Source of the DNA: Amphiscolops sp. MND2022
Taxonomy: Eukaryota
Assembly (NCBI GenBank): GCA_964187785.1
Contig: OZ076409.1
Location: 75,208,001-75,272,000, forward strand
Length of the DNA: 64,000 nt
Direction of reading: 5' to 3'
Positions 1 to 64,000 of this stretch are shown one piece after another. The notes under the pieces are model-generated. The model was not told where the DNA came from. It ran no database searches and saw only the letters and a program-made list of their open reading frames with translations. Within the stretch, counting starts at the first letter, position 1. Each line of letters opens with the position of its first letter. The position numbers and the translations under genes are program-made.

Positions 1-2698
1 GCTCACATCACCCCACACGCCGGAAATGCCCAATTTGTCACTTCCGGTCGCAATTTTTGACTTTTTTGGATGGAGTCGAAGCCCATTTCCGATGTGAAGG
101 AGTGGGTTGAGCGCTCTGACCACGATATACTAAAAGTAGGTTTAGACAAAGTCCTTTCAAGAAAAAAGTAATGTGAGCCCGTAACTATCACCCCCTCACC
201 GGAAATAGGGGTCACGCCTCCTTTTTCTGTGCTGCAAAAGTGACATGTGCACATTTGTCCAACTCCGAAGCCCCGGAGCACCGTGGGACCCGTATACTTT
301 CTAAACACCAATCCCACACGCTACCGGAAGTGACCGGAAGTTTCACCGGAAATGACATCCTTGGACCGGAAATGGTCAAAAAATGACTTTTTTAATGCAA
401 AATAGACACAATTGGTGCGATTTTTAGGCAAAAAGCATAATTCGTGAAACGCTTGTTGCAGTTGGAAGGGCCATTGTTCAGCAAGAATGCGTACAGCATT
501 ACGTAGCACATCAAGTAGTTGATTCTTTTTCGTCCATAATATCCATAGGACCGGAAATGGCCATTTTTGAATCGGAAACGTCTTCAGCTTGATTTTTAAC
601 AGGTTTTTCCGCAATATTAGCGTAGGAATTGCTCGTCGGATGCTGTAGGTCTATTTCAAAACTAGCTGACTGCTTCTTAGAAATGTATTTCAGAAGTTCC
701 AACTAATTCCAGATGACCGGAAATGGGAGTAATTGCCTCCTTTATGACCTTTGAAAGATAGATTGTTAAAATCCGCAAATTATTTTATTCCACAATTGTT
801 GCTCAGGTTATATCTAAGCAATAACATCTGCTTGTTATGAAGTGCTGTAATGTGGGAGATACAAATATTGCTTTTTAATAGTTTTACATACGTGATATCC
901 GCCGCAATAAGGATTTTTCAAACCAACCATTTTGAAGTCCTACTGGTGTTCCGCACACCCGAAGCTATTTAAGTTTCTAGTTTCGATTTTCAGGCTTCCG
1001 CGACTATTTAGTTGAGATGATAGTTTTCACGTTCTCTGCAAAACGGGCATTTCATTGTGTATTTGACATTTATTGGGCTGTTTCACATTGTATTTCAAAA
1101 CTAATTGATCATACAATTTGGAACAATTGAAAATTTTTAATTGAACAAAAAATGTTTTAATACTTTCTCTTTCGTTGAAGATACTCTTTTGTGGCCATTA
1201 GAACAGGTTGAATTAGTTGAATAAGTAACCAGTGCGATACATCGTTTAATACATAGCGTTTGACATCGGTTTTTTTCGCGAACAAAGACAAGCTTGATTT
1301 GTTGGAAGTTTTTACCATATCGCTTCAAATCGGGTGTGACAAACAATGAATTTCTCGTTTTAATTGCTACTTCGAAAGCAACCTGAAAACGCAAATCGAT
1401 CTATTGAATTATGGAGATGAAACTAAGCATTTCAAGTCTGGGTTTCAATTTAATTCTATCACTCCGGACTATTTTCATGTCGCAAGAGTGATAAAGGGTG
1501 TTAGCAAGGTTAAAAACATCGAACAATTTCAATAATAAAGCCTCCGGAAAAAGAAGAAAAAATGAGTTTTCCTGTCAAAACAATGATAACCACGTACGAA
1601 ACCTCAAGCTTTTGTATTGTTCAATAGTCCAAAACGTGAATGAAGTTTTTAAATATCCAAGAGTTTCTAATCAAGCATGCGTTTCAAATGTCTCACAGGG
1701 CAGCATCGTTTTCAAAAAACAGTGCTTTCAATATGGTTTCATACCAGCAAAACGAACGCAGGCAAAACCACATTCTCAAAATTTTTGCACAATAACCAAT
1801 TTCTGTGGAAATCCTGTTTGATTCCTCAGGGTATATGGTGAGAACCCTGTTGGGTTCCAAAGTTGATGAGCTGTTTTCTTGGGTTTGCGAGATAAGTTAC
1901 AACGGAAATCTGAAAGCAGGTCGTCTTAATAAAATACCTGTTGCTCTTCAAACGAATGGACTTAAGTAGTCGAAATTTATTCTCAGACACTTTCGATCAG
2001 AGGATGTTTGAGTCCTAACGTTCGAATCAGGTTGGTTTCAGGTGGCTCGAAGTGCCAGCTGAACCAACTTTTTGAATAAAGAAAAACCCCACACCTCCCT
2101 TCATGCCACGCTACCCCGTATAGCGTTTCAACTTGACAGAAATTGGAACGTTTGATTTTGGCGTTGCTTGGGATTGACACAGCAGTGTTGATACTACATT
2201 TGGCAAAGAGAAATCGCAGAATTGATTGTTTCTGTTTTTTCCCTGTTGATTTAGTCTGTCGAGCGTACAAAGCAGTTTGGGAAACTAACTTGCATTTCCA
2301 CTGAACGAAAAAAAGTAGTAGCCTTGCAAACTCCTGGAAAAGATTGAATCAGGTTTCCCTATTTGTGAGATCAACTGTCACTCAATTATCATTTACTTTT
2401 TTAAAAAATTTTTAGGAACATCTAAACTTACTCTGCTCGACTCTCTTGAATAATGCAACAATCGTTTACTGATCTGTACTCGTGAGAAAAAAATCAACTG
2501 CAGGTCCAAAAACAATCTATATATCTTTGGTTTATTCCGTGCAAAGCTTTTTTTCACACCATGTGACTCAACTATTACATGTATGTAATGAAACCAATAA
2601 CACCTTCAACTATCAACGCCCACCGTCCGTAGGCATGCCGAGGCATGCCTTTCGACGACGCGCGCCGGAAACAATCTAACGGCGCCACCCGCTTCTGG
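1..2698 (+). mobile_element. Cassette 1 (3.07-kb family, left part outside the window)
   Basis: Colinear with 3076-5769. Ends with the 47-bp core (2614-2660) and CTGG|GTG. Mobile nature is inferred. Confidence 0.6.
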
Positions 2699-5600
2699 GT
2701 GGTCAGTGCTGTTGCGTTCATTTTTTTCCGGCCGTGGGGGAGGGCCCCTCTGAGGCCGGTCATTTTTCAGGTAACAGCTTTCTTATACAAAAAAGCGGGA
2801 AAAAACCTCAGTGCTCAAATCCCAACCGTCAGAATGAGCTGAAATTTGGCATGTAGCTAGTGCATTGCAAATGATTAGGATGGGTTATAACGCTATGTTT
2901 GGCAAAATTGGTTTTGTTGCATTTTTTTTGTCATATAGGGCCAAAAATGGCCTTTTTTGCGTATTTTTTGCTTGACTAGCTAATAACTCGCGTTGGGTTG
3001 GTACTAGCGATACGGGTGTGGGGTATGGAATTGAAAGATTACCAAGTACCTTGCTGATGACGTTATTTGATTTCCGCTCACATCACCCCCACGCCGGAAA
3101 TGCCCAATTTGTCACTTCCGGTCGCAATTTTTGACTTTTTTGGATGGAGTTAAAACCCATTTCCGGTGTGAAGGAGTGGGTTGAGCGCTTCGACCCCAAT
3201 ATACTAAAAGTAGGTTTAGACAAAGTCCTTTAAAGAAAATAGTATTGTGAGCCCGTAACTATCACCCCCTCACCGGAAATAGGGGTCACGCCTCCTTTTT
3301 CTGTGTTGCAAAAGTGACATGTGCACATTTGTCCAACTCCGAAGCCCCGGAGCACCGTGGGACCCTTATACTTTCTAAACACCTATCCCACACGCTACCG
3401 GAAGTGACCGGAAGTTTCACCGGAAATGACATCCTTGGACCGGAAATGGTCAAAAAATGACTTTTCAATGCAAAATAGACACATTTGGTGCGATTTTTAG
3501 GCAAAAAGCATAGTTCGTGAAACGCTTGTTGCAGTTGGAAGGGCCATTGTTCAGCAAGAATGCGTACAGCATTACGTAGCACATCAAGTAGTTGATACTT
3601 TTTCGTCCATAATATCCTTAGGACCGGAAATGGCCATTTTTGAATCGGAAACTTCTTCAGCTTGATTTTTAACAGGTTTTTCCGCAATATTAGCGTAGGA
3701 ATTGCTCGTCGGATGCTGTAGGTCTATTTTAAAACTAGCTAACTGCTTCTTAGAAATGTATTTCAGAAGTCCCAACCAATTCCAGAATACCGGAAATAAG
3801 AGTAATTGCCTCCTTTATGACCTTTGAATAATAAATTGTTAAAATCCGCATATTATTTTTTTCCACACTTGTTGCTGAGATTATATCTAAGCAATAACAT
3901 GTGCTTGTCATGAAGTGCTGTAATGTGGGAGTTACGAATATTGCTATTTAAGAGTATTACATACGTGAATATCCGCCGTAATAAAGATTTTTTAAAACAA
4001 CCACTTTTGAAGTCCTATAGATTGTCCGCACACCCGAAACAATTCAAGTTTCTAGTTTCGATTTTAAGGCTTCCGCGACTATTTAGTTGAGATGATAGTT
4101 TTCACGTTCTCTGCAAAACGTGCATTTCATTGTGTTTTTGACATTTATTGGGCTGTTTCACATTGTAATTCAAAACTAATTGATCATACAATTTGGAACA
4201 ATTGAAAATTTTCAATTGAACATTAAATGTTTTAATAGTTTCTCTTTCGTTGAAGATACTATTTTGTGGCCATTAGAACAGGTTGAATTAGTTGAATAAG
4301 TAGCCAGTGCGATACATCGTTTAATACATAGCGTTTGACATCGGTTTTTTTGCGAACAAAGACAAGCATGATTTGTTGAAAGTTTTTACCATATCGCTTC
4401 AAATCGGGTGTGACAAACAAGGAATTTCTCGTTTTATGTGCTACTCCGAAAGCAACCTGAAAACGCAAATCGATCTATTGAATTATCGAGATGAAACTAA
4501 GCATTTCAAGTCTGGATTTCAATTTAATTCTATCACTCCGGTCTATTTTTATGTCGCAAGAGTGATAAAGCGTGTTAGCAAGGTTAAACACATCGAACAA
4601 TTTTAATAATAAAGCCTCCGGAAAGGGAAGAAAAAATGAGTTTTTCTGTCAAAACTATGATAACCACGTACGAAACATCAAGTTTTTGTATTGTTCAATA
4701 GTCCAAAACGTGAATGAAGTTTTTAAATATCCAAGCGTTTCTAATCAAGCATGCGTTTCAAATGTCTGACAGGGCAGCATCGTTCTCAAAAAACATTGCT
4801 TTCAATGTGGTTTGATACCAGCAAAACGAACGTAGGCACAACCAGATTCTCAAATTTCTTGCAAAACAGCCGATTTCTTTGAAAATCCTAATTGATTTCA
4901 CAGGGTATATGGTGAAACCCTGTTGGATTCCAAAAATGAAAAGCTGATTTCTTGGGTTTGCGAGATAAAAGACAACGGGAATCTGAAAGCAAGTCATCTC
5001 AATAAAATACCTGTTGCTCTTTAAACAAATGGACTTTAGTAGTCGAAATTTTTTCTCAGACACTTTCGATCAGAGAATGTTTGAGTCCTAACGTTCGAAT
5101 CAGGTTGGTTTCAGGTGGCTCGAAGTGCCAGCTGAACCAACCTTTCAAATAAAGAAAAACCCCACATCTCCCTTCATGCCACGCTACCCCGTATAGCGTT
5201 TCAACTTGACAGAAGTTGGAACGTTTGATTTTGGCGTCGCTTGGGATTGACACACCAGTGTTGATACTAAATTTGGCAAAGAGAAATCGCAGAAATGATT
5301 GTTTCTTTTTTTTCCCTTTGATTTAGTCTGTCGAGCGTACAAAGCAGTTTGGGAAACTAACTTGCATTTCCACTGAACGAAAAAAAGTAGTAGCCTTGCA
5401 AACTCCTGGAAGAAATTGAATCAGGTTTTCCTATTTGTGAGATCAGCTGTCACTCAATTATCAATTACTTTTTTAAAAATTTTTAGGAACAACTAACCTA
5501 ACTCTGCTCGACTCTCTTGAATAATGCAACAATCGTTTACTGATCTGTACTCGTGAGAAAAAAATCAACTGCAGGTCCAAAAACAATCTATATATCTTTG

Positions 5601-5769
5601 GTTTATTCCGTGCAAAGCTTTTTTTCACACCATGTGACTCAACTATAACATGTATGTAATGAAACCAATAACACCTTCAACTATCAACGCCCACCGTCCG
5701 TAGGCATGCCGAGGCATGCCTTTCGACGACACGCGCCGGAAACAATCTAACGGCGCCACCCGCTTCTGG
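2699..5769 (+). mobile_element. Cassette 2 (3.07-kb family, complete)
   Basis: Junction-to-junction length 3071 bp. Left hairpin at 2728-2759, core at 5685-5731. Diverged tandem copy of cassette 1. Confidence 0.6.
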
Positions 5770-6593
5770 GTGGTCCGGGGCTTATTTTGCCCCACAAGAA
5801 ACTTTGCGAGGCCGGGGAGGGTCCCGATTGCCGAGCATCAGAAACCAGAAATACATCACTAGTCCACCGGGTCGGATTTCGGCGATTTTGGAATCTAACC
5901 ATACGATTTTAATAAAACTTTGCACACATACCTAAAATCAAATTATAAGAACTTTTTTCCCCTGACGTATCATCATTGAAACATTTGTTGAAAAGTTATG
6001 TGCAAATGATCGTGTTTTTTGGTACTTTTTCGCATTTTTCACACAATAGCTCCACACTTTACGCTATGCATTTGGCCCATTTTTTGCGTGCAAGGCAGTT
6101 ATGATGTCATGTTCACACATGCCAAAAATTATTTCTCAATTCGCAACAGGAGTGGAGATATGGCGGATAATATAGGCGGAAAATTTACCGAATACGAAAA
6201 TTTGCACATATTTGGCCAACATTTGTTTCAAAAATGAGAAAAATCAAAAGGTCCGCGGATTGCGTTGAAACTTGGCACACAGGTAGTAGAACAAATTCTA
6301 AGAACTTTTTTCTTCTGACATTTTTCCGAAAAATTGCATCTTTAACCTATATTTGCAATATTTTGGGTTTTTTGATTCAAGGTGATTTATCACTCACATA
6401 TTCAAAGTCCATTTTCAGCATGAAGCAACGCAGATACCGGCAATGTGCACATTTTAGAAAATCATCAACGACCAACGGTCTACCGAACGGTCCAAAAAAA
6501 TTTTGCCCTCGGGCCCAATCAAAGTGGCCAAAGGTGCCAAAATGTTTTTTCTAACAGTATCACCATTACAAAATTGATGATTTGACCAGGAGG

Positions 6594-7790
6594 AACGGTC
6601 CGCACGGTCTCGGACCATAAGGTGAAAAAGTGTCAGTGAGTTATGGTGACAACCAAAATGACATCGGTAGACCTCTAGGAGGCCTCTGAAAAAAATTGAT
6701 TTTTTTGAGTCACGGTCCGAGTTGATCTGTTACGTTGTATGAACATTTCATAATCATGTTACTCATAACCGGGTGCAGATAGCACCGTTGGTCATCTTTA
6801 TCAAAATGAACATTGGGCAGCGGTCTAACGATTGAGTGTAAAAAATATACCTTAGTTGCTATTGTGAAAGAAAAAAATTCTCAGAAGTGTTGTTTTCGAT
6901 TTTTCATATCGACTCGCAGTTACAAAAAGGTGATTTTCTCTTCAGGAACGGTCCGAACGGTCTAGGACCATAAGGTCAAAAATTGTCAGTGTGACATGGT
7001 GGCGCCCAAAAACCCATCAGAACACTTGTAGGAAGCTTCTGAAAGAATATCGGATTTTTACGTGGGTCCGAGAGTTATACTGTCACATCGTAACAACATT
7101 TCGGGTATGCATATCTCCTGACAGAGTACAGATAGCATCATGGATCACCTTTTCGAAAAAGAACGTGGGCCACTGGTCTATCGATTGGTCATAAAAAGTT
7201 TTCAGTCACTGCTGCACGGCGTGCACAATATGCCAATATGGGGTATTTAGCAATTTTTTGCACGACTCGGACCTACAAAAGTCCCATTTCTGCTCCACCA
7301 ACGGTCCGTACGGTCTTGAACCATAAGGTCAAAAAGTGTCAGTGTGCTATGGTGACGCCCAAAAACCCATCAGTACACTTGTAGAGTGCTTCTGAAAAAT
7401 TTTGGAATTTTTAGGTGAGTCCGAGAGTTATAGAGAGTTATGTTGTCACATCGTAACTACTTTTCGGGTATGTATATCTCCTGACAGAGTACAGATAGCA
7501 ACATGGGTCATCTTTTGGAAAATAAACGTGGCCCACTGGCCTACCGAATGGTGATAAAAAGTTTTCACTAGTTGCTACAGGGAATGATAAAAGTGCTTAC
7601 ATGTGTTACTTACCATTTTTTTAGGCGACTCGGACTTACAAAAAGCTTATTTGCTCGCCAACAACGGTCTCTACGGTCTCCGACCATAAGGTCAAAAAAG
7701 TTTTGTGAGCTATGGTGACGCCCAAGAACCCATCAGTTTACCTGTAGGATGATTCTGAAAAAATTTGTTTTTTTCCAGTTCACTATGTTA
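6594..7790 (+). repeat. Internal tandem subrepeat of about 353-363 bp
   Basis: The motif AACGGTCnnnACGGTCTnnnACCATAAGGT recurs at 6594, 6947, 7300 and 7663. Confidence 0.85.
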
Positions 7791-9629
7791 GATATTACAT
7801 GGCGAACCGTGTTATTTTTCCAACAAAATTATGTTTTTGAGTGCCCGAAATTAGTTTTTAAAGCACAATAGCCACATAAAATGTTGTTTTGCATAACATG
7901 GGATGTGAATAACATGAAAAAAGTGCCCACTATGGGTTTGGGGTCATTTTGAAAAAATCAGCTGCCATTGGACGTTACACATCAGAAAATCATACCGCAC
8001 ATATCAATATATGGGTTGAGTGAAAAATAGCTTAAATGATTTTTCAGTCAATCAAGACCCTTTTTTGTTCACAACCACGTGTACAGCTGACGTTGAACGC
8101 ATATTGATCTTCCGCAATGGTTACATTACGATTTTGAGTGACAAAAGCCCCGTTGACAAACAAAATTCCAAGATAAAGTTTGTTTCCAAATCATTTTTTG
8201 ACGTATACGACCGCCAATTTCTGCCCACACACATCAATTATCCACTTCTCTTAGTCCAGTGGCATGTGAAAAACACAACTAGGCATTGACAATCCACATA
8301 CACTATAAATCGAGTAGTCATGGGCAACAATATTTACAAATCAGTAGTGAAATTTGTCTAAAATTGATAACACATAACAATTTTGTTGGAATCAAACTAG
8401 CAAAATGGAGGTTTATCAGCAACTTTTGGCTTTCACAGCAACCCACTGGCCCTGTAATATAGGAAAAGGGTGTTTACCGAACTTTTAAGGTTATATTTCA
8501 GAGTCTGAGGTAGCTAAAAGTATCATACTGAAGAGACGCATGACTTCAACTTCAGTATTTTTCCCGATGTGTCAGCACTTTTTTGGTATCGGCGGTCCCA
8601 CCAATATTGTTTTTGGTCTGACACTAAACCTTAGGATCAACCAAGGTGGATACCAGACTTGAAAAATCATTGCAAGGAATTTCGACATGTCAAAAGTAGT
8701 GATGACAGGAGATATTTCCCAAAAATTCCAGTTATTTGTCACGTTCCATTGTGCCTTTTTTAATCGGTCCTTGTCGGTTATGGTATTAACGCTCAACAAC
8801 AACCTCACTGACAACAAACAACTCGTTTATAGTTATAAAAAGTATTTATAATACAACCATGCTCGGTCTGGACAGGTTTTTCATCCCATTCGTTGTTAAC
8901 AAGCAAATTTTTTTTCCCAAAAACCCAATTTTTGTCAGGTCGAAAATTGATTTCCCGTGTTTTGAACAACATTATTGTGTCTGACGTAACCTGTGGCCTC
9001 CAAAATACTGAAAAACAGATATATGACTGGTATCAAATGCTTCATTGACATGTGAGCCACGATAACACGTTTTGCAAAGAAAAATTTAACTTTTAAGTTA
9101 AAATTTTGAAGACACATTTTCATAATAAAAACAAAATTCATAAAAAGTAACTTATTTCCCGTCAAATACTATTGATATACTATCAGTGTTGCTAATATGA
9201 GGTCTATACAGCGGTGTATGGGAAAAATGTGGCGCATAAAGCATTGTGTAACACAAAACTTTCCAAAGTACTGCGCATTTTTCACTGTACTTTTTGGACT
9301 CTATGACAAAAATTTGATAGTGTAAACATCAATGAGCAGTTCAATTTAGTACGATTATTCAACTGTGCATATGTTTCAAAGTGCACGATCTTTCTGTTGT
9401 TCCAAAATCCTTTGTTACGGCTGAAAAGATTCATATGTTTTACAACGCAATGTTCATTAAAAGATAAATTAGCAAAGACTGAATCAATATTACAAAAGCT
9501 AACAAACTTCTCAATACGTCTTTCAGTACTTGGATTTTGCAGACTATATAGATCTGATTTGCATTTTTATAAAGACATTATAACTGAATCTTGCATTTTT
9601 ATAAAGAACTTATAAAAAAAATTTCGTGA

Positions 9630-9668
9630 TAGCCTTCCAAGTTGGCCTTCGGCCAACTTGGAAGGCTA
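9630..9668. repeat. Perfect 18-bp inverted repeat (subterminal hairpin type B)
   Basis: TAGCCTTCCAAGTTGGCC-TTC-GGCCAACTTGGAAGGCTA. Related copies at 12769-12811, 23692-23735 and 62279-62322. Confidence 0.95.
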
Positions 9669-10669
9669 GCACTCCAAATACCAGAAAACAGGAGTTCCTT
9701 TATTCTCAAAATAGCTGTGGACAGTTTCATTCAACTTTCTTTTCTCACGTTAATTGATAAAATCAGAACATAAACATTTCCATTCGCTATAAGGAGATCA
9801 TAATTGAGTTCCATAAAAACATCTTTCATTGTGTCGCTTAAAAATACCATAAAAACAAACTTGAAACATATGAATTGTATGTGGAACGTACATTCTATTT
9901 ACCAGTGAGTGTCTACCCTTATTGGCTCCACCAAATCCTCTAACCCTCCACTAGACAGTACGTTACATCATACGTTGATGTATTTCACAGTGGTGACATA
10001 GGGCCAAAAAAAAACGAAATGGAGTGTATGCATTGCTAATGTTATTAAGTCAGCCAATTGTGGTAGGAAAGGTTCAATACTACGAAAAATATCTATTCCA
10101 ACTGAAAATGATTTGGGGCAAACACATGGAACACAAAAATACCTCAATAATTTTCACCAATCAATTTCTTCCACAAAAACTTTTGTGTCCGATGGTGTAT
10201 AATTTCCTAATTTGGAATCAGCCAGTCACGTCATTTTCACATCTCAGCTCGGTCATAACAGAGCGTTCTTTTTTGAAATTGTCTCTACCCAATTTCACGT
10301 AACGAGGCTGCTACGTCCCCTATTTGGAGTGTTATCAGTGTTTATAAGGGATTTATCACTCTAATGAACATATACTTCTAATGTTGAAACTCTTTCACTT
10401 TTCTTTGTAAATTGTTAAAGTAGAACATTGCTGTTATTCAGCAGGAACTCGCTTTGGCTTGCAGAATGATGGAAAATAAATGACAAGTCGCCCTGTAAGG
10501 CACCACGTGTCGTGGGGATGACAAATATGAAACAAGTTGAACACAACAAAGCCTACTTTTGTCAACAGAAGGGAAAACGAATATTTTAATTTTGAAAATT
10601 TTTATGTTTTTTAATACACATTTTCCTCGCATCTCGGCAGTGCAACTGCAACAACCTCGCCTCCACTGG

Positions 10670-11702
10670 GTGGTCACGGGTATACCCTACCACAATATTT
10701 GCGAGGTGGGGGAGGGGCCCCGAGTCCGAGCCATGCTGTCAGATTTCTATCTAGGATGAGGGGTCCAGAAAAACAGCGATTTTGGAATTGAGCCATACGA
10801 TTTGAATGAAACTTTGTGTGTGGGTAGATCTTAAAATTATAAGAACTTTTTCCCTCTGGCAAAACATGGTTGCAACACTGTGTTGGAAGTTATGAACAAA
10901 TGATCGGTTTTTTCACCTATTTTCGGCATATTTACGCCTCGGTACAACCAGCCTGTGGATACAATTGGCTGAAACGTTGCATGCGAGGCATAAATGAAGT
11001 GAAGTGTTTGCATGTCAAAAATCATTAGGCTGGTGACACTAGGCTGAGAGATAGAAGTGGAAAAAGAAGTGGAAAATTGTGAATTCTCCGGTCATTGCGT
11101 CATAACTTCCGAATTTTTGTATTGATGATGTTTCCTTCAGCGGTAGCAGTACTTTGGAGATGGTTTCATCATCACGTAGTGAGGATAAAAAATAAAAAAT
11201 AAAAAAGTTCTTCAAAAGTTCTACAAAAATTCTAAAATTTAAGAATTTTTCAAAAAAAAAAGATTTTCTCGTTTTTCGATGCTTTTTCACATTTTGAGTA
11301 CGAAAATGACGTAGCCCTGCACTTACGATCGCTATTTGAAGGATTTTCACATACCTCTTCCTCAATGTGTGGCCACTGTACAGAACTAATTGTTCTTTTG
11401 TTAGAAGTCCCGCCATTGTTTGCGGAAAAAGGTTCAAGAAACAACTTCTCCGTTGTTCCTGAGAAATGCGAAGCAGTTCGCAGGAACAACGGATAGAATT
11501 AACAAAGTACCCGGGTGGTTGGAATGAAAGATATGTAATCATCTGATAACTGATGAAAAACAGAGTTTTTCATCAGTTGAAAAGACGAAAAACGTTTCCA
11601 TGGATGTCACTCAAAGTGAACAGTACTGGTAGCGTATTTAAAAATATAATTCGACAGAAGCCGCCCGCCCACTCTGGTAATTAGTTTCCTTGCCTCCACT
11701 GG
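10670..11702 (+). mobile_element. Cassette 4 (1.04-kb family, no terminal core)
   Basis: 1033 bp. Homologous to 18738-19783, sharing the GGATACAATTGGCTGA block and the terminal TTGCCTCCACTGG|GTG. Confidence 0.55.
11449..11493. repeat. Subterminal hairpin type C
   Basis: TCCGTTGTTCCTG...CAGGAACAACGGA with an imperfect inner stem. Homologous hairpin at 19535-19584 (GTCACCGGTGTTCC...GGAACAACGGTGAC). Confidence 0.85.
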
Positions 11703-13091
11703 GTGGTCGGGTATTTTTTTTTACTCGTAGATGGCGTTTGCGAGGCTTTGGGGAGGGCCCCGTGCCGAGCCTGTACCGAAATTTACCACATACCAGAAGT
11801 GTCCGATTTAATCGAGATCTCAAAAACTAACCGTTAGAATTCTCTGAAATTTTGCATGTGGCCCCTAATCAATGAGTAATGAAAAAGTGTAGAAGTGACA
11901 GTTGCTGAAAAACTTGTCTTTGTTGCACTTTTTGCGCAATTTTTGTCGCATTGTTGCGTTTTTTATGTCATTTTCGACTTTTCAAGCAAAAAACTCATAG
12001 ATGCTTTGTTCCTAGCGTATCAAGTGTGGAGCACGAAAAGTTGCAGCAGCTTCCATTACGTATGCTGAGAAAATTTGGTTGCCCTCGGATTACCCCCCAC
12101 AGAGATAGAGGGGTGCATCCGGGTATTTTTGACCCCTAAATTTGGGAAATTGCTAATTTTCGTAATAAAGCCGTAGATTTAGCGCGTGCACACCCTGCTG
12201 AAGATTTGTTAGGCATTTTGAGATAGATCCGATGACATGCGTTGAGTTCACCCCCATCACCCCCTTGACCGGAAATGAACGTTTTTGTGCACTTTCAGAC
12301 CGGAAGTCTCCATTTTCACCGGTAAGGAGGCATTGTACGAGCAACTAGCAGGATATCAAAAGTGAAGTATAACCTGGGGTCAACTCAATGACCACGTGTT
12401 GTCCAGTCTTGGGTTTCGCTATGACCGGAAATTGGCTTAAAACCCCCTTTGGTGGTATTTTTAGCAATTTTCCTTGTGCTTGGTCCACATTCAAGTTGCG
12501 TAAGTCAGTTGAACCAGTGAGAGCATAAAATATATATTCACTGCGTAGTCGTAACTGACACTGCCAGATACCGGAAGTAACCCCCTGTGACCGGAAGAGG
12601 TCAATTTTGACCGGAAATGGTCCAAAAAGTAGCGTAAATGCAGTTTTCAATGCTTTTTAAGGTCAAATTATTAGTATTTTTCAATTTGAATGCTTTTTTC
12701 CACGCAAAAAGCTAACATCGTTGCATGTTTTGCTGAAGATCGGAAAAGTGATCACCATTATCACCCCCGATAGCCTTTCAAGTTGACCTTTGGTCAATCT
12801 TGAAGGCTATCTGTTCTGAAAACGAAAAATAGTGGAATTTTGTTTCCTCCTTTCTCTTGATATTTTTCCTTCAAGTCAATTTGTCAAAAGAAAGACATTT
12901 GTTCAACTAAGTGTTCTGAAACCTGTCCAGAGGTGTCACCCGGACGAATACCATTTCAAGCTGAAGTACACAAATCAGGGTAGTATTAGACATCACACAC
13001 TCCTACCAACTCCCACCGTCTGTGGGCATGCCGAGGCATGCCTTTCGACGACGTATGCCAAATAGCGCTACAGGGCGCCCACATTTGCTAG
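11703..13091 (+). mobile_element. Cassette 5 (1.39 kb)
   Basis: 1389 bp. Hairpin B at 12769, core at 13007-13053. Interior shared with cassettes 18-20. Confidence 0.55.
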
Positions 13092-16000
13092 GTGGAGGTT
13101 ATTTTATAATAATTAAAGTGTTTTTTTCCGGAGTTTGTGGCTTTGGAAAAAACAAAAGGCGAGAAATTGGGCACTCCGGGCTGAACCGTATACACTCAAA
13201 ATTCGCCCAATATTTATACGATCTCGAAACCCAGCCGTACGATTTGGCTGAAAATTTGCATGCGGCTAAAAAATCAGATTCTAAGAACTATTTCCTGCTG
13301 ACATTTTTTTGAAATTTTTGTGTACGTTTCCCCCCCGCCCCCTAAAGGGGTCAATTTTCCCCAATTTTGCACTTATGAGCCAAATTCTCAAAACTGGTGG
13401 ATCTGAGCGTATTCCCGGCGGGGTCAACTTTTAACGCGCGCTCCTCAGTAGACCTTTTTGACTTTTAACTTTGGTGGTACGTTCACCCCCCGAGGAGGAA
13501 ATGGCGTTTTTGTGACTTCCGGTCGAGGCTTTTTTCACCCAAAAAATAGAATTAAGCCAATTTTGAGCAGGAAGGAGTGGATTTAAAGTGCCTGTACCCT
13601 GCTAAAAATTTGTTGGGCTTGTAGCGATATATCTCATACCAAGTCTGGTTTTCACCCCCAAACCCCCCTTGGGACCAAAATTCACCCAAACTTTTTTTAC
13701 CTCTGTTTGTAGTTTTTTTTGCAAAATGTCGTCATTTCCATGGGTAAGGAGTTGAATTAGGGGCTCCTAATAGGGTACCAATGTTCAAGTACACTTGCAG
13801 TGCAACTGAGTGACCCTTTTGGGGCCTCTCCTGTGTTCGGCGAGGACCGGAAGTGGTGTAAACCCCCCTTTTTTGACGTTTGTTGACCTTGAGACTCGCG
13901 CTTAGATGACGTTTATGTCGCGCAAATCCTACAAACCAGTATTAGGATGACATGCTAGCCTACTAGAGAGCACTAAGGGAAACTATACTATACCGGAAGT
14001 AACCCCCCGTGACCGGAAGTTGTCATTTTTGACCGGAAATGGTCCAAAACATAGCGTAAAAGCAGTTTTCATTGCTTTTAAAGTCAACTTATTACTTTTT
14101 TCAGTCTGCGCGAGCTTGTCTTCAGATTCGTTTTTGTTGTCCGTGCACACTACAACAAATATACATCTGTAGAACTTTTGCTATAATATCGTCGGAGAGA
14201 GAAATAACGGGTTTTCGGAATTTTTTTCAAAAATGTTTGTCTATATCTATCATTTTTACCCAACGTTATTCAACAGTAGAACCACAGGGGTTAGTATCTG
14301 CCAAAATATATGCCTAACAAAACCACTCGTCCCATTGGTTGCAGTTTGAGCGTTCTAGCTTTGCCTGGTCACAAGTTGAGGGACTTCAAAAAGTTTCAAA
14401 TTTTTTTGGAAAATTTTTTTTAAACGTCACGTCTCCCAAAGTTAAGAATTTTCCACACAACTAGGATTGCAAGAGAATGCACATGGTAAGACCTATAAAT
14501 GGAGAGAAAAATTCCGTTCAGAACGTCTCTTTATCGTTACGTGACGTTAAAAGATGTTGCTTTGAATGTGAATTTGATAATGCGTCGAGAAGTAAAAGAG
14601 TGTGAATGGATCCTATGTCTCGACAAATACTCATCGCAATACATACGATGAACCCCAATTACCCTCACTTTCAGTTGGCTAGTACATCAGCGTCTTCCAA
14701 GGACCGTTTACCTATTTAAAAATTGTCAAATTCATTATTAATATCAGTTAGCAAGAAATATTTGAGTACATTGTCATCTCTCCCCATCGGGTGAGATGAG
14801 AATGTTCTTGCTAAAAGTCAAGTACTACGGCCCATTTTTGTTTTATTGCGACGTTTTCTGTGCCTTAGCACAAGGATACTTTTATGTCATCTCACTTTTG
14901 TTATACAATCTGACTTGTTGTTATAAAATTCTCGTCATTACTTTACCTAAACTTACTACCATGCATCTTTAACGTCAAAGCCAAATTCATTTAGACGCCC
15001 ACCATTCCGTAGGTATGCCGAGGTATGCCTTTCGAAGAAGTATGGCAAAACACAAACGGGCAAATGAAAAGGGCTGAAATTCAGAAACAGTCACAAACAA
15101 TTTTGACTATTTGACCGATGGTAGGTTTTTATATGGAACTTACACATCACTGACATTTCAAAACATTCCAGCTGACGCCCACTTACAAACATCAACGCCC
15201 ACGGTCCGTGGGCATGCCGAGGCATGCCCTTCGACGACGTATGGCAAATACCTTTTACGACGTCCCAACTTTCCCTAGGTGGAGGTTATTTTATAATAAT
15301 TAAAGTGTTTTTTTCCGGAGTTTGTGGCTTTGGAAAAAACAAAAGGCGAGAAATTGGGCACTCCGGGCTGAACCGTATACACTCAAAATTCGCCCAATAT
15401 TTATACGATCTCGAAACCCAGCCGTACGATTTGGCTGAAAATTTGCATGCGGCTAAAAAATCAGATTCTAAGAACTATTTCCTGCTGACATTTTTTTGAA
15501 ATTTTTGTGTACGTTTCCCCCCCGCCCCCTAAAGGGGTCAATTTTCCCCAATTTTGCACTTTTTAGTCAAATTCTCAAAACTGGTGGATCTGAGCTTTTT
15601 CCCGATGGGGACAACTTTTAACAAGCGCTGTTCAGTAGACCTTTTTGACTTTTTACTTTGGTGGTACGTTCACCCCCCAAGGAGGAAATGGCGTTTTTGT
15701 GACTTCCGGTCGAGACTTTTTTCACCCAAAAAATAGAAATAAGCCAGTTTTGAGCAGGAAGGAGTGGATTTAAAGTGTCTGTACCCTGCTAAAAATTTGT
15801 GGGGCGTGTAGCGATATATCTCATAGCAAGTCTGGTTTTCACCCCCGAACCCCCCTCGAGACCAAAATTCACCCAAACGTTTTACCTCTATTTGTGGTTT
15901 TTTCACAAAATGTCGTCATTTCCATCGGCAAAGATTTGAATTAGGGGCTCCTAATAGGGTACCAAAGTTCAAGTACACTTGGAGTGCAACTGAGTGACCC

Positions 16001-17464
16001 TTTTTGGGCCTCTCGTGTGTTCGGCAATAACCGGAAGTTGTATAAACCCCCCTTTTTTGACGTTTGTTGACCTTGAGACTCGCGCCTAGATGACGTTTAT
16101 GTCGCGCAAATCCTACAAACCAGTATTAGAATGACATGCTAGCCAACTAGAGAGCAATAAGGGAAACTATACTATACCGGAAGTAACCCCCTCTTGACCG
16201 GAAGTTGTCATTTTTGACCGGAAATGGTCCAAAACCTAGCGTGAAAGCTGTTTTTCATTGCTTTTAAAGTCAACTTATTACTTTTTTCACTCTGCGCGAG
16301 CTTGCCTTCAGGTTCGTTAGTGTTGCCCGTACACACTGCAACAAATATACATCTGTAAAATTTTCGCTATAATATCGTCGGAGAGAGAAATAACGGGTTT
16401 TTGGGTTTTTTTTTTCAAAAATATTAGTGTTTATCTGTCATTTTTACCCAACGTTATTGAACAGTAGAACCATAGGGGTTAGTCTTCGCCCAAATATATG
16501 CCTAACAAAAGCACTTGTCCCATTGGTTGCAGTTTGGGCGTTTTAGCTTTGCCTGGTCACAAGTTAGGGGACTTGAAAAACTTTCAAAATCATTTCCGAA
16601 ATTTTTTTCTAAACGTCACGTCTCCCAAAGTTAAGAAACTTCCTCACAACTAGGACCGCAAGTGAATGCATGTGGTTAGACCTATAAATGGAGAGAAAAA
16701 CTCCGTTTAGAACATCTCTTTATCGTAACGTGACGTTAAGAGATGTTGCTTTGAATGTGAATTTGATAATGCGTCGAGAAGTAAAAGTGTGTAAATGGAA
16801 CCTTTGTCTCGATAAATACTCCTCGCAATACATGCGATGAACCCCAATTACCCTCAGTTTCAGTTGCTTAGTACATCAACGTCTTCCAAGGACCTTTTAT
16901 CTATTTTGAAAATGTCGAAATCATTATTAATATCAGTTATCAAGAAACACATGAGCACATTCTCATCTCTCCCCATCGGGTGAGGTGAGAATGTTCTTGC
17001 TAAAAGCCAGGTACTACGGCCCCCTTTTGTTTTAATACGATGCATTCTCTGCTTTAGCTCATAGATATTTTTTTTCGCCTGATTGTTTGTATACTCTCTG
17101 ACTTCTTGTTATAAATCTCTCGTCATTACTTTACATAAATATACAACCAAAAATCATTATCGTCAGCGCCACATACATTTAGACGCCCACCATTCCGTAG
17201 GTATGTCGAGGCATACCTTTCGATTACGTATGTCAAAACGCAAACGTGATAAAAAGTGCTGGAAGTCTCAAACAGTGACAAACAAATTTGACTACTTGAA
17301 ATATGGGAGGTTTTTATATGGAACTTACACATAGCTGACATTTCACAACTTTGCAGCTGACGCCCACATGCCAACATCAACGCCCACCGTCCGTGGGCAT
17401 GCCGAGGCATGCCCTTCGACGACGTATAGCAAATCCCTTTCACCGACGCGCACTCTCCCGCTAG
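13092..17464 (+). mobile_element. Cassettes 6 and 7 (2.18-kb family, tandem pair; boundary 15278/15279)
   Basis: 2187 and 2186 bp with near-identical left ends. Cores at 15193 and 17378, each preceded by a degenerate second core about 200 bp upstream. Confidence 0.6.
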
Positions 17465-18737
17465 GTGGTCGGGAATTTTTTTTCTGCTCAAATCTTTGCC
17501 GCTGGGGGAGGGGCCCCTTGCGGCTGCTGTTCGGTTTTACTACCTACCAAAACCTGCTTTTTTTTTCACGATCTCGAGAACCACCCGTACGATTTTCCTG
17601 AAAATTTGCATACAGGCTTAGAATCAAATCCTAAGAACTATTTCCTACTGGCGTTTTTCCGAATTTTTTCAAAAAGTTGGTCAAAAACGCAACAAAAGTT
17701 GCCAATGGACATAAAAAACGCAACTTTTCGACTTTTAGGGCTCATAACTTTTTCCAGAGTGCCCGGAGCGACCCGTGTGCATCGGACACTTTTGTTCAGC
17801 ATTCTAGGAAGAGTGCGTGGGCAAATTTTCGTTTAAATCGGACAAAAATTGACTGAGAAATTAACGCAAATTTTGGTGCATTTTTTGCGAAGACTAGTCT
17901 ATCTCTGCCATTTTCGCCCAAAATTTTTCCCAGAGCTTTTACAGGAGGCAACCCCTGCCCAAATTTCTGCCGAGCAAACCCATTTGGCCCTAAATACGAG
18001 GTTTCAGCGTTCTAGCATTTCCGGGCAAAAAGTTGTGGGACTTAGAAATTTTTCAAAAAAATGCAAAAAGTGTAAAAAGTAACTTCCGGCGTCCCAAAGT
18101 CAAGAAACTTTCACACAACTAGTATTGCAAGTGAATGCATGTGGAAAGTACTTGGATAGACGAGAAAAATGAGCTATTATAAACCTCTGTAGCTTAATCT
18201 GACGTTGACTTATGACATTTTGAGTGTGAGCATCCTATAGGATTTTAATGTCAAAAATGAGATTTTGTAAGTCATGTCTCATCAAAAACTCGTCGGAATA
18301 CGTTCAATCATCCCCATAGCTGTTCAAGTACTGTGACTTAGTAGAGCAACGCCATTTAATGTCCTTGGACCCATTTTGAAAATTTTCGTTATCGTCTTAT
18401 TCGTCCGATATCCCGAAACAGTTGAGTACATTCCATCTCTCCCTTAAGGGGGAGATGAGAATGTACTCGCCAAACACCTGACACAATGGCCCATATTGGT
18501 TTTTATTTGACCTTTCTCAATGATATTACACACGGATAGCTGTGTTTGGTAAAAGTTTTCCATTGCACCATGTCTCCAGAAGCTAAACCACTTCTTTAGC
18601 CTACTACTTCTACTCAAACATCACTAACGTCAATGCCACATACTCGCATCAACGCCCACCGTCCGTGGGCATGCCGAGGCATGCCCTTCGACGACGTATG
18701 CCAAATAGCGCCACCTGGCGCCCCCAATTTCCGCTAG
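17465..18737 (+). mobile_element. Cassette 8 (1.3-kb class)
   Basis: 1273 bp. Hairpin A at 18424-18468, core at 18650-18696. Right half closely matches the right half of cassette 36. Confidence 0.6.
18424..18468. repeat. Subterminal hairpin type A (representative copy)
   Basis: GAGTACATTC-CATCTCTCCC-TTAA-GGGGGAGATG-A-GAATGTACTC. Present in the 1.3-kb and 2.18-kb cassettes, e.g. 14764, 16953, 25657, 26927, 28215. Confidence 0.92.
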
Positions 18738-19783
18738 GTGGTCCGGGGTAGTTCCCCACATTATTTAGTGCGAGGCCGGGGAGGGTCCCGATGCCGAGCT
18801 TAATTTTCGCGTGTCGTACTATATCCTTTAGCACACCAGTCAAAAAACGGCGATTTTCGAATTGAACCGATAAAACTTCTTTAAACTTTGCATGTGTACT
18901 TATCTTGCCGATGTAAGAATGATGTTCTGCTGGTCAAACATGATCCTATTACTTGGCGGGAAGTTATGAGCAAATGATCGGGTTTTTCACCCAATTTCGG
19001 TACTTTTTCGCTGCGATATCTGCAGCATGTGGATACAATTGGCTGATACTTTGCATGCGAGGCATTAATGATGTCAGGTGTTTGCATGCCAAAAATCATT
19101 AGGCTGGTGATACTAGGCTGAGAGATAGAAGTGAACGAAGTAACAGAAATTTGTGAATTTTCCTGTCATTGCGTCATAATTTCCGAACTTTTATACAAAT
19201 GATGTTTCCTTTAGCGGTAGCAGTACAGTCGATGTGTTTTCAACATCACGTGGCCAGGATAAAAAATTAAAAATAAAAAAGTTCTACAAAAGTTCTCCAA
19301 AAATTCTAAAAATTGCGAATTTTTTCAAAAAAAAAATTTTTCGGGTTCCATTGTATTTTTATACCAGGAATTCAAAAATCACATTATTTATCGTGTCAAC
19401 GGCGCCAAAATGGGTTTATTTTTAATATTGACCGCTTTCACCAGCTTGATATACCAGTTTCAGTAAGTATTTGAAAAATACTCAGGGTTGAGGCAAATGC
19501 ATAAGTAGCACGATTTTAAAACGTAATTTTATTTGTCACCGGTGTTCCGAGGGATGCACAGCAGCACGCAGGAACAACGGTGACCCGGAAGGAAGGCTGT
19601 AGATACTTGTTACGACCGAAGGCAGTCACTGTTTAGTTTTGTTCGACATGATTATGTACGTCGTTGCGATGTGCATCAGCAAAAATTCACATCAGTGACC
19701 CCAAAGTGGAACAAGTTATACATGAATTGAGAACAGACAGTACCGTTCGGCCCCCTGGTAATTGGTAGCTTTGCCTCCACTGG
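18738..19783 (+). mobile_element. Cassette 9 (1.04-kb family, no terminal core)
   Basis: 1046 bp. Diverged homologue of cassette 4, with hairpin C at 19535-19584. Confidence 0.55.
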
Positions 19784-22700
19784 GTGCGCCGGGGTGTTGT
19801 CCCCAGCCCTTTCCGCCGGCGAGGGTAGGGTTCCCTTCGCCGGCTTGAACTTCGCGAAGCCAAGCTTACGTATTAGCAAACATGCCCCCTAAAAAATGCG
19901 ATCTCGAAAATGAACCGTCAGAACCGGCTAAATTTTTGCATGCACCCATATTTTGGGAAGACAAGAATTTTTTTCTGCTGACGTTTTGCCGAAAAAATAT
20001 TCGGTCATGCCGAAATACCGTATTTTTTGAAGATAAAAGGGATAAATTTGTTGGTATATAAAGTTTACCTTTAATAACTTTTACACGGTGCACGCTAGCC
20101 CAATGATGCATACTAACAAAAAGTTGTGAAGTGTGGCGCGTCGAATGATGGTGCCAAAAAAGTGCCGATCGGGGCACTCAAAGTGCCAAAAAATGCCAAA
20201 ATGTTAAGTATCACCAATATCACCTAGGCTTATAGGTCAATTTGAGCACGTTAAACGGTCCGAACGGTATCGGACCAAAAGATCAAAAATTGTCAGCATT
20301 CAATGAGGGTTTCAAAAATGTAGTTTATACACGTGTAGGATTCATATTAAAAAAGTCGATTTTTTTGAGTGTATGGCATGATGAGCTAGGATGAAATTTT
20401 TTATAATGTACATTCCATTAAAGTACTCACTATGCAGCACCAGTAGCAGCGGAAGTCATATTTATGAAAAAGATCAAGGGGCTGGGGTCTACTCACGGTA
20501 CTATCGCAAAATAGGCCTGGGGCAATAGTGGTGCCAAAAAATGCCTTATAGTGAGGAATGATTTTTTTGTAAATCAGCTCATATTTCGATACGTGTGACT
20601 TCCTTGTCAACAACGGTCCGCACGGTCTCTAACAATATAACCAAAAATTGTCAGTGAGCTATTGTGACGACCAAAATGACATCGGTTGACCTCTAAGAGG
20701 CCTCTGGAAAAATTTGATTTTTTTGAGTCACGGTCCGAGTTGATCTGTTACGTTGTATGAACATTTCATATTCATGTTACTCATAACTGAGTACAGATAG
20801 CACCGTGGGTCACCTTTATCAAAATGAACATGGGGCAGCGGTCTAACGACTGAGTGCAAACATCATACCTTAGTTGCCACAGTGAAAGGAAAAAATTTTC
20901 AGAAGTGTTCTTTTCAATTTTTTATGTCGACTCGCAGTTACAAAAATGTGATTTTCTCTTCAGCAACGGTCAGAACGGTCTCGGACCATAAGATAAAAAT
21001 TTGTCAGTGTGATATGGTGGCACCCAGAAACACATCAGAACACTGGTAGGAAGCTTCTGAACGATTTTCGAATTTTCACGTGGGTCCGAGAGTTATAGTG
21101 TCACATCGTAACTACATTTCGGGTTTGCATATATCCTCACAGAGTACAGATAGCATCATGGGTCACCTTTTCGAAAAAGAACGTGGGCCACTGGCCTATC
21201 GATTTGTCATAAAAAGTTTTCAGTCACTGCTGCACGGCGTGAATAATATGCCAATATGGGGTATTTAGCATTTTTCTGTACGACTCGGACCTACAAAAGG
21301 CCCATTTCTGCTCCACCAACGGTCTGTACGGTCATCGACCATAAGGTCAAAAAGTGTCAGTGTGCTATGGTGACGCCCAAAAACTTATCAGTACACTTGT
21401 ATAGTGCTTCTGAAAAAGTTTGGATTTTTTAGGTTAGTCCGAGAGTTATGGAGAGTTATGTTGTCACATCGAAACTACATTTCGGGTATGTATATCTCCT
21501 GACAGAGTACAGAAAGCAACATGGGTCATCTTTTGGAAAGTGAACGTGAGCCAGTGGCCTACCAATTGGTGACAAAAAGTTTTCATCACTTGGTACAGGG
21601 AGTGGAAAAAGTGCTTACATGTGTTACATAGCATATTTTCAGGCGACTCGGACTTACAACAAGCTCATTTGCTGGCGAACAACGGTCTGTACGGTCTCCG
21701 CTCAGATGGTCGAAATTTTATCGTGAGCTATAGTAACGCCCAAAAACGTATCAGTTTACCTGTAGTATGATTCTTTAAAATTTTAGTGTTTTCGCGCTGA
21801 CTATGTTAGATATGTCATTGGGAACCGCGTTCTTTTCCTATCGAAATCGTGTTTTTGACTGCCCAAAAACAGTTTTTAAAGCTCAAAAACCACATAAAAT
21901 CTTGTTTTGCATAACATGGGATGTGAATACCATGAAAAAAGTGCCAACTGTGGGTTTGGAGTCATTTTGAGAAAATCAGATGCCATTAGACGTTACACAT
22001 CAGAAAATGATATTCCACATATCAATTTATGGGTTGAGTGAAAAATAGCCCAAATGAGTTTTCAGTCAATTAGGACTCTTTTTTGTTCACAACCATGTGT
22101 ACAGCTGACGTGGAACACATATTGACCTTCCACAATGGATATATTGCGATTTTGAGTGACAAAAGCCCCGTTGACAAACAAAATTCCAAGATAAAATTTT
22201 TTTCCAAATCTTTTTTTGATGTATAGGACCACCAAATTTTGCTCACAAACATCAACTATCCATTTCTGTTAGACCAGTGGCATGTGAAAAACACAACTTG
22301 GCATTGACAAGCCACTTACACTATAAATCGAGTAGTCATGGGCAACAACATTTGCAAATCAGTTGTGAAATTGGTCAAAAATTGATAAAACATCACAATT
22401 TTGGTGGAGTCAAACTAGCAAAATTGAGTTTTATCAGCAACTATTGGCTTTTAAAGCAATCCACTGGCCCTGTAAAATAGGAAAATGATGATTACCGAAC
22501 TTTTAAGGTTACATTTCAGAGTCTGACTCAGCTAAAAATATCATACTGAAGAGACGCATTACTACAACTTCAGTCTTTTTCCCGTTGTGTCACCACTTTT
22601 TTGGTATCGGCGGTCCCACCAATACTGTTTTTGGTCTAACACTAAACCTGAGGATCAACCAAGGTGGATACCAGACTTGAAAAATCCATGCAAGAAAATC

Positions 22701-24683
22701 GACATGTCAAAAGTTGTGATGAGGAGAGATATTTCCCAAAAATTCGTGTTATATGTCACATTCCATTCCACCTTTTTTAATCTGTGCTTGTCAGTTATTG
22801 TGTTAACGCTCGTCAACGATCTCACTTACAGCCAACGAGTCGATTACAGATGTAAAAAGTTTTAGTAACGCCTGTTTCCTCGTTCTTGACACATTTTACA
22901 TCGCGTTCGTACTTAACATAAAATATTTTTTCCTCAAACACCCAATTTTCGTCAGGTCGAAAATTGAATTTCTGTCTTTTGAGCCTAATTTATGTGTCTG
23001 ACGGAACCTGTGGCCGCCAAAATACCTAAAAACAAAAGTGTGATTGGTATCAAGTGCATCAGTGACATATCAGCCACGAAAAAACGTTTCGCGAAGACAA
23101 TTTCAACTTTGAGGTGAAAATTTGGTAGACACATTTTCACAGTAAAAACAAAATTAATGAAAGAATTACGTCTTTCCTGTCAATGACTATTAATATAGCA
23201 TCAGTGTTGCGAATTTGAGGTCTATAGAGAGGTGTATATAAAAAAATGTGGTGCAAAAAGCATTGTGTAATACCAAATTTACCAGAGTACTAACGAAATT
23301 CCACTATATTTTTTGCACTTTATATCAAAAATTTGGTAGTGTAAACCTTAATCAGCAGTTCAATTCAGTAGTTTCATTCAACTCTCCATATGCTTAATTT
23401 GTTTCAAAGTGCTTGATCTTTCCGTCATTCAACACTATTTTGTTACGGCTTAAAATAGTCATACCGTTTAAGACGCATTCTTCATTAATAGATGTGATCG
23501 TTTTTCATTACCAAAGACTGATTACTGATTCACCTTTACGGTAGCTAACCAAATTGTCAATAGGTTCAAAAGCTCTCATTACTTAGACTTTTCAGACTCT
23601 ATAGATTTGACAACCTACTCACATTTATAACATTTTTGTAGGAATGACATTGAACCATGTTTTTTGGAAACAGCTGATAACTGCATCTTGTGATAGCCTT
23701 CCAGGTTGGCCTTGTGTCAACTTGGGAAGGCTATCACTACAAAAAACAAAAAACCAGGAGTTCGTTTTGATGGGATTTTCCGGTTGATTATTTCATTCAA
23801 CATTCTATTGTCCCAGTAGTTGATACTTATGGTCAACAGACATTTTTCAGAATCCGTTAACCAAAATTAAAGGGCAAAAAATACATTTTTTTTGTTTCTT
23901 TTGCGGATTCAACTTGAATTTCGTGAATTTTTTAAGTACTGTTCAATCACAAAAAATTTTATACACCCCTGTTAGCTTCACAAAGCCACCAGCTACCTCC
24001 ACATGACAGTACAACGTTAGTTCCTCTGTTTAATAAGGCTTTCATTAGTGGTGTCATAGTGTCGAAAACAAATCACATGGAAATATACATGGATATAGAC
24101 AAACATCATCAAGTCGTGCTGGGAAATGTTCAGTATAAATGTCGTTCTCCCACTTAAAACTCTTTACAGAAAATCTTCTTTCCTTATTTTAGACAATTCA
24201 TAAAACATAGAAAAGATTTCCAACAACGTTTCTTAGACATAAATTAAACTTATATGAGGAATACAAAAATCAAAACATTCCGCATGTTAGCTGGGTCAGA
24301 TTTGTTCATTTTTTCCGTAGACAGATTACCGCACCCACCACTTTCAACGCCAATTTCACCCAATATTTGGAGAAACAAAATGTTCACGATTCAGACACAT
24401 TCCTATGAGGGAAAATTGACCAATTACCACAATTCAATGTATACCGTGGATTCTGCCAATGACGGTGCTTCTTTCCACTAATAAAGAGCTAGGACTATCT
24501 TTGCTTTCTTTCGACAACAGTTACCATTAACGATCCATTGGTAATGTGATGACATGTATCATTCAATCACAAACAACATTTCTCCAATACATGTCTTACG
24601 CTGGACGTAGTTAAGAGATCATTCTATCTTGCCTACCAAACGTTTATCACATCTAGTGCTTAGAGTTGAGCTGCCATCGCTAG
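19784..24683 (+). mobile_element. Cassette 10 (4.90-kb family, no terminal core)
   Basis: 4900 bp. Diverged homologue of cassette 3, with left hairpin at 19815-19844 and hairpin B at 23692-23735. Confidence 0.55.
20254..21800 (+). repeat. Internal tandem subrepeat of about 353-363 bp
   Basis: The AACGGTCnGnACGGT motif recurs at 20254, 20612, 20965, 21318 and 21681. Confidence 0.85.
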
Positions 24684-25883
24684 GTGGCCGGAAATTTTTT
24701 TTTCATCAAAATCTTTGCCATTGGGGGAGGGGCCCCGGATGGCCAGTAGTACGGGATAGCTTCCTACCAAATCCAGGCGGAAAAAACGTGATTTTGGAAA
24801 CTAGCCGTCAGAATTTGCTCAAATTTTGCATACGGCTTCCTATAACAATCCTAAGAACTAATCCCTACTGGCATTTTGCCCAAAAAGCGCAAAAAGTTGG
24901 TCAAAATCTTAGTTTTTTGGTCAAAAAATGGCAATTTTTCGAAAAAATTTTTTTTCAGAGACAATTACTCGTAACTGGTTCACCCAGCGCAAAAACGCCT
25001 AGCTGATTTATTGTTGGGGACTTCATGAGGAGTGCGTATACAAATTTTCGTCCAGATCGGAGAAAAAATGACTAAGTATTAGCCGGAATTCGGACGCATT
25101 TTTTCGCAAATTTTTGAAAACCTAGTCTATCTCTGCCGTTTTTTGCCCAGATTTTTTTCCAGGTCCTCTCCTAAAGGCCTCCCCTGGCCGGTTTACTTCC
25201 CAGAAAAACCATTTGGCCCTAAATACGGAGTTTCAGCGTTCTAGCATTCCCGGGCGAAAAGATGTGGGAGTTAGAAAAAATTCAAAATTTTTCAAAAAAC
25301 TTTTTTTTCGTTTCCCGGCCCCCCAATGAAGGGGAACGACCCCCCAACGAGGATTTTTGGTGAATTCACGTGGAAAGGCCTTGTTTTGTGGAGAAAATTG
25401 CCGTTTAGTGCGACTTTTTATCTTAACTTGACGTTGACCTCTGTCGTTTTGAATTTGATATTAGTATGTGTTGAGCATGTGAAAAGTTGATGATTTCAGT
25501 TGTTCTCTCGTGTTCAAGCCATTGAGATACAAGCGGTAGTGATCAAAATGTGATTTATCGCAATTTGGTGGTGCTTTTGGTGTATTTTGATTCTTTTAAA
25601 TAAAAAGTTGTTCTTTATATATTTGGTGTATTGATTCAAATGAACAAGAAACAGTTGAGTACATTTCATCTCCCCCCTTGTGGGGGAGATGAGGATGTAC
25701 CCGCTAAATGACACGCACAATGGCCCAATTTTATTTTTATGCGACGTTTTCTAGGCTTTTGCGCAAGCCCACTAATATTTAGACTGGTTTCCTTTTCTTT
25801 TACTCCAAAATTTTCCGTACTAACCACCTTACGCACCACCAGCTCAACGTAACATCTGTAACGTCAACGCCACATACTCGCAT

Positions 25884-25930
25884 CAACGCCCACCGTCCGT
25901 GGGCATGCCGAGGCATGCCCTTCGACGACG
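25884..25930 (+). repeat. 47-bp conserved terminal core (representative copy) with 20-bp palindrome
   Basis: CAACGCCCMCCGTCCGTGGGCATGCCGAGGCATGCCCTTCGACGACG. The 33 copies start at 2614, 5685, 13007, 15193, 17378, 18650, 25884, 27153, 28449, 29735, 31035, 32322, 33604, 35790, 37963, 40138, 41430, 42741, 44007, 45276, 46568, 47838, 49131, 50416, 51695, 53012, 54300, 55571, 56844, 58132, 59396, 60677 and 62648. Confidence 0.97.
25901..25920. promoter_or_regulatory. Match to the p53-family response element (RRRCWWGYYY x2, zero spacer); representative copy
   Basis: GGGCATGCCG-AGGCATGCCC matches 19 of 20 consensus positions. Function is not shown. Confidence 0.35.
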
Positions 25931-28900
25931 TATGCCAAATAGCGCCACAGGGCGCAAACTTGTCCGCTAGGTGGCCGGGAATTTTTTTTTCAGCAAAATC
26001 TTTGCCGCTGGGGGAGGGGCCCCGGGCGGCTGTTAACCGGAATTCATACTATGCAAAACCTATCACAATTCTCAGATCTCAGGATCCAGCCTGTAGGATT
26101 CGCTCAAATTTGGCACAGAGCCTCCTTGAATGATTATAAGAACTTTTTCCTAGTGGCGTTTTTCGATTGAAATATTTTATGTTGACCAAAATTGCGTTTA
26201 AAATGCCCATTGTTGCGTTTTTATTGTCTTTTTCGAATTTGACGGTCCATAACTTTTTTTGAGGTGCTCGGAGCAGGTCGCACGTGGAGAGCAATATTAC
26301 TCAGCACTAAAAGGGGAGTGCGTGAACAAAATTTCGTCCAAATCGGATGAAAATTGGATGAGTAATAGCCGGAAATTTGGCGCATTTTGTCGACTTTTTT
26401 CGAAAACCCAGTCTATCTCTGCCGTTTTTTGCCCAGATTTTTTCCCAGGTCCTCGCCTAAAGGCCTCCCCTGGCCGGTTTACATCCCAAAAAAGCCATTT
26501 GGCCCTTTTGCCGCAGTTTCAGCGTTCCAGCGTTTCCCGAACAAAAGATAAATGACTTAGAATTTTTTCAAAAAAAGGTTCAAAATTTTTTTTTCAAATT
26601 CAGGCCTCCCAAAGTCAAGAAACTTCCACACAACTAGTATTGCAAGTGAATGCATGTGGAAAGTGCTTGAATAGACGAGGAAAATGAGCTATTATAAAAC
26701 TCTGTAGCTTAACCTGACGTTGACTTATGACATTTTTAGTGTGAGCTTCCTATGTGCTAAAAAGTCAAAAAACGTAAGTCTCTTTGAAAACAAATCGGAA
26801 TACGTCCAGTCAACCCCAGAGCTGGTAAATTGCCGTTGTCTAGTGCAGCAACGCCATTTAGAGTCTTTTGACCCACTTTGATACCGTTTTGATACCGTCT
26901 TATTCATCCGATAGCACAAAACCGTTGCGTACATTCCATCTCCCCCTTTGTGGGGGAGATGAGAATGTACCCGCTAAATGACACGCACAATGGCGCAATT
27001 TTATTTTTATACAATGTTTTCTAGGCTGTCGCGCAAGCCCACTAATATTTAGACTGGTTTCTTTCTCTTTCACTCCAAACTTTCCCTACTAACCACCTTA
27101 CACACCATCAGCTCAACGTTACTTCTGTAACGTCAACGCCACATACTCGCATCAACGCCCACCGTCCGTGGGCATGCCGAGGCATGCCCTTCGACGACGT
27201 ATGCCCATTAGCGCCACAGGGCGCCCAATTTTTTCTAGGTGCCGGTGTCTTTTTACACAATGGGGGAAGTTGCGCGGTTGGGGAGGGTCCCTGACGCGCT
27301 TCCGTGAGATCAGGTTTTTCAACTAGTGAAATCGACAAAGAAAATTGGGATCTCGTAAACTAGCCATACGATTTGGCTGAAATTTGGCACACGTACCCCC
27401 CTCGGCACGGTGAAGATGATTCCCTACTGACGTTTTTCCCGCTAAACATTTTTTGTTGACCAAAATAACGGTTTTTGGGGTAAAATTTTCAACTTTTTTT
27501 AAATTTCATCTTATATCTCGCCACGGGTGCACGCTAGCGCTTCCAAACCTTGCTGACGAAAGTTTGCAAACTGTCTCAGGAATGCTGTGTGAAAATTTAA
27601 GCTCAATCGGACTCGAACTCGAGGAGATATAGCGTTTTTCCGGAGCGGGGGGGTTTAATTTTTCTAACGGTCCAGCTTATCTTTGCCATTTTTTCGAAAA
27701 TGCACTCGCCTAAAGGCCTCCCCTGGCCGGTTTTATTCCCAGCAAAACCATTTGGCCCTAAATACGGAGTTTCAGCGTTCCAGCATTTCCGGGCGAAAAG
27801 TTGTGGGACTTAGAACATTTCAAAAATTTTCAAAAAATTTTTTTTTCGTTATTTGGGCCCCCAAAGTGGGGGAAAAGACCCCCCAACCAGTAAATCAAGT
27901 GAATGCATGTGGAAAGGCCATGTTTAGAGGAGAAAAATGCCGTTTAGAACGTCTTTTTATCTTGACTCAACGTTGACTTATGACGTTTTGAAGGTGATGT
28001 TTGGAGGTGTAAAGCAAGTGAATAGTAAACGTTATGAGTATTTATCTGATCTGAAAGCCATTGAGATGCAATATGGTTTGCTCAAAACGTAATTCATTGC
28101 AGTTTGGCAATCAATCAACACCCTTTGTTGTCGTTTGACATACTTTTTTGTTGTTAAAATAAAAAATTTTGTGTATTTATTCATTTTTTTCTCATCAAAT
28201 AACTTGGAACAGTTGAGTACATTCCATCCCCCCCTTCCGGGGGAGATGCGAATGTACTCGCAAAAAGCACCGAACTACGGCCCTTACCTTCCCGAGCTAC
28301 GCAGTATAAGGATTACATATTGGTTCCGACATTTTCATAGAGTTAAATCTTGGTAATCTGTCTGGATATGCAGAAAAACCAGCACGTGCTTTTTTATACC
28401 AAGTTGCTCACAACGACAATTATTTTATATCAACGCCCCCATATTTATCAACGCCCCCCGTCCGTGGGCATGCCGAGGCATGCCCTTCGACGACCCGCAC
28501 CAAAATATGCGTTAGCGCGGTAGCCGCTAGGTGCCGGGATTTCTATTCGTTCGAGTATGTGGCGCGTGTGGGTAGGGCCCCTGGCGCGCTCTTGTGTTTG
28601 GGGGTTTCCTACTTCTAAATCACGTTCAGATTTCCGGGATCTCGTAAACTATCCATACGATTTGGCTGAAATTTGGCACACGTACCCCCCTCGGCACGGT
28701 GAAGATGACTTCCTACTGACGTTTTTCCCGCTAAACATTTTTTGTTGACCAAATTAACGGTTTTTGGTGGAAAATTTTTGATTTTTTTTAAATTTTATCT
28801 TATATCTCGCCACGGGTCCACGCTAGCGCTTCCAAACCCTGCTGACGAAACCTCGCAAACTGTCTCAGGAATGCTGTGTGAAATTTTCAGCTCAATCGGA

Positions 28901-31900
28901 CTTAAACTCGGGGAGATATAGCGTTTTTCCGGAGCGGGGGGGTTTCATTTTTCTAACGGTCCAGCTTATCTTTGCCATTTTTTCGAAAATGCACTCGCCT
29001 AAAGGCCTCCCCTGGCCGGTTTTACTCCCAAAAAAACCATTTGGCCCTAAATACGGAGTTTCAGCGTTCTAGCATTCCGGGGCGAAAAGTTGTGGTACTT
29101 AGTAAATTTCAAAAATTTTCAAAAATTTTTTTTTCGTTCTTTGGGACCCCAAAGTGGGGAAAAGACCCCCCAACCAGTAATTTGAGTGAATTCATGTGGA
29201 AAGGCCATGTTTAGCGGCGAAAAATGCTTTTTAGATCGTCTTTTTATTTTAACCTGTTGTTGACTTATGTTGTTTTGAAGGTGATGTTTGGATGTGTGAA
29301 GCATGTGAAAAGGTAATTTTTTGTGTCTTTATCTCTTCTAAAAGCCATTGAGATGCAATCTGTTTTGCTCAAAACGTAATTCAATGCAATTTGGCAGTCA
29401 ATGAACACAATTTGGTGTCTTTTGTTATATTTTTCTGTTGATATAATAAAAAATTTTGTGTCTTTATTAATTTTTTTTAAATAAAATAACTTGAAACAGT
29501 TGAGTACATTCCATCCCCCCTTCCGGGGGAGATGGAAATGTACTCGCTAAAAGCCGCGAACAAGAGCCCATACCTTCCTGCGCTACGCAGTATAAAGATT
29601 GCATGTTGGTTCCGACTTTTTGGTAGTGTTATATCTTGGTAATTTGACTGAATATGGAGAAAAATCAGCAAGTGCTCTTTTATAGCAAATTGCTGACAAC
29701 GACAATTTTTTTATATCAACGCCCCCATATTTATCAACGCCCCCCGTCCGTGGGCATGCCGAGGCATGCCCTTCGACGACGTATACCAAAATATGCGTTA
29801 GCGCGGTAGCCGCTAGGTGCCCGGATTTCTATTCATTAAAGTATGTTGCGCGTGTGGGTAGGGCCCCGTGGCGCGCTCTTGTGTCCCTGTTTTAAAATCT
29901 GCAATTTCCGGCTGCTTTCGGAGCGATTTTCTAAACTATCCATACGATTCGGCTGAAATTTGGCATGTGAGTTCCTATGACAGTTCTAAGAATCATTTCC
30001 TACTGGCGTTTTGCCCGGAAAATTTTTTTTGTTGACTTATAACGGTTTTTTTGGCCAAAAAATGCGATTTTTTCAAAAAAAATTTTTTTCGGAGCCCATA
30101 TCTTTTTTCAGGGTGCCCGGAGCGGGACGCGTTAAACTGATTATAAACTCTACGGTTCATGGGCTTTACGGAGAACCTAGGCTCGTTTCGATCGGACAAA
30201 TAGTCTTGGAGATATAACGGCATTTTTTGGGAATTTTTTGGAAAGTTTTCTAACGGTCCAGCTTATCTTTGCCATTTTTTCGCAAATGTACTCGCCTAAA
30301 GGCCTCCCCTGGCCGGTTTTAATCCCAGCAAAACCATTTGGCCCTAAATACGGAGTTTCAGCGTTCCAGCATTTCCGGGCGAAAAGTTGTGGGACTTAGA
30401 AAAATTTCAAAAATTTTCAAAAATTTTTTTTCCGTTTTCCGCCCTCCCCCCCGAGGGGAAAAGACCCCCCAACCAGTAATTTGAGTGAACTCATGTGGAA
30501 AGGCCATGTTTAGAGGAGAAAAATCCCGTTTAAATCGTCTTTTTATCTTTATTCAACGTTGACTTATGACGTTTTGAAGGTGATGTTTGGAGGTGTGAAG
30601 CACGTGAAAAGTAAACGTTATGAGTATTTATCTGATCTGAAAGCCATTGAGATGCAACCTGTTTTGCTCAAAACGTAATTCATATCAGTTTGGTAGTCAA
30701 TCAACACCCTTTGTTGTCATTTGACATCTTTTTTTGTTGATATAAGAAAAAATTTCGTGTATTTATTCATTTTTTTCTCATCAAATAACTTGAAACAGTT
30801 GAGTACATTCCATCCCCCCTTCACGGGGGAGATGAGAATGTACTCGCAAAAAGCCCCGAACTACGGCCCTTACCTTCCTGAGCTACGCAGTATAAAGATT
30901 GCATATTGGTTCCGACATTTTGATAGAGTTATATCTTGGTAATCTGTCTGGGTATGCAGAAAAACCAGCACGTGCTTTTTTATACCAAGTTGCTCACAAC
31001 GACATTTATTTTATATCAACGCCCCCATATTTATCAACGCCCCCCGTCCGTGGGCATGCCGAGGCATGCCCTTCGACGACGTATACCAAGATATACATCG
31101 AGCGCGTTAGCCTAGGTGCCGGGATTTCTATTCGATAAAGTATGTTGCGCGTGTGGGTAGGGTCCCTGGCGCGCTCTTGGGTATGGTGTTCACCAGCTAG
31201 GAAATAGGGGTCGATTTTTCGGGATCTCCTAAACTAGCCACACGATTTGGCTGAAATTTGGCACACGTACCCCCCTCGGCATGGTGAAGATGATTTCCTA
31301 CTGACGTTTTTCCCGCAAAATTTTTTTTGTTGTCCAAAATAACGGTTTTTGGGGGAAAATTTTGAATTTTTTTTAAATTTTATCTTATATCTCGCCACCG
31401 GTTTACGCTAGCGCTTCAAAACCCTGCTAAAGAAAGCTTGCAAACTGTCTCAGGAATGCGGTGTGAAATTTTCAGCTCAATCGGACTTAAACTCGGGGAG
31501 ATATAGCGTTTTTCCGGAGCGGGGGGGTTTCATTTTTCTAACGGTCCAGCTTATCTTTGCCATTTTTTCGAATATGCACTCGCCTAAAGGCCTCCCCTGG
31601 CCGGTTTTATTCCCAGCAAAACCATTTGGCCCTAAATACGGAGTTTCAGCGTTCCAGCATTCCCGGGCGAAAAGTTGTGGGACTTAGAAAAGTTCAAAAA
31701 TTTTCAAAAAAAATTTTTTCCGTTTTCCGCCCTCCCCCCCTAGGGGAAAAGACCCCCCAACCAGTAATTTGAGTGAATTCATGTGGAAAGGCCATGTTTA
31801 GAGGAGAAAAATGCCGTTTAGAACGTCTTTTTATCTTGGCTCAACGTTGACTTATGACGTTTTGAAGGTGATGTTTGGAGGTGTAAAGCACGTGAATAGT

Positions 31901-33690
31901 AAACGTTATGAGTATTTATCTGATCTGAAAGCCATTGAGATGAATATGGTTTGCTCAAAACGTAATTCATGGCAGTTTGGCAATCAATCAACACCCTTTG
32001 TTGTCGTTTGACATACTTTTTTGTTGTTATAATAAAAAATTTTGTGTATTTATTCATTTTTTTCTCATCAAATAACTTGAAACAGTTGAGTACATTCCAT
32101 CCCCCCCTTCCGGGGGAGATGAGAATGTACTCGCAAAAAGCACCGAACTACGGCCCTTACCTTCCCGAGCTACGCAGTATAAGGATTACATATTGGTTCC
32201 GACATTTTCATAGAGTTAAATCTTGGTAATCTGTCTGGATATGCAGAAAAACCAGCACGTGCTTTTTTATACCAAGTTGCTTACAACGACAATTATTTTA
32301 TATCAACGCCCCCATATTTATCAACGCCCCCCGTCCGTGGGCATGCCGAGGCATGCCCTTCGACGACGTATACCAAGATATACATCGAGCGCGTTAGCCT
32401 AGGTGGCCGGAAATTTTTTTTTTCATCAAAATCTTTGCCATTGGGGGAGGGGCCCCGGATGGCCAGTAGTACGGCATAGCTCCCTACGGAATCCAGGCGG
32501 AAAAAACGTGATTTTGGAAACTAGCCGTCAGAATTTGCTCAAATTTTGCATACGGCTTCCTATAACAATCCTAAGAACTAATCCCTACTGGCATTTTGCC
32601 CAAAAAACGCAAAAAGTTGGTCAAAATCTTAGTTTTTTGGTCAAAAAATGGCAATTTTTCGAAAAAAAAATTTTTCAGAGACAATTACTCGTAACTGGTT
32701 CACCCAGCGCAAAAACGCCTAGCTGATTTATTGTTGGGCACTTCATGAGGAGTGCGTATACAAATTTTCGTCCAGATCAGAAGAAAAATGACTAAGTATT
32801 AGCCGGAATTCGGACGCATTTTTTCGCAAATTTTTGAAAACCTAGTCTATCTCTGCCGTTTTTTGCCCAGATTTTTTTCCAGGTCCTCTCCTAAAGGCCT
32901 CCCCTGGCCGGTTTACTTCCCAGAAAAACCATTTGGCCCTAAATACGGAGTTTCAGCGTTCTAGCATTCCCGGGCGAAAAGATGTGGGACTTAGAAAAAA
33001 TTCAAAATTTTTCAACAAATTTTTTTTTCGTTTTCCGGCCCCCCAATGAAGGGGAACGACCCCCCAACGAGGATTTTTGGTGAATTCACGTGGAAAGGCC
33101 TTGTTTTGTGGAGAAAATTGCCGTTTAGAGCGACTTTTTATCTTAACTTGACGTTGACCTCTGTCGTTTTGAATTTGATATTAGTATGTGTTGAGCATGT
33201 GAAAAGTTGATGATTTCAGTTGTTCTCTCGTGTTCAAGCCATTGAGATACAAGCGGTAGTGATCAAAATGTGATTTATCGCAATTTGGTGGTGCTTTTGG
33301 TGTATTTTGATTCTTTTAAATAAAAAGTTGTTCTTTATATATTTGGTGTATTGATTCAAATGAACAAGAAACAGTTGAGTACATTTCATCTCCCCCCTTG
33401 TGGGGGAGATGAGGATGTACCCGCTAAATGACACGCACAATGGCCCAATTTTATTTTTATGCGACGTTCTCTAGGCTTTTGCGCAAGCCCACTAAAATTT
33501 AGACTGGTTTCCTTTTCTTTTACTCCAAAATTTTCCGTACTAACCACCTTACGCACCACCAGCTCAACGTAACATCTGTAACGTCAACGCCACACACTCT
33601 CACTAACGCCCACCGTCCGTGGGCATGCCGAGGCATGCCCTTCGACGACGTATGCCAAATAGCGCCACAGGGCGCAAACTTGTCCGCTAG

Positions 33691-36600
33691 GTGGAGGTTA
33701 TTTTATAATAATTAATGTGTTTTTTTCCGGAGTTTGTGGCTTTGGAAAAAACAAAAGGCGAGAAATTGGGCACTCCGGGCTGAACCGTAAAGGCCGATTT
33801 TATACTGTAAAAAACGCCCATTCTAACTACGATCTCGAAACCCAGCCGTACGATTTTGCTGAAAATTTGCATGCGGCTACAAAATCAGATTCTAAGAACT
33901 TTTTTCTGCTGACTTTTTTTTGGAATTTTTTTGTACGTTTCCCCCCCGCCCCCTAAAGGGGTCAATTTTCCCCAATTTTGTACTTATGAGTCATATTCTC
34001 AAAACTGGTTGATCTGAGAGCAATCCTTGTGGAGAGAACTTTTGTAGAGCGCTCTTCAGTTGACTTTTTGGAGTTTTTACTTTGGTGGTACGTTCACCCC
34101 CCACAGCGGAAATAGCGTTTTTGTAACTTCCGGTCGAGCAATTTTCCACCCAAAAATTAGAATTATGCCAGTTTAGAGCACGAAGCAGTAGTTTTAGCGT
34201 GTTCACACTCTCCTGAAGTTTTGTTGGGCGTATTGAGATAGACATGATATCAAGTGTTCAGTTCACCCCCATCACCCCCTGGACCGGAAATGAACTTTCT
34301 TTTTTCCCCTTTCTTACAGGAAGTGTCGATTTTCACCGGTAAGGAGTCCTTGTACGAGCAACTAGCAGGGCATCAAAATTGACGTACCACCTGGGGTCAA
34401 CTTAGTGAACACGTGTTGTCCAGTCATGGGTACCGCCATGACCGGAAATGGGGTCAAAACCCCCCTTTTAGTTGTTGTTTTATCAATTTGACTAGTGTTT
34501 GGTCCACATTCAAGTCGCGTAAAACAATTGAACCTGTGTGAGCATAAACTGCATGTTCACTGCGTAAACGTAACAGACACTGCCAGATACCGGAAGTAAC
34601 CCCCCGTGACCGGAAGTTGTCATTTTTGACCGGAAATGTTCCAAAAAATAGCGTAAATGCAGTTTTTCACTGCTTTTTAAGGTCAAGTAATTACTTTTTT
34701 CAATCTGCACGAGCTTGTCTTCAGGTTCGCTTTTGTTATCCGTGCACAGCGCAACAAATATACATCTGTAAAATTTTCTCTATAATATCGTCGGAGAGAG
34801 AAATAACGGGTTCTTGGGGCTTTTTTAAAAAAATAATAGTCTATATCTGTAATTTTTGTCCAAAGTTATTCAACAGTACTACCACAGGGGTTAGTCTCTG
34901 CCCAAATACATGCCTAACAAAACTATTTGTCACATTCGTCTCAGTTTGAGCGCTCCAGCTTTGCCTGGTCATAAGTTAAGTGACGTAGAAAATTTTCATT
35001 TTTTTTTCAAAAAAAATTTCTCGCCTTCAGTTCCTCCAAAGTAAAGAAACTTCCTCACAACTAGGATTGCAAGTGGATGCATGTCGCAAGCCCTATAATT
35101 GAAGCACAAAAAACCGCTTAGGACGTCTCTTCATCGTAATTTGACGTTAACGTATGGTGCTTTGAATGAGAGCTTGCTAAGGGGTCGAGAAGTCAAAGTA
35201 TGTAAATGGAACGTATGTCTCGTCGAAAAGTCATCGGAATACATGCAATGAACCCCAATTGCCCTCAATTGCAGCTGCCTAGTGCAACAACGTCTTTCAG
35301 GGACCTTTAACCTATTTTTATTTGTGTCAAAACTATTTTAAGTTCAGTTAGCAAGAAACACTTGAGTGCATTCTCATCTCTCCCCAGCGGGTGAGATGAG
35401 AATGTTCTTGCTAAAAGCCAGGTACTACGGCCCACTTTTGTTTTAATGCGACGCATTCTCTGCTTTAGCACATAGATATTTTTATTTCGCCTGATTTTCT
35501 GTATACACTCTGACTTGTTATTATGAGTTCCTCGTCAATACTTCACATATATTTACAATCATCAAACGTTATCGTCAACGCCAAATAGATTTAGGCGCCC
35601 ACCATTACGTAGGTATGTCGAGGCATACTTTTCGATTACGTATGTCAAAACGCAAACGCGATAAAAAGTGCTAAAATTCAGAAACAGTGACAAACAAATT
35701 TGACTATTTGACATATGGGAGGTTTTCATATGGAACTTACACATAGCTGACATTTCACAACATTGCAGCTGACGCCCACATACCAACATCAACGCCCACT
35801 GTCCGTGGGCATGCCGAGGCATGCCCTTCGACGACGTTTGCCAAATACCCTTTACCGACGCGCACTCTGCCGCTAGGTGGATGGTATTTTATAACAATTA
35901 AAGTGTTTTTTTCCGGAGTTTGTGGCTTTGGAAAAAACAAAAGGCGAGAAATTGGGCACTCCAGGCTGAACCTAAAAACACCCTAAAATTCGCCCGATTT
36001 TTTTACGATCTCGAAACCCAACCGTACGATTTGGCTGAAAATTTGCATGTGGCTCCTAATCAATGAGTAATGAAAAAGTGTAGAAGTGACTTTTCCTGGG
36101 AAAATTGTTTTTGTTGCACTTTTTGCGCAATTTTTGACCGATTGTTGCGTTTTTTATGTCACTTTCGACTTTTCAGGCAAAAAACTCATAGATGCTTTGA
36201 TCCTAGCGCATCCAGTGTTTCGACCAAAAAGTTGCAACATGGTCTTTTACGTACGTTGTGAAAATTTGGTAGCCATCGTATCACCCCCCACTGAGTTAGA
36301 GGGGAACTTCCGGTGGATTTTAGCACCCTAAAAACAAGGACCTCCTAAACTTCAGCATGAAGCCGTAGTTTTAGCGTGCTCATAACCTGCTGAAGTTTTG
36401 TTGGGCATGTTGAGATAGTCATGATAGCATGTGTTTAGTTCACCCCCCATCACCCCCTGGACCGGAAATGAACTTTTTGTGCACTATCATTCCGGAAGTC
36501 TCCAGTTTCACCGTTAAGCAGTCCTTGTACGAGCAACTACCAGGTCATCAAAATTGAAGTACCACCTGAGGTCAACGTAGTGACTACGTGTTGTCCAGTC

Positions 36601-39600
36601 ATAGGTTCCTCTATGACCGGAAATGGGGTCAAAACCCCCTTTTTTGGTTGTTTTTTAACAATTTGACTAGTGTTTGGTCCACAATCAAGTCGCGTAAGTC
36701 CATTGAATCAGTGAGAGCAGAAATTGTATGTTCACTGCGTAGACATAACTGACTCTGACAGATACCGGAAGTAACCCCCCGTGACCGGAAGTTGTCATTT
36801 TTGACCGGAAATGGTCCAAAATAAAGCGTAAAATCAGTTTTTCACTGCTTTTTAAAGTCAACTTATTACTTTTTCAATCTTCGCGAGCTTGTATTCAGAT
36901 TCGTTTGTGTTACCCGTGCACTTTGCAACAAATATACATCTGTAAAGTTTTCTCTATATTATAGTCTGATAGAGAAATAACGTGTTTTTGGGACTTTTTT
37001 CAAAATTATTAGACTATATCTGTCATTTTGACCCAACGTTATTCAACAGTACAACCACAGTGGTTAGTCTCTGCCCAAATATATGCCTAACAAAACTATT
37101 TGGCCCATTGGCCTCAGTTTGAGCGTTCCAGCTTTGCGTGTTCATTAGCTAAGGGACTTGAAAAATTTTCAAACTTTTTCAAAAAAAATTTTTCTCATAT
37201 TTTTGTCTCCCAGAGTGAAGAAACTTTCACACAACTAGGATTGCTACTGGATGCATGTGGCAAGCCCTATAATTGAAGGGAAAAATTCCGCTTAGAACGT
37301 CTCTTTATCGTAACTTGACGTTAACGTATGGTGCTTTGAATGAGAGCTTGATAAGAGGTCGAGAAGTCAAAGTGTGTGAATGGAACGTATGTCTCGTCGC
37401 AAACTCATCGGAATACATGCAATGAACCCCAATTGTCCTGAATTGCAGTTGCCTACTGCAACAACGTTTTTCTGGTACATTTTACTCTTTTTCATAAGTG
37501 TCAAAATTAGTTTTAAATTCAGTTAGCAAGAAACAATTGAGTACATTTTCATCTCTCCCCAGCGGGTGAGATGAGAATGTTCTTGCTAAATGCCAGGTAC
37601 TACGGCCTCCTTTTGTTTTATTGCGATGCATTCTCTGCTTCAGCACATAGATATTTTATTTCGCTTGATTGTTTGTATACTCTCTGACTTGTTATTATAA
37701 ATTTCTCGTCATTACTTTACATAAATTTGCAACCATGAAACGGTATCGTCAACGCCACATACATTTAGACGGCACCATTCCGTAGGTATGTCGAGGCATA
37801 CCTTTCGATTACGTATGTCAAAACGCAAACGCGATAAAAAATGCTGAAAGTCTGAAACAGTGACAAACAATTTTGACTATTTGACATATGGTATGTTTTT
37901 ATATGGAAGTTACGCATCACAGACATTTCACAACTTTCCAGCTGACGCCCACATACCAACATCAACGCCCACCGTCCGTGGGCATGCCGAGGCATGCCCT
38001 TCGACGACGTATGCCAATTTCTATATATCTACACCCAATTGCGGTAGCAGCTAGGTGGATGGTATTTTATAACAATTAAAGTGTTTTTTTCCGGAGTTTG
38101 TGGCTTTGGAAAAAACAAAAGGCGAGAAATTGGGCACTCCAGGCTGAACCTAAAAACACCCTAAAATTCGCCCGATTTTTTTACGATCTCGAAACCCAGC
38201 CGTACGATTTGGCTGAAAATTTGCATGTGGCTCCTAATCAATGAGTAATGAAAAAGTGTAGAAGTGACTTTTCCTGGGAAAATTGTTTTTGTTGCACTTT
38301 TTGCGCAATTTTTGACCGATTGTTGCGTTTTTTATGTCACTTTTGACTTTTCAGGCAAAAAACTCATGGATGCTTTGATCCTAGCGCATCCAGTGTTTCG
38401 AACAAAAAGTTGAAGCATGTTCTTTTACGTATGTTGTGAAAATTTGGTTGCCATCGTATCACCCCCCACTGAGATAGAGGGGAACTTCCGGTGGATTTGA
38501 GCACCCTAAAAACGAGGACATCCTAAATTTAAGCATGAATCCGTAGTTTTAGCGTGCTCATACCCTGCTGAAGTTCTGTTGGGCATATTGAGATAGTCAT
38601 GATATCATGTGTTCAGTTCACCCCCCATCACCCCCTGGACCGGAAATGAACTTTTTTCGCACTATCATGCCGGAAGTCTCCAATTTCACCGTTAAGCAGT
38701 TCTTGTACGAGCAACTACCAGGACATCAAAATTGAAGTACCACCTGAGGTCAACGTAGTGACTACGTGTTGTCCAGTCATAGGTTCCGCTATGACCGGAA
38801 ATGGGGTCAAAACCCCCTTTTTTGGTTGTTTTTTAACAATATGACTAGTGTTTAGTCCACATTGAAGTCGCGTAAGTCAATTGAACCAGTGTCAGAATAA
38901 ACTGTATGCCCACTGCGTAGACGTAACTTACACTGACAGATACCGGAAGTAACCGCTTGTGACCGGAAGTGGTCAATTTTGACCAGAAATCGTCCAAAAA
39001 GTAGCGTAAAAGCAGTTTTTCACTGCTAACTAAGGTCAAAGTTTTACATTTTTCAATCTGCGCGAGCTTGTCTTCAGGTTAGTTTTTGCCGCCCGTGCAC
39101 AGTGCATCAAATATACATCTGTTAAAATTTCTCTATAATGTCGTCGGGGAGAAATAACGGGTTATTGGGACTTCTTCCAAAAACATTAGTCTATATCTGT
39201 CATTTTTACACAAAGTTATTCAACAGTACAACCACAGCGGTTAGTCTCTGCCCAAATTTGTGCCTTACAAAACTATTTGGCCCATTGGTCTCAGTTTGAG
39301 CGCTGCAGTTTTGCCTTGTCATAAGTTAAGGCTCCTAAAAATTTTTCAAAAATCTTTCAAAAAAAACTTCTCAACTTCAGGTTCCCCAAAGTAAAATTTC
39401 CACACAAGTAGGTTTCAAAATGGATGCATGTGGGAAGCCCTATATTTGAAAAGAAAAATGCCGCTTAGAACGCCACTTTAGCGTAACTAGACGTTAACGT
39501 ATGGTGCTTTGAATGAGAGCTTGATAAGGGGTTGAGAAATCAAAGTGTGTAAATGGAACGTATGTCTCGTCGAAAACTCATGAGAATACATTCAATGAAC

Positions 39601-40224
39601 ACCAATTATCATCAATTGCAGTTGCCTAGTGCAAAAACGTCTTTCAAGGACAATTTATTCGTTTTCCTAACTGTCCAAATTGCTTTTAAATTCAGTTAGC
39701 AAGAAACAGTTGAGTACATTCTCATCTCTCCCCATAGGGTGAGATGAGAATGTTCTTGCTAAAAGCCAGGTACTACGGCCCACTTTTGTTTTAATGTGAC
39801 GCATTTTGTGCTTTAGCACATAGATACTTTTATTTCGTCTGACTTTTCGTAGACACTCTGACTTGTCATTATAAATTTTTCGTCATTACTTTACATAAAC
39901 TTAATACCATACAACTTTAACTTCAACGCCACATACATTTAGACGCCCACTATTCCGTAGGTACGCCGCGGCATGCCTTTCGACGACGTATGTCAAAACG
40001 CAAACGCAATAAAAAGTGCTGAAATTCAGAAACAGTGACAAACAAATTTGACTACTTGAAATATGGGAGGTTTTTATGTGGAACTTACACATAGCTGAAA
40101 TTTCACAACATTGTAGCTGACGCCCACATGCCAACATCAACGCCCACCGTCCGTGGGCATGCCGAGGCATGCCCTTCGACGACGTATAGCAAATCCCTTC
40201 CACCGACGCGCACTCTCCCGCTAG
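33691..40224 (+). mobile_element. Cassettes 18-20 (2.18-kb family)
   Basis: Starts at 33691, 35877 and 38055; lengths 2186, 2178 and 2170 bp. Degenerate second cores at 35593, 37767 and 39941. Confidence 0.6.
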
Positions 40225-43200
40225 GTGCCGGGATTTCCATTCGATAAGGAATTCTGCGCGTGTGGGTAGGGCCCCTGGCGCGCTCCTGTGTTTTCGGTTT
40301 TCCTACTCCAAATTCACACCCCAGTTATCTCCGATCTCGTAAACTATCCATACGATTTGGCTGAAATTTGGCACACGTACCCCCCTCGGCACGGTGAAGA
40401 TGATTTCCTACTGACGTTTTTCCCGCTAAACATTTTTTGTTGACCAAAATAACGGTTTTTGGGGTAAAATTTTCAACTTTTTTTAAATTTTATCTTATAT
40501 CTCGCCACGGGTACACGCTAGCGCTTCCAAACCTTGCTGACGAAAGTTTGCAAACTGTCTCAGCAATGCTGTGTGAAATTTTCAGCTCAATCGGACTTAA
40601 ACTCGAGGAGATATAGCGTTTTTCCGGAGCGGGGGGGTTTCATTTTTCTAACGGTCCAGCTTATCTTTGCCATTTTTTCGAAAATGCACTCGCCTAAAGG
40701 CCTCCCCTGGCCGGTTTTATTCCCAGCAAAACCATTTGGCCCTAAATACGGAGTTTCAGCGTTCCAGCATTCCCGGGCGAAAAGTTGTGGGACTTAGAAA
40801 ATTTCAAAAATTTTCAAAAATTTTTTTTCCGTTATTTGGGCCCCCAAAGTGGGGGAAAAGACCCCCCAACCAGTAAAGCAAGTGAATGCATGTGCAAAGC
40901 CCTTGTTTAGAGGAGAAAAATGCCGTTTAGAACGTCTTTTTATCTTGGCTCAACGTTGACTTATGACGTTTTGAAGGTGATGTTTGGAGGTGTAAATCAC
41001 GTGAATAGTAAACGTTATGAGTATTTATCTGATCTGAAAGCCATTGAGATGCAATATGGTTTGCTCAAAACGTAATTCATGGCAGTTTGGCAATCAATCA
41101 ACACCCTTTGTTGTCGTTTGACATACTTTTTTGTTGTTATAATGAAAATTTTGTGTATTTGTTCATTTTTTTCTCATCAAATAACTTGAAACAGTTGAGT
41201 ACATTCCATCCCCCCTTCCGGGGGAGATGAGAATGTACTCGCAAAAAGCAGCGAATTACGGCCCTTACCTTCCCGAGCTACGCAGTATAAGGATTACATA
41301 TTGGTTCCGACATTTTCATAGAGTTAAATCTTGGTAATCTGTCTGGATATGCAGAAAAATCAGCACGTGCCTTTTAATACCAAGTTGCTCACAACGACAA
41401 TTATTTTATATCAACGCCCCCATATTTATCAACGCCCCCCGTCCGTGGGCATGCCGAGGCATGCCCTTCGACGACGTATACCAAGATATACATCGAGCGC
41501 GTTAGCCTAGGTGCCGGGATTTCTATTCGATAAAGTATGTGGCGCGTGTGGGTAGGGTCCCTGGCGCGCTCTTGGGTATGGTGTTCACCAGCTAGGAAAT
41601 AGGGGTCGATTTTTCGGGATCTCCTAAACTAGCCACACGATTTGGCTGAAATTTGGCACACGTACCCCCCTCGGCACGGTGAAGATGATTTCCCACTGAC
41701 GTTTTTCCCGCAAAATTTTTTTTGTTGTCCAAAATAACGGTTTTTGGGGTAAAATTTTGAATTTTTTTTAAATTTTATCTTATATCTCGCCACCGGTTTA
41801 CGCTAGCGCTTCAAAACCCTGCTAAAGAAAGCTTGCAAACTGTCTCAGGAATGCGGTGTGAAATTTTCAGCTCAATCGGACTTAAACTCGGGGAGATATA
41901 GCGTTTTTCCGGAGCGGGGGGGTTTCATTTTTCTAACGGTCCAGCTTATCTTTGCCATTTTTTCGAAAATGCACTCGCCTAAAGGCCTCCCCTGGCCGGT
42001 TTTATTCCCAGCAAAACCATTTGGCCCTAAATACGGAGTTTCAGCGTTCCAGCATTCCCGGGCGAAAAGTTGTGGGACTTAGAAAAGTTCAAAAATTTTC
42101 AAAAATTTTTTTTTCCGTTTTCCGCCCTCCCCCCCTAGGGGAAAAGACCCCCCAACCAGTAATTTGAGTGAATTCATGTGGAAAGGCCATGTTTAGACGA
42201 AAAAATTGCCGTTTAGAACGTCTTTCTATCTCAACCTGACATTGACTTATGAAGCTTTAAAGGTGATGTTTGGACGTGTGAAGCATGTAAAAAAAGGAAT
42301 TTTTTTGATTTTATTTCATCAGAAAGTCATTGAATCACACGCTGTGAAGCCCAGAGCGTGGTTTCTAATAATTTGGTATCGTTTAAACGCATTTTGGTGT
42401 CTTTTTACTCTATTTAAAAAACTTTGCTCCTGAAAATTAGTAAAATTTTGATTACTTTTCTTACTTTCCATTAATTTTTTTTCTTATATTTTTACTTGAA
42501 ACAGTTGAGTACATTCCATCTCCCTTCCCGGGGGAGATGAGAATGTACTCGCAAAAAGCCGCGAACTACGGCCCATACCTTCCCGAGATACGCAGTATAA
42601 AGATAACATAATGGTCCAGACATTTTAATGGAGTTGTATCTTGGTAATATGTCTGGATTTGAAGAAAAATCAGCACGTGCCATTTTATACCAAGTTGCTC
42701 GCAACGACAATTAATTTAAATCAACGCCCCCCACAAAAATCAACGCCCCCCGTCCGTGGGCATGCCGAGGAATGCCCTTCGACGACGTGCACCAAAATAT
42801 GCCCCGAGCGCGTTAGCCTAGGTGGCCGGAAATTTTTTTTTTCAGCAAAATCTTTGCCATTGGGGGAGGGGCCCCGGATGGCCAGTAGTACGGCATAGCT
42901 CCCTACGGAATCCAGGCGGAAAAAACGTGATTTCGGAAACTAGCCGTCAGAATTTGCTCAAAATTTGCATACGGCTTCCTATGACAATCCTAAGAACTAA
43001 TCCCTACTGGCATTTTGCCCGAAAAACGCAAAAAGTTGGTCAAAATCTTAGTTTTTTGGTCAAAAAATGGCGTTTTTTCGAAAAAATTTTTTTTCAGAGA
43101 CAATTACTCGGAACTGGTTCACCTAGCGCAAAAACGCCTAGCTGATTTATTGTTGGGCACTTCATGAGGAGTGCGTATACAAATTTTCGTCCAAATCGGA

Positions 43201-46200
43201 TAAAAGTTGATTGAGAAATAACTGAAAATTTGAGGCATTTTTTTGGAAATTTTTGAAATCCCAGTCTATCTCTGCCGTTTTTTCCCCAGATTTTTTTCCA
43301 GACACTCTCCTAAAGACCTCCCCTGGCCGGTTTACCTCCCAGCAAAACCATTTGGCCCTAAATAAGGAGTTTCAGCATTCCAGCAAACCCCGGGTAAAAG
43401 ATAAATGACTTAGAATTTTTTCGAAAAATTTTCAAAAAATTTTTTTTTCAAATTCAGGCCTCTCAAAGTCATGAAACTTCCACACAACTAGGATTGCAAG
43501 TGATAGCATGTGGAAAGTGCTTGAATAGACGAGAAAAATGAGCTATCATACGACTCTGTAGCTTAACCTGACGTTGACTTATGATAGTTTTAGTGTGAGC
43601 TTCGTATGTGCTGAAAAAATCAAAGAAACCTAAAAGTCTTTTAAAAGTAATCAGAATACGTCCAATGAACCACAGAGCTGTTAAATAGCCGTTGTGCAGT
43701 GGAGCAACACCATTTAGAGTGTTTTGACCCATTTTGATAAGTTTTGATACGGTCTTGTTCATCTGATAGCACAAAACAGTTGAGTACATTCCATCTCTCC
43801 CCTTGTGGGGGAGATGAGAATGTACTCGCTAAAAGTCAGGTACTATAGCACCCATTTTGTTTTGTTCGACGCTAGTGATGCTATTGCACACAATACAATA
43901 GTTTTGTCAAATCATGTTTAACATGATGAATCTTACTATACCTTTAGTGTACGTTAACCTACTACTACAACATCGCATCCGTAACGTCAACGCCACAAAC
44001 TCGCATCAACGCCCACCGTCCGTGGGCATGCCGAGGCATGCCCTTCGACGACGTATGCCAAATAGCGCCACAGGGCGCAAACTTGTCCGCTAGGTGGCCG
44101 GGAATTTTTTTTTCAGCAAAATCTTTGCCGCTGGGGGAGGGGCCCCGGGCGGCTGTTAACCGGAATTCATACTATGCAAAACCTATCACAATTCTCAGAT
44201 CTCAGGATCCAGCCTGTAGGATTCGCTCAAATTTGGCACAGAGCCTCCTTGAATGATTATAAGAACTTTTTCCTAGTGGCGTTTTTCGATTGAAATATTT
44301 TATGTTGACCAAAATTGCGTTTAAAAAGCCCAATGTTGCGTTTTTATTGTCTTTTTCAAATTTGACGGTCCATAACTTTTTTTGAGGTGCTCGGAGCAAG
44401 TCGCACGTGGCGAGCAATATTACTCAGCACTAAAAGGGGAGTGCGTGAACAAAATTTCGTCCAAATCGGATGAAAATTGGATGAGTAATAGCCGGAAATT
44501 TGGCGCATTTTGTCGACTTTTTTCGAAAACCCAGTCTATCTCTGCCGTTTTTTGCCCAGATTTTTTTCCAGGTCCTCGCCTAAAGGCCTCCCCTGGCCGG
44601 TTTACATCCCAAAAAAGCCATTTGGCCCTTTTGCCGCAGTTTCAGCGTTCCAGCGTTTCCCGAACAAAAGATAAATGACTTAGAATTTTTTCAAAAAAAG
44701 GTTCAAAAATTTTTTTTCAATTTCAGGCCTCCCAAAGTCAAGAAACTTCCACACAACTAGTATTGCAAGTGAATGCATGTGGAAAGTGCTTGAATAGACG
44801 AGGAAAATGAGCTATTATAAAACTCTGTAGCTTAACCTGACGTTGACTTATGACATTTTTAGTGTGAGCTTCCTATGTGCTAAAAAGTCAAAAAACGTAA
44901 GTCTCTTTGAAAACAAATCGGAATACGTCCAGTCAACCCCAGAGCTGGTAAATTGCCGTTGTCTAGTGCAGCAACGCCATTTAGAGTCTTTTGACCCACT
45001 TTGATACCGTTTTGATACCGTCTTATTCATCCGATAGCACAAAACCGTTGCGTACATTCCATCTCCCCCTTTGTGGGGGAGATGAGAATGTACCCGCTAA
45101 ATGACACGCACAATGGCGCAATTTTATTTTTATACAATGTTTTCTAGGCTGTCGCGCAAGCCCACTAATATTTAGACTGGTTTCTTTCTCTTTCACTCCA
45201 AACTTTCCCTACTAACCACCTTACACACCATCAGCTCAACGTTACTTCTGTAACGTCAACGCCACATACTCGCATCAACGCCCACCGTCCGTGGGCATGC
45301 CGAGGCATGCCCTTCGACGACGTATGCCCATTAGCGCCACAGGGCGCCCAATTTTTTCTAGGTGCCGGGATTTCCATTCGATAAGGAATTCTGCGCGTGT
45401 GGGTAGGGCCCCTGGCGCGCTCCTGTGTTTTCGGTTTTCCTACTCCTAAATAGACCCCCTAAATTCCGGGATCTCCTAAACTATCCATACGATTTGGCTG
45501 AAATTTGGCACACGTACCCCCCTCGGCACGGTGAAGATGATTTCCTACTGACGTTTTTCCCGCTAAACATTTTTTGTTGACCAAAATAACGGTTTTTGGG
45601 GTAAAATTTTCAACTTTTTTTAAATTTCATCTTATATCTCGCCACGGGTGCTCGCTAGCGCTTCCAAACCTTGCTGACGAAAGTTTGCAAACTGTCTCAG
45701 GAAGGCTGTGTGAAAATTTCAGCTCAATCGGACTTAAACTCGAGGAGATATAGCGTTTTTCCGGAGCGGGGGGGTTTCATTTTTCTAACGGTCCAGCTTA
45801 TCTTTGCCATTTTTTCGAAAATGCACTCGCCAAAAGGCCTCCCCTGGCCGGTTTTATTCCCAGCAAAACCATTTGGCCCTAAATACGGAGTTTCAGCGTT
45901 CCAGCATTCTCGGGCGAAAAGTTGTGGGACTTAGAAAATTTCAAAAATTTTCAAAAAATTTTTTTTTCGTTATTTGGGCCCCCAAAGTGGGGGAAAAGAC
46001 CCCCCAACCAGTAATTCAAGTGAATGGATGTGGAAAGGCCATGTTTAGAGGAGAAAAATGCCGTTTAGAACGTCTTTTTATCTTGGCTCAACGTTGACTT
46101 ATGACGTTTTGAAGGTGATGTTTGGAGGTGTAAAGCAAGTGAATAGTAAACGTTATGAGTATTTATCTGATCTGAAAGCCATTGAGATTCAATATGATTG

Positions 46201-49200
46201 CTCAAAACGTAATTCATTGCAGTTTGGCAATCAATCAACACCCTTTGTTGTCGTTTGACATACTTTTTTGTTGTTAAAATAAAAAATTTTGTGTATTTAT
46301 TCATTTTTTCTCATCAAATAACTTGGAACAGTTGAGTACATTCCATCCCCCCCTTCCGGGGGAGATGAGAATGTACTCGCAAAAAGCACCGAACTACGGC
46401 CCTTACCTTCCCGAGCTACGCAGTATAAGGATTACATATTGGTTCCGACATTTTCATAGAGTTATATCTTGGTAATCTGTCTGGATATGCCGAAAAATCA
46501 GCACGTGCCTTTTAATACCAAGTTGCTCACAACGACAATTATTTTATATCAACGCCCCCATATTTATCAACGCCCCCCGTCCGTGGGCATGCCGAGGCAT
46601 GCCCTTCGACGACGTATACCAAGATATACATAAGCGCGGTAGCCGCTAGGTGCCGGGATTTTCTATTCGACAAGTTTGCGCGCCTTGGGGAGGGTCCCTT
46701 TGCGCGCTTTAAGATCCAGGTGTTTCCAACTCCTAAACGGGCATGTGATTTCGACGATCTCCTAAACTAGCCATACGATTTGGCTGAAATTTGGCACACG
46801 TACCCCCCTCGGCACGGTGAAGATGATTCCCTACTGACGTTTTTCCCGCTAAACATTTTTTGTTGACCAAAATAACGGTTTTTGGGGTAAAATTTTCAAC
46901 TTTTTTTAAATTTCATCTTATATCTCGCCACGGGTACACGCTAGCGCTTCCAAACCTTGCTGACGAAACTTTGCAAACTGTCTCAGGAATGCTGTGTGAA
47001 ATTTACAGCTCAATCGGACTTAAACTCGAGGAGATATAGCGTTTTTCCGGAGCGGGGGGGTTTCATTTTTCTAACGGTCCAGCTTATCTTTGCCATTTTT
47101 TCGAAAATGCACTCGCCTAAAGGCCTCCCCTGGCCGGTTTTATTCCCAGCAAAACCATTTGGCCCTAAATACGGAGTTTCAGCGTTCCAGCATTCCCGGG
47201 CGAAAAGTTGTGGGACTTAGAAAATTTCAAAAATTTTCAAAAAATTTTTTTCCGTTATTTGGGCCCCCAAAGTGGGGGAAAAGACCCCCCAACCAGTAAA
47301 GCAAGTGAATGCATGTGGAAAGCCCTTAGTTAGATGAGAAAAATGGCGTTTAGAACGTCTTTTTATCTTGGCTCAACGTTGTCTTATGACGTTTTGAAGG
47401 TGACCGTTAGATACGGAAAATTGATGTTTTGAGTCTTTATCCCATCTGAAAGCCACTGAGATACAACATGTTTTGCTCAAAACGTATTTCATTGCAGTTT
47501 TGCTGTCCATTAACACCCTTTGGTGTCTTTTGACGTATTTTTCTTTTCTATAATAACATTTTTTCTGTGTATTTATTCATTTGTTTTTCATCAAATAACT
47601 TGAAACAGTTGAGTACATTCCATCTCCCTTCCCGGGGGAGATGAGAATGTACTCGCTAAAGGCCGCGAACTACGGTCTATATCTTCCCCAACACAAAAGA
47701 GATTGAAAATTGTTTCATTTTGTGGAAAAAATTCTTCTTTTTGTACACTGTGACTCGACAAAGTGAACGTTTCTTACCTATTTTGAAACTTCCCTCACCA
47801 AAAACCATCTCTAACGTCAGCGCCCCCCTACTTGCATCAACGCCCCCCGTCCGTGGGCATGCCGAGGCATGCCCTTCGACGATGTATACCAAGATATACC
47901 TGGAGCGCGGTAGCCGCTAGGTGCCGGTGTTTTTTTACACAATGGGGGAAGTTGCGCGGTTGGGGAGGGTCCCTGACGCGCTTCCGTGGTATCGGGTCTT
48001 TCAACCGATGAAAACGACATAAAAAATTGGGATCTCGTAAACTAGCCATACGATTTGGCTGAAATTTGGCACACGTACCCCCCTCGGCACGGTGAAGATG
48101 ATTCCCTACTGACGTTTTTCCCGCTAAACATTTTTTGTTTACCAAAATAACGGTTTTTGGGGTAAAATTTTGAACTTTTTTAAAATTTCATCTTATATCT
48201 CGCCACGGGTACACGCTAGCGCTTCCAAACCTCGCTGACGAAAGTTTGCAAACTGTCTCAGGAATGCTGTGTGAAATTTTCAGCTCAATCGGACTCAAAC
48301 TCGGGGAGATATAGCGTTTTTCCGGAGCGGGGGGGTTTCATTTTTCTAACGGTCCAGCTTATCTTTGCCATTTTTTCGAAAATGCACTCGCCTAAAGGCC
48401 TCCCCTGGCCGGTTTTATTCCCAGCAAAACCATTTGGCCCTAAATACGGAGTTTCAGCGTTCCAGCATTCCCGGGCGAAAAGTTGTGGGACTTAGAAAAT
48501 TTCAAAAATTTTCAAAAAATTTTTTTTCCGTCATTTGGGCCCCCAAAGTGGGGGAAAAGACCCCCCAACCAGTAAGGCAAGTGAATGCATGTGCAAAGCC
48601 CTTGTTTAGAGGAGAAAAATGCCGTTTAGAACGTCTTTTTATCTTGGCTCAACGTTGACTTATGACGTTTTGAAGGTGATGTTTGGAGGTGTAAAGCACG
48701 TGAATAGTAAACGTTATGAGTATTTATCTGATCTGAAAGCCATTGAGATGTAATATGGTTTGCTCAAAACGTGATTCATGGCAGTTTGGCAATCAATAAA
48801 CACCCTTTGTTGTCGTTTGACATACTTTTTTGTTGATATAAGAAAAAATTTCGTGTATTTATTCATTTTTTTCTCATCAAATAACTTGAAACAGTTGAGT
48901 ACATTCCATCCCCCCTTCACGGGGGAGATGAGAATGTACTCGCAAAAAGCACCGAACTACGGCCCTTACCTTCCCGAGCTACGCAGTATAAGGATTACAT
49001 ATTGGTTCCGACATTTTCATAGAGTTAAATCTTGGTAATCTGTCTGGATATGCAGAAAAACCAGCACGTGCTTTTTTATACCAAGTTGCTCACAACGACA
49101 TTTATTTTATATCAACGCCCCCATATTTATCAACGCCCCCCGTCCGTGGGCATGCCGAGGCATGCCCTTCGACGACGTATACCAAAATATGTTCGAGCGC

Positions 49201-52200
49201 GTTAGCCTAGGTGCCCGGATTTCTATTCGTTCGAGTATGTGGCGCGTGTGGGTAGGGCCCCTGGCGCGCTCTTGTGTTTGGGGGTTTCCTACTTCTAAAT
49301 CACGTTCAGATTTCCGGGATCTCGTAAACTATCCATACGATTTGGCTGAAATTTGGCACACGTACCCCCCTCGGCACGGTGAAGATGATTTCCTACTGAC
49401 GTTTTTCCCGCTAAACATTTTTTGTTGACCAAAATAACGGTTTTTGGTGGAAAATTTTTGATTTTTTTTAAATTTTATCTTATATCTCGCCACGGGTCCA
49501 CGCTAGCGCTTCCAAACCTTGCTGACGAAACCTCGCAAACTGTCTCAGGAATGCTGTGTGAAATTTTCAGCTCAATCGGACTTAAACTCGGGGAGATATA
49601 GCGTTTTTCCGGAGCGGGGGGGTTTCATTTTTCTAACGGTCCAGCTTATCTTTGCCATTTTTTCGAAAATGCACTCGCCTAAAGGCCTCCCCTGGCCGGT
49701 TTTACTCCCAAAAAAACCATTTGGCCCTAAATACGGAGTTTCAGCGTTCTAGCATTCCGGGGCGAAAAGTTGTGGTACTTAGTAAATTTCAAAAATTTTC
49801 AAAAATTTTTTTTTCGTTATTTGGGACCCCAAAGTGGGGGAAAAGACCCCCCAACCAGTAATTTGAGTGAATTCATGTGGAAAGGCCATGTTTAGCGGCG
49901 AAAAATGCTTTTTAGATCGTCTTTTTATTTTAACCTGTTGTTGACTTATGTTGTTTTGAAGGTGATGTTTGGATGTGTGAAGCATGTGAAAAGGTAATTT
50001 TTTGTGTCTTTATCTCTTCTAAAAGCCATTGAGATGCAATCTGTTTTGCTCAAAACGTAATTCAATGCAATTTGGCAGTCAATGAACACAATTTGGTGTC
50101 TTTTGTTATATTTTTCTGTTGATATAATAAAAAATTTTGTGTCTTTATTAATTTTTTTTAAATAAAATAACTTGAAACAGTTGAGTACATTCCATCCCCC
50201 CTTCCGGGGGAGATGGAAATGTACTCGCTAAAAGCCGCGAACAAGAGCCCATACCTTCCTGCGCTACGCAGTATAAGGATTGCATGTTGGTTCCGACTTT
50301 TTGGTAGTGTTATATCTTGGTAATTTGACTGAATATGGAGAAAAATCAGCAAGTGCTCTTTTATAGCAAATTGCTGACAACGACAATTTTTTTATATCAA
50401 CGCCCCCATATTTATCAACGCCCCCCGTCCGTGGGCATGCCGAGGCATGCCCTTCGACGACGTATACCAAAATATGCGTTAGCGCGGTAGCCGCTAGGTG
50501 GCCGTGTCTTTTCGACGTGCTTTTGCATTGAGGAGTGGGTAGGGCCCCGCGACGACCTAGAAGAATTGGATGCTCACCGAAACGTGCAGAATTCTACGAG
50601 ATCTCATAGTTTGAGCCATACGATTTTTCTGAAATTTGGCATGTGGCCTGGAATTGGTGAGTAGGTAAAACGTGTAGAAAGTAATTTTTCCCAAATTCCA
50701 CTGTGAGAGGAGATATGGGCAAATAACGGACCCAAAAATGGCAAAAATGCACATTTTTCAACTTTGTCAGCCAATATCTCTTTTCCAGGTGCCCGTAGCG
50801 TTCCGCACGTGGACATCAATATTGCTCAGCGCTGTTGGAGGAGTGCGTGGACAAATTTTGGTTTAAATCGGACTTAAACTTGACGAGAAATTAACGGTTT
50901 TTTGGGCGTTTCCGGGGTAAATTTTTTAACGGTCCAGCTTATCTTTGCCATTTTTTCGAAAATGTACATGCCTAAAGGCCTCCCCCTGGCCGAATTTACT
51001 CCCAGCAAACCCATTTGGCCCTAAATACGGAGTTTCAGCGTTCCAGCATTCCGGGGCGGAAAGTTGTGGGACTTGGAAAAATTTCAAAATTTTTTCAAAA
51101 AATTTTTTTGCCGTTTTCCGGGCCCCCAATGAAGGGGAACGACCCCCCAACCAGTATTTTGAGTGAATTCATGTGGAACGCCCATGTTTGGAGGAGAAAA
51201 ATGCCGTTTAGCACATCTTTTTATCTTAACTTGACATTGACTTATGACGTTTTGAATGTGATGTTAGGATATATGAAGTATGTTAAAAGTTGAAGTTTTG
51301 AGTCTTTATCTCATCGGAAAACCATTGAGATACAAGCAGTTTTGCTAAAAACGATTTTCATTGTAGGTTAGCAGAGTATTAGTACACTTTGATGTCATTT
51401 GAGTATTTTTTTCTTCTATATAATAACTGTTTTTATGTATTTATTCCAATTTATCTCATCTTTTAACATCAAGCAGTTGAGTACATTTCATCTCCCTTTC
51501 GGGGGAGATGAGAATGTACTCGCTAAAAACCTAATGCTATGGCGCCAATGTTTGAATGGGAAGTTTTCTATGCTTTGAAAAAAGTTATTTTTAATTACTT
51601 GATTTTTTAAAACAATAATTAACATGAAGGACATTACTTGCTCCTACTACTACCACCACCATACATCTCTAACGTCAACGCCCCCTGCTTGCATCAACGC
51701 CCCATCGTCCGTGGGCATGCCGAGGCATGCCCTTCGACGACGTATGCCAAATGCCCAGTGCCACGCAGTCTTTCCCCGCTAGGTGCCGGGATTTCTATTC
51801 GATAAAGTATTTTGCGCGGTTGGGTAGGGCCCCGTGAGCGCGCCAGGGGATTGTGTTAGAACAACCGGAAATTCGGCATACGATTTTGGCGATTTTCTAA
51901 ACTATCCATACGATTTGGCTCAAATTTGGCATACGGGTTCCTGAGACAGATATAAGAACTAATTCCTACTGGCGTTTTGCCCGGAAAATTTTTTTTGTTG
52001 CCCAAAATTGAAATTTTCGGCAAAAAAATGCGATTTTTTTTGAAAATTTTTTTTTGAGAGGCCATATCTTTTTTCAGGGTGCCCGGAGCGGGACGCGTTA
52101 AACTGATTATAAACTCTACGGTTCATGGGCTTTACGGAGAACCTAAGCTCGTTTCGCTCGGACAAATAGTCTTGGAGATATAACGGGATTTTTCGGGAAT

Positions 52201-55200
52201 TTTTTGAAAATTTTTCTAACGGTCCAGCTTATCTTTGCCATTTTTTCAAAAATGCACTCGCCTAAAGGCCTCCCCTGGCCGGTTTTATTCCCAGCAAAAC
52301 CATTTGGCCCTAAATACGGAGTTTCAGCGTTCCAGCATTCCCGGGCGAAAAGTTGTGGGACTTAGAAAAATTTCAAAATTTTTCAAAAATTTTTTTTCCG
52401 TTTTCCGCCCTCCCCCCCGAGGGGAAAAGACCCCCCAACCAGTAATTTGAGTGAATTCATGTGGAAAGGCCATGTTTAGAGGAGAAAAATGCCGTTTAGA
52501 TCGTCTTTTTATTTTAACCTGTCGTTGACTTATGTTGTTTTGAAGGTGATGTTTGGATGTGTGAAGCATGTGAAAAGGTAATTTATTGTGTCTTTAGCTC
52601 TTCTAAAAGCCATTGAGATACAAGGTGTAGCACTCAGAACGTGTTTAATTCTAAATTAGCAATGCATCAACACTTTTTGTGTCTTTGGACTCTGTTAAAA
52701 AAATTTTTCCGACTAAAATCAAAAATTATTTATAATTATTCACATTTTTTTCTGATCTCATGACTCGAAACAGTTGAGTACATTCCATCTCCCTTCCCGG
52801 GGGAGATGAGAATGTACTCTCTAAAGACCAGGTACTACAGTACTTACCTTCCCCGAGCAACGCCCCATAAAAATTGCGTTTTGATCATTCTATTTTGACA
52901 TAATTCTATCTTTGTAATTTGACTGGAAATGAAGAAAATCCGCACGTGCTCTTTTATATCAAGTATCTTAACAACGCCATCTCTTTAACGTCAACGCCCC
53001 ATAGTTCACATCAACGCCCACCGTCCGTGGGCATGCCGAGGCATGCCCTTCGACGACGTATGCCAAAGATATTCCCGAGCGCGTTAGCCTAGGTGCCCGG
53101 ATTTCTATTCATTAAAGTATGTTGCGCGTGTGGGTAGGGCCCCTGGCGCGCTCTTGTGTCCCTGTTCTCATAACTGCAATTTCCGGCAGCATTCTGAGCG
53201 ATTTTCTAAACTATCCATACGATTTGGCTGAAATTTGGCACACGTACCCCCCTCGGCACGGTGAAGATGATTTCCTACTGACGTTTTTCCCGCAAAATTT
53301 TTTTTGTTGTCCAAAATAACGGTTTTTGGGGTAAAATTTTGAACTTTTTTTAAATTTCATCTTATATCTCGCCACGGGTTTACGCTAGCGCTTCAAAACC
53401 CTGCTAAAGAAAGCTTGCAAACTGTCTCAGGAATGCGGTGTGAAATTTTCAGCTCAATTGGACTTAAACTCAGGGAGATATAGCGTTTTTCCGGAGCGGG
53501 GGGGTTTCATTTTTCTAACGGTCCAGCTTATCTTTGCCATTTTTTCGAAAATGCACTCGCCTAAAGGCCTCCCCTGGCCGGTTTTATTCCCAGGAAAACC
53601 ATTTGGCCCTAAATACGGAGTTTCAGCGTTCCAGCATTCCCGGGCGAAAAGTTGTGGGACTTAGAAAAGTTCAAAAGTTTTCAAAAAAATTTTTTTCCGT
53701 TTTCCGCCCTCCCCCCCTAGGGGAAAAGACCCCCCAACCAGTAATTTGAGTGAATTCATGTGGAAAGGCCATGTTTAGAGGAGAAAAATACCGTTTAGAT
53801 CGTCTTTTTATCTTTATTCAACGTTGACTTATGACGTTTTGAAGGTGATGTTTGGAGGTGTGAAGCACGTGAAAAGTAAACGTTATGAGTATTTATCTGA
53901 TCTGAAAGCCATTGAGATGCAACCTGTTTTGCTCAAAATGTAATTCATATCAGTTTGGTAGTCAATCAACACCCTTTGTTGTCATTTGACATCTTTTTTT
54001 GTTGATATAAGAAAAAATTTTGTGTATTTATTCATTTTTTTCTCATCAAATAACTTGAAACAGTTGAGTACATTCCATCCCCCCTTCACGGGGGAGATGA
54101 GAATGTACTCGCAAAAAGCCCCGAACTACGGCCCTTACCTTCCCGAGCTACGCAGTATAAGGATTACATATTGGTTACGACATTTTCATAGAGTTAAATC
54201 TTGGTAATCTGTCTGGATATGCAGAAAAACCAGCACGTGCTTTTTTATACCAAGTTGCTCACAACGACATTTATTTTATATCAACGCCCCCATATTTATC
54301 AACGCCCCCCGTCCGTGGGCATGCCGAGGCATGCCCTTCGACGACGTATACCAAGATATACTTCGAGCGCGTTAGCCTAGGTGCCGGGATTTCCATTCGA
54401 TAAGGAATTCTGCGCGTGTGGGTAGGGCCCCTGGCGCGCTCCTGTGTTTTCGGTTTTCCTACTCCTAAATAGACCCCCTGAATTCCGGGATCTCCCAAAC
54501 TATCCATACGATTTGGCTGAAATTTGGCACACGTACCCCCCTCGGCACGGTGAAGATGATTTCCTACTGACGTTTTTCCCGCTAAACATTTTTTGTTGAC
54601 CAAAATAACGGTTTTTGGGGTAAAATTTTGAACTTTTTTTAAATTTCATCTTATATCTCGCCACGGGTACACGCTAGCGCTTCCAAACCTTGCTGACGAA
54701 AGTTTGCAAACTGTCTCAGGAATGCTGTGTGAAATTTTCAGCTCAATCGGACTTAAACTCGAGGAGATATAGCGTTTTCCCGGAGCGGGGGGGTTTCAAT
54801 TTTCTAACGGTCCAGCTTATCTTTGCCATTTTTTCGAAAATGCACTCGCCTAAAGGCCTCCCCTGGCCGGTTTTATTCCCAACAAAACCATTTGGCCCTA
54901 AATACGGAGTTTCAGCGTTCCAGCATTCCCGGGCGAAAAGTTGTGGGACTTAGAAAAGTTCAAAAATTTTCAAAAAAAAATTTTTCCGTTATTTGGGCCC
55001 TCAAAGTGGGGGAAAAGACCCCCCAACCAGTAAAGCAAGTGAATGCATGTGGAAAGCCCTTGTTTAGACGAGAAAAATGCCGTCTAGAACGTCTTTTTAT
55101 CTTAACTTGACATTGACTTTTGTCGTTTTGAAGGTGACCGTTAGATACGGAAAATTGATGTTTTGAGTATTTATCCCATCTGAAAGCCATTGAGATACAA

Positions 55201-58200
55201 CATGTTTTGCTCAAAACGTGTTTCATTGCAGTTTCGCTGTCCATTATCACCCTTTGGTGTCTTTTCACGTAATTTTCGTTTCTATAATAACAATTTTTTT
55301 GTGTATTTATTCATTTTATTCTCATCAAATAACTTGAAACAGTTGAGTACATTCCATCTCCCTTCCCGGGGGAGATGAGAATGTACTCGCTAAAGGTCAG
55401 GAACTACGGTCTATATCTTCCACAACACAAATGGGATTGCAAATGGTTTCAGTTTGTCGCAGAAAACTTCTTTTTGCCCTCTGTGACTCGACAAAATGAA
55501 CGTTTCTTACTTACTTTGAAACTCAGCATACCACAACTCATCTCTAACGTCAGCGCCCCCCTACTTGCATCAACGCCCACCGTCCGTGGGCATGCCGAGG
55601 CATGCCCTTCGACGACGTATACCAAGATATACCTGGAGCGCGGTAGCCGCTAGGTGCCGGGATTTCCATTCGATAAGGAATTCTGCGCGTGTGGGTAGGG
55701 CCCCTGGCGCGCTCCTGTGTTTTCGGTTTTCCTACTCCTAAATAGACCCCCTGAATTCCGGGATCTCCCAAACTATCCATACGATTTGGCTGAAATTTGG
55801 CACACGTACCCCCCTCGGCACGGTGAAGATGATTTCCTACTGACGTTTTTCCCGCTAAACATTTTTTGTTGACCAAAATAACGGTTTTTGGGGTAAAATT
55901 TTGAACTTTTTTTAAATTTCATCCTATATCTCGCCACGGGTACACGCTAGCGCTTCCAAACCTTGCTGACGAAAGTTTGCAAACTGTCTCAGGAATGCTG
56001 TGTGAAATTTTCAGCTCAATCGGACTTAAACTCGAGGAGATATAGCGTTTTCCCGGAGCGGGGGGGTTTCAATTTTCTAACGGTCCAGCTTATCTTTGCC
56101 ATTTTTTCGAAAATGCACTCGCCTAAAGGCCTCCCCTGGCCGGTTTTATTCCCAACAAAACCATTTGGCCCTAAATACGGAGTTTCAGCGTTCCAGCATT
56201 CCCGGGCGAAAAGTTGTGGGACTTAGAAAAGTTCAAAAATTTTCAAAAAAAAATTTTTCCGTTATTTGGGCCCTCAAAGTGGGGGAAAAGACCCCCCAAC
56301 CAGTAAAGCAAGTGAATGCATGTGGAAAGCCCTTGTTTAGACGAGAAAAATGCCGTCTAGAACGTCTTTTTATCTTAACTTGACATTGACTTTTGTCGTT
56401 TTGAAGGTGACCGTTAGATACGGAAAATTGATGTTTTGAGTATTTATCCCATCTGAAAGCCATTGAGATACAACATGTTTTGCTCAAAACGTGTTTCATT
56501 GCAGTTTCGCTGTCCATTATCACCCTTTGGTGTCTTTTCACGTAATTTTCGTTTCTATAATAACAATTTTTTTGTGTATTTATTCATTTTATTCTCATCA
56601 AATAACTTGAAACAGTTGAGTACATTCCATCTCCCTTCCCGGGGGAGATGAGAATGTACTCGCTAAAGGTCAGGAACTACGGTCTATATCTTCCACAACA
56701 CAAATGGGATTGCAAATGGTTTCAGTTTGTCGCAGAAAACTTCTTTTTGCCCTCTGTGACTCGACAAAATGAACGTTTCTTACTTACTTTGAAACTCAGC
56801 ATACCACAACTCATCTCTAACGTCAGCGCCCCCCTACTTGCATCAACGCCCACCGTCCGTGGGCATGCCGAGGCATGCCCTTCGACGACGTATACCAAGA
56901 TATACCTGGAGCGCGGTAGCCGCTAGGTGCCGGGATTTCTATTCGATAAAGTATGTGGCGCGCCTTGGGTAGGGTCCCTTGCGCGCTTTTGGGTATGGTG
57001 TTCACCAGCTAGGAAATAGGGGTCGATTTTTCGGGATCTCCTAAACTAGCCACACGATTTGGCTGAAATTTGGCACACGTACTCCCCTCGGCACGGTGAA
57101 GATGATTTCCTACTGACGTTTTTCCCGCAAAATTTTTTTTGTTGTCCAAAATAACGGTTTTTGGGGTAAAATTTTGAATTTTTTTTAAATTTTATCTTAT
57201 ATCTCGCCACGGGTTTACGCTAGCGCTTCAAAACCCTGCTAAAGAAAGCTTGCAAACTGTCGCAGGAATGCGGTGTGAAATTTTCAGCTCAATCGGACTC
57301 AAACTCAGGGAGATATAGCGTTTTTCCGGAGCGGGGGGGTTTCATTTTTCTAACGGTCCAGCTTATCGTTGCCATTTTTCGAAAATGTACTCGCCTAAAG
57401 ACCTCCCCTGGCCGGTTTTATTCCCAGCAAAACCATTTGGCCCTAAATACGGAGTTTCAGCGTTCCAGCATTCCCGGGCGAAAAGTTGTGGGACTTAGAA
57501 AAGTTCAAAAATTTTCAAAAAATTTTTTTCCGTTATTTGGGCCCCCAAAGTGGGGGAAAAGACCCCCCAACCAGTAAGGCAAGTGAATGCATGTGCAAAG
57601 CCCTTGTTTAGAGGAGAAAAATGCCGTTTAGAACGTCTTTTTATCTTGGCTCAACGTTGACTTATGACGTTTTGAAGGTGATGTTTGGAGGTGTGAAGCA
57701 CGTGAATAGTAAACGTTATGAGTATTTATCTGATCTGAAAGCCATTGAGATGCAATATGGTTTGCTCAAAACGTAATTCATGGCAGTTTGGCAATCAATC
57801 AACACCCTTTGTTGTCGTTTGACATACTTTTTTGTTGTTATAATAAAAAATTTTGTGTATTTATTCATTTTTTTCTCATCAAATAACTTGAAACAGTTGA
57901 GTACATTCCATCCCCCCCTTCCGGGGGAGATGAGAATGTACTCGCAAAAAGCACCGAACTACGGCCCTTACCTTCCCGAGCTACGCAGTATAAGGATTAC
58001 ATATTGGTTCCGACATTTTCATAGAGTTAAATCTTGGTAATCTGTCTGGATATGCAGAAAACCAGCACGTGCTTTTTTATACCAAGTTGCTTACAACGAC
58101 AATTATTTTATATCAACGCCCCCATATTTATCAACGCCCCCCGTCCGTGGGCATGCCGAGGCATGCCCTTCGACGACGTATACCAAGATATACGTCGAGC

Positions 58201-60764
58201 GCGTTAGCCTAGGTGGCCGTGTCTTTTCGACGTGCTTTTGCATTGAGGAGTGGGTAGGGCCCCGCGACGACCTAGAAGAATTGGATGCTCACCGAAACGT
58301 GCAGAATTCTACGAGATCTCATAGTTTGAGCCATACGATTTTTCTGAAATTTGGCATGTGGCCTGGAATTGGTGAGTAGGTAAAACGTGTAGGAGGTGAT
58401 TTTTCCCAAATTCCACTGTGAGACGAGATATGGGCAAATAACGGTCCCAAAAATGGCAAAAATGCACTTTTTTCAAGTTTGTCAGCCCATATCTCGTTCC
58501 CAGGTGCCCGGAGCGGGACGCGTTAAGCTGATTATAAACTCTAGGGTGCTGAGGCTGTACGGTGAACTTGGGCCCGTTCCGATCCGACTTGTAGTCTTGG
58601 AGAAATAACGGTATTTTTGGGGAACCTTTTCTAACGGTCCAGCTTATCTTTGCCATTTTTTCGAAAATGTACTCGCCTAAAGGCCTCCCCCTGGCCGAAT
58701 TTACTCCCAGCAAAACCATTTGGCCCTAAATACGGAGTTTCAGCGTTCCAGCATTCCCGGGCGAAAAGTTGTGGGACTTGGAAAATTTTCAAAAATTTTC
58801 AAAAAATTTTTTTTTCGTTTTCCGGGCCCCCAATGAAGGGGAAACGACCCCCCAACCAGTATTTTGAGTGAATTCATGTGGAAAGCCCTTGTTTTGACGA
58901 GAAAAATACCGTTTAGAACATCTTTTTATCTTGACTCAACGTTGACTTATGACGTTTTGAATGTGATGTAAGGATGTAGGAGGCATGTGATAAGTTGATG
59001 TTTTGAGTCTTTATCTCATATGAAAGCGGTTGAGATGCAAGCTGTCCTGCTCAAAACGTCTTTCGTTGTAATTTTCCAGTGCACCAATACCCTTTGGTGT
59101 CATATAAACATACTTTTTGTCGATATATTAACAATTTTAATGTATTTATTCCAATTTTTATTATCTTATAACTCAAAACAGTTGAGTACATTTCATCTCC
59201 CTTTCGGGGGAGATGAGAATGTACTCGCTAAAGACCTAGCGCCATGACCAAAAGTTTGAAACCCACGTTTTTTATCTTCTTACAGACTTGTTTTTGTATT
59301 TTTTCGGAATTTTTTAAAAATTAATATACTTGAAATACATTACTTGACTTTACTACTACAACCCACCTCCAACGACAACGCCCCCCTGCTTGCATCAACG
59401 CCCACCGTCCGTGGGCATGCCGAGGCATGCCCTTCGACGACGTATGCCAAATGCCCAGTGCCACGCAGTCATTATCGCTAGGTGGCCGGAAATTTTTTTT
59501 TTCAGCAAAATCTTTGCCATTGGGGGAGGGGCCCCGGATGGCCAGTAGTACGGCATAGCTCCCTACGGAATCCAGGCGGAAAAAACGTGATTTTGGAAAC
59601 TAGCCGTCAGAATTTGCTCAAATTTTGCATACGGCTTCCTATAACAATCCTAAGAACTAATCCCTACTGGCATTTTGCCCAAAAAACGCAAAAAGTTGGT
59701 CAAAATCTTAGTTTTTTGGTCAAAAAATGGCGTTTTTTCGAAAAAAATTTTTTTCAGAGACAATTACTCGTAACTGGTTCACCCAGCGCAAAAACGCCTA
59801 GCTGATTTATTGTTGGGCACTTCATGAGGAGTGCGTATACAAACTTTCGTCCAAATCGGATGAAAGTTGATTGAGAAATAACAGAAAATTTGAGGCATTT
59901 TTTTGGAAATTTTTGAAATCCCAGTCTATCTCTGCCGTTTTTTGCCCAGATTTTTTTCCAGACACTCTCCTAAAGACCTCCCCTGGCCGGTTTACCTCCC
60001 AGCAAAACCATTTGGCCCTAAATACGGAGTTTCAGCGTTCTAGCATTCCCGGGCGAAAAGTTGTGGGACTTAGAAAAAATTTTTGGAAACGCAAAATGTG
60101 TAAAGTCAACTTCAGGCCTCCCAAAGTCAAGAAACTTCCACACAACTAGTATTGCAAGTGAATGCATGTAGAAAGTACTCGAATAGACAAGGAAAATGGG
60201 CTATAGAACGACTCTGTAGCTTAACTTGACGTTGACTTATGACATTTTGAGTGTGAGCGTCCTATAGGATTTTAATGTCAAAAATGAGATTTTGTAAGTC
60301 ATGAGTCATCAAAAACTCATCGGAATACGTTCAATCATCCCCATAGCTGTTCAATCACCGTTGCTTAGTAGAGCAACGCCATTATATGTCTTTGGACCCA
60401 TTTTAAAAATTTTCCTTACCGTCTTATTCGTCCGATATCACGAAACAGTTGAGTACATTCCATCTTCCCCCTTGTGGGGGAGATGAGAATGTACTCGCCA
60501 AAGACCTGATACAATGACCCATATTGGTTTTTATTTGACTTTTCTCACAATATTGCACACGGATAGCTGTGTTTGGTAAAAGTTTTCCTTTGCACCATGT
60601 CTCCAGAAGCAAAACCACTTCTTTAGCTTACTACTTCTACTCAAACATCACTAACGTCAACGCCACATACTGGCATCAACGCCCACCGTCTGTGGGCATG
60701 CCGAGGCATGCCCTTCGACGACGTATGCCAAATAGCGCCGCAGGGCGCCCCCAATTTCCGCTAG
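40225..60764 (+). mobile_element. Cassettes 21-36 (sixteen 1.27-1.31-kb units)
   Basis: Starts at 40225, 41511, 42822, 44094, 45362, 46650, 47921, 49211, 50498, 51783, 53093, 54381, 55654, 56927, 58213 and 59482. Near-identical pairs are 24/12, 28/14 and 33/32. Confidence 0.65.
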
Positions 60765-62742
60765 GTGCGGGGGGGTAACCCCAACTTTTTTCTTGGAGGA
60801 ATCGGGTAGGGTCCTGATTCCGAGTTCAGTGCCGCCAGCTATCGTTAAAAACCTATACCTTTTAAACCCGATCTCGAGAACTAACCACGCCCCTTCTTTG
60901 ATTTTTTGGCCCCCACTCACTTTTTGATAGTAGATCGCCCCCCACTGGGTTCCAAGTTGGGCAAAAATGGAGGTCAAGGGTAACGGGGACCGTTAAGGGG
61001 TAACTCAGGGGGTAAAATTTATTTTTTGCGTCATATCTTTTCCCCCCGTGGATTTAGCGCTTCCGGTCAGCAGACAAAACCTCATGTACGTGATACGGGG
61101 CCTCCGTAGGTCCAAACAAAATTTTTCTATCATGCACCGTTACGGACTTGCCCCCCCCCGGCCCAACCGTTATTTTGCCGGAAATTGCACTTTTTGACCG
61201 GGAAGGAGTCGTCTGAGCACGGAGTCGTTTGGTAATGTTTTGTAGTGCATCTGGAGACGTGTTGGGGGACATGTAGTTTGCCGGCCCCAGTTTACCCCCC
61301 GGACGGGAAATGACCGTTATGTGAGTTTTAAAATTACCCCCCTTCAATTTTCCCCGTTATTTCCGGTGTGAAGGAGTGGGAGTAGCGCGTCGGGTGCCAT
61401 ATATCAAAAGTAGGTTTAGACAAGGACCAACCGGAAACATGTGGTTTGGGACCCCCTGACCCAACCCGTTAGCCGTTATAAGGGTGATCGCCTCCTTTTT
61501 TTACACTCAAAACCGGAAAACGGGTATTGAGGGGTAAATATCTCGTGAACGCGTGGAGCAATCGTGTCCATCACTACTACAAGGTTTCATACCCATGATA
61601 TGGTGCCTTCAGGGGGGCAAACAGATTACCGCTATCTATCACCGTTACGGACTTGGCCCCCCAGCCCAACCGCTATGTGACCGGAAATGTCACTTTTTGA
61701 GCCCAAAGGGTCGATCGCAGCCTGGGAACGTTAGGTAACTTATTGTAGTACTCATTGAGACGAGTTGGGGGACATAGTTTCAGTCACCCCCCGTTACCCC
61801 TTAGGACCGGAAATGACCGTTTTGTGAGTGAAATTGCAATTTTTATACTTTTTGAAAGGCATTTAGGTGCAGAAGGAGTGGTAATAGGTGCTTGGACACT
61901 ATATAATGATAAGGAGGACGTGAGGCGAGCATTCGAAAAAAACCGTTATGTTGACCCCAAAGTCCCCCTGGTACCGTAAATGACCGGAAATGGTCAAATT
62001 TTGTGTTTAAAGGGTACAAATGTTTGGTGTTTTATGGATAACAGTACCTATTAGGTGTTTCGACGGTATGCAGTTGTGAACATAGTCATGAAACCTTGTG
62101 GGGGGTAACGGTATATAGCACCGGAAGTCCAAAACGTTGGAGACAGGATAAGTTTTTTGGTTTTAAAACGTCTTTCGGCCTACTTTTGTCGACTATTATG
62201 GTCTATTTTTGAAAAATAAAATTTTTCCATATAGTTTCAGAGACTCCGAAACCTCAACCAACATAACCGTTACCTTATGATAGCCTTTCAAGTTGGCCTG
62301 GTGTCAACTTGGAAGGGCTATCCTTCAAAAATCATTAATCAAGTATGTTTTTGAGTATGTTTGTATTACTTTAGAATCAATTAGAGCTTAAAGGAAAGTT
62401 TGCCAACGACAAAAACTATGTCGTGATGATTCCGTTATTAGAATACTTGTTAACAAAGTTTTAAAAACGTTGATTTTTTACATATCAAATGTGTCCTAAA
62501 TGCCAGAAAACCTCTTTACCAAACAAATGGTATTGATTGAATTGTATATAACAGCTAATAAAAGTTCAAACTGAATATTACGTTTCATTTTGGAAGCTGA
62601 AACGTCATTTTATAGTTTCATTAACGTCAACGCCACATACTTTACATCAACGCCCACCGTCCGTAGGCATGCCGAGGCATGCCTTTCGACGACGTATACC
62701 AAATTCCTTTAACACAACACCCCCGAGCGCGGTAGCCGCTAG
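60765..62742 (+). mobile_element. Cassette 37 (1.98-kb family)
   Basis: 1978 bp. Left hairpin at 60798-60821, internal duplication of about 505 bp, hairpin B at 62279, core at 62648. Confidence 0.6.
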
Positions 62743-64000
62743 GTGCGGGGGGGTAACCCCAACTTTTTTCTTGGAGGAATCGGGTAGGGTCCTGATTCCG
62801 AGTTCAGTGCCGCCAGCTATCGTTAAAAACCCATACCTTTTAAACCCGATCTCGGGAACTAACCACGCCCCTTCTTTAATTTTTTGGCCCCCACTCACTT
62901 TTTGAGAGTAGATCGCCCCCCACTGGGTTCCAAGTTGGGCAAAAATGGAGGTCATGGGTAACGGGGACCGTTAAGGGGTAACTCAGGGGGTAAAATTTAT
63001 TTTTTGCGTCATATCTTTTCCCCCCGTGGATTTAGCGCTTCCGGTCAGCAGACAAAACCTCATGTACGTGATAAGGGGCCTCCGTAGGTCCAAACAAAAT
63101 TTTTCTATCATGCACCGTTACGGACTTGCCCCCCCGGCCCAACCGTTATTTTGCCGGAAATTGCCTTTTTTGACAGGAAAGGAGTCGTCTGAGCACGGAG
63201 TCGCTTGGTAATGTTTTGTAGTGCATCTGGAGACGTGTTGGGGGACATGTAGTTTGCCGACCCCAGTTTACCCCTCGGACGGGAAATGACCGTTATGTGA
63301 GTTTTAAAAATGCCCCCCTTCAATTTTCCCCGCAATTTCCGGTGTGAAGGAGTGGGAGTAGGGTGTCGGGTGCCATATATCAAAAGTAGGTTTAGACAAG
63401 GACCAACCGGAAACATGTGGTTTCGGACCCCCTGACCCAACCCGTTAGCCGCTATTAGGGTGATCGCCTCCTTTTTTTGCTGTTAAAACCGGAAAACGGG
63501 CATTGAGGGGTAAATATCTCGTGAACGCGTGGAGCAATCGTGTCCATCACTACTACAAGGTTTCATACCCATGATATGGTGCCTTCAGGGGGGCAAACAG
63601 ATTACCGCTATCTATCACCGTTACCGACTTGGCCCCCCAGCCTAACCGCTATGTGACCGGAAATTGCACTTTTTGAGCCCAAAGGGTCGATCCTAGCCGG
63701 GCAACGATAGGTAACATATTGTAGTACTCATTGAGACGAGTTGGGGGATCTAGTTTCAGTCACCCCCGTTACCCCTTGAGACCGGAAATGACCGTTATGT
63801 GAGTAGAATTGCAATTTTTATACCTTTTGAAGGGCATTTAGAAGCGGAAGGAATGGTAATAGGTGCTTGGACACTATATGATGTAATGGAGGTCGTGAGG
63901 AGAGCATTCGGAAGTAACCGTTACGTTGACCCCAAAGTCCCCCTGGTACCGTTAACAACCGGAAATGGCCAGATTTTGTGTTTGTAGGGTACAAATGTTT
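62743..64000 (+). mobile_element. Cassette 38 (1.98-kb family, truncated by the window end)
   Basis: Closely similar tandem copy of 60765 to about 62020. Confidence 0.6.

Follow-up and report, generated by a model that had tools for sequence, protein, structure and literature searches.

The window, the whole 64-kb stretch of DNA analysed here, is likely part of an array that a divergent lineage of Helitron-type elements has built, with a seam-targeted insertion that is common to divergent families. Elements of many families stack in one direction over several megabases, with whole copies gained or lost at the junction of two residents, and this suggests that the elements find a safe place to land at seams of their own. 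A wider reading, toward which we lean only slightly, is that a deep, unnamed and widespread Helitron-like lineage, carrying a RepHel enzyme (a two-Tyr HUH Rep with a Pif1-type helicase) joined to GIY-YIG and accompanied by an OB-fold protein, with enzymes 31-51% alike, recognises one seam and a stem-loop. The seams of its members would then form a self-renewing, mutual landing pad, and whole-unit turnover per seam would run thousands-fold above base mutation.

Structurally, the plus strand of the window contains 32 CTAGGTG and 5 CTGGGTG sites, giving 37 seams and 38 units, two of which are cut by the window ends. In 200 base shuffles the plus strand held 5.0 such sites on average and 13 at most, and the six minus-strand sites are all internal and at chance level. 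All-against-all BLAST within the window resolves seven length classes (3.07, 4.9, 1.04, 1.39, 2.18, 1.27-1.31 and 1.98 kb) in a single orientation, with host DNA absent between units. The sequence-only reading, which had described same-strand units of at least seven length and sequence families with CTRGGTG at every boundary, is borne out, and so is its shuffled order: 4,900 then 1,033 bp at 5770-11702, and 1,046 then 4,900 bp at 18738-24683. The same reading called the array non-coding. This holds for the window, where the ORF scan gives no frame above 176 aa stop-to-stop, and fails for the wider array, where autonomous elements are interspersed. The window has no match in Rfam, and a tRNA scan of it found none. 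An rDNA, snRNA or tRNA array, an LTR or TIR element and a plain satellite were each considered and rejected.

In all elements the layout is GTG...CTRG, with a stem-loop near the left end; the solo copies place the break of the seam behind its fourth base, CTAG^GTG. Across 264 kb, CTAG or CTGG is the 3' end at 161 of 162 seams, the remaining one, outside the window, being CTTGGTG. The left end is GTG and not the 5' TC of canonical Helitrons, as had been noticed from the letters. The boxes proposed for the two ends are widespread and not universal: the right-end hairpin core, starting about 60-75 nt upstream of the seam, is found at 33 of 37 right ends and is absent in the 4.9-kb and 1.04-kb units, and the left-end loop is found at 32 of 37 left ends and is absent in the 2.18-kb family. 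The pairing of the left stem-loop is preserved over 48 variants, and the plus strand folds better in 40 of them. Coordinates are collected in the table.

Table. Features of the 64-kb window, with positions counted from its first letter
Feature	Position	Strand	Remarks
Head-to-tail Helitron-type array, part	1..64000 (C1:75208001-75272000)	+	Unbroken in the 264 kb read
Two 3.07-kb non-autonomous units, the first truncated by the window start	1..5769	+	Against the 14,083-bp autonomous element L063/L064: first 905 bp 96%, last 86 bp 96.5%
4,900-bp non-autonomous unit	5770..10669	+	363-bp internal tandem repeat; no right-end hairpin core; CTGG end
1,033-bp unit	10670..11702	+	79% to left end of L075/L076 autonomous element
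1,389-bp unit	11703..13091	+	
Two 2.19-kb units	13092..17464	+	Family with a different left-end hairpin
1,273-bp unit	17465..18737	+	88.6% over 960 bp to left end of L065/L066 autonomous element
Right-end hairpin core, example	18668..18685	+	8-bp palindrome, 2 nt, palindrome repeated
Seam CTAG^GTG, example	18734..18740	+	
1,046-bp unit	18738..19783	+	85% over 744 bp to left end of L075/L076 autonomous element, last 29 nt identical to it; 79% like the other 1.04-kb unit across half their length (n = 2)
Left-end stem-loop, example	18770..18800	+	Conserved purine-rich loop; outer stem family-specific, still pairs
Second 4,900-bp unit	19784..24683	+	Only about 76% identical to the first (n = 2); different ends
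Seven 1.27-1.30-kb units	24684..33690	+	Several subfamilies
One of these seven 1.27-1.30-kb units	29817-31115	+	94.6% over 794 bp to left end of 12,226-bp autonomous element
Three 2.17-2.19-kb units	33691..40224	+	
Sixteen 1.27-1.31-kb units	40225..60764	+	Several subfamilies
~44-kb tandem duplication, start of copy A	57294..64000	+	Copy B from ~38 kb past the window end
'Empty' seam	59478..59484	+	Two further whole units (1,289 and 1,286 bp) at the copy-B twin; both neighbours identical to those at the twin
1,978-bp unit and first 1,258 bp of a 1,994-bp unit	60765..64000	+	

The enzyme of the array lies 33 kb upstream of the window, in a unit of 12,226 bp whose ends are those of the units in the window. 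The enzyme is a HUH-Rep/Pif1 helicase bearing a GIY-YIG-like domain at its C terminus, and a probable OB-fold protein is encoded in this unit as well. The sequence-only reading had advised a search for a long unit with shared termini, encoding either a HUH-Rep/helicase or a tyrosine recombinase, and it is the former that was found. In Pfam, the array RepHel matches Helitron_like_N (E 1e-7) and PIF1 (E 4e-7); its HUH and Y-x3-Y motifs align, and its best PDB matches are Pif1 structures. The first His of HUH is replaced by Gln or Tyr in two aligned families (L067, L071). Ten further autonomous elements with Rep identity of 33-53% sit in such arrays (10 of 10 fetched, in the orientation of the units, both seams being visible for nine). 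The autonomous members span 12-17 kb and encode a HUH-Rep, a Pif1 helicase and a GIY-YIG-like protein, usually with a second conserved protein, and intact frames of 2,200-2,850 aa occur. The ends of the short units match particular autonomous families. Among nine aligned array elements the GIY-YIG catalytic residues are kept in five and worn in four, so the nuclease appears dispensable for some elements. The second protein is probably an OB fold, as indicated by language-model look-alikes, and its single-sequence structure model has a pLDDT of 35. Many families are intact and recently active, three copies on two chromosomes having identical Rep regions.

The array is unbroken across the 264 kb read, and its matches extend from about 70.5 to 76.5 Mb on C1, the contig holding the window. 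Of 133 Rep matches, 34 fall in this region, every one of them on the plus strand; the best 22 matches to canonical Helitrons in this genome are dispersed, with none in the region. Genome-wide there are 4,527 seam-plus-loop matches (control 0), as against 77 core-bearing right ends without a following G. Arrays are present on many contigs and, because C1 alone carries at least five, the idea of one centromeric array per chromosome was rejected.

Solo copies and array edges lie in ordinary DNA, and the edges are clean against the flanking DNA. Solo copies occupy host sites of the form CTNG^DT, which resemble the seam: the 5' flank has CT in 12 of 13 and G at -1 in 11 of 13, and the 3' flank is A or T, then mostly T. 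In the seven solo copies with both ends no target duplication was seen by eye. Insertion had been claimed to be specific to the elements' own seam; a strong preference is supported, but it is not absolute, as solo copies exist. A perfect CTRG flank is found at three of three array 5' edges and in 2 of 13 solos (p = 0.018), these solos belonging to an older family. At least four apparently solo matches, among the matches listed, have a perfect CTGG^GTG flank. Given these and the older family of the compared solos, a rule that arrays nucleate at CTRG draws on three edges only. A non-CTRG left-end pattern gave 50 matches, mostly an unrelated repeat (three of the seven inspected were genuine), and was omitted from the flank test because the pattern excluded CTRG.

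The ~44-kb tandem duplication provides a natural experiment. The 25 units shared by copies A and B differ by one substitution and three one-base indels in 33,877 bp, whereas 11 entire units occur in just one of the copies, at nine seams, each seam-exact. None of these 11 private units is a copy of its neighbour, and one has an identical counterpart 163 kb away. The differences carry no polarity and are compatible with gain or precise loss. The earlier proposal that whole gene-less units change place at the tail-head seam is supported.

Such differences bear directly on the other explanations. A Helitron-derived satellite, made of single-family rolling-circle concatemers and later rearranged as unequal crossovers used the shared hairpin core or some other homology, is quite improbable and largely refuted. 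It would fit the tandem Helitrons described in bats, Drosophila, rice and maize (PMC5148889), the duplication and the same-family runs, which are real, and the tails that are common to more than one family. However, only 1-5% of the neighbours' perfect homology at the differing sites spans the seam, which leaves crossovers expected off-seam in 95-99% of it, and nine of nine sites are seam-exact. No chimera occurs among the 25 shared units, and a private unit of 1,047 bp lacks the core and has only 7 bp in common at its seam. Tails remain with their own head (z 19.9, versus 2.4 for the next head), and only 14 of 160 neighbours are alike at the 95% level (shuffle 9). Whole-unit, seam-exact differences between near-identical copies thus argue against both unequal crossing-over and simple rolling-circle concatemers. 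A jump of the assembler between copies through shared ends is very improbable, since the seams at differing sites share only 7-24 bp, at the duplication breakpoint a 5-nt filler, and no overlap, connects positions that are not homologous, and mis-joins would not be expected to give intact frames of 2,200-2,850 aa, clean edges against flanking DNA or arrays spread over many contigs.

Precise excision, with the same elements and enzyme, is unlikely: the seam-exact differences would mostly be losses, arrays growing by multi-unit read-through copying and thinning unit by unit. The absence of polarity allows it, clean Helitron excision has been suggested for maize (PMC2267711), and same-family neighbours are commoner than chance. 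However, families with 31-51% identical enzymes that mix at one seam need seam-directed insertion at some time, one private unit equals the distant unit mentioned above, and 130 seams show 68 tail-to-head combinations. Two autonomous copies on different chromosomes, 98% identical, also have different neighbours on both sides. The name 'integron-like', given at the outset, survives as an analogy only. Integron-like cassettes moved by a tyrosine recombinase at a 7-bp core would share the stacking at a single short core and the folded single-strand ends, but we regard them as extremely improbable: apart from a few accessory frames, RepHel and the OB-like protein are the only proteins found between these seams, the ends of the short units are those of RepHel elements, and no tyrosine recombinase was found among the long frames of 264 kb and ten elements (Pfam on some frames, and by eye).

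Under seam-targeted insertion, the reading we prefer, Rep would nick at CTRG^GTG and peel off the plus strand, which would probably close into a circle, once more with CTAG^GTG at its joint, and then be joined into a target of the same CTRG^GTG form. A resident seam, with a perfect CTRG^GTG and the left-end stem-loop, would far surpass chance host sites as a target, and every insertion would create one more perfect seam, leading to self-growing arrays. Arrays would mix families because the seam is common to all of them. A founder landing 3' of a host CTRG probably starts an array; events of a host type, namely segmental duplication, an inversion and tail swaps, also act, in a secondary role. 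As a guess, the OB-like protein could coat the peeled strand and the GIY-YIG domain could nick the double-stranded target.

With respect to classification, the lineage has the RepHel of the Helitron-like superfamily, no target-site duplication, and non-autonomous copies with the same ends. Like canonical Helitrons (HLE1), it has HUH with two Tyr, a CTRR 3' end with an upstream, subterminal hairpin, non-autonomous derivatives and no target duplication, and HLE1 also inserts, rarely, beside a resident copy (PMC2267711, PMC5148889). Unlike HLE1, with 5' TC and an A^T target, it has GTG and CTNG^DT, an extra left-end stem-loop, a fused GIY-YIG and a separate long enzyme branch. A head-to-tail Helitron pair is known from the r1 region of maize (PMC2267711), and bats and plants have tandem copies (PMC5148889); these accounts describe a pair or single-family runs, whereas the present lineage forms mixed-family megabase arrays with thousands of seams. 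In the Rep tree, 122 lineage rows stand apart from six own-genome HLE1-type rows (SH-aLRT 100; one HLE1 family, unrooted). The Pfam Rep score is about 40 bits versus about 200 for canonical Helitrons, and Helraiser gives no match at E up to 1. The lineage would therefore fall outside the HLE1 transposase clade, as sampled by one HLE1 family. The quick, unrooted Rep tree used 128 of 190 long proteins, its motif filter removing three Helentrons and five array elements; in a second unrooted tree 8 rows were dropped, HLE1 row included.

The HLE2 group (Helitron2, Helentron, proto-Helentron, FoHeli) is alike in its hairpins at both ends, its accessory OB, OTU or other domains, and a GIY-YIG domain captured by one Sphagnum family (PMC11417382, PMC3627910). 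The array lineage lacks the asymmetric terminal inverted repeats, T^T target, 5' T, DUF6570 and AP endonuclease of HLE2. Only one of 127 distinct end pairs has an inverted repeat reaching 8 bp, like mismatched controls, and DUF6570, present in three of three own-genome Helentrons, is missing from the array protein and from all 19 homologues. From these three Helentrons, the only ones compared, the lineage stands apart (17-22% identity, SH-aLRT 100). With ends GTG...CTAG and without inverted repeats or DUF6570, it fails the HLE1 and HLE2 definitions. IS91/ISCR, IS200/IS605 and Replitrons share HUH chemistry, oriented insertion beside a short target, end hairpins and usually no duplication, but have no fused helicase (PMC10288648). 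Replitrons carry a Y1 Rep and short terminal direct repeats (PMC10288648), whereas this lineage is Y2 with a helicase, and its end-to-end direct match is at most 6 bp in 121 of 127 end pairs. The telomere-capping Helitrons of Paramecium, a third clade, are likewise divergent, strictly oriented and selective of target, with many autonomous families and ORF-less derivatives in one compartment, but they insert at telomeric repeats and have CCAA as their end (PMC13085455), whereas the array lineage targets its own seam; 'GIY' is absent from the main text of that source. Insertion of the Paramecium type is not seen here, there being no telomeric repeats between units in the window or the 264 kb, where seams have no spacer. 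One-way heterogeneous stacks also include the HeT-A/TART/TAHRE retrotransposons of Drosophila, with a safe haven at chromosome ends, and the recombinase cassettes of bacterial integron arrays. Bdelloid Terminons are similar one-way, heterogeneous safe-haven stacks, but consist of retrotransposons at chromosome ends (PMC6431247), whereas the array is a DNA rolling-circle element at internal sites.

A first metagenome scan found no relative. A second gave 60 loci, too short to reveal arrays and none with overlapping ends, in which the left-loop motif occurs three times, not above chance (mean 2.1). Our search, with Repbase, Dfam and most subscription journals outside it, found no published description of the lineage or of such arrays. 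The lineage ends would escape TC...CTRR and inverted-repeat scanners. Target choice and joining are the least understood step of the Helitron cycle, and integration becomes directly testable here, as the target is defined to the base, rebuilt at each insertion and common to many apparently intact, recently active families. The arrays also offer a route to megabase heterogeneous tandem DNA without the need for unequal crossing-over. If the wider reading is true, a eukaryotic DNA transposon would have a safe haven that is communal and self-targeted, and its members would be a natural source of integrases that are site-directed and join several kilobases seamlessly; a nicking enzyme that places kilobases seamlessly at a short defined seam would be of practical interest.

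Local copying or family preference also acts, because same-family neighbours exceed chance at the 85% level (53 of 160 versus 27 shuffled; separately, z 6.0). It also counts against the preferred reading that other units sit in front of the 2.18-kb family, even though it is without the usual left loop.

The array seen in the window is real and extends well beyond it. Along the window (G000:C1:75208001-75272000), 38 non-coding units follow one another in a single orientation and fall into seven length classes; its plus strand carries 37 CTRGGTG sites, against a mean of 5.0 and a maximum of 13 in 200 shuffles. On re-checking, the unit coordinates and swapped family order of the sequence-only reading proved correct. 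The 264 kb read around the window form an array without a break, with 161 complete units and 162 seams (joints between adjoining units, usually CTRG^GTG, ^ being the break), all on the plus strand; 150 seams read CTAGGTG, 11 CTGGGTG and one CTTGGTG. The assembly is that of a eukaryote, of 1.07 Gb. Eleven further loci, sampled among the junction matches, all proved to be arrays, and seam-plus-loop matches numbered 4,527 genome-wide, with none for the reversed control. Contig C1, which holds the window, has at least four further arrays among the first 100 such matches listed, one partly inverted; array segments in opposite orientation (Table) indicate that inversions or back-to-back arrays occur. 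Unit lengths are tightly clustered across unrelated sequence, suggesting a length constraint: of the 161, 110 are 1.3 kb long when rounded, and others lie near 1.05, 2.0, 2.2 and 3.07 kb. Two units are both exactly 4,900 bp long, although their ends differ and their sequences are only some 76% alike.

The arrays contain their own enzyme. Lying 33 kb upstream of the window, a unit of 12,226 bp with the same seams on either side encodes a protein of 2,349 aa in which Helitron_like_N is combined with PIF1 (RepHel, an HUH-Rep with a Pif1 helicase). The unit also encodes a second protein of 308 aa; it is the long unit with common termini, coding for an HUH-Rep/helicase or a tyrosine recombinase, that the sequence-only reading had proposed to look for. 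Searching the genome for Rep yielded 133 matches, often in intact frames of 2,200-2,850 aa; 34 of the 133 lie within C1 70.5-76.5 Mb, every one on the plus strand. Ten divergent RepHel elements (33-53% identity) were examined in their surroundings: each belongs to an array and points the same way as its units, and in nine both seams were visible. Four window families share ends with autonomous (master) elements (Table), whose enzyme cores are 38-47% identical. Homologues of RepHel comprise 2,103 representatives (E up to 0.001), among them named matches with the annotations Perkinsus olseni and Hyalella azteca; Pfam places GIY-YIG in 14 of 19 scanned homologues and DUF6570 in none of the 19. 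The GIY-YIG residues are apparently intact in five of nine aligned array elements and worn in four; they are worn in the element nearest the window, where Pfam makes no GIY-YIG call. The second protein is alignable across five families, and 18 of 60 metagenome loci with related RepHel have homologues. Its language-model look-alikes are OB folds of the POT1/CTC1/MEIOB type (scores 0.92-0.94), so that it may be an OB fold, which is a lead only.

Both ends of the units bear hairpins. A palindromic core is found in 33 of 37 right ends of the window, and a stem-loop with a purine-rich loop in 32 of 37 left ends. Among 48 distinct left-end variants drawn from array loci, the outer stem varies in sequence while its pairing is mostly kept (median z -2.0; 29 below -1.5). 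In 40 of these variants the plus strand gives the better fold, a comparison biased by G-T wobble in the G-rich strand; the left stem-loop fits a signal recognised on single-stranded DNA. The G-rich loop of most units is similar to a telomere repeat; a telomere link between it and the OB-fold look-alikes is pure speculation. In the 264-kb region the final ~40 nt are swapped between families, one tail ending 12-kb, 2.2-kb and 1.26-kb elements.

Copies outside arrays (solos) locate the break. Core-bearing right ends without a following G number 77, the next base being A/T in 74; of 30 inspected, six were internal or mutated seams, and in 20 of the other 24 the second base is T. In the host flank of left ends from an older dispersed family (n=13, two being one duplicated locus), positions -4/-3 are CT in 12 and position -1 is G in 11. 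The element is therefore GTG...CTAG and its loose host target about CTNG^DT; the seam CTAG^GTG is the best instance of such a target. The seven older-family copies showing both ends have no target duplication. The 3' edges of arrays read CTAG^AT and CTAG^TT. Apparent 5' edges have a perfect CTRG flank in 3/3 cases vs 2/13 solos (p = 0.018), with few edges and families of unlike age; at least four apparently solo copies of a dispersed family combine a perfect CTGG^GTG flank with the left loop and seem not to have founded arrays, which argues against a CTRG-founder rule. An unrelated dispersed repeat (loci L156-L185) makes up ~40 of 50 matches of the non-CTRG left-end pattern.

Coordinates and pairings of array features
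Feature	Location	Remark
3.07-kb window family	L063	master, shared ends
1.04-kb window family	L075	master, shared ends
1.27-kb window family	L065	master, shared ends
1.30-kb window family	L021	master, shared ends
Two 4,900-bp units	window 5770-10669; 19784-24683	
363-bp internal tandem repeats, 4.9-kb units	window 6947-7762; 21088-21755	
Oppositely oriented array segments	G000:C1:23962240-23977323 vs 23979592-24017114; also G000:C1:76036476	
Perfect-flank apparent solos	G000:C1:41750; 5399338; 11541692; 30056262	
DUF459-matching frame	L067:3192-3908	accessory
~175-bp direct repeat	L202:9240-9416; 17960-18133	metagenome contig

A ~44-kb tandem duplication, beginning at window position ~57,300, serves as a natural experiment. 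At its breakpoint, 5 nt of filler lie between two positions that share no homology, which makes an overlap mis-join unlikely, and we regard assembly error as very improbable. The 25 units common to copies A and B differ by one substitution and three one-base indels in 33,877 bp. Copy A has six units of its own and copy B five, at nine seams; each is complete with both neighbours intact, none of the 11 duplicates the unit beside it, and one has an identical counterpart 163 kb away. Seams thus turn over ~14,000x faster than bases are substituted, or at least ~2,000x with the single substitution at its upper Poisson bound.

Satellite-type recombination could also build an array, and neighbouring units are of one family more often than chance (z 6.0). 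However, perfect repeat spanning the seam at the nine sites is 7-24 bp, 1-5% of the neighbours' perfect homology; with most homology away from the seam, chimeras would be expected from host recombination, but the differing seams showed none. This reading is improbable. Tails keep their own head (z 19.9, against 2.4 for the next head; 264 kb, copy B excluded), so shuffling at the hairpin core is rejected as the main process. Precise loss of units as the main event is somewhat less improbable, although still unlikely, and movement by a recombinase is the least credible of all. By analogy with established HUH chemistry, we consider it highly probable that the plus strand is peeled off, probably closed as a circle at CTAG^GTG, and transferred into a seam-like target; resident seams would be strongly preferred, and therefore arrays would feed themselves and mix families.

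Three features are surprising: the array scale, one seam common to active families of deep divergence, and sequence evidence of fast turnover, exact at seams. The array elements work in a Helitron-like manner and belong to the Helitron superfamily. They differ from canonical Helitrons (HLE1) in 5' end, target and clade, and from the Helitron2/Helentron group (HLE2) in inverted repeats, DUF6570 and target. Quick unrooted trees separate the lineage from the references sampled, one HLE1 family and three Helentrons; the first comprised 128 of 190 long proteins, a motif filter having removed three Helentrons and five array elements, and the second lost eight rows, the HLE1 row among them. The same genome's ordinary Helitrons and Helentrons are scattered. 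Published texts describe a single case of two different Helitrons joined head to tail in maize (PMC2267711), single-family Helitron tandems (PMC5148889), GIY-YIG captured by a single moss HLE2 family (PMC11417382) and telomere-targeting Paramecium Helitrons (PMC13085455); PMC3627910 (HLE2), PMC10288648 (Replitrons), PMC6431247 (bdelloid Terminons) and bioRxiv 10.64898/2026.09.17.752431 were also compared. In the literature searched we found neither a megabase mixed-family array with seam-exact turnover nor a RepHel-GIY-YIG lineage with GTG...CTAG ends, a lineage that the tree figures and supplementary tables of PMC11417382 may contain.

Further observations concern accessory genes and distant relatives. 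The accessory frame of locus L067 matches DUF459 (E 1e-5, below cut-off), and L076, L078 and L082 have similar SGNH-like frames, judged by eye. Some homologues contain OTU and Ulp1 protease domains (P0178; P0040). Two metagenome contigs with distant RepHel (L207:207, L209:5) show the same purine-rich loop in a hairpin upstream of the gene; across metagenome RepHel loci the motif count is not above chance. On contig L202, the direct repeat (93% identical) flanks a related RepHel gene and is possibly the mark of a tandem neighbour.

Follow-up and report, generated by a model that had tools for sequence, protein, structure and literature searches.

Helitrons are described as moving by a top-strand nick at the left end, unwinding and a second nick past the right-end stem-loop, which yields a circle (PMC13085455; papers with PMC numbers are cited throughout for the excerpts used, not as whole texts). 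HLE1 elements are expected to carry a palindrome of 16-20 bases about 11 bases from the 3' end (PMC4067079), and HLE2 elements (Helitron2, Helentron, HINE, DINE-1) asymmetric terminal inverted repeats of 8-15 bases, with the 5' copy 0-4 bases from the end. The Helitrons described in these excerpts insert at dinucleotides (PMC8788227), save for a ciliate class that inserts at telomeric repeats (PMC13085455). Some Helitron lineages have different termini and aim at a fixed target (PMC13085455, PMC5148889), and tandem insertions as well as self-insertions are known (PMC5148889). Families of Dada transposons likewise stack at one target (PMC3706591). The excerpts of the open-licence literature used here do not describe any case in which many families stack at the junction that they themselves form and carry the signals reported below; Repbase or Dfam may contain them.

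The locus that we compare with these systems is a stretch of 64,000 bases, analysed as a whole (the window), in which cassettes follow one another through a recurring heptamer:

1-64000, plus strand: same-strand head-to-tail array of 38 non-coding cassettes in nine classes; both array ends lie outside the window
2695-2701, plus strand: junction CT(A/G)GGTG, with 37 plus-strand occurrences in the window
10666-10672, plus strand: junction without a core before it, as also at 11699, 19780 and 24680; ends of classes B and C

Cutting at every CT(A/G)GGTG leaves 36 complete cassettes among the 38, with lengths of 1033-4900 bases and both ends intact in 36/36, and the classes run along the array as AABCDEEFCBFFGGGGFEEEGGFFGGGGHGGGGGHFII. 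Comparison of the window with itself returned no minus-strand match among 1517 alignments. Mixed neighbours come in 16 kinds and like-class neighbours are in excess (18/37, p < 5e-5); near-identical cassettes (98-99%) can have differing neighbours, and adjacent near-duplicates exist. The window has a GC content of 41% and a CpG observed/expected ratio of 0.98, and its host is presumably an invertebrate animal. Indels and substitutions between cassettes follow no codon pattern, and no Pfam match came near cut-off in 79 frames read from stop to stop (75 out of the 76 that reach 70 amino acids or more in 1-27300, together with four ORFs from 58312-63440, the remaining window being largely further copies). 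Rfam gave nothing at gathering score and five weak matches in 1-28000, while no tRNA genes were detected in the window. Terminal inverted repeats are absent: between the first 30 and last 60 bases, the longest exact inverted match is 4-6 bases in 35/36 cassettes and 8 in one.

Searches with core, interior and head patterns found no match in viral contigs or prokaryote genomes and a single one in metagenome contigs. This contig of 1172 bases, L001, joins a related cassette end, whose core is identical to 2614-2660 in 47/47 bases, to a new head, and it shows the same cassette design. Its interior blocks are 70-82% like those of the closest cassettes. Its junction reads CGAGGTG, so that the upstream part ends in CGAG and not in CTRR.

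All 37 plus-strand CT(A/G)GGTG sites are cassette boundaries, and neighbours are swapped freely and exactly there. In head-matched pairs identity ends 4-8 bases upstream of GTG in 20/23 cases, and in tail-matched pairs it ends 3-7 bases downstream of GTG in 15/20, the pairs being non-independent in both counts. Because identity breaks just either side of GTG, we place the exchange within the heptamer. The A/G of the heptamer goes with the upstream cassette, which narrows the exchange to GGTG, and the base after GTG goes with the downstream cassette. GGTG is also the only part of the junction kept in L001. The earlier note had listed a recombinase site among possible roles of the conserved core that precedes most junctions; this role is not borne out, as the exchange lies 30-44 bases past the core. 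Crossing-over inside the core was rejected as well, because each tail varies with the cassette to which it belongs and not with the head that follows (partial correlation -0.02), and so was guide-type pairing of a core CACC with the junction GGTG, as 12/34 cores read CCCC with the junction unchanged. DIRS-like retroelements, in which an internal region is complementary to the joined ends, were another candidate that we dismissed: in reverse complement the junction is present 6 times over the 64 kb, where one copy in each cassette would be expected.

One short core common to every joint, between freely shuffled neighbours, would suit conservative site-specific recombination by a Crypton-like tyrosine recombinase or by integron-like single-strand chemistry, with a crossover core of 4-7 bases and the 47-base element as arm or accessory site. 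Words of the CAACGCC type, repeated about 21 bases apart ahead of the 47-base core, could be accommodated too, and Cryptons are described without terminal inverted repeats and with terminal direct repeats of 4-6 bases, some CryptonV being target-specific (PMC3212892, PMC8869645). GGTG stands at every joint, which in an array looks alike as a direct repeat or as an end-plus-start fusion. Such enzymes, however, typically need inverted arms of 11-13 bases around a spacer of 6-8 (PMC3212892), whereas no conserved inverted arms surround the junction, and the A/G of the heptamer sides with one partner. In the excerpts used, animal CryptonA and CryptonI are without terminal repeats and CryptonV targets microsatellites (PMC8869645, PMC3212892). 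The cassettes share with Crypton/CryptonV elements and bacterial integron arrays a short crossover core common to non-coding-ended cassettes, but they have no junction-spanning attC-type fold, no gene cargo and no recombinase among the 79 frames scanned. A recombinase would also leave unexplained a Hel-2-like block at the cassette heads (see below), and overall we regard this reading as doubtful.

Target-specific DDE transposons of the Dada type, lacking terminal inverted repeats and stacked in tandem with the heptamer as target-site duplication, would be a very improbable source of the array. Dada elements do lack terminal inverted repeats, make duplications of 6-7 bases and occur as different families in tandem with one duplication between them (PMC3706591). 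However, no small RNA gene was found in the window by the Rfam and tRNA searches, and no subterminal inverted repeat is shared by the cassettes. Moreover, the heptamer differs between the two sides of some cassettes: that at 18738-19783 is bordered by the A form on the left and the G form on the right, unlike a duplication, and the G agrees with the tail of its class mate.

Most junctions (33/37) are preceded by the core, and 4/37 are not. The features of the cassette tail are as follows:

2614-2660, plus strand: 47-base subterminal core, reference copy
5685, 13007, 15193, 17378, 18650, 25884, 27153, 28449, 29735, 31035, 32322, plus strand: further terminal core starts
33604, 35790, 37963, 40138, 41430, 42741, 44007, 45276, 46568, 47838, 49131, plus strand: further terminal core starts
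50416, 51696, 53012, 54300, 55571, 56844, 58132, 59396, 60677, 62648, plus strand: further terminal core starts
14994-15040, plus strand: decayed internal core copy, 199 bases upstream of a terminal copy, with no junction after it
17182, 35594, 37767, 39942, plus strand: other decayed internal core copies; all five are in the 2.2-kb class
2631-2650, no strand assigned: central 20-base dyad with self-palindromic arms; 8-pair hairpin, and two p53-type decamers with zero spacer
2662-2685, plus strand: variable tail hairpin of 5-6 pairs, 9-12 bases before CT(A/G)G

In line with the earlier note, the 33 terminal copies all lie on the plus strand, and they start 76-91 bases before the C of CT(A/G)GGTG (76-84 in 31/33). 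All but one are within 4 mismatches of 2614-2660; the copy at 51696 has 7, due to a shift of one base at its 5' end. Over 34 sequences, 34/47 columns are invariant and mean column identity is 98%. On the plus strand, no site has a mismatch count between 17 and 22, a gap that puts the copies far beyond chance. Between classes, identity is 94% in the core but 31% over the preceding 60 bases and 43% over the following 30. Across ten homologous representatives of the 1.3-kb cassettes, no other window of 47 columns scores as high as the core (0.96 versus a median of 0.60; an interior block reaches 0.92).

The degenerate copy previously noticed at 17199 reads as it had been described, yet it is one of five and not the only one. 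Each decayed copy precedes the terminal copy of one of five 2.2-kb cassettes by 196-199 bases, and within these cassettes the terminal copies diverge by 0% (35 bases, positions 13-47), the internal duplicates by 14% and the flanks by 12-17%. Since the duplicates drift at background rate while the terminal copies stay identical, constraint depends on terminal position, and the decayed copies are likely abandoned former ends. The same comparison of terminal with internal copies supports the proposal that the core acts in cis as a signal linked to the cassette end; that it is required there does not hold up, for classes B and C end without it, and we conclude that it is not essential.

A passive complex satellite, in which gene conversion homogenises a functionless core, would account for the frequent like-class neighbours (18/37) and the adjacent near-duplicates. 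The breakpoints, however, fall in 7 bases outside the core, identity drops from 94% to 31-43% at the core edges, the internal duplicates escape homogenisation and stems at the cassette heads covary (see below). We consider a satellite of this kind very improbable.

The structural claim made for the core fared less evenly. A hairpin is present, though with 8 pairs and a loop of 4 bases instead of 9 pairs and a loop of 2, and folding yields the CGTC/GACG stem for RNA, whereas in the DNA centroid this stem is not stable. The folded terminal copies are more stable than shuffles on either strand (z -2.6 to -4.4). The states reported for the outer pair were all recovered over the 33 copies, namely G-C in 29, A-T in three (2631/2650, 5702/5721, 62665/62684) and G-T in one (13024/13043), and L001 contributes a fourth A-T. 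What they had been taken to mean does not follow: both sides change in only 1/12 pairs of the terminal copies, a count reached by 221/500 shuffles, and the covariation score is reached by 21/500 shuffles with relatedness among copies uncontrolled. As A-T versus G-C follows cassette class, the compensatory pair may be a single event, and covariation fails as proof of the hairpin, coming down to one pair and perhaps one event. The basal CGTC/GACG stem shows no compensation, one break and one wobble; the decayed copies add one further compensation. By hand count, all copies together hold six G-T states versus one A-C, a weak hint that the core folds on the plus strand. Conservation is equal at the unpaired and the paired positions of the core (0.94 versus 0.94), which makes it likely that a protein reads the sequence of the core besides its shape.

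A candidate for such a protein belongs to the p53 family. The central 20 bases match its consensus of two RRRCWWGYYY decamers (PMC7498329) at 19/20 positions in 32/33 terminal copies and in L001, with all four core C/G intact, and at 18/20 in the remaining copy. Per 64 kb, 0.12 sites of the 19/20 type are expected, and a random 9-pair hairpin fits the consensus with a probability of 1.5-3.6e-4, in a comparison made post hoc. A search of the open-licence literature for the central 18-mer gave no paper. The core might mainly serve host regulation, as a p53-family response element beside sites for other factors that most cassettes carry and that is unrelated to any cutting chemistry, which would account for the self-palindromic arms, ten bases apart, and for the four core-less cassettes. 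The two variable stem positions change only from purine to purine and from pyrimidine to pyrimidine; they are a purine and a pyrimidine position of the consensus, and since both readings accommodate such changes, the compensatory pair does not separate the hairpin reading from the p53 reading. The match is post hoc, however, and conservation outside the 20-mer equals that inside. In addition, the core C/G are lost in the duplicates, at a distance of just 196-199 bases, and these copies drift freely although an enhancer-type site would not have to; their changes mostly keep pairing. As the main function of the core, then, such a module seems unlikely. p53 binds sites in mobile elements, and in mammals under 8% of predicted sites recruit it (PMC7498329). 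With p53 response elements of transposable elements the cassette sites share the 19/20 match to the consensus and the zero spacer; the known cases, however, lie in vertebrate retroelements (PMC7498329), whereas those of the cassettes stand at a fixed distance from the end of a DNA element, inside an equally conserved 47-mer.

Two minor features of the tail deserve mention. Most cores are preceded, at a distance of about 21 bases or some two helical turns, by a second copy of their first word (25866/25884, for instance), and the common A/C variant at core position 9 falls where EGR/KLF-type zinc-finger factors presumably tolerate change. The tail hairpin occurs at 10/37 cassette ends (classes A, D and F), is unconserved across the array and reaches z < -2 in 3/31 distinct tails.

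The cassette heads carry signals of their own, which the earlier note had not picked up:

2728-2759, plus strand: stem-loop of the head, 40-50 bases past the cassette start, with GGG-(G/T)AGGG as invariant loop motif
2831-2851, plus strand: Hel-2-like head block, +124 to +161; best example 27369-27389

The stem-loop is found in 32/37 cassettes and in L001; the 2.2-kb class lacks it, and the core-less classes have it. Its outer stem differs between families with complementarity kept: arms form 4.9 pairs with their own partner versus 3.3 when swapped among 14 family representatives, not all of them independent, a difference reached in 0/100000 permutations. This covariation is far stronger than that of the core. 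G-T pairs in the head stem occur almost only on the plus strand, 10 versus 0 with RNA parameters and 6 versus 1 with DNA parameters, G-rich strands favouring G-T, and this is what single-strand recognition of the head would lead one to expect. A conserved first hairpin at the head was significant in 0/27.

For the second signal we used a 21-base motif taken from the Hel-2 rows in the supplements of PMC4344730. Sought for an apparent likeness to Helitron interiors and built after inspection of the window, this short motif, which other element classes may share, matched 25 times with at most 2 mismatches, always on the plus strand, in 24 heads and one interior (0.03 expected). At up to 3 mismatches it is present in 27/37 heads versus 2/2000 interior control windows; four heads reach it only at 7 mismatches and L001 at 3. 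Another short word of Hel-2 stands 22 bases further on, as against 23 in Hel-2 itself (PMC4344730), and the polarity of the block agrees with the CTAG end. The Helentron/DINE-1 supplements of PMC2374699 and PMC4067079, where sequences may be present as figures only, gave no match to the motif.

Put together, the CTRG ends, the single-strand structure of the head, the Hel-2-like block, the lack of terminal inverted repeats and the abandoned internal ends lead us to the reading, to which we give a probability of roughly one half, that the core is a protein-read right-end signal of non-autonomous, Helitron-like rolling-circle elements targeting their own end-start junction. A HUH (RepHel-type) enzyme encoded elsewhere would nick the cassette head before or within GGTG and the plus strand would be peeled off from there, until the core, read by sequence and perhaps also as a hairpin, halts the process and a second cut after CT(A/G)G releases a circle. 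This circle would be joined into another existing junction, whose GTG start would stand in for the element's own, much like the target T at an A|T site, which resembles the 5' T of a Helitron; local duplication and unequal exchange would then reshuffle the array. A host p53-family protein may also bind the central 20 bases as an accessory, non-essential input. Abandoned internal ends fit the end-bypass behaviour described for Helitrons (PMC5148889), whereas the absence of a unique-target preference in Helitrons (PMC8788227) counts against self-targeting. Also against this reading are the missing 5' TC and A|T insertion, the CGAG end of L001, the distance of the core dyad from CTRG (39-54 bases and not about 11), the unconserved tail hairpins, the four ends without a core and the five heads without a stem-loop.

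The cassettes are not canonical Helitrons. A 3' end of the CTRR type, CTAG or CTGG, is present at 37/37 window junctions, but GTG follows CTRG at 37/37 heads in place of a 5' TC, and each array boundary reads CTRG and then GTG without A|T insertion. As defined in the excerpts of PMC3627910, PMC4067079, PMC11417382 and PMC5148889, Helitron1 (TC, A|T) and HLE2 do not include them. With non-autonomous HLE1 such as insect Hel-2 (PMC4344730), they share the type of 3' end, the lack of terminal inverted repeats, a non-coding variable interior, internal tandem repeats and a conserved head block of the same polarity. They differ from HLE1 in their start, in being strictly stacked at their own junction, in the head stem-loop and in a 47-base sequence-conserved core, the main dyad of which ends 39-54 bases before CTRG. 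Hairpins at both ends recall HLE2, and the 3' subterminal repeats of mite HINE elements are palindromic and lie 38-60 bases from the end, like the core (PMC4067079); a matching 5' inverted repeat, insertion at TT or T(T/C) and T-rich ends are all missing from the cassettes.

Paramecium Helitrons are alike in rolling-circle movement (presumed here), altered termini, a single orientation and a fixed target, but they end in CCAA and target the telomeric repeat, whereas the cassettes would use their own junction (PMC13085455). Orientation-specific insertion at a short motif, subterminal hairpins and an apparent short direct repeat are shared with IS91-family and IS200/IS605-type HUH insertion sequences and with Replitrons. 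The former two are prokaryotic, Replitrons are from algae, plants and protists, with no animal report in the excerpts used, and no enzyme was found among the cassette frames scanned.

If the self-targeted rolling-circle reading is true, stacking at the own joint would amount to a self-made safe haven, and behind the array one would expect a eukaryotic enzyme that finds its target to the exact base and in one orientation. Such an enzyme could be useful for integration tools and would help to explain how large non-coding arrays originate. Being short and invariant, the end signals can serve directly as probes in the search for the mobilising enzyme, and a p53-family site fixed in an end signal would offer a direct test of p53 gating of DNA-element mobility in invertebrates. 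More speculatively, and with little confidence, one may picture an undescribed, sequence-targeted animal cassette system in which one enzyme inserts unrelated, non-coding cassettes with head and tail signals at GGTG joints to build integron-like arrays, and in which the p53-family site in the tail couples movement to germ-line DNA damage.

Several features of the cassette interiors were seen in passing. A non-coding block at 17975-18021 and its homologues (L001 134-180) has a conservation of 0.92, almost that of the core, and gave no sign of conserved RNA structure (consensus energy -5.9 kcal/mol, no covariation term). A long interior hairpin with a fixed bulged stem, at 18424-18470, recurs in every 1.3-kb cassette at some 310 bases from its end and is common to classes F, G and H and to L001 (565-610), with a mean pair identity of 0.85. 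A second long hairpin of about 43 bases, at 9628, 12769, 23692 and 62279, is common to the otherwise unrelated classes B, D and I. What we take to be ETS-like words cluster in the interiors of classes A, D, E and I, e.g. at 3273-3440. The two 4900-base cassettes are equal in length despite 72% identity and contain a 363-base internal tandem repeat (6947-7762 and 21088-21755). Finally, two cassettes at 35877-40224 (c18 and c19) look mosaic, with a front resembling class D and a rear resembling class E and the 1.3-kb families.

Follow-up and report, generated by a model that had tools for sequence, protein, structure and literature searches.

Each 2.18-kb cassette in this array carries a second copy of the core about 200 bp before its right end, which raises the question of whether an older right end lies inside it and, if so, how the present one was acquired. 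We addressed this across the window, by which we mean the whole 64,000-nt stretch of Amphiscolops sp. MND2022 DNA that was analyzed. A reading made beforehand from the sequence alone (the sequence-only reading) had regarded the elements as Helitrons, with a decayed core and a CTRR tetramer marking an old terminus that had been read through.

The window is occupied by cassettes set head to tail. The + strand carries the motif CT[AG]GGTG[GC] 37 times and the - strand once, with 4.2 occurrences expected, and the 37 + strand junctions partition the window into units of 1.0-4.9 kb. The neighbours of every unit are other cassettes, all 37 junctions read G then G, and the window holds no insertion into unique DNA. 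Units start with (G)GTG (37/37) and end with CTAG (32/37) or CTGG (5/37), with G as the fourth base of the tetramer at all 37 junctions. A left-end motif of ~200 bp is common to all of them, its 37 strong profile hits being the 37 unit starts. Upstream of 33 of the 37 junctions lies an 18-bp palindrome, the core, which starts 58-73 bp before the C of the tetramer (most frequently 59 or 65 bp, seven ends each).

Seven pairs of whole units are 96-99.9% identical; both neighbours differ in six of these pairs, and only the upstream neighbour in one. Near-identical units have 4-7 bases in common upstream of GTG in seven of the eight pairs examined. The tail that follows the core tracks the body upstream of it (Mantel r 0.52, 0/2000 permutations) and, more weakly, the next left end (r 0.18, 10/2000 permutations). 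Because near-identical units have different neighbours and the tail tracks the upstream body, the CT[AG]G/GTG junction is a true unit boundary, and the cassettes move from one CTRG/GTG junction to another as entire, non-coding units. We rejected a minus-strand Helitron reading of the array because under it the unit that the variable junction base tracks would be the downstream one.

Four junctions (10666, 11699, 19780 and 24680) lack a core although their units share the left-end motif, so the core is dispensable for array membership. Two coreless units of 1.04 kb carry a different hairpin ~250-260 bp upstream of their end. Internal tandem repeats are present in some units (363 bp in the 4.9-kb units, 6947-7762 and 21088-21755; about 505 bp in the 1.98-kb unit, 61030-61920), resembling those of many non-autonomous rolling-circle elements. 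At 32 of 37 junctions AG is followed by GT, as at a splice junction, and the remaining five read GG then GT; most have no pyrimidine tract, and the likeness is probably a coincidence.

In a Pfam scan of 26 of the 54 window frames of at least 100 aa, no match reached the cut-off and no transposase, RepHel or recombinase was seen; a sub-threshold match to LINC-PINT (17.8 bits, cut-off 27) was set aside. Rfam returned no matches over the window at gathering score. Among sequence collections, the core pattern was found in no viral contig and no genome contig but in one metagenome contig (L001); the left-end pattern was absent from viral and genome contigs, and the hairpin A pattern from viral contigs. 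Positions 1-1172 of L001 carry hairpin A, a core and the left-end motif, and are 58-61% identical to the short units over ~840 bp, so the family occurs outside this window. L001 starts with GTGCTG and has a CGC 9 nt upstream of its end; the junction (880-887) reads CGAG followed by GTGC, so the end tetramer is variable at its second base.

The long cassettes and their parts are laid out as follows, with a short cassette for comparison.

13092..15278, + strand: long cassette A, 2187 bp, from GTG to CTAG; the feature under study lies in its last 286 bp
15279..17464, + strand: long cassette B, 2186 bp
33691..35876, + strand: long cassette C, 2186 bp
35877..38054, + strand: long cassette D, 2178 bp
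38055..40224, + strand: long cassette E, 2170 bp
14764..14808, + strand: hairpin A of cassette A (starts in B-E: 16953, 35364, 37539, 39712)
14970..15050, + strand: inner (putatively old) pre-core and core of A, palindrome at 15012, A...T stem-end variant
17200, 35612, 37785 and 39960, + strand: inner palindromes of B-E
15074..15077, + strand: inner CTGA of A, candidate old terminus
17259 (CTGG), 35671 (CTAA), 37844 (CTGA) and 40019 (CTGA), + strand: inner tetramers of B-E
40005..40007, + strand: CGC, a motif found in the tails of real ends, here 11 nt upstream of the inner CTRR of E
35657-35659 (C) and 37830-37832 (D), + strand: CGC 11 nt before the inner CTRR; B has CGT and A none
15078..15278, + strand: added block of A, comprising a ~85-bp spacer, pre-core, intact core, tail and CTAG
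17263-17464, 35675-35876, 37848-38054 and 40023-40224, + strand: added blocks of B-E, 201-207 bp
15211..15228, + strand: outer intact core palindrome of A, G...C stem-end variant
17396, 35808, 37981 and 40156, + strand: outer palindromes of B-E
15275..15282, + strand: present junction CTAG/GTG(G) of cassette A, one of 37 CT[AG]GGTG, all on the + strand
17465..18737, + strand: 1.27-kb cassette, an example of the short form ending after the orthologous core

The five long cassettes are 74-90% identical to one another. A core profile run along the + strand returned exactly the 33 intact cores and five inner ones; the inner cores (E 7e-8 to 3e-13) are far beyond chance and lie where the sequence-only reading had placed its five degenerate cores. 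That reading had also put them some 196-200 bp before the intact core, and the measured palindrome-to-palindrome distances are 199, 196, 196, 196 and 196 bp. Its third spatial claim, that the inner core follows hairpin A at the spacing seen in 1.3-kb units, agrees with our measurements as well: 246-248 bp in the long cassettes and 230-254 bp in 24 short units (243-254 bp in 22 of them), with 248 bp in L001. Furthermore, long-unit positions ~1100-1958 align with short-unit positions ~390-1260 at 58-65% identity, and the alignment stops just past the inner core. Since both this colinearity and the hairpin A spacing put the inner core where short units have their terminal core, they support its predicted identity as the positional homologue of the terminal core in the 1.27-kb cassettes, that is, as the old subterminal core that had been proposed. 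By the core profile, no fossil core is present in units 60765-62742 and 11703-13091 or in the 4.9-kb units.

All pre-cores (15168-15210 and the others) contain two short direct repeats resembling TCAACGCC, about 20 bp apart, which possibly serve as protein-binding repeats. The second repeat is altered in the inner cores, and the first in the outer cores of the long units.

Does an old terminus follow the inner core? The five inner CTRR tetramers are where they had been reported, with the coordinates marking C, and none is followed by GTG. Their C lies 62, 59, 59, 59 and 59 bp from the start of the inner palindrome in A to E, compared with 58-73 bp at real ends. By itself, the inner CTRR is nevertheless weak evidence for an old end and near chance. 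A CTRR occurs in 10,447 of 61,813 background windows of 16 sites (17%), and in each copy a 112-bp stretch of the added block contains three. As the five long copies are descendants of one ancestor, the inner CTRR counts once rather than five times. Its fourth base is A in four of five copies, whereas G occupies this position in all 37 real junctions, and CTGA, the commonest inner tetramer, is found at none of the 37. On the array's own right-end profile, the inner sites score -4.2 to +1.5 bits (background probability 0.22-0.87) and real ends 5.2-12.6 bits. In maize Helitrons with multiple 3′ ends, intact CTAG is missing at 99 of 100 internal ends, according to the available part of the report (PMC3288121); given such damage, a non-standard inner tetramer is expected if the old end had to fail.

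A second tail motif is more informative. Of 24 distinct real tails, L001 included, 22 have a CGC 6-12 nt from the end; at the inner sites, three of the five copies (C, D and E) have it 11 nt upstream of the CTRR, with CGT in B and nothing comparable in A. CGC and CTRR occur jointly in 977 of 61,813 background windows (1.6%, or 0.9% with a preceding G), a figure whose weight we discount because the CGC test was chosen after viewing the alignment. Through the CGC motif and the 4.9-kb case described below, the inner CTRR is quite probably an old terminus, as the sequence-only reading had it, though the tetramer to which that reading had appealed is itself near chance.

A second internal end occurs in the 4.9-kb family.

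9945..9954, + strand: internal end CCTCCA-CTAG in the 4.9-kb unit 5770-10669, followed by ACAG; its C is 323 bp after hairpin A′ (9628)
23996..24005, + strand: homologous site CCTCCA-CATG in the 4.9-kb unit 19784-24683, 310 bp after hairpin A′ (23692)
9955..10669, + strand: 715-bp extension with in-register homology to the 3′ portion of the 1.04-kb cassettes
24006..24683, + strand: 678-bp extension, homologous in register to unit 18738-19783
18738..19783, + strand: 1.04-kb coreless cassette, which with 10670-11702 represents the donor family of the 4.9-kb extensions

Hairpin A′ is common to the two 4.9-kb units and to units 11703 and 60765, and in unit 11703 a real junction lies 319 bp after it. 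The motif CCTCCACTRG occurs four times in the window, where 0.10 is expected and none of 100 shuffles reached four; three of these sites are the real CTGG ends of coreless units, and the fourth is the internal 9951 site. Alignments of the extensions with the 1.04-kb cassettes score 66, 46, 39 and 57, with 0, 0, 2 and 0 of 200 shuffles as high. In one example, the segment 434-278 bp before one end aligns with that 425-280 bp before the other; BLAST gives E 1.7e-5 for this comparison of extensions and cassettes, at low identity. The 9951 site is, on these alignments, an apparent old end joined to a sibling without roughly its first 330 bp, with the limits that CTAG is present in one of the two copies and that the 55 bp upstream of it are unremarkable (equalled or exceeded by 105 and 308 of 5750 tiles). 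The 4.9-kb family repeats the layout of the 2.18-kb family, with an identifiable donor, and in both families no GTG left-end base follows the old end. Helitron-like internal pseudo-3′ termini with a damaged tetramer are present in the array, as the five inner ends and the 9951/24002 pair.

The two 4.9-kb extensions have ~150 bases in common and then diverge, one ending in CTGG and the other in CTAG. Hairpin A′ (at 9628, 12769, 23692 and 62279) is unrelated in sequence to hairpin A. In unit 11703 some 320 bp separate it from the end, a placement like that of hairpin A in short units; in the other three units the distance is 460, 988 and 1038 bp. The larger distances suggest further end extensions; none was traced in 60765-62742.

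These sites also bear on where a unit ends. At intact junctions, the third base (A/G) tracks the unit before it and the eighth base the unit after it, so the break lies between these two bases, and the invariant GGTG is unassignable to either side. The sequence-only reading had taken the inner sites as support for CTRR as right end and GTG as the next left end. By themselves, those sites do not fix this boundary: with A as the fourth base in four of five, they would, if read without mutation, place the break after the third base (CTR). Better support for the boundary comes from the 9951 site, which keeps CTAG followed by ACAG and favours CTRG/GTG; that division is the likelier one.

We consider it likely that each long cassette was formerly a shorter one whose old right end (core, CGC and CTRR) became joined to the last ~200 bp of a sister. 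Our main reading, to which we assign a probability of roughly 0.55, is end extension onto a 5′-truncated sibling, probably by nick-defined rolling-circle read-through. The layout itself is plain in both families; from two independent joins directly after an end-like tetramer we infer a nick after CTRG and a one-ended rolling-circle logic. Under such a scheme, an HUH-type process would start at the universal GTG left end and stop by a nick after CTRG. If an old end came to be placed inside or beside a 5′-truncated sibling, the composite could be copied from its own GTG left end as far as the intact CTAG of the sibling. Once the junction was lost and the inner hairpin had decayed, the long form would be fixed and would then spread as a single unit. 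The enzyme may well be an HUH nuclease encoded elsewhere in the genome, an assignment that we lean towards slightly.

The most serious alternative, though clearly less probable, is that deletion or unequal recombination in the array fused two cassettes. A deletion from the tail of one cassette to ~200 bp before the end of its neighbour would remove the junction; no end would have been bypassed, the CTRR would be a product of chance or of the donor, and a tyrosine recombinase working at the shared junction could be what mobilises the cassettes. The cassettes are indeed mosaic. Unit 11703-13091 has about 890 bp at 82% in common with the left part of D and E (35877-40224) but an unrelated right part and another right end, and at long-unit positions ~200-400 A, B and C differ from D and E by over 50%; the long unit is pieced together from at least three modules. 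The outer core-to-CTAG tails (15246-15274, 38016-38050 and homologues) fall into three types among the five long units, with a mean distance of 0.32, and D's tail ends like that of the 1.29-kb family; these differences suggest exchange at or near the core. The 17% chance of a CTRR and the background-level end-profile scores also suit a fusion, as does the unassignable GGTG, given that Cryptons have 4-6-bp terminal direct repeats in the available part of their description (PMC3212892). A fusion leaves unexplained, however, why CGC stands at the right distance, and why in two families nothing of the ~200-bp left-end motif survives at a join that immediately follows an end-like tetramer.

The state of the inner core bears on a further alternative. 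Across the five long copies, the inner core has 13 variable columns out of 50 and the outer core 4 out of 51; hairpin A, still conserved, has 6 of 45, the spacer 20 of 84 and the body 246 of 655. The inner core is more variable than the outer (Fisher p 0.018), while its difference from the cassette body is not significant (p 0.13). Its stems fold at -2.2 to -6.8 kcal/mol, compared with -8.2 to -12.9 kcal/mol for the 33 intact cores. On both measures the inner core is degenerate, as the sequence-only reading had described it. The five copies share only three core positions that depart from the intact core; at the time of their split the core was therefore still almost undamaged, and most of the decay came later.

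Two observations speak against pure decay: five of six stem changes in the five copies keep + strand pairing (four G-T, one restoring T-A), and the spacer, which has no indels, is more conserved than the body (20/84 vs 246/655, p 0.015), as is the whole block from inner to outer core. The inner core might accordingly be a retained second hairpin or binding site, a proposal that is compatible with end extension and that we regard as improbable. Five of six is not a significant excess (about 0.1 by our estimate if half of transitions keep pairing), the folding energies are half those of intact cores or less, and recent homogenisation beside the outer core would also reduce diversity.

GTG stands immediately upstream of the inner CTRR at three of the five sites, and MAFFT aligns these GTGCT sequences with the junction GTG. 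The inner motif might then be an old left end (GTG-C...), left over from a following cassette or from a ~206-bp mini-cassette whose upstream CTAG has gone. On the left-end profile, position 17256 scores 7.2 bits (background 0.024) and 40016 scores 3.9 bits (0.10), and L001 offers a left end of this form. Yet the other three sites fall below zero on the same profile, the lost CTAG would sit at 52 (real minimum 58), where the sequence reads AAAA, and no left-end motif lies downstream; we hold this explanation to be very unlikely.

Least probable, and largely refuted, is a local tandem duplication of ~197 bp around the core with later divergence: two cores in direct orientation 196-199 bp apart invite it, and the hairpin A-to-core stretch turns over fast enough between families that an old duplicate could vanish, but the spacer resembles the region upstream of the inner core at shuffle level, the inner pre-core and core are nearer to other families' ends than to their own outer ends, and with only three shared core changes a duplicate should remain visible. 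This was the case that the sequence-only reading had itself set against its proposal. In comparisons of the spacer with the region upstream of the inner cores, 48-59 of 60 or 29 of 60 shuffles scored as high, as did 310-1275 of 1500 in another run. The closest matches of the inner pre-core and core are ends of other families (77% to 62666), with the cassettes' own outer ends ranking 23rd-28th of 34 at 68-69%; stem closure likewise differs, being A...T in the inner and G...C in the outer core.

The origin of the added block lies beyond what the window holds. A spacer profile found only the five copies across the 64 kb (next E 0.11), and neither a donor of the ~200-bp block nor a short form ending at the inner CTRR is present there. 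We rejected the region after hairpin A of unit 17465-18737 as a source of the spacer: the match is weak (3 and 6 of 1500 shuffles as high in two scorings, 161 of 1500 in a third) and ranks third of 980 window tiles, behind unrelated ones. A condensed copy of the cassette's own hairpin-A region was rejected too, at shuffle level, and no short repeat emerged within the spacer (equalled by 38-555 of 2000 shuffles). Nowhere in the window, the stretch upstream of the inner core included, is there a match to the added block.

A broader and more tentative proposal, which we put forward as possible but doubtful, is that the array consists of undescribed eukaryotic HUH-type cassettes. Such cassettes would begin with GTG and finish with C(T/G)RG, and their insertions would be confined to each other's junctions, which would yield mixed arrays like those of integrons; the left end would be universal, and right ends would turn over by read-through onto 5′-truncated sisters, with the 2.18-kb and 4.9-kb units as two independent records. 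If this is true, it names a cleavage site (after CTRG) and a target, testable once an autonomous partner is found, and adds a self-targeting, array-building group to the eukaryotic HUH transposons. We found no description of a mixed self-targeting cassette array in the literature; the family may already be catalogued in Repbase/Dfam, which lay outside the search. A fossil end is unsurprising in itself and is valuable for what it may say about mechanism in an array for which no enzyme was seen; of greater interest is the array itself, unclassified and apparently targeting its own junctions.

Among known systems, Cryptons, including CryptonV, resemble the array in having no terminal inverted repeats (TIRs), as described in the available sections of PMC3212892 and PMC8869645. 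The shared junction sequence could be a 4-7-bp recombination core, and integration at a regenerated site would yield shuffled arrays. In contrast to Cryptons, the third junction base of the array travels with the upstream unit, no recombinase was seen, and internal ends without GTG would be unexpected from site-specific recombination. CryptonV targets are reported in those sections as microsatellites, unlike the array's.

Replitrons, in the portion of PMC10288648 available to us, are HUH elements with short direct terminal repeats and orientation-specific insertion after RG; they have a right-end palindrome, and right ends carrying downstream sequence, as in the array. The array junctions are compatible with RG followed by GTG, for which repeat and target are indistinguishable from junctions alone. 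Replitrons are reported as dispersed copies in plants, algae and protists, and that portion describes no mixed head-to-tail arrays. The array further differs in its precise ends, and no Rep gene was seen.

Helitron2/Helentron (HLE2) elements include non-autonomous forms with internal tandem repeats, like the 363-bp repeats of the 4.9-kb units, and the telomere-targeting Helitrons of Paramecium show target-specific, single-orientation insertion, as does the array (available parts of PMC11417382 and PMC13085455). Unlike these groups, the array has no short TIRs, T/T target or telomeric repeats at its junctions: comparison of each left end with the reversed right 60 bp scores 10-23 (2 per match, 36 units), with 32 of 36 at or below 16, and the junctions are G/G. 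Target-specific telomeric Helitrons (PMC13085455) and short single-family Helitron tandem arrays (PMC12001565) have both been reported; the accessible text of these papers contains no account of mixed arrays that target themselves.

The closest parallels to the internal ends come from canonical Helitrons. The sections at hand describe maize helA (PMC3288121) and bat Helraiser/Helibat (PMC4778049) as having, like the array, no TIRs, a right end CTRG with an upstream hairpin, a conserved left end with exchangeable right ends, and an old end within the element, its tetramer damaged, that leads into the 3′ portion of a relative. In bat Helitrons, new 3′ ends arise through insertion next to 5′-truncated copies and through bypass (PMC4778049). 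The Helitron label given to the array by the sequence-only reading nonetheless fails. The canonical (HLE1) definition includes 5′-TC and an A/T target in the accessible text of PMC11417382, and neither is found at any of the 37 junctions; the left end is GTG rather than TC, and the junctions are G/G between cassettes, never A/T host sites. The array's conserved hairpin, the palindrome that starts 58-73 nt before C, ends ~40 nt rather than ~11 nt before the unit end, and a GC hairpin 9-12 nt before the end occurs in some tails only. Four of 37 array ends have no core, the relative L001 ends with CGAG, and no RepHel was seen. Internal pseudo-3′ ends, known in Helitrons, are found here in a non-canonical, unclassified family.

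Follow-up and report, generated by a model that had tools for sequence, protein, structure and literature searches.

A chain of cassettes with a shared joint

The 64-kb stretch of DNA analyzed here (hereafter, the window) is a non-coding chain of several kinds of mobile-element-like cassettes, 1–5 kb in size. The chain runs head to tail from 1 to 64000 and is made of 36 complete units plus two that are cut by the window ends; all have a single orientation and lie, like the features located below, on the + strand. Unit lengths are 1.03–1.05, 1.27–1.39, 1.98, 2.17–2.19, 3.07 and 4.9 kb. Units were numbered so that cassette n of the first-pass annotation is unit U(n−1). U31 and U32, which are adjacent, are 99.9% identical. 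The 4.9-kb unit U09 (19784..24683) is 83.5% like U02 (5770–10669) over 3.2 kb, harbors internal repeats of around 350–380 bp each, shows no Pfam family at cut-off and lacks the 3′ core described below. Units are mosaic, with many internal breakpoints, located in conserved blocks. When 98 frames of at least 62 aa from representative units were scanned against Pfam, none reached the cut-off: the seven matches obtained were weak (E 0.015–0.048) and all below it, and no recombinase gene was found among these frames. Rfam detected no family at gathering score across the window and a single match (E 0.49) in positions 9000–34000, and no tRNA was found within the 64 kb.

Units meet at a 7-mer, CT[A/G]GGTG, found 37 times on the + strand and 6 times on the − strand. 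As about 5 copies per strand are expected, its abundance on the + strand is not due to chance. The 37 joints comprise 32 CTAGGTG (for example, 24680..24686) and 5 CTGGGTG; GTG directly follows CTRG in all of them, and the next base is always G or C (19 and 18 joints, respectively). Pairwise comparison of 21 adjacent 1.3-kb dimers showed that similarity to the left of the joint is uncorrelated with similarity to its right (r = −0.02), while at 40 other boundaries tested the two were correlated (r = 0.39–0.96). The possibility that the joint is an AG|GT splice signal was rejected because five joints read GG|GT and because splicing leaves the DNA indels described below unexplained.

The variable base of the 7-mer had been proposed to track the upstream unit. 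This view is upheld at the isolated G-type joint 19780..19786, the one informative site: it is the sole G joint among 33, and of the units that precede these joints only the one upstream of 19780 has a gcctcca-type 3′ end. An end of this type also precedes G joints 10666 and 11699. Assignment of R to the upstream unit rests mainly on the association at 19780. U02 and U09, despite being 83.5% alike, end in G and A, respectively, and their 3′ ends did not align.

Pattern scans yielded one match among metagenome contigs and none in viral contigs or in prokaryote genomes. In a public contig from outside the window (L001), the joint reads CGAGGTG while the other signals are intact. GGTG is thus the invariant part of the joint, kept in 38 of 38 cases (the 37 of the window plus L001). 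A 51-nt core is 100% identical in U36 and L001, whose bodies are approximately 70–78% alike.

Signals at the unit ends

A 5′ subterminal motif, GGKAGGGBCC (for example, 24725..24734), lies some 35–45 bp past the joint, with 33 matches against 0.01 expected. Searched independently of the joint as GG[G/T]AGGG.CC, it was found 31 times on the + strand and never on the − strand, and the 7-mer lay at most 100 bp upstream in all 31 cases. Variant forms are present in the 2.2-kb family and in U09. Taken as a whole, the 5′ signal comprises GGTG, then GGKAGGGBCC and, farther on, a GATCTC motif. Near the 3′ end, a core palindrome of 20 nt (for example, 25901..25920, with a 9-bp stem and a 2-nt loop) ends 45–58 nt before the unit end. 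The core is present at 33/37 junctions and absent from the 3′ ends of four of the 36 complete units, and 2.2-kb units carry a degenerate second copy. Between core and joint lies a variable linker (for example, 25933..25966). Two classes of long internal palindromes were also detected, one in 1.3-kb units about 300 bp from the 3′ end (for example, 25660..25698) and another in U02, U04, U09 and U36 (23692..23735).

The linker had been claimed to travel with the upstream unit; body and linker were matched in 17 of 528 junction pairs (1.8 expected), while linker and downstream end were matched in 2 (1.5 expected). The accompanying claim that the core is free of exchange does not hold, as linker and body are mismatched at three of the 33 core-bearing junctions (28527, 44090 and 46646), where the linker has been swapped at or near the core.

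Terminal inverted repeats are not found in the units, the mean longest inverted match being 6.3 bp compared with 6.5 bp in shuffles (36 units); asymmetric or subterminal inverted repeats were not found either. Two kinds of element do not match the end signals. Site-specific non-LTR retroelements are characterized by 5′ truncation and a 3′ tail; here, a full 5′ signal follows each of the 37 joints and no tail precedes any. In REP and IS200-type Y1 systems, a GTAG-type guide located 5′ of a hairpin selects a CT cleavage site; here, GTRG overlaps the stem (its R pairs with Y) and does not co-vary with the joint, and four joints lack an upstream core.

A duplicated block with empty and filled sites

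The first-pass annotation had singled out three pairs of cassettes as near-identical, and they are: 11 and 17 (24684–25970 and 32403–33690, offset 7719) share 98.1% identity, 12 and 24 (25971–27238 and 44094–45361, offset 18123) share 99.4%, and 14 and 28 (28531–29816 and 49211–50497, offset 20680) share 99.5%. The four flanking sequences quoted to show that their neighbors differ are all exact; however, two of the three pairs sit in a duplicated block, and for these a difference between upstream neighbors was not confirmed. In the case of 12 and 24, a 99.3% match (25853..27245 versus 43976–45368) begins upstream of the core hairpin and takes in 114 bp of the upstream unit, core and linker included. 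In the case of 14 and 28, the upstream neighbors are 95.7% alike and have the same rare 5′ end.

The block, newly seen here, consists of seven consecutive 1.3-kb units, U10–U16 (24684..33690), collinear with 42822..60764, where U22, U23, U26, U27, U30, U33 and U35 follow one another in the same order together with seven extra units. A chain of seven was reached in 8 of 5000 permutations. Comparison of both copies provides four paralogous empty/filled sites with indels of 1.3–2.6 kb. Three are two-unit blocks, as expected from excision between any two joints: 45362..47920 (2559 bp; empty site 27235; breakpoint window of 11 bp), 50498..53092 (2595 bp; empty site 29813; breakpoint window exactly the 7-mer) and 54381..56926 (U31 and U32, 2546 bp; empty site 31112; window of 17 bp). 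The fourth is a single unit, 58213..59481 (1269 bp; empty site 32399; window of 11 bp). All four indels end in windows of 7–17 bp that contain the 7-mer, despite the existence of 36–53 bp of perfect homology close upstream, and in all four the linker of the left unit and the 5′ end of the right unit are preserved. Each empty site has one 7-mer, and each filled site has one at either end.

Hence, units or runs of units have been gained or lost exactly at the joint, leaving one GGTG-bearing 7-mer each time, and unit insertions away from joints were not seen in the window. These observations bear out the proposal of site-specific joining at the 7-mer, and we consider it very probable that joining is site-precise. 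Placing the crossover within GGTG, as had been suggested, is a fair interval that leaves five possible join points, so that a recombinase overlap, a blunt CTRG|GTG joint and a 4-bp duplication would look the same. In turn, the assertion that homologous recombination is not involved is refuted: mosaic units and linker swaps indicate that homologous exchange also acts.

Possible mechanisms of array formation

The units appear to be non-autonomous mobile DNA elements of several families with common end signals. Our preferred interpretation, to which we assign a probability of roughly 40%, is that they are Crypton-like cassettes, which a tyrosine recombinase directed at existing joints would move in circular form. 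The enzyme would be encoded elsewhere and would excise at least one unit as a circle, in which 3′ end, GGTG and 5′ end would be arranged as they are at every joint of the array. The circle would then recombine into another joint, and arrays would lengthen and be rearranged in the manner of integron cassettes. The duplicated seven-unit block and the mosaic units, whose pattern is directly observed, may have a separate origin in unequal crossover and gene conversion within conserved blocks. The four empty/filled sites, the matches between linkers and their neighboring parts, and the L001 joint, which keeps GGTG next to CGAG instead of CTRR, count in favor of the preferred interpretation.

Cryptons have direct repeats of 4–6 bp, and a circular intermediate has been proposed for them. 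In CryptonS, the terminal repeat TATGG is common to most listed families, and several non-autonomous families are 1.3–1.7 kb long. Against this interpretation, a 2011 survey detected no terminal repeats in animal Cryptons and does not describe tandem arrays. The cassettes resemble CryptonS and CryptonF in the absence of terminal inverted repeats, in having one short direct word at both ends across families, with a single copy at the empty site, and in size (1.3–1.7 kb non-autonomous members). They differ in the word itself (GGTG or CTRGGTG), in that no recombinase gene is seen in the frames scanned, and in their dense multi-family arrangement, for which no description in Cryptons was found. 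A simple tyrosine-recombinase site has inverted arms of 11–13 bp flanking a 6–8 bp spacer. Such arms were not found around the joint, which also counts against this interpretation: with all spacer choices considered, the best mean was 4.2 complementary bases out of 13.

A close rival, somewhat less probable in our view, is that the cassettes are HUH elements of the rolling-circle type, with a 3′ end resembling that of Helitrons (hairpin and CTRG) and a new 5′ end (GTG). They would insert immediately after a 3′ end already in place, and end bypass would account for two-unit inserts. Helitron1 elements end in CTRR, have a palindrome or hairpin of 16–20 nt about 11 bp from the 3′ end, start with TC and insert between A and T. 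A CTRG 3′ end with R tied to the upstream unit is a Helitron1 signature and speaks against a tyrosine recombinase; CTRG is present at 37/37 joints, 31 of them backed by the independent 5′ motif. However, L001 has CGAG with its other signals intact, and none of the 37 joints shows 5′ TC or the A^T target. Of 30 distinct 3′ ends, 13 have a stem of at least 5 bp that ends 5–18 nt ahead of the 7-mer, compared with 3.1 in shuffles; these ends are related, with about four hairpin types, and 17 lack the near hairpin, the conserved 20-nt palindrome being 45–58 nt away. In the core stem, double-sided changes affect 2 of 9 pairs, and single changes (five G·T versus one C·A) give a weak signal in the same direction. 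Tandem insertion and end bypass have been reported for Helitrons; known Helitron targets, however, would not limit insertions to joints in strict joint-to-joint stacking.

Helitron2 and HINE elements have asymmetric or subterminal inverted repeats of 11–15 bp and a TT target. The array resembles them and Helentrons in being non-coding, in having a palindrome 45–60 nt from the 3′ end and in the internal repeats of long units, but differs in lacking subterminal inverted repeats and a T-rich target. Array motifs had no matches in Helentron supplements. A motif at +105 to +150 may resemble HINE core repeats. Among HUH elements, Replitrons have short direct terminal words, a right-end hairpin and orientation-specific insertion after RG (with short direct repeats in Replitron-1), all of which recall the array; the latter, however, has a single word at each joint where Replitrons have a word at either end, and lacks fuzzy ends, variable duplications and a Rep gene.

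A further interpretation, which we regard as doubtful, is a eukaryotic integron-like system, in which families share a joint regenerated upon each insertion, and an unrecognised site-specific enzyme builds and reshuffles the arrays. In bacterial integrons, oriented cassettes enter and leave at shared joints, one at a time or several together, and the array described here works alike. It differs in that its cassettes contain no genes, no integrase is found, no conserved hairpin encloses the joint and the host is a eukaryote. An attC-like fold across the joint was not detected (junction folding z from −1.8 to +1.5 in eight folds). On this interpretation, the conservation of the end signals, which reappear in an unrelated public contig, would point to a wider, unclassified lineage.

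It is unlikely that the joints are made by an enzyme class not yet tied to such ends, be it another recombinase or a nuclease, with units perhaps also serving the host in a structural or regulatory capacity. No known family agrees with the array in every testable respect, a literature search named no such array, and the core is identical in U36 and L001 while their bodies have diverged; nevertheless, positive evidence is absent, and the family may already be classified in Repbase or Dfam.

Less probable still are Dada-like, target-specific DDE transposons, stacked at one target with one target duplication between neighbors. Dada elements lack terminal inverted repeats, insert unidirectionally and make 6–7 bp duplications after CT, and two families occur in tandem with one duplication between them. 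The split RNA gene would lie at the outer ends of the array, and the window is array interior. The array shares the single orientation and the short word after CT, and its 7-mer is doubled at filled sites. However, a 6-bp duplication would copy R from the resident site, but at the one informative joint R agrees with the 3′ end upstream of it; no RNA gene is seen in the window; the ends are unlike those listed for Dada, whose subterminal inverted repeats are not found in the units; and the tandems on record contain two elements each instead of dozens. In a 2022 Dada supplement (1.09 Mb), four of six array motifs had no match and the two 7-mers had 27 and 71 matches, the four passages listed being internal.

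A complex satellite in which homologous recombination and microhomology repair were the sole shaping forces, with the 7-mer as a conserved bystander, would fit the block duplication, the 99.9% adjacent pair, the mosaic breakpoints and the core exchanges, but is very improbable given that all four indels avoid 36–53 bp of homology in favor of a 7–17 bp window, that units differing in length and content (1.0–4.9 kb), some without core, share one joint, and that left/right linkage is lost only there.

As the paralogous empty sites fix the unit ends to a few bases, the matching enzyme should be findable by one genome search. If the Crypton-like interpretation is true, a recombinase of eukaryotic origin, able to place circles of several kilobases into a site that is regenerated, would also be useful as a tool. 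Among eukaryotic DNA transposons, target specificity is rare, and the cases described in the sources consulted concern RNA genes or microsatellites. Elements directed at their own joints, if confirmed, would represent a further way to spare host genes, and a path by which mobile DNA could give rise to satellite-like arrays.

Units, joints and conserved signals

The 7-mer CT[A/G]GGTG, which forms the joint between units, occurs 37 times on the forward strand of the window and 6 times on the reverse strand (~5 per strand expected). The forward copies divide the window into 36 complete units of 1.03 to 4.9 kb (U01-U36), plus two truncated by the window ends. All 37 sites share a 5' signal, GG[G/T]AGGG.CC, ~35-45 bp after the joint, which six units carry in variant form. 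A second element, the GATCTC...ACGATTT motif, follows near +105 to +150. The strict form of the first signal was found 31 times on the forward strand and never on the reverse strand. Because a 7-mer lies within 100 bp upstream in 31/31 cases, the list of sites is not a search artefact. A conserved core with a 9-bp palindrome precedes 33 of the 37 joints; the units without it are U02, U03, U08 and U09. No Pfam-type protein family reached the cut-off in 98 frames from representative units, neither Rfam families nor tRNAs were found in the window, and array-pattern scans of prokaryote and viral collections gave 0 matches. The lack of genes over 64 kb, together with these empty scans, makes a eukaryotic host probable.

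Unit families are zoned: long units, units lacking a core and every one of the five G joints (those with G at the A/G position) lie in the first 25 kb (1-24683), 24684-60764 is mostly filled by 1.3-kb units, and 2.2-kb units occur in runs of two and three. The 2.2-kb units harbor a second, degenerate core (15000-15040, 17185-17230 and equivalents in U18 and U19) that precedes the terminal core by ~200 bp; no joint lies behind this second copy, whose stem has paired changes. Another class of long palindrome, with arms up to 18 bp (9627-9670, 12769-12812, 23692-23735, 62279-62322), is common to units of 4.9, 1.39 and 1.98 kb that show little other alignment with one another. U04 seems to combine a first kilobase of the 2.2-kb type with this palindrome. 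Three to four diverged repeats of ~350-380 bp are present in the 4.9-kb units (6516-7774 and the matching part of U09), and U36 contains a 240-bp repeat with a spacing of 505 bp.

Position of the join

When junctions have the downstream end in common and not the upstream one, identity on the 5' side of the 7-mer covers 0-4 bases (34 pairs; 0 in 23). When only the upstream end is common, identity on the 3' side covers 0-10 bases (17 pairs; 0 in 9). Body and linker (the stretch between core and joint) were both matched in 17 of 528 pairs of core-bearing junctions, compared with 1.8 expected, while linker and downstream end were matched in 2, compared with 1.5 expected. A weak overall correlation persists across the joint in core-bearing junctions (Mantel r = 0.21, p = 0.003), and is attributed to family clustering. 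In 21 dimers of adjacent 1.3-kb units, the left-right correlation was -0.02 at the joint versus 0.39-0.96 at 40 other boundaries.

The first-pass annotation had proposed that the A/G base (R) tracks the upstream unit, and one informative case supports this view: the single G joint among the 33 joints from 13088 onward is preceded by their only gcctcca-type end. Such an end also precedes the G joints at 10666 and 11699, where the downstream units differ. Since these three G joints share this end and not the downstream unit, R belongs with the upstream unit. A homologous joint with core, CGAGGTG and 5' motif was detected in L001, a public metagenome contig whose core equals that of U36 at 51/51 bases; GGTG is kept in 38/38 joints (37 in the window plus L001). 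Judged from the sequence, the join is at one of five points, the first between R and GGTG and the last after RGGTG.

The sole outside match, L001 1-1172, consists of two joined units of the same system, with body blocks 70-78% alike. As L001 is itself a unit-unit joint, tandem joining is not confined to this locus.

Empty and filled sites, and homologous exchange

By their first 105 bp, U10-U16 (24684-33690) match, in order, U22, U23, U26, U27, U30, U33 and U35 (within 42822-60764). A chain of 7 was attained in 8/5000 shuffles of the 26 units U10-U35, in a test built after the pattern had been noticed. The second copy has seven additional units, which form four blocks. For every block there is a paralogous empty site, with flank identity to the filled site of 98-100% over the left 60 bp and 90-98% over the right 60 bp. 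In 4/4 cases the empty site has one CTAGGTG, preceded by the linker seen at the left filled joint and followed by the 5' end seen at the right one. The breakpoints fall within windows of 11, 7, 17 and 11 bp, and exact homology of 36-53 bp lies upstream of them, in the core, at all four indels. A crossover in the core would have left the other linker. Presence/absence of cassettes ending at the 7-mer, proposed earlier as a mark of site-specific joining, is thus borne out 4/4 within the window by paralogous sites. The indels may be gains in the second copy or losses in the first. Identities of collinear pairs are uneven, from 99.5% to partly unalike, and later conversion is therefore needed.

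U31 and U32 (54381-56926) differ at one base in 1273: either the unit was duplicated next to itself very recently, or the assembly has duplicated it.

The three near-identical cassette pairs that had been described, and their quoted flanks, are correct. The neighbours of U11 and U23, however, do not differ as claimed: the match continues 114 bp upstream, across linker and core, and the bodies are only ~55% alike beyond it. At 28527 and 46646, too, the linker does not match the body; exchange at or beside the core, previously denied, is found in 3/33 junctions. The 1.3-kb units, in turn, are mosaics with recurrent breakpoints in conserved internal blocks. Both observations indicate that homologous exchange is also active, and the statement that joining does not occur by homologous recombination was too absolute.

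Candidate mechanisms

The best fit, with a probability of about 0.4, is a recombinase acting on circles. The joint of a circle would have the same build as every array joint, and the model would account for why joints are targeted, why the units all face one way and why each joint has one word, as well as for indels of one or two units. The literature behind our comparisons comprises PMC3212892, PMC13465315, PMC5148889, PMC8266576, PMC4067079, PMC10288648, PMC3706591 and PMC8869645; within it, Cryptons provide a precedent, with 4-6 bp direct repeats and a proposed circular intermediate, and most listed CryptonS families have one terminal word in common. Against the recombinase, no enzyme was found in the frames from representative units, there are no inverted arms around the joint, and the animal Cryptons surveyed in the literature are without terminal repeats. 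HUH (rolling-circle) elements would account for CTRG and for the hairpins; however, the joints are devoid of the 5' TC, the A^T target is not found and the L001 joint does not fit. This explanation is only somewhat less probable than the recombinase. An unrecognised enzyme is clearly less probable, and Dada-type elements slightly less so: they stack in tandem without TIRs, but the behaviour of R is left unexplained. Homology alone, which the exchange beside the core would favor and the indel ends would not, is very improbable.

No published array of this kind was found in the open literature, nor any report pairing CTAGGTG with a transposon, although the family may already be catalogued in Repbase, Dfam or Repbase Reports. 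The array works like an integron-style cassette array, a likeness in working that does not by itself establish family membership. At the level of sequence comparison, the gain or loss of non-coding cassettes precisely at the joint is a real and unusual feature.

Follow-up and report, generated by a model that had tools for sequence, protein, structure and literature searches.

Array and element organization

The window, which is the whole 64,000-nucleotide stretch analysed here (1..64000, + strand; G000:C1:75208001-75272000 of the 1.07-Gb Amphiscolops genome), is part of a head-to-tail array that goes on for megabases. It contains 37 CT[AG]GGTG junctions, all on the + strand; about five such 7-mers are expected per strand, and six are found on the - strand. 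The junctions divide the window into units of 1.0-4.9 kb. The unit starting at 24684 is a complete non-autonomous element of 1,287 bp, GTG...CTAG (24684..25970, +). At the junction CTAG^GTG (24680..24686, +), the right end of a 4.9-kb unit is followed by the first bases of this element, and the junction is the putative nick and insertion site.

The right end of the element carries a core palindrome (25901..25920, +), of which 33 copies are present in the window. The palindrome is located 5' of 33 of the 37 junctions, and the four junctions without it include that at 24680. A 27-nt pattern of the palindrome gives 4,940 exact matches genome-wide. The copy at 25901-25920 has a C-GA-G mini-loop and an outer CGTC/GACG stem, and shows a compensatory change from GGG/CCC to AGG/CCT. 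For the left end, the pattern CTDGGTG-N28-42-GGGKAGGGNCC gives 4,618 matches genome-wide, versus 0 for the reversed pattern.

The largest array extends over about 6 Mb of C1. Elements were found in nine of nine 10-kb samples at C1:70.85-76.05 Mb, and in none of the 11 samples outside. The last of the nine (C1:76.05 Mb, L132) belongs to an inverted block within the 6-Mb array. At another locus (L007), one array adjoins a second of opposite orientation, and this stretch contains an assembly gap. The 161 units compared fall into 83 subfamilies. Adjacent units of one subfamily are found in 7 of 160 cases (shuffled mean 2.3, maximum 11), and some stretches have 5-7 copies of one family in a row.

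The only ORF of at least 150 aa in the window (11039-11542, - strand) lies within a 1,033-bp unit and is probably spurious. Two 4.9-kb units have internal 363-bp tandem repeats at 6947-7762 and 21088-21755. A further conserved hairpin with a variable loop, CATCTC(C/A)CCC-loop-GGGAGATG, is observed at about 25667-25692 and in most 1.3-2.2 kb units, about 280-450 bp before the right end.

Left-end hairpin

The left-end hairpin of the unit at 24684 is located at 24717..24743 (+). It consists of an outer stem GCCAT/ATGGC, an inner GGG:CCY stem and the apex GGGGAGGG (24724-24731, +). The left-end hairpin of the next unit (26004..26030, +) differs from it by A-T to G-C and T-A to C-G changes in the same context, so that the two compensatory pairs claimed in the original prediction are confirmed. 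The five hairpins quoted there are also present where it had placed them. Left-end hairpins are found in the 3.07-kb family (2728..2759, +), in a 4.9-kb unit (19815..19844, +), in the GCGCG/CGCGC families (28562..28589, +) and in the 1.98-kb family (60798..60821, +), where the arms are GGAATC/GATTCC and those of a sister family are GGATTC/GAATCC. Many families have in addition a small GGGG...CCCC hairpin ahead of the main one, in the first 10-30 nt (e.g. 18738-18760 and 60765-60785).

In the non-autonomous elements, which are joined at CTRG^GTG, the hairpin is located about 33-60 nt from the 5' end. The GGG(G/T)AGGG apex, predicted to be conserved, is located 3' of 32 of the 37 window junctions. 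The five apex-less junctions belong to the 2.18-kb family, which is well represented despite having no apex; a different hairpin folds at the same distance from its 5' end (33719..33752, +, limits approximate). Each junction had been predicted to be bracketed by two hairpins. This arrangement is found at 28 of the 37 junctions and fails at the remainder, the palindrome being gone before four of them (including that at 24680) and the apex after five.

For comparison among families, 245 left ends were collected from the window, 200 kb of its flank and 60 other stretches, and were grouped into 63 families at 80% identity. The collection filter required a GGG..GGG..CC apex and allowed a distance of about 30-75 nt; apex conservation within this set is therefore circular. 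The 63 families share a shape made up of the outer stem, NGGG, KAGGGN as the loop, and CCY. For 60 of the 63 families, the distance between the 5' G and the start of the loop is 39-47 nt. By inspection, a G-quadruplex was rejected, as only two G-tracts are conserved, and pairing of the apex with CCTCC or CCCT of the right end was rejected, as no consistent covariation was seen.

In the units at 10670, 50498 and 58213, which had been described as weakly paired, the arms are CGAG/CGAG, GGAG/CGAC or GAGGAG/CGACGA. The arms do lack Watson-Crick closure; they close if GA is allowed opposite GA, and thus fit predicted tandem G.A pairs. Sheared tandem G.A pairs are stable. The hairpin at 10700..10735 (+) has the outer stem CGAG/CGAG with predicted tandem sheared G.A pairs, and that at 50527..50562 (+) has the arms GAGGAG/CGACGA with two predicted tandem G.A units, the same type being found at 58213. 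With our own G.A bonus, introduced after the data had been seen, tandem G.A pairs improve the fold of 32 of the 63 families on the + strand and of 2 of the 63 on the - strand. Among 100 tandem-mismatch types tandem G.A ranks first, and the next two (18 and 17) are overlapping variants. According to ViennaRNA, the + strand folds better than the - strand in 51 of the 63 families with DNA parameters, and in 58 of the 63 with RNA parameters. This difference between the strands argues for folding of one strand, the GTG...CTRG strand, and not for a cruciform.

Covariation of the arms

Covariation was assessed by our own arm-swap and tree-edge tests. When left arms are paired with right arms, the cognate score is 16.7 on our own pairing scale, versus 10.0 for non-cognate arms, and the best of 10,000 permutations reaches 12.1. 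In a swap test that allows for kinship, 81 variants were reduced to 35 disjoint sister pairs according to the sequence outside the hairpin. The own pairing is higher in 25 pairs, lower in 6 and tied in 4 (p=4e-4). Using only Watson-Crick and G.T pairs, with no G.A bonus, the result is 24/7/4. Decoy arms give 17 higher to 13 lower, and 14 to 14. The signal comes from the more distant pairs; the ten closest sister pairs give 3 higher, 4 lower and 3 tied.

RNAalifold with a sequence-only alignment of 19 window ends recovers only a near-invariant inner stem of 3 bp with no double changes, and over all families it likewise returns the inner stem and no outer stem. The outer stem is missed because it shifts register between families. 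In the tree-edge test, 58 edges were usable and 25 of 83 were unalignable. On the 58 edges, double changes keep the pair in 12 cases and break it in 10, and single changes keep it in 21 and break it in 50. Single hairpins are unremarkable against shuffled sequences (z from -2.3 to +1.5). Thus the covariation is real but moderate, because the swap tests are positive while RNAalifold, the tree edges, the closest pairs and the shuffles are weak, and the register slides between families. The outer stem had been called fully covarying. This does not hold, given no double changes in RNAalifold and 12 kept changes against 10 and 50 broken ones on the tree edges. The proposal of a selected secondary structure fares better: the swap and strand tests support selection on a single-stranded DNA fold, with covariation that is moderate and not full.

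Element ends and insertion sites

The elements have the ends GTG...CTRG. Among 162 3' tetranucleotides, CTAG is found 150 times, CTGG 11 times and CTTG once. Solo copies and copies at array ends terminate in CTRG (once in CTTG) and are followed by unrelated sequence, which mostly starts with GT or NT. The R of CTRG goes with the unit on its upstream side (mixed groups: 0 of 18, versus 4 of 12). The longest terminal inverted repeats in 100 unique units are 4-8 nt, the same as in shuffled sequences. HLE1 elements have a hairpin 10-15 nt before the 3' end; here, a hairpin GCGCC-ACAG-GGCGC precedes the 3' end in some families and is absent in others, and the main palindrome lies 40-60 nt upstream. 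There are 31 types of right end, some of them without a fold, and several families have no right-end palindrome; nearly all left ends have the hairpin.

Empty sites were found for two of the three solo elements tried. For L004, the flanks are contiguous in five empty copies. Because its target is CTGG and the element ends in CTAG, L004 was inserted without target duplication. For L006, the flanks are contiguous in six empty copies; CTTG is present on both sides, so that this case alone is ambiguous. For L003, no empty site was found. These sites show that insertion takes place 3' of CT(A/G/T)G with no target-site duplication. In L006 the 7 nt preceding CTTG are the same in the upstream target and in the right end of the element (L006:3600-3613 and 4858-4869), which may be chance or a repair trace.

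In one family, 124 left ends were matched, and 99 of the 100 listed follow CTDG. Of these 100, 88 lie after the right end of an element and 12 after other DNA (CTTG 7, CTGG 4, CTGT 1). Within 264 kb of the array, each of the 162 left ends is preceded by another element's right end, and 97 distinct combinations of right and left ends are found; the same 264 kb offers 2,128 CTDG and 246 CTDGGT sites on the + strand. Elsewhere, one element had inserted at an internal CTTG. In several loci (L140-L145 and L147), elements lie in a tandem repeat of about 172 bp at the same site, CTGG^GATGTGAG, which is a second preferred target.

A 40-kb duplicate is located to the right of the window. Among 24 unit pairs, 23 are at least 99.9% identical, and the two copies, which could be two haplotypes, differ by six exact whole-unit indels. 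These comprise seven units, four events in one copy and two in the other, and all six fall at the 4^3 junction. Whether duplicate or haplotypes, unit turnover by gain or loss outruns point mutation. One 2,714-bp unit (L035, window coordinate 99795) is a chimera of one family's left end and another's right end, and its counterpart in the duplicate is a normal unit of 1,971 bp.

Autonomous partners

The partners of these units are elements of 12-25 kb with the same ends, which encode a HUH-Rep/Pif1/GIY-YIG protein of 2,100-2,850 aa and an OB-fold protein. The nearest one (L041; G000:C1:75162576-75174801) is 12,226 bp long, lies 33-45 kb to the left of the window and has ORFs of 2,349 and 308 aa. 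Over its first 793 bp it matches the window unit at 29817 with 94.6% identity, and its right end has the core palindrome and CTAG. A second autonomous element of 13.7 kb has a 2,377-aa ORF and the apex hairpin; its right end is without the palindrome.

In the two proteins scanned with Pfam, Helitron_like_N (5e-10 and 1e-7) and PIF1 (6e-11 and 4e-7) are all above the cut-off, and GIY-YIG is just below it in one of the two. A profile search gave SLX1 nucleases (6e-14) and Helraiser (7lcc, 1e-19); a single protein query gave no Helraiser match at E<=0.01. The HUH Rep has a Y-x-x-(K)-Y motif and is fused to the Pif1 helicase. Its motif 2, E-F-Q-x(5)-[PQ]-H-x-H, exceeds the motif of the genome's own HLE1- and HLE2-like ORFs by two residues and is without the Arg found there. 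The model of the second ORF (pLDDT 86) shows weak matches to RPA, LEF-3 and CST OB-folds (best E 5e-5, TM about 0.2-0.3). The Rep domain modelled without an alignment has a pLDDT of 36 and is unusable.

In the genome, 129 matches to the Rep region were found. Three of them are 100% identical, and 34 lie at C1:70.56-76.46 Mb, all on the + strand. An apex-bearing CTRG^GTG end is found upstream of 19 of 20 sampled RepHel loci, and also in L016 and L041. The locus at C5:24.27 Mb has no such ends within 40 kb. The ORFs start 1-11 kb from the left end, and the hairpin distance is fixed to the DNA end and not to the ORF. Other large transposase clusters are found near contig ends (G000:C2:102-103.9 Mb, C3:2.4-3.9 Mb and C1:3.5-3.6 Mb); a centromeric role is not suggested because the clusters are not one per chromosome. 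In two elements present in several copies (L074-L077), the RepHel frame is split at the same point into about 1,690 and 592 aa. The genome also contains ordinary HLE1-like and DUF6570-bearing HLE2-like Helitrons (L082-L084 and L086-L096), and one HLE2-like ORF has a JAB-domain match.

The hairpins had been likened to substrates of HUH single-strand transposases. This is supported in that the partners with the same ends encode a HUH Rep, and has to be corrected as to its kind, which is a Y2 Helitron-type Rep-helicase and not the small IS200/IS605/RAYT type. IS200/IS605 elements are prokaryotic, have a small Y1 enzyme without helicase, subterminal hairpins and a tetranucleotide target, insert in a fixed orientation without duplication, and use guide pairing, of which no sign is seen here. 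IS200/IS605, REP-RAYT and Replitrons are ruled out by the Rep-helicase of 2,100-2,850 aa, as opposed to a small Y1 transposase.

Phylogenetic position

Relatives of the protein form 519 clusters at E<=0.001. They occur in hagfish, tunicate, amphipod and metagenome records, and the named ones are Myxine, Styela, Hyalella and Perkinsus. Scans of metagenomes (queries P0047 and P0155), viruses and prokaryotes returned none of the DNA around the relatives, and the end structure is known from the Amphiscolops genome alone.

Trees were calculated from Rep and helicase with no outgroup, using 13-19 HLE1-like rows and 7 DUF6570-bearing HLE2-like rows. The references are one in-genome family and the nearest database matches, labelled by Pfam profile with their termini unchecked. 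A motif filter dropped 20 of 72 rows in one tree and 3 of 51 in another. The group is separate from the HLE1- and HLE2-like references on a long stem, with an SH-aLRT of 100 for its own clade and 100 for HLE1. The HLE2 stem, based on the 7 references, is short (0.16-0.18; support 0.76/85), and it is lost when the tree is calculated from Rep alone. DUF6570 is absent from the two proteins scanned and from the Pfam annotation of 50 matches, and its profile-profile probability is 0.3%; it is present in 9 of 10 in-genome HLE2-like ORFs. The trees thus place the group as a clade apart from the sampled HLE1 and HLE2. A divergent, long-branched HLE2 offshoot is still conceivable, because HLE2 is less well supported, the trees lack an outgroup and the reference set is narrow.

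The literature searched, with Repbase and subscription journals outside its scope, gave no description of GTG...CTRG ends or junction targeting. They are absent from the portions available of PMC5148889, PMC11417382, PMC13286980, PMC6431247, PMC10288648, PMC4778049, 10.64898/2026.09.17.752431, PMC13085455 and PMC11934779. The Helitron lineage is apparently undescribed. This clade could be among the 'unclassified' elements of HELIANO, which come from 19 genomes and form at least four clusters.

Proposed mechanism and rival explanations

The results describe an active, self-arraying Helitron lineage with a moderately covarying left-end hairpin. We propose, with a probability of roughly 0.7, that the hairpin is a signal which is bound as single-stranded DNA by the Rep-helicase and would direct the nick to CT(A/G/T)G^GTG, some 42 nt upstream. 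The hairpin is the strongest candidate for this role, because it is almost universal, lies at a fixed distance, is strand-specific and is kept in non-coding families. The + strand would be nicked at CTDG^GTG, unwound 5' to 3' by the Pif1 domain and coated by the OB-fold protein. A second cut after CTRG would be followed by circularization with a CTRG^GTG joint, giving a presumed rolling-circle pathway with a single-stranded circular intermediate. Nick, unwinding, cut and circle joining are modelled on Helraiser (PMC4778049, as far as its text was available). Integration would reuse the same recognition, the best target being CTRG^GTG followed by a resident hairpin. Start, stop and target would all read CTDG^G; therefore each insertion would rebuild a target, and arrays would grow as shuffled cassettes. 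That the hairpin itself attracts insertions to junctions may be put at about even odds. The hairpin and the right end are not separable as targeting signals, because every junction combines the two, an upstream right end with a downstream left end.

The hairpin might instead act only in the donor or the circle, the arrays arising from right-end targeting, from local hopping, or from purging of solo copies with tolerance of arrays. The 88 of 100 listed left ends that follow a right end fit this explanation, as does the palindrome, which is very conserved in most families; however, several of the 31 right-end types have no fold, and the genomic targets resemble the left side too, being mostly CTDG^GT. 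The runs of 5-7 one-family copies are also in line with it, but same-subfamily neighbours are rare (7/160). Segmental duplication also expands arrays. Purging leaves unexplained why internal CTDG sites in non-coding units are unused. We regard this explanation as unlikely on the whole. It is considerably less probable that the hairpin works as RNA at a transcript start, or that, independently of cleavage, its apex is bound as a duplex by a host zinc-finger factor. Tandem G.A and G.U pairs are common in RNA, and the + strand also folds better with RNA parameters. However, no Rfam match was found in the window, a duplex site would not need covarying arms, and both possibilities are at odds with a hairpin that is kept in dozens of non-coding families needing only cis signals and is held at a fixed distance to the DNA end.

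The array might also be a satellite or an assembly chimera, with the hairpin an inherited palindromic sequence without function. Large near-identical duplications do exist, and single hairpins are no more stable than shuffles. The clean empty sites of solo elements have already largely refuted this explanation. The type of left end is associated more closely with the right end of the same unit (NMI 0.67) than with the upstream right end (0.39; shuffles at most 0.34), the indels fall exactly at the 4^3 junction, and the swap and strand tests are positive. We consider it very improbable.

A broader proposal extends the nick-placing role of the hairpin: one structured 5' signal would serve as origin, as terminator of the upstream element and as landing pad. 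With it, a widespread, undescribed Helitron lineage with a Rep-Pif1-GIY-YIG protein and an OB-fold protein would build, in an animal chromosome, an integron-like, self-extending cassette array of several megabases, which gains or loses units faster than it accumulates point mutations, and would act as a natural site-directed rolling-circle integrase. This proposal is tentative, and we hold it at somewhat below even chances.

Significance and comparison with known systems

Left-end recognition and target choice of Helitrons are poorly known, and the model element tested uses random A^T sites. The many intact, partly identical transposase copies, the dozens of compensated end variants and the exact empty sites are a ready substrate series. 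Self-targeting, if true, would explain how an active transposon fills megabases without hitting genes, and would be a route to satellite-like arrays besides unequal exchange. Finders keyed to TC...CTRR ends or to terminal inverted repeats would miss GTG...CTRG ends.

According to the available text of PMC4778049, PMC11417382 and PMC5148889, HLE1 has TC...CTRR ends and an A^T target, and HLE2 has inverted repeats, a T^T target and hairpins at both ends. [quoted passage not shown] They differ in having 5' GTG instead of TC, the target CTDG^GT instead of A^T and a conserved 5' hairpin, and also in the two extra residues of Rep motif 2 without Arg, the C-terminal GIY-YIG and the separate clade. 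For Helraiser, the available text of PMC4778049 gives randomly distributed insertions and an essential left end, and names a hairpin only at the right end. With HLE2 (Helitron2/Helentron; Fusarium FoHeli, PMC5148889, available text) the elements share hairpins near both ends and a long RepHel (2,000+ aa). Unlike HLE2 as described in those sources, they have no asymmetric terminal inverted repeats, no T^T target and no DUF6570, and the 3' end is CTRG. One HLE2 family with a captured GIY-YIG, HelenSM92, is mentioned in the text available of PMC11417382.

The third Helitron clade of Paramecium, set beside our elements by description only, also lies outside HLE1 and HLE2 and has satellites inside elements (PMC13085455, available portion). 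Sequence-specific, orientation-fixed insertion has been proposed for it, and its right end CCAA resembles the end of the telomeric target. Its target is a C-rich telomeric repeat, with a CCAA end and ORFs of 9-10 kb, whereas the elements here target other elements. The portion available contains no such left hairpin, GIY-YIG or RPA. IS91, as described in the available text of PMC10288648, likewise has a HUH enzyme, a tetranucleotide target, orientation-specific insertion without duplication and subterminal hairpins. It is prokaryotic, has no fused helicase and inserts 5' of its tetranucleotide, in contrast to the insertion 3' of CTDG here. Megabase blocks of Helitron-related sequence are also known from Hydractinia HSymSHlR (PMC11934779, available text), and tandem Helitron insertions are cited in the accessible part of PMC5148889. 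According to these texts, such blocks consist of one decayed repeat or of truncated copies, whereas the Amphiscolops array mixes 83 subfamilies at an exact junction and includes intact autonomous elements.
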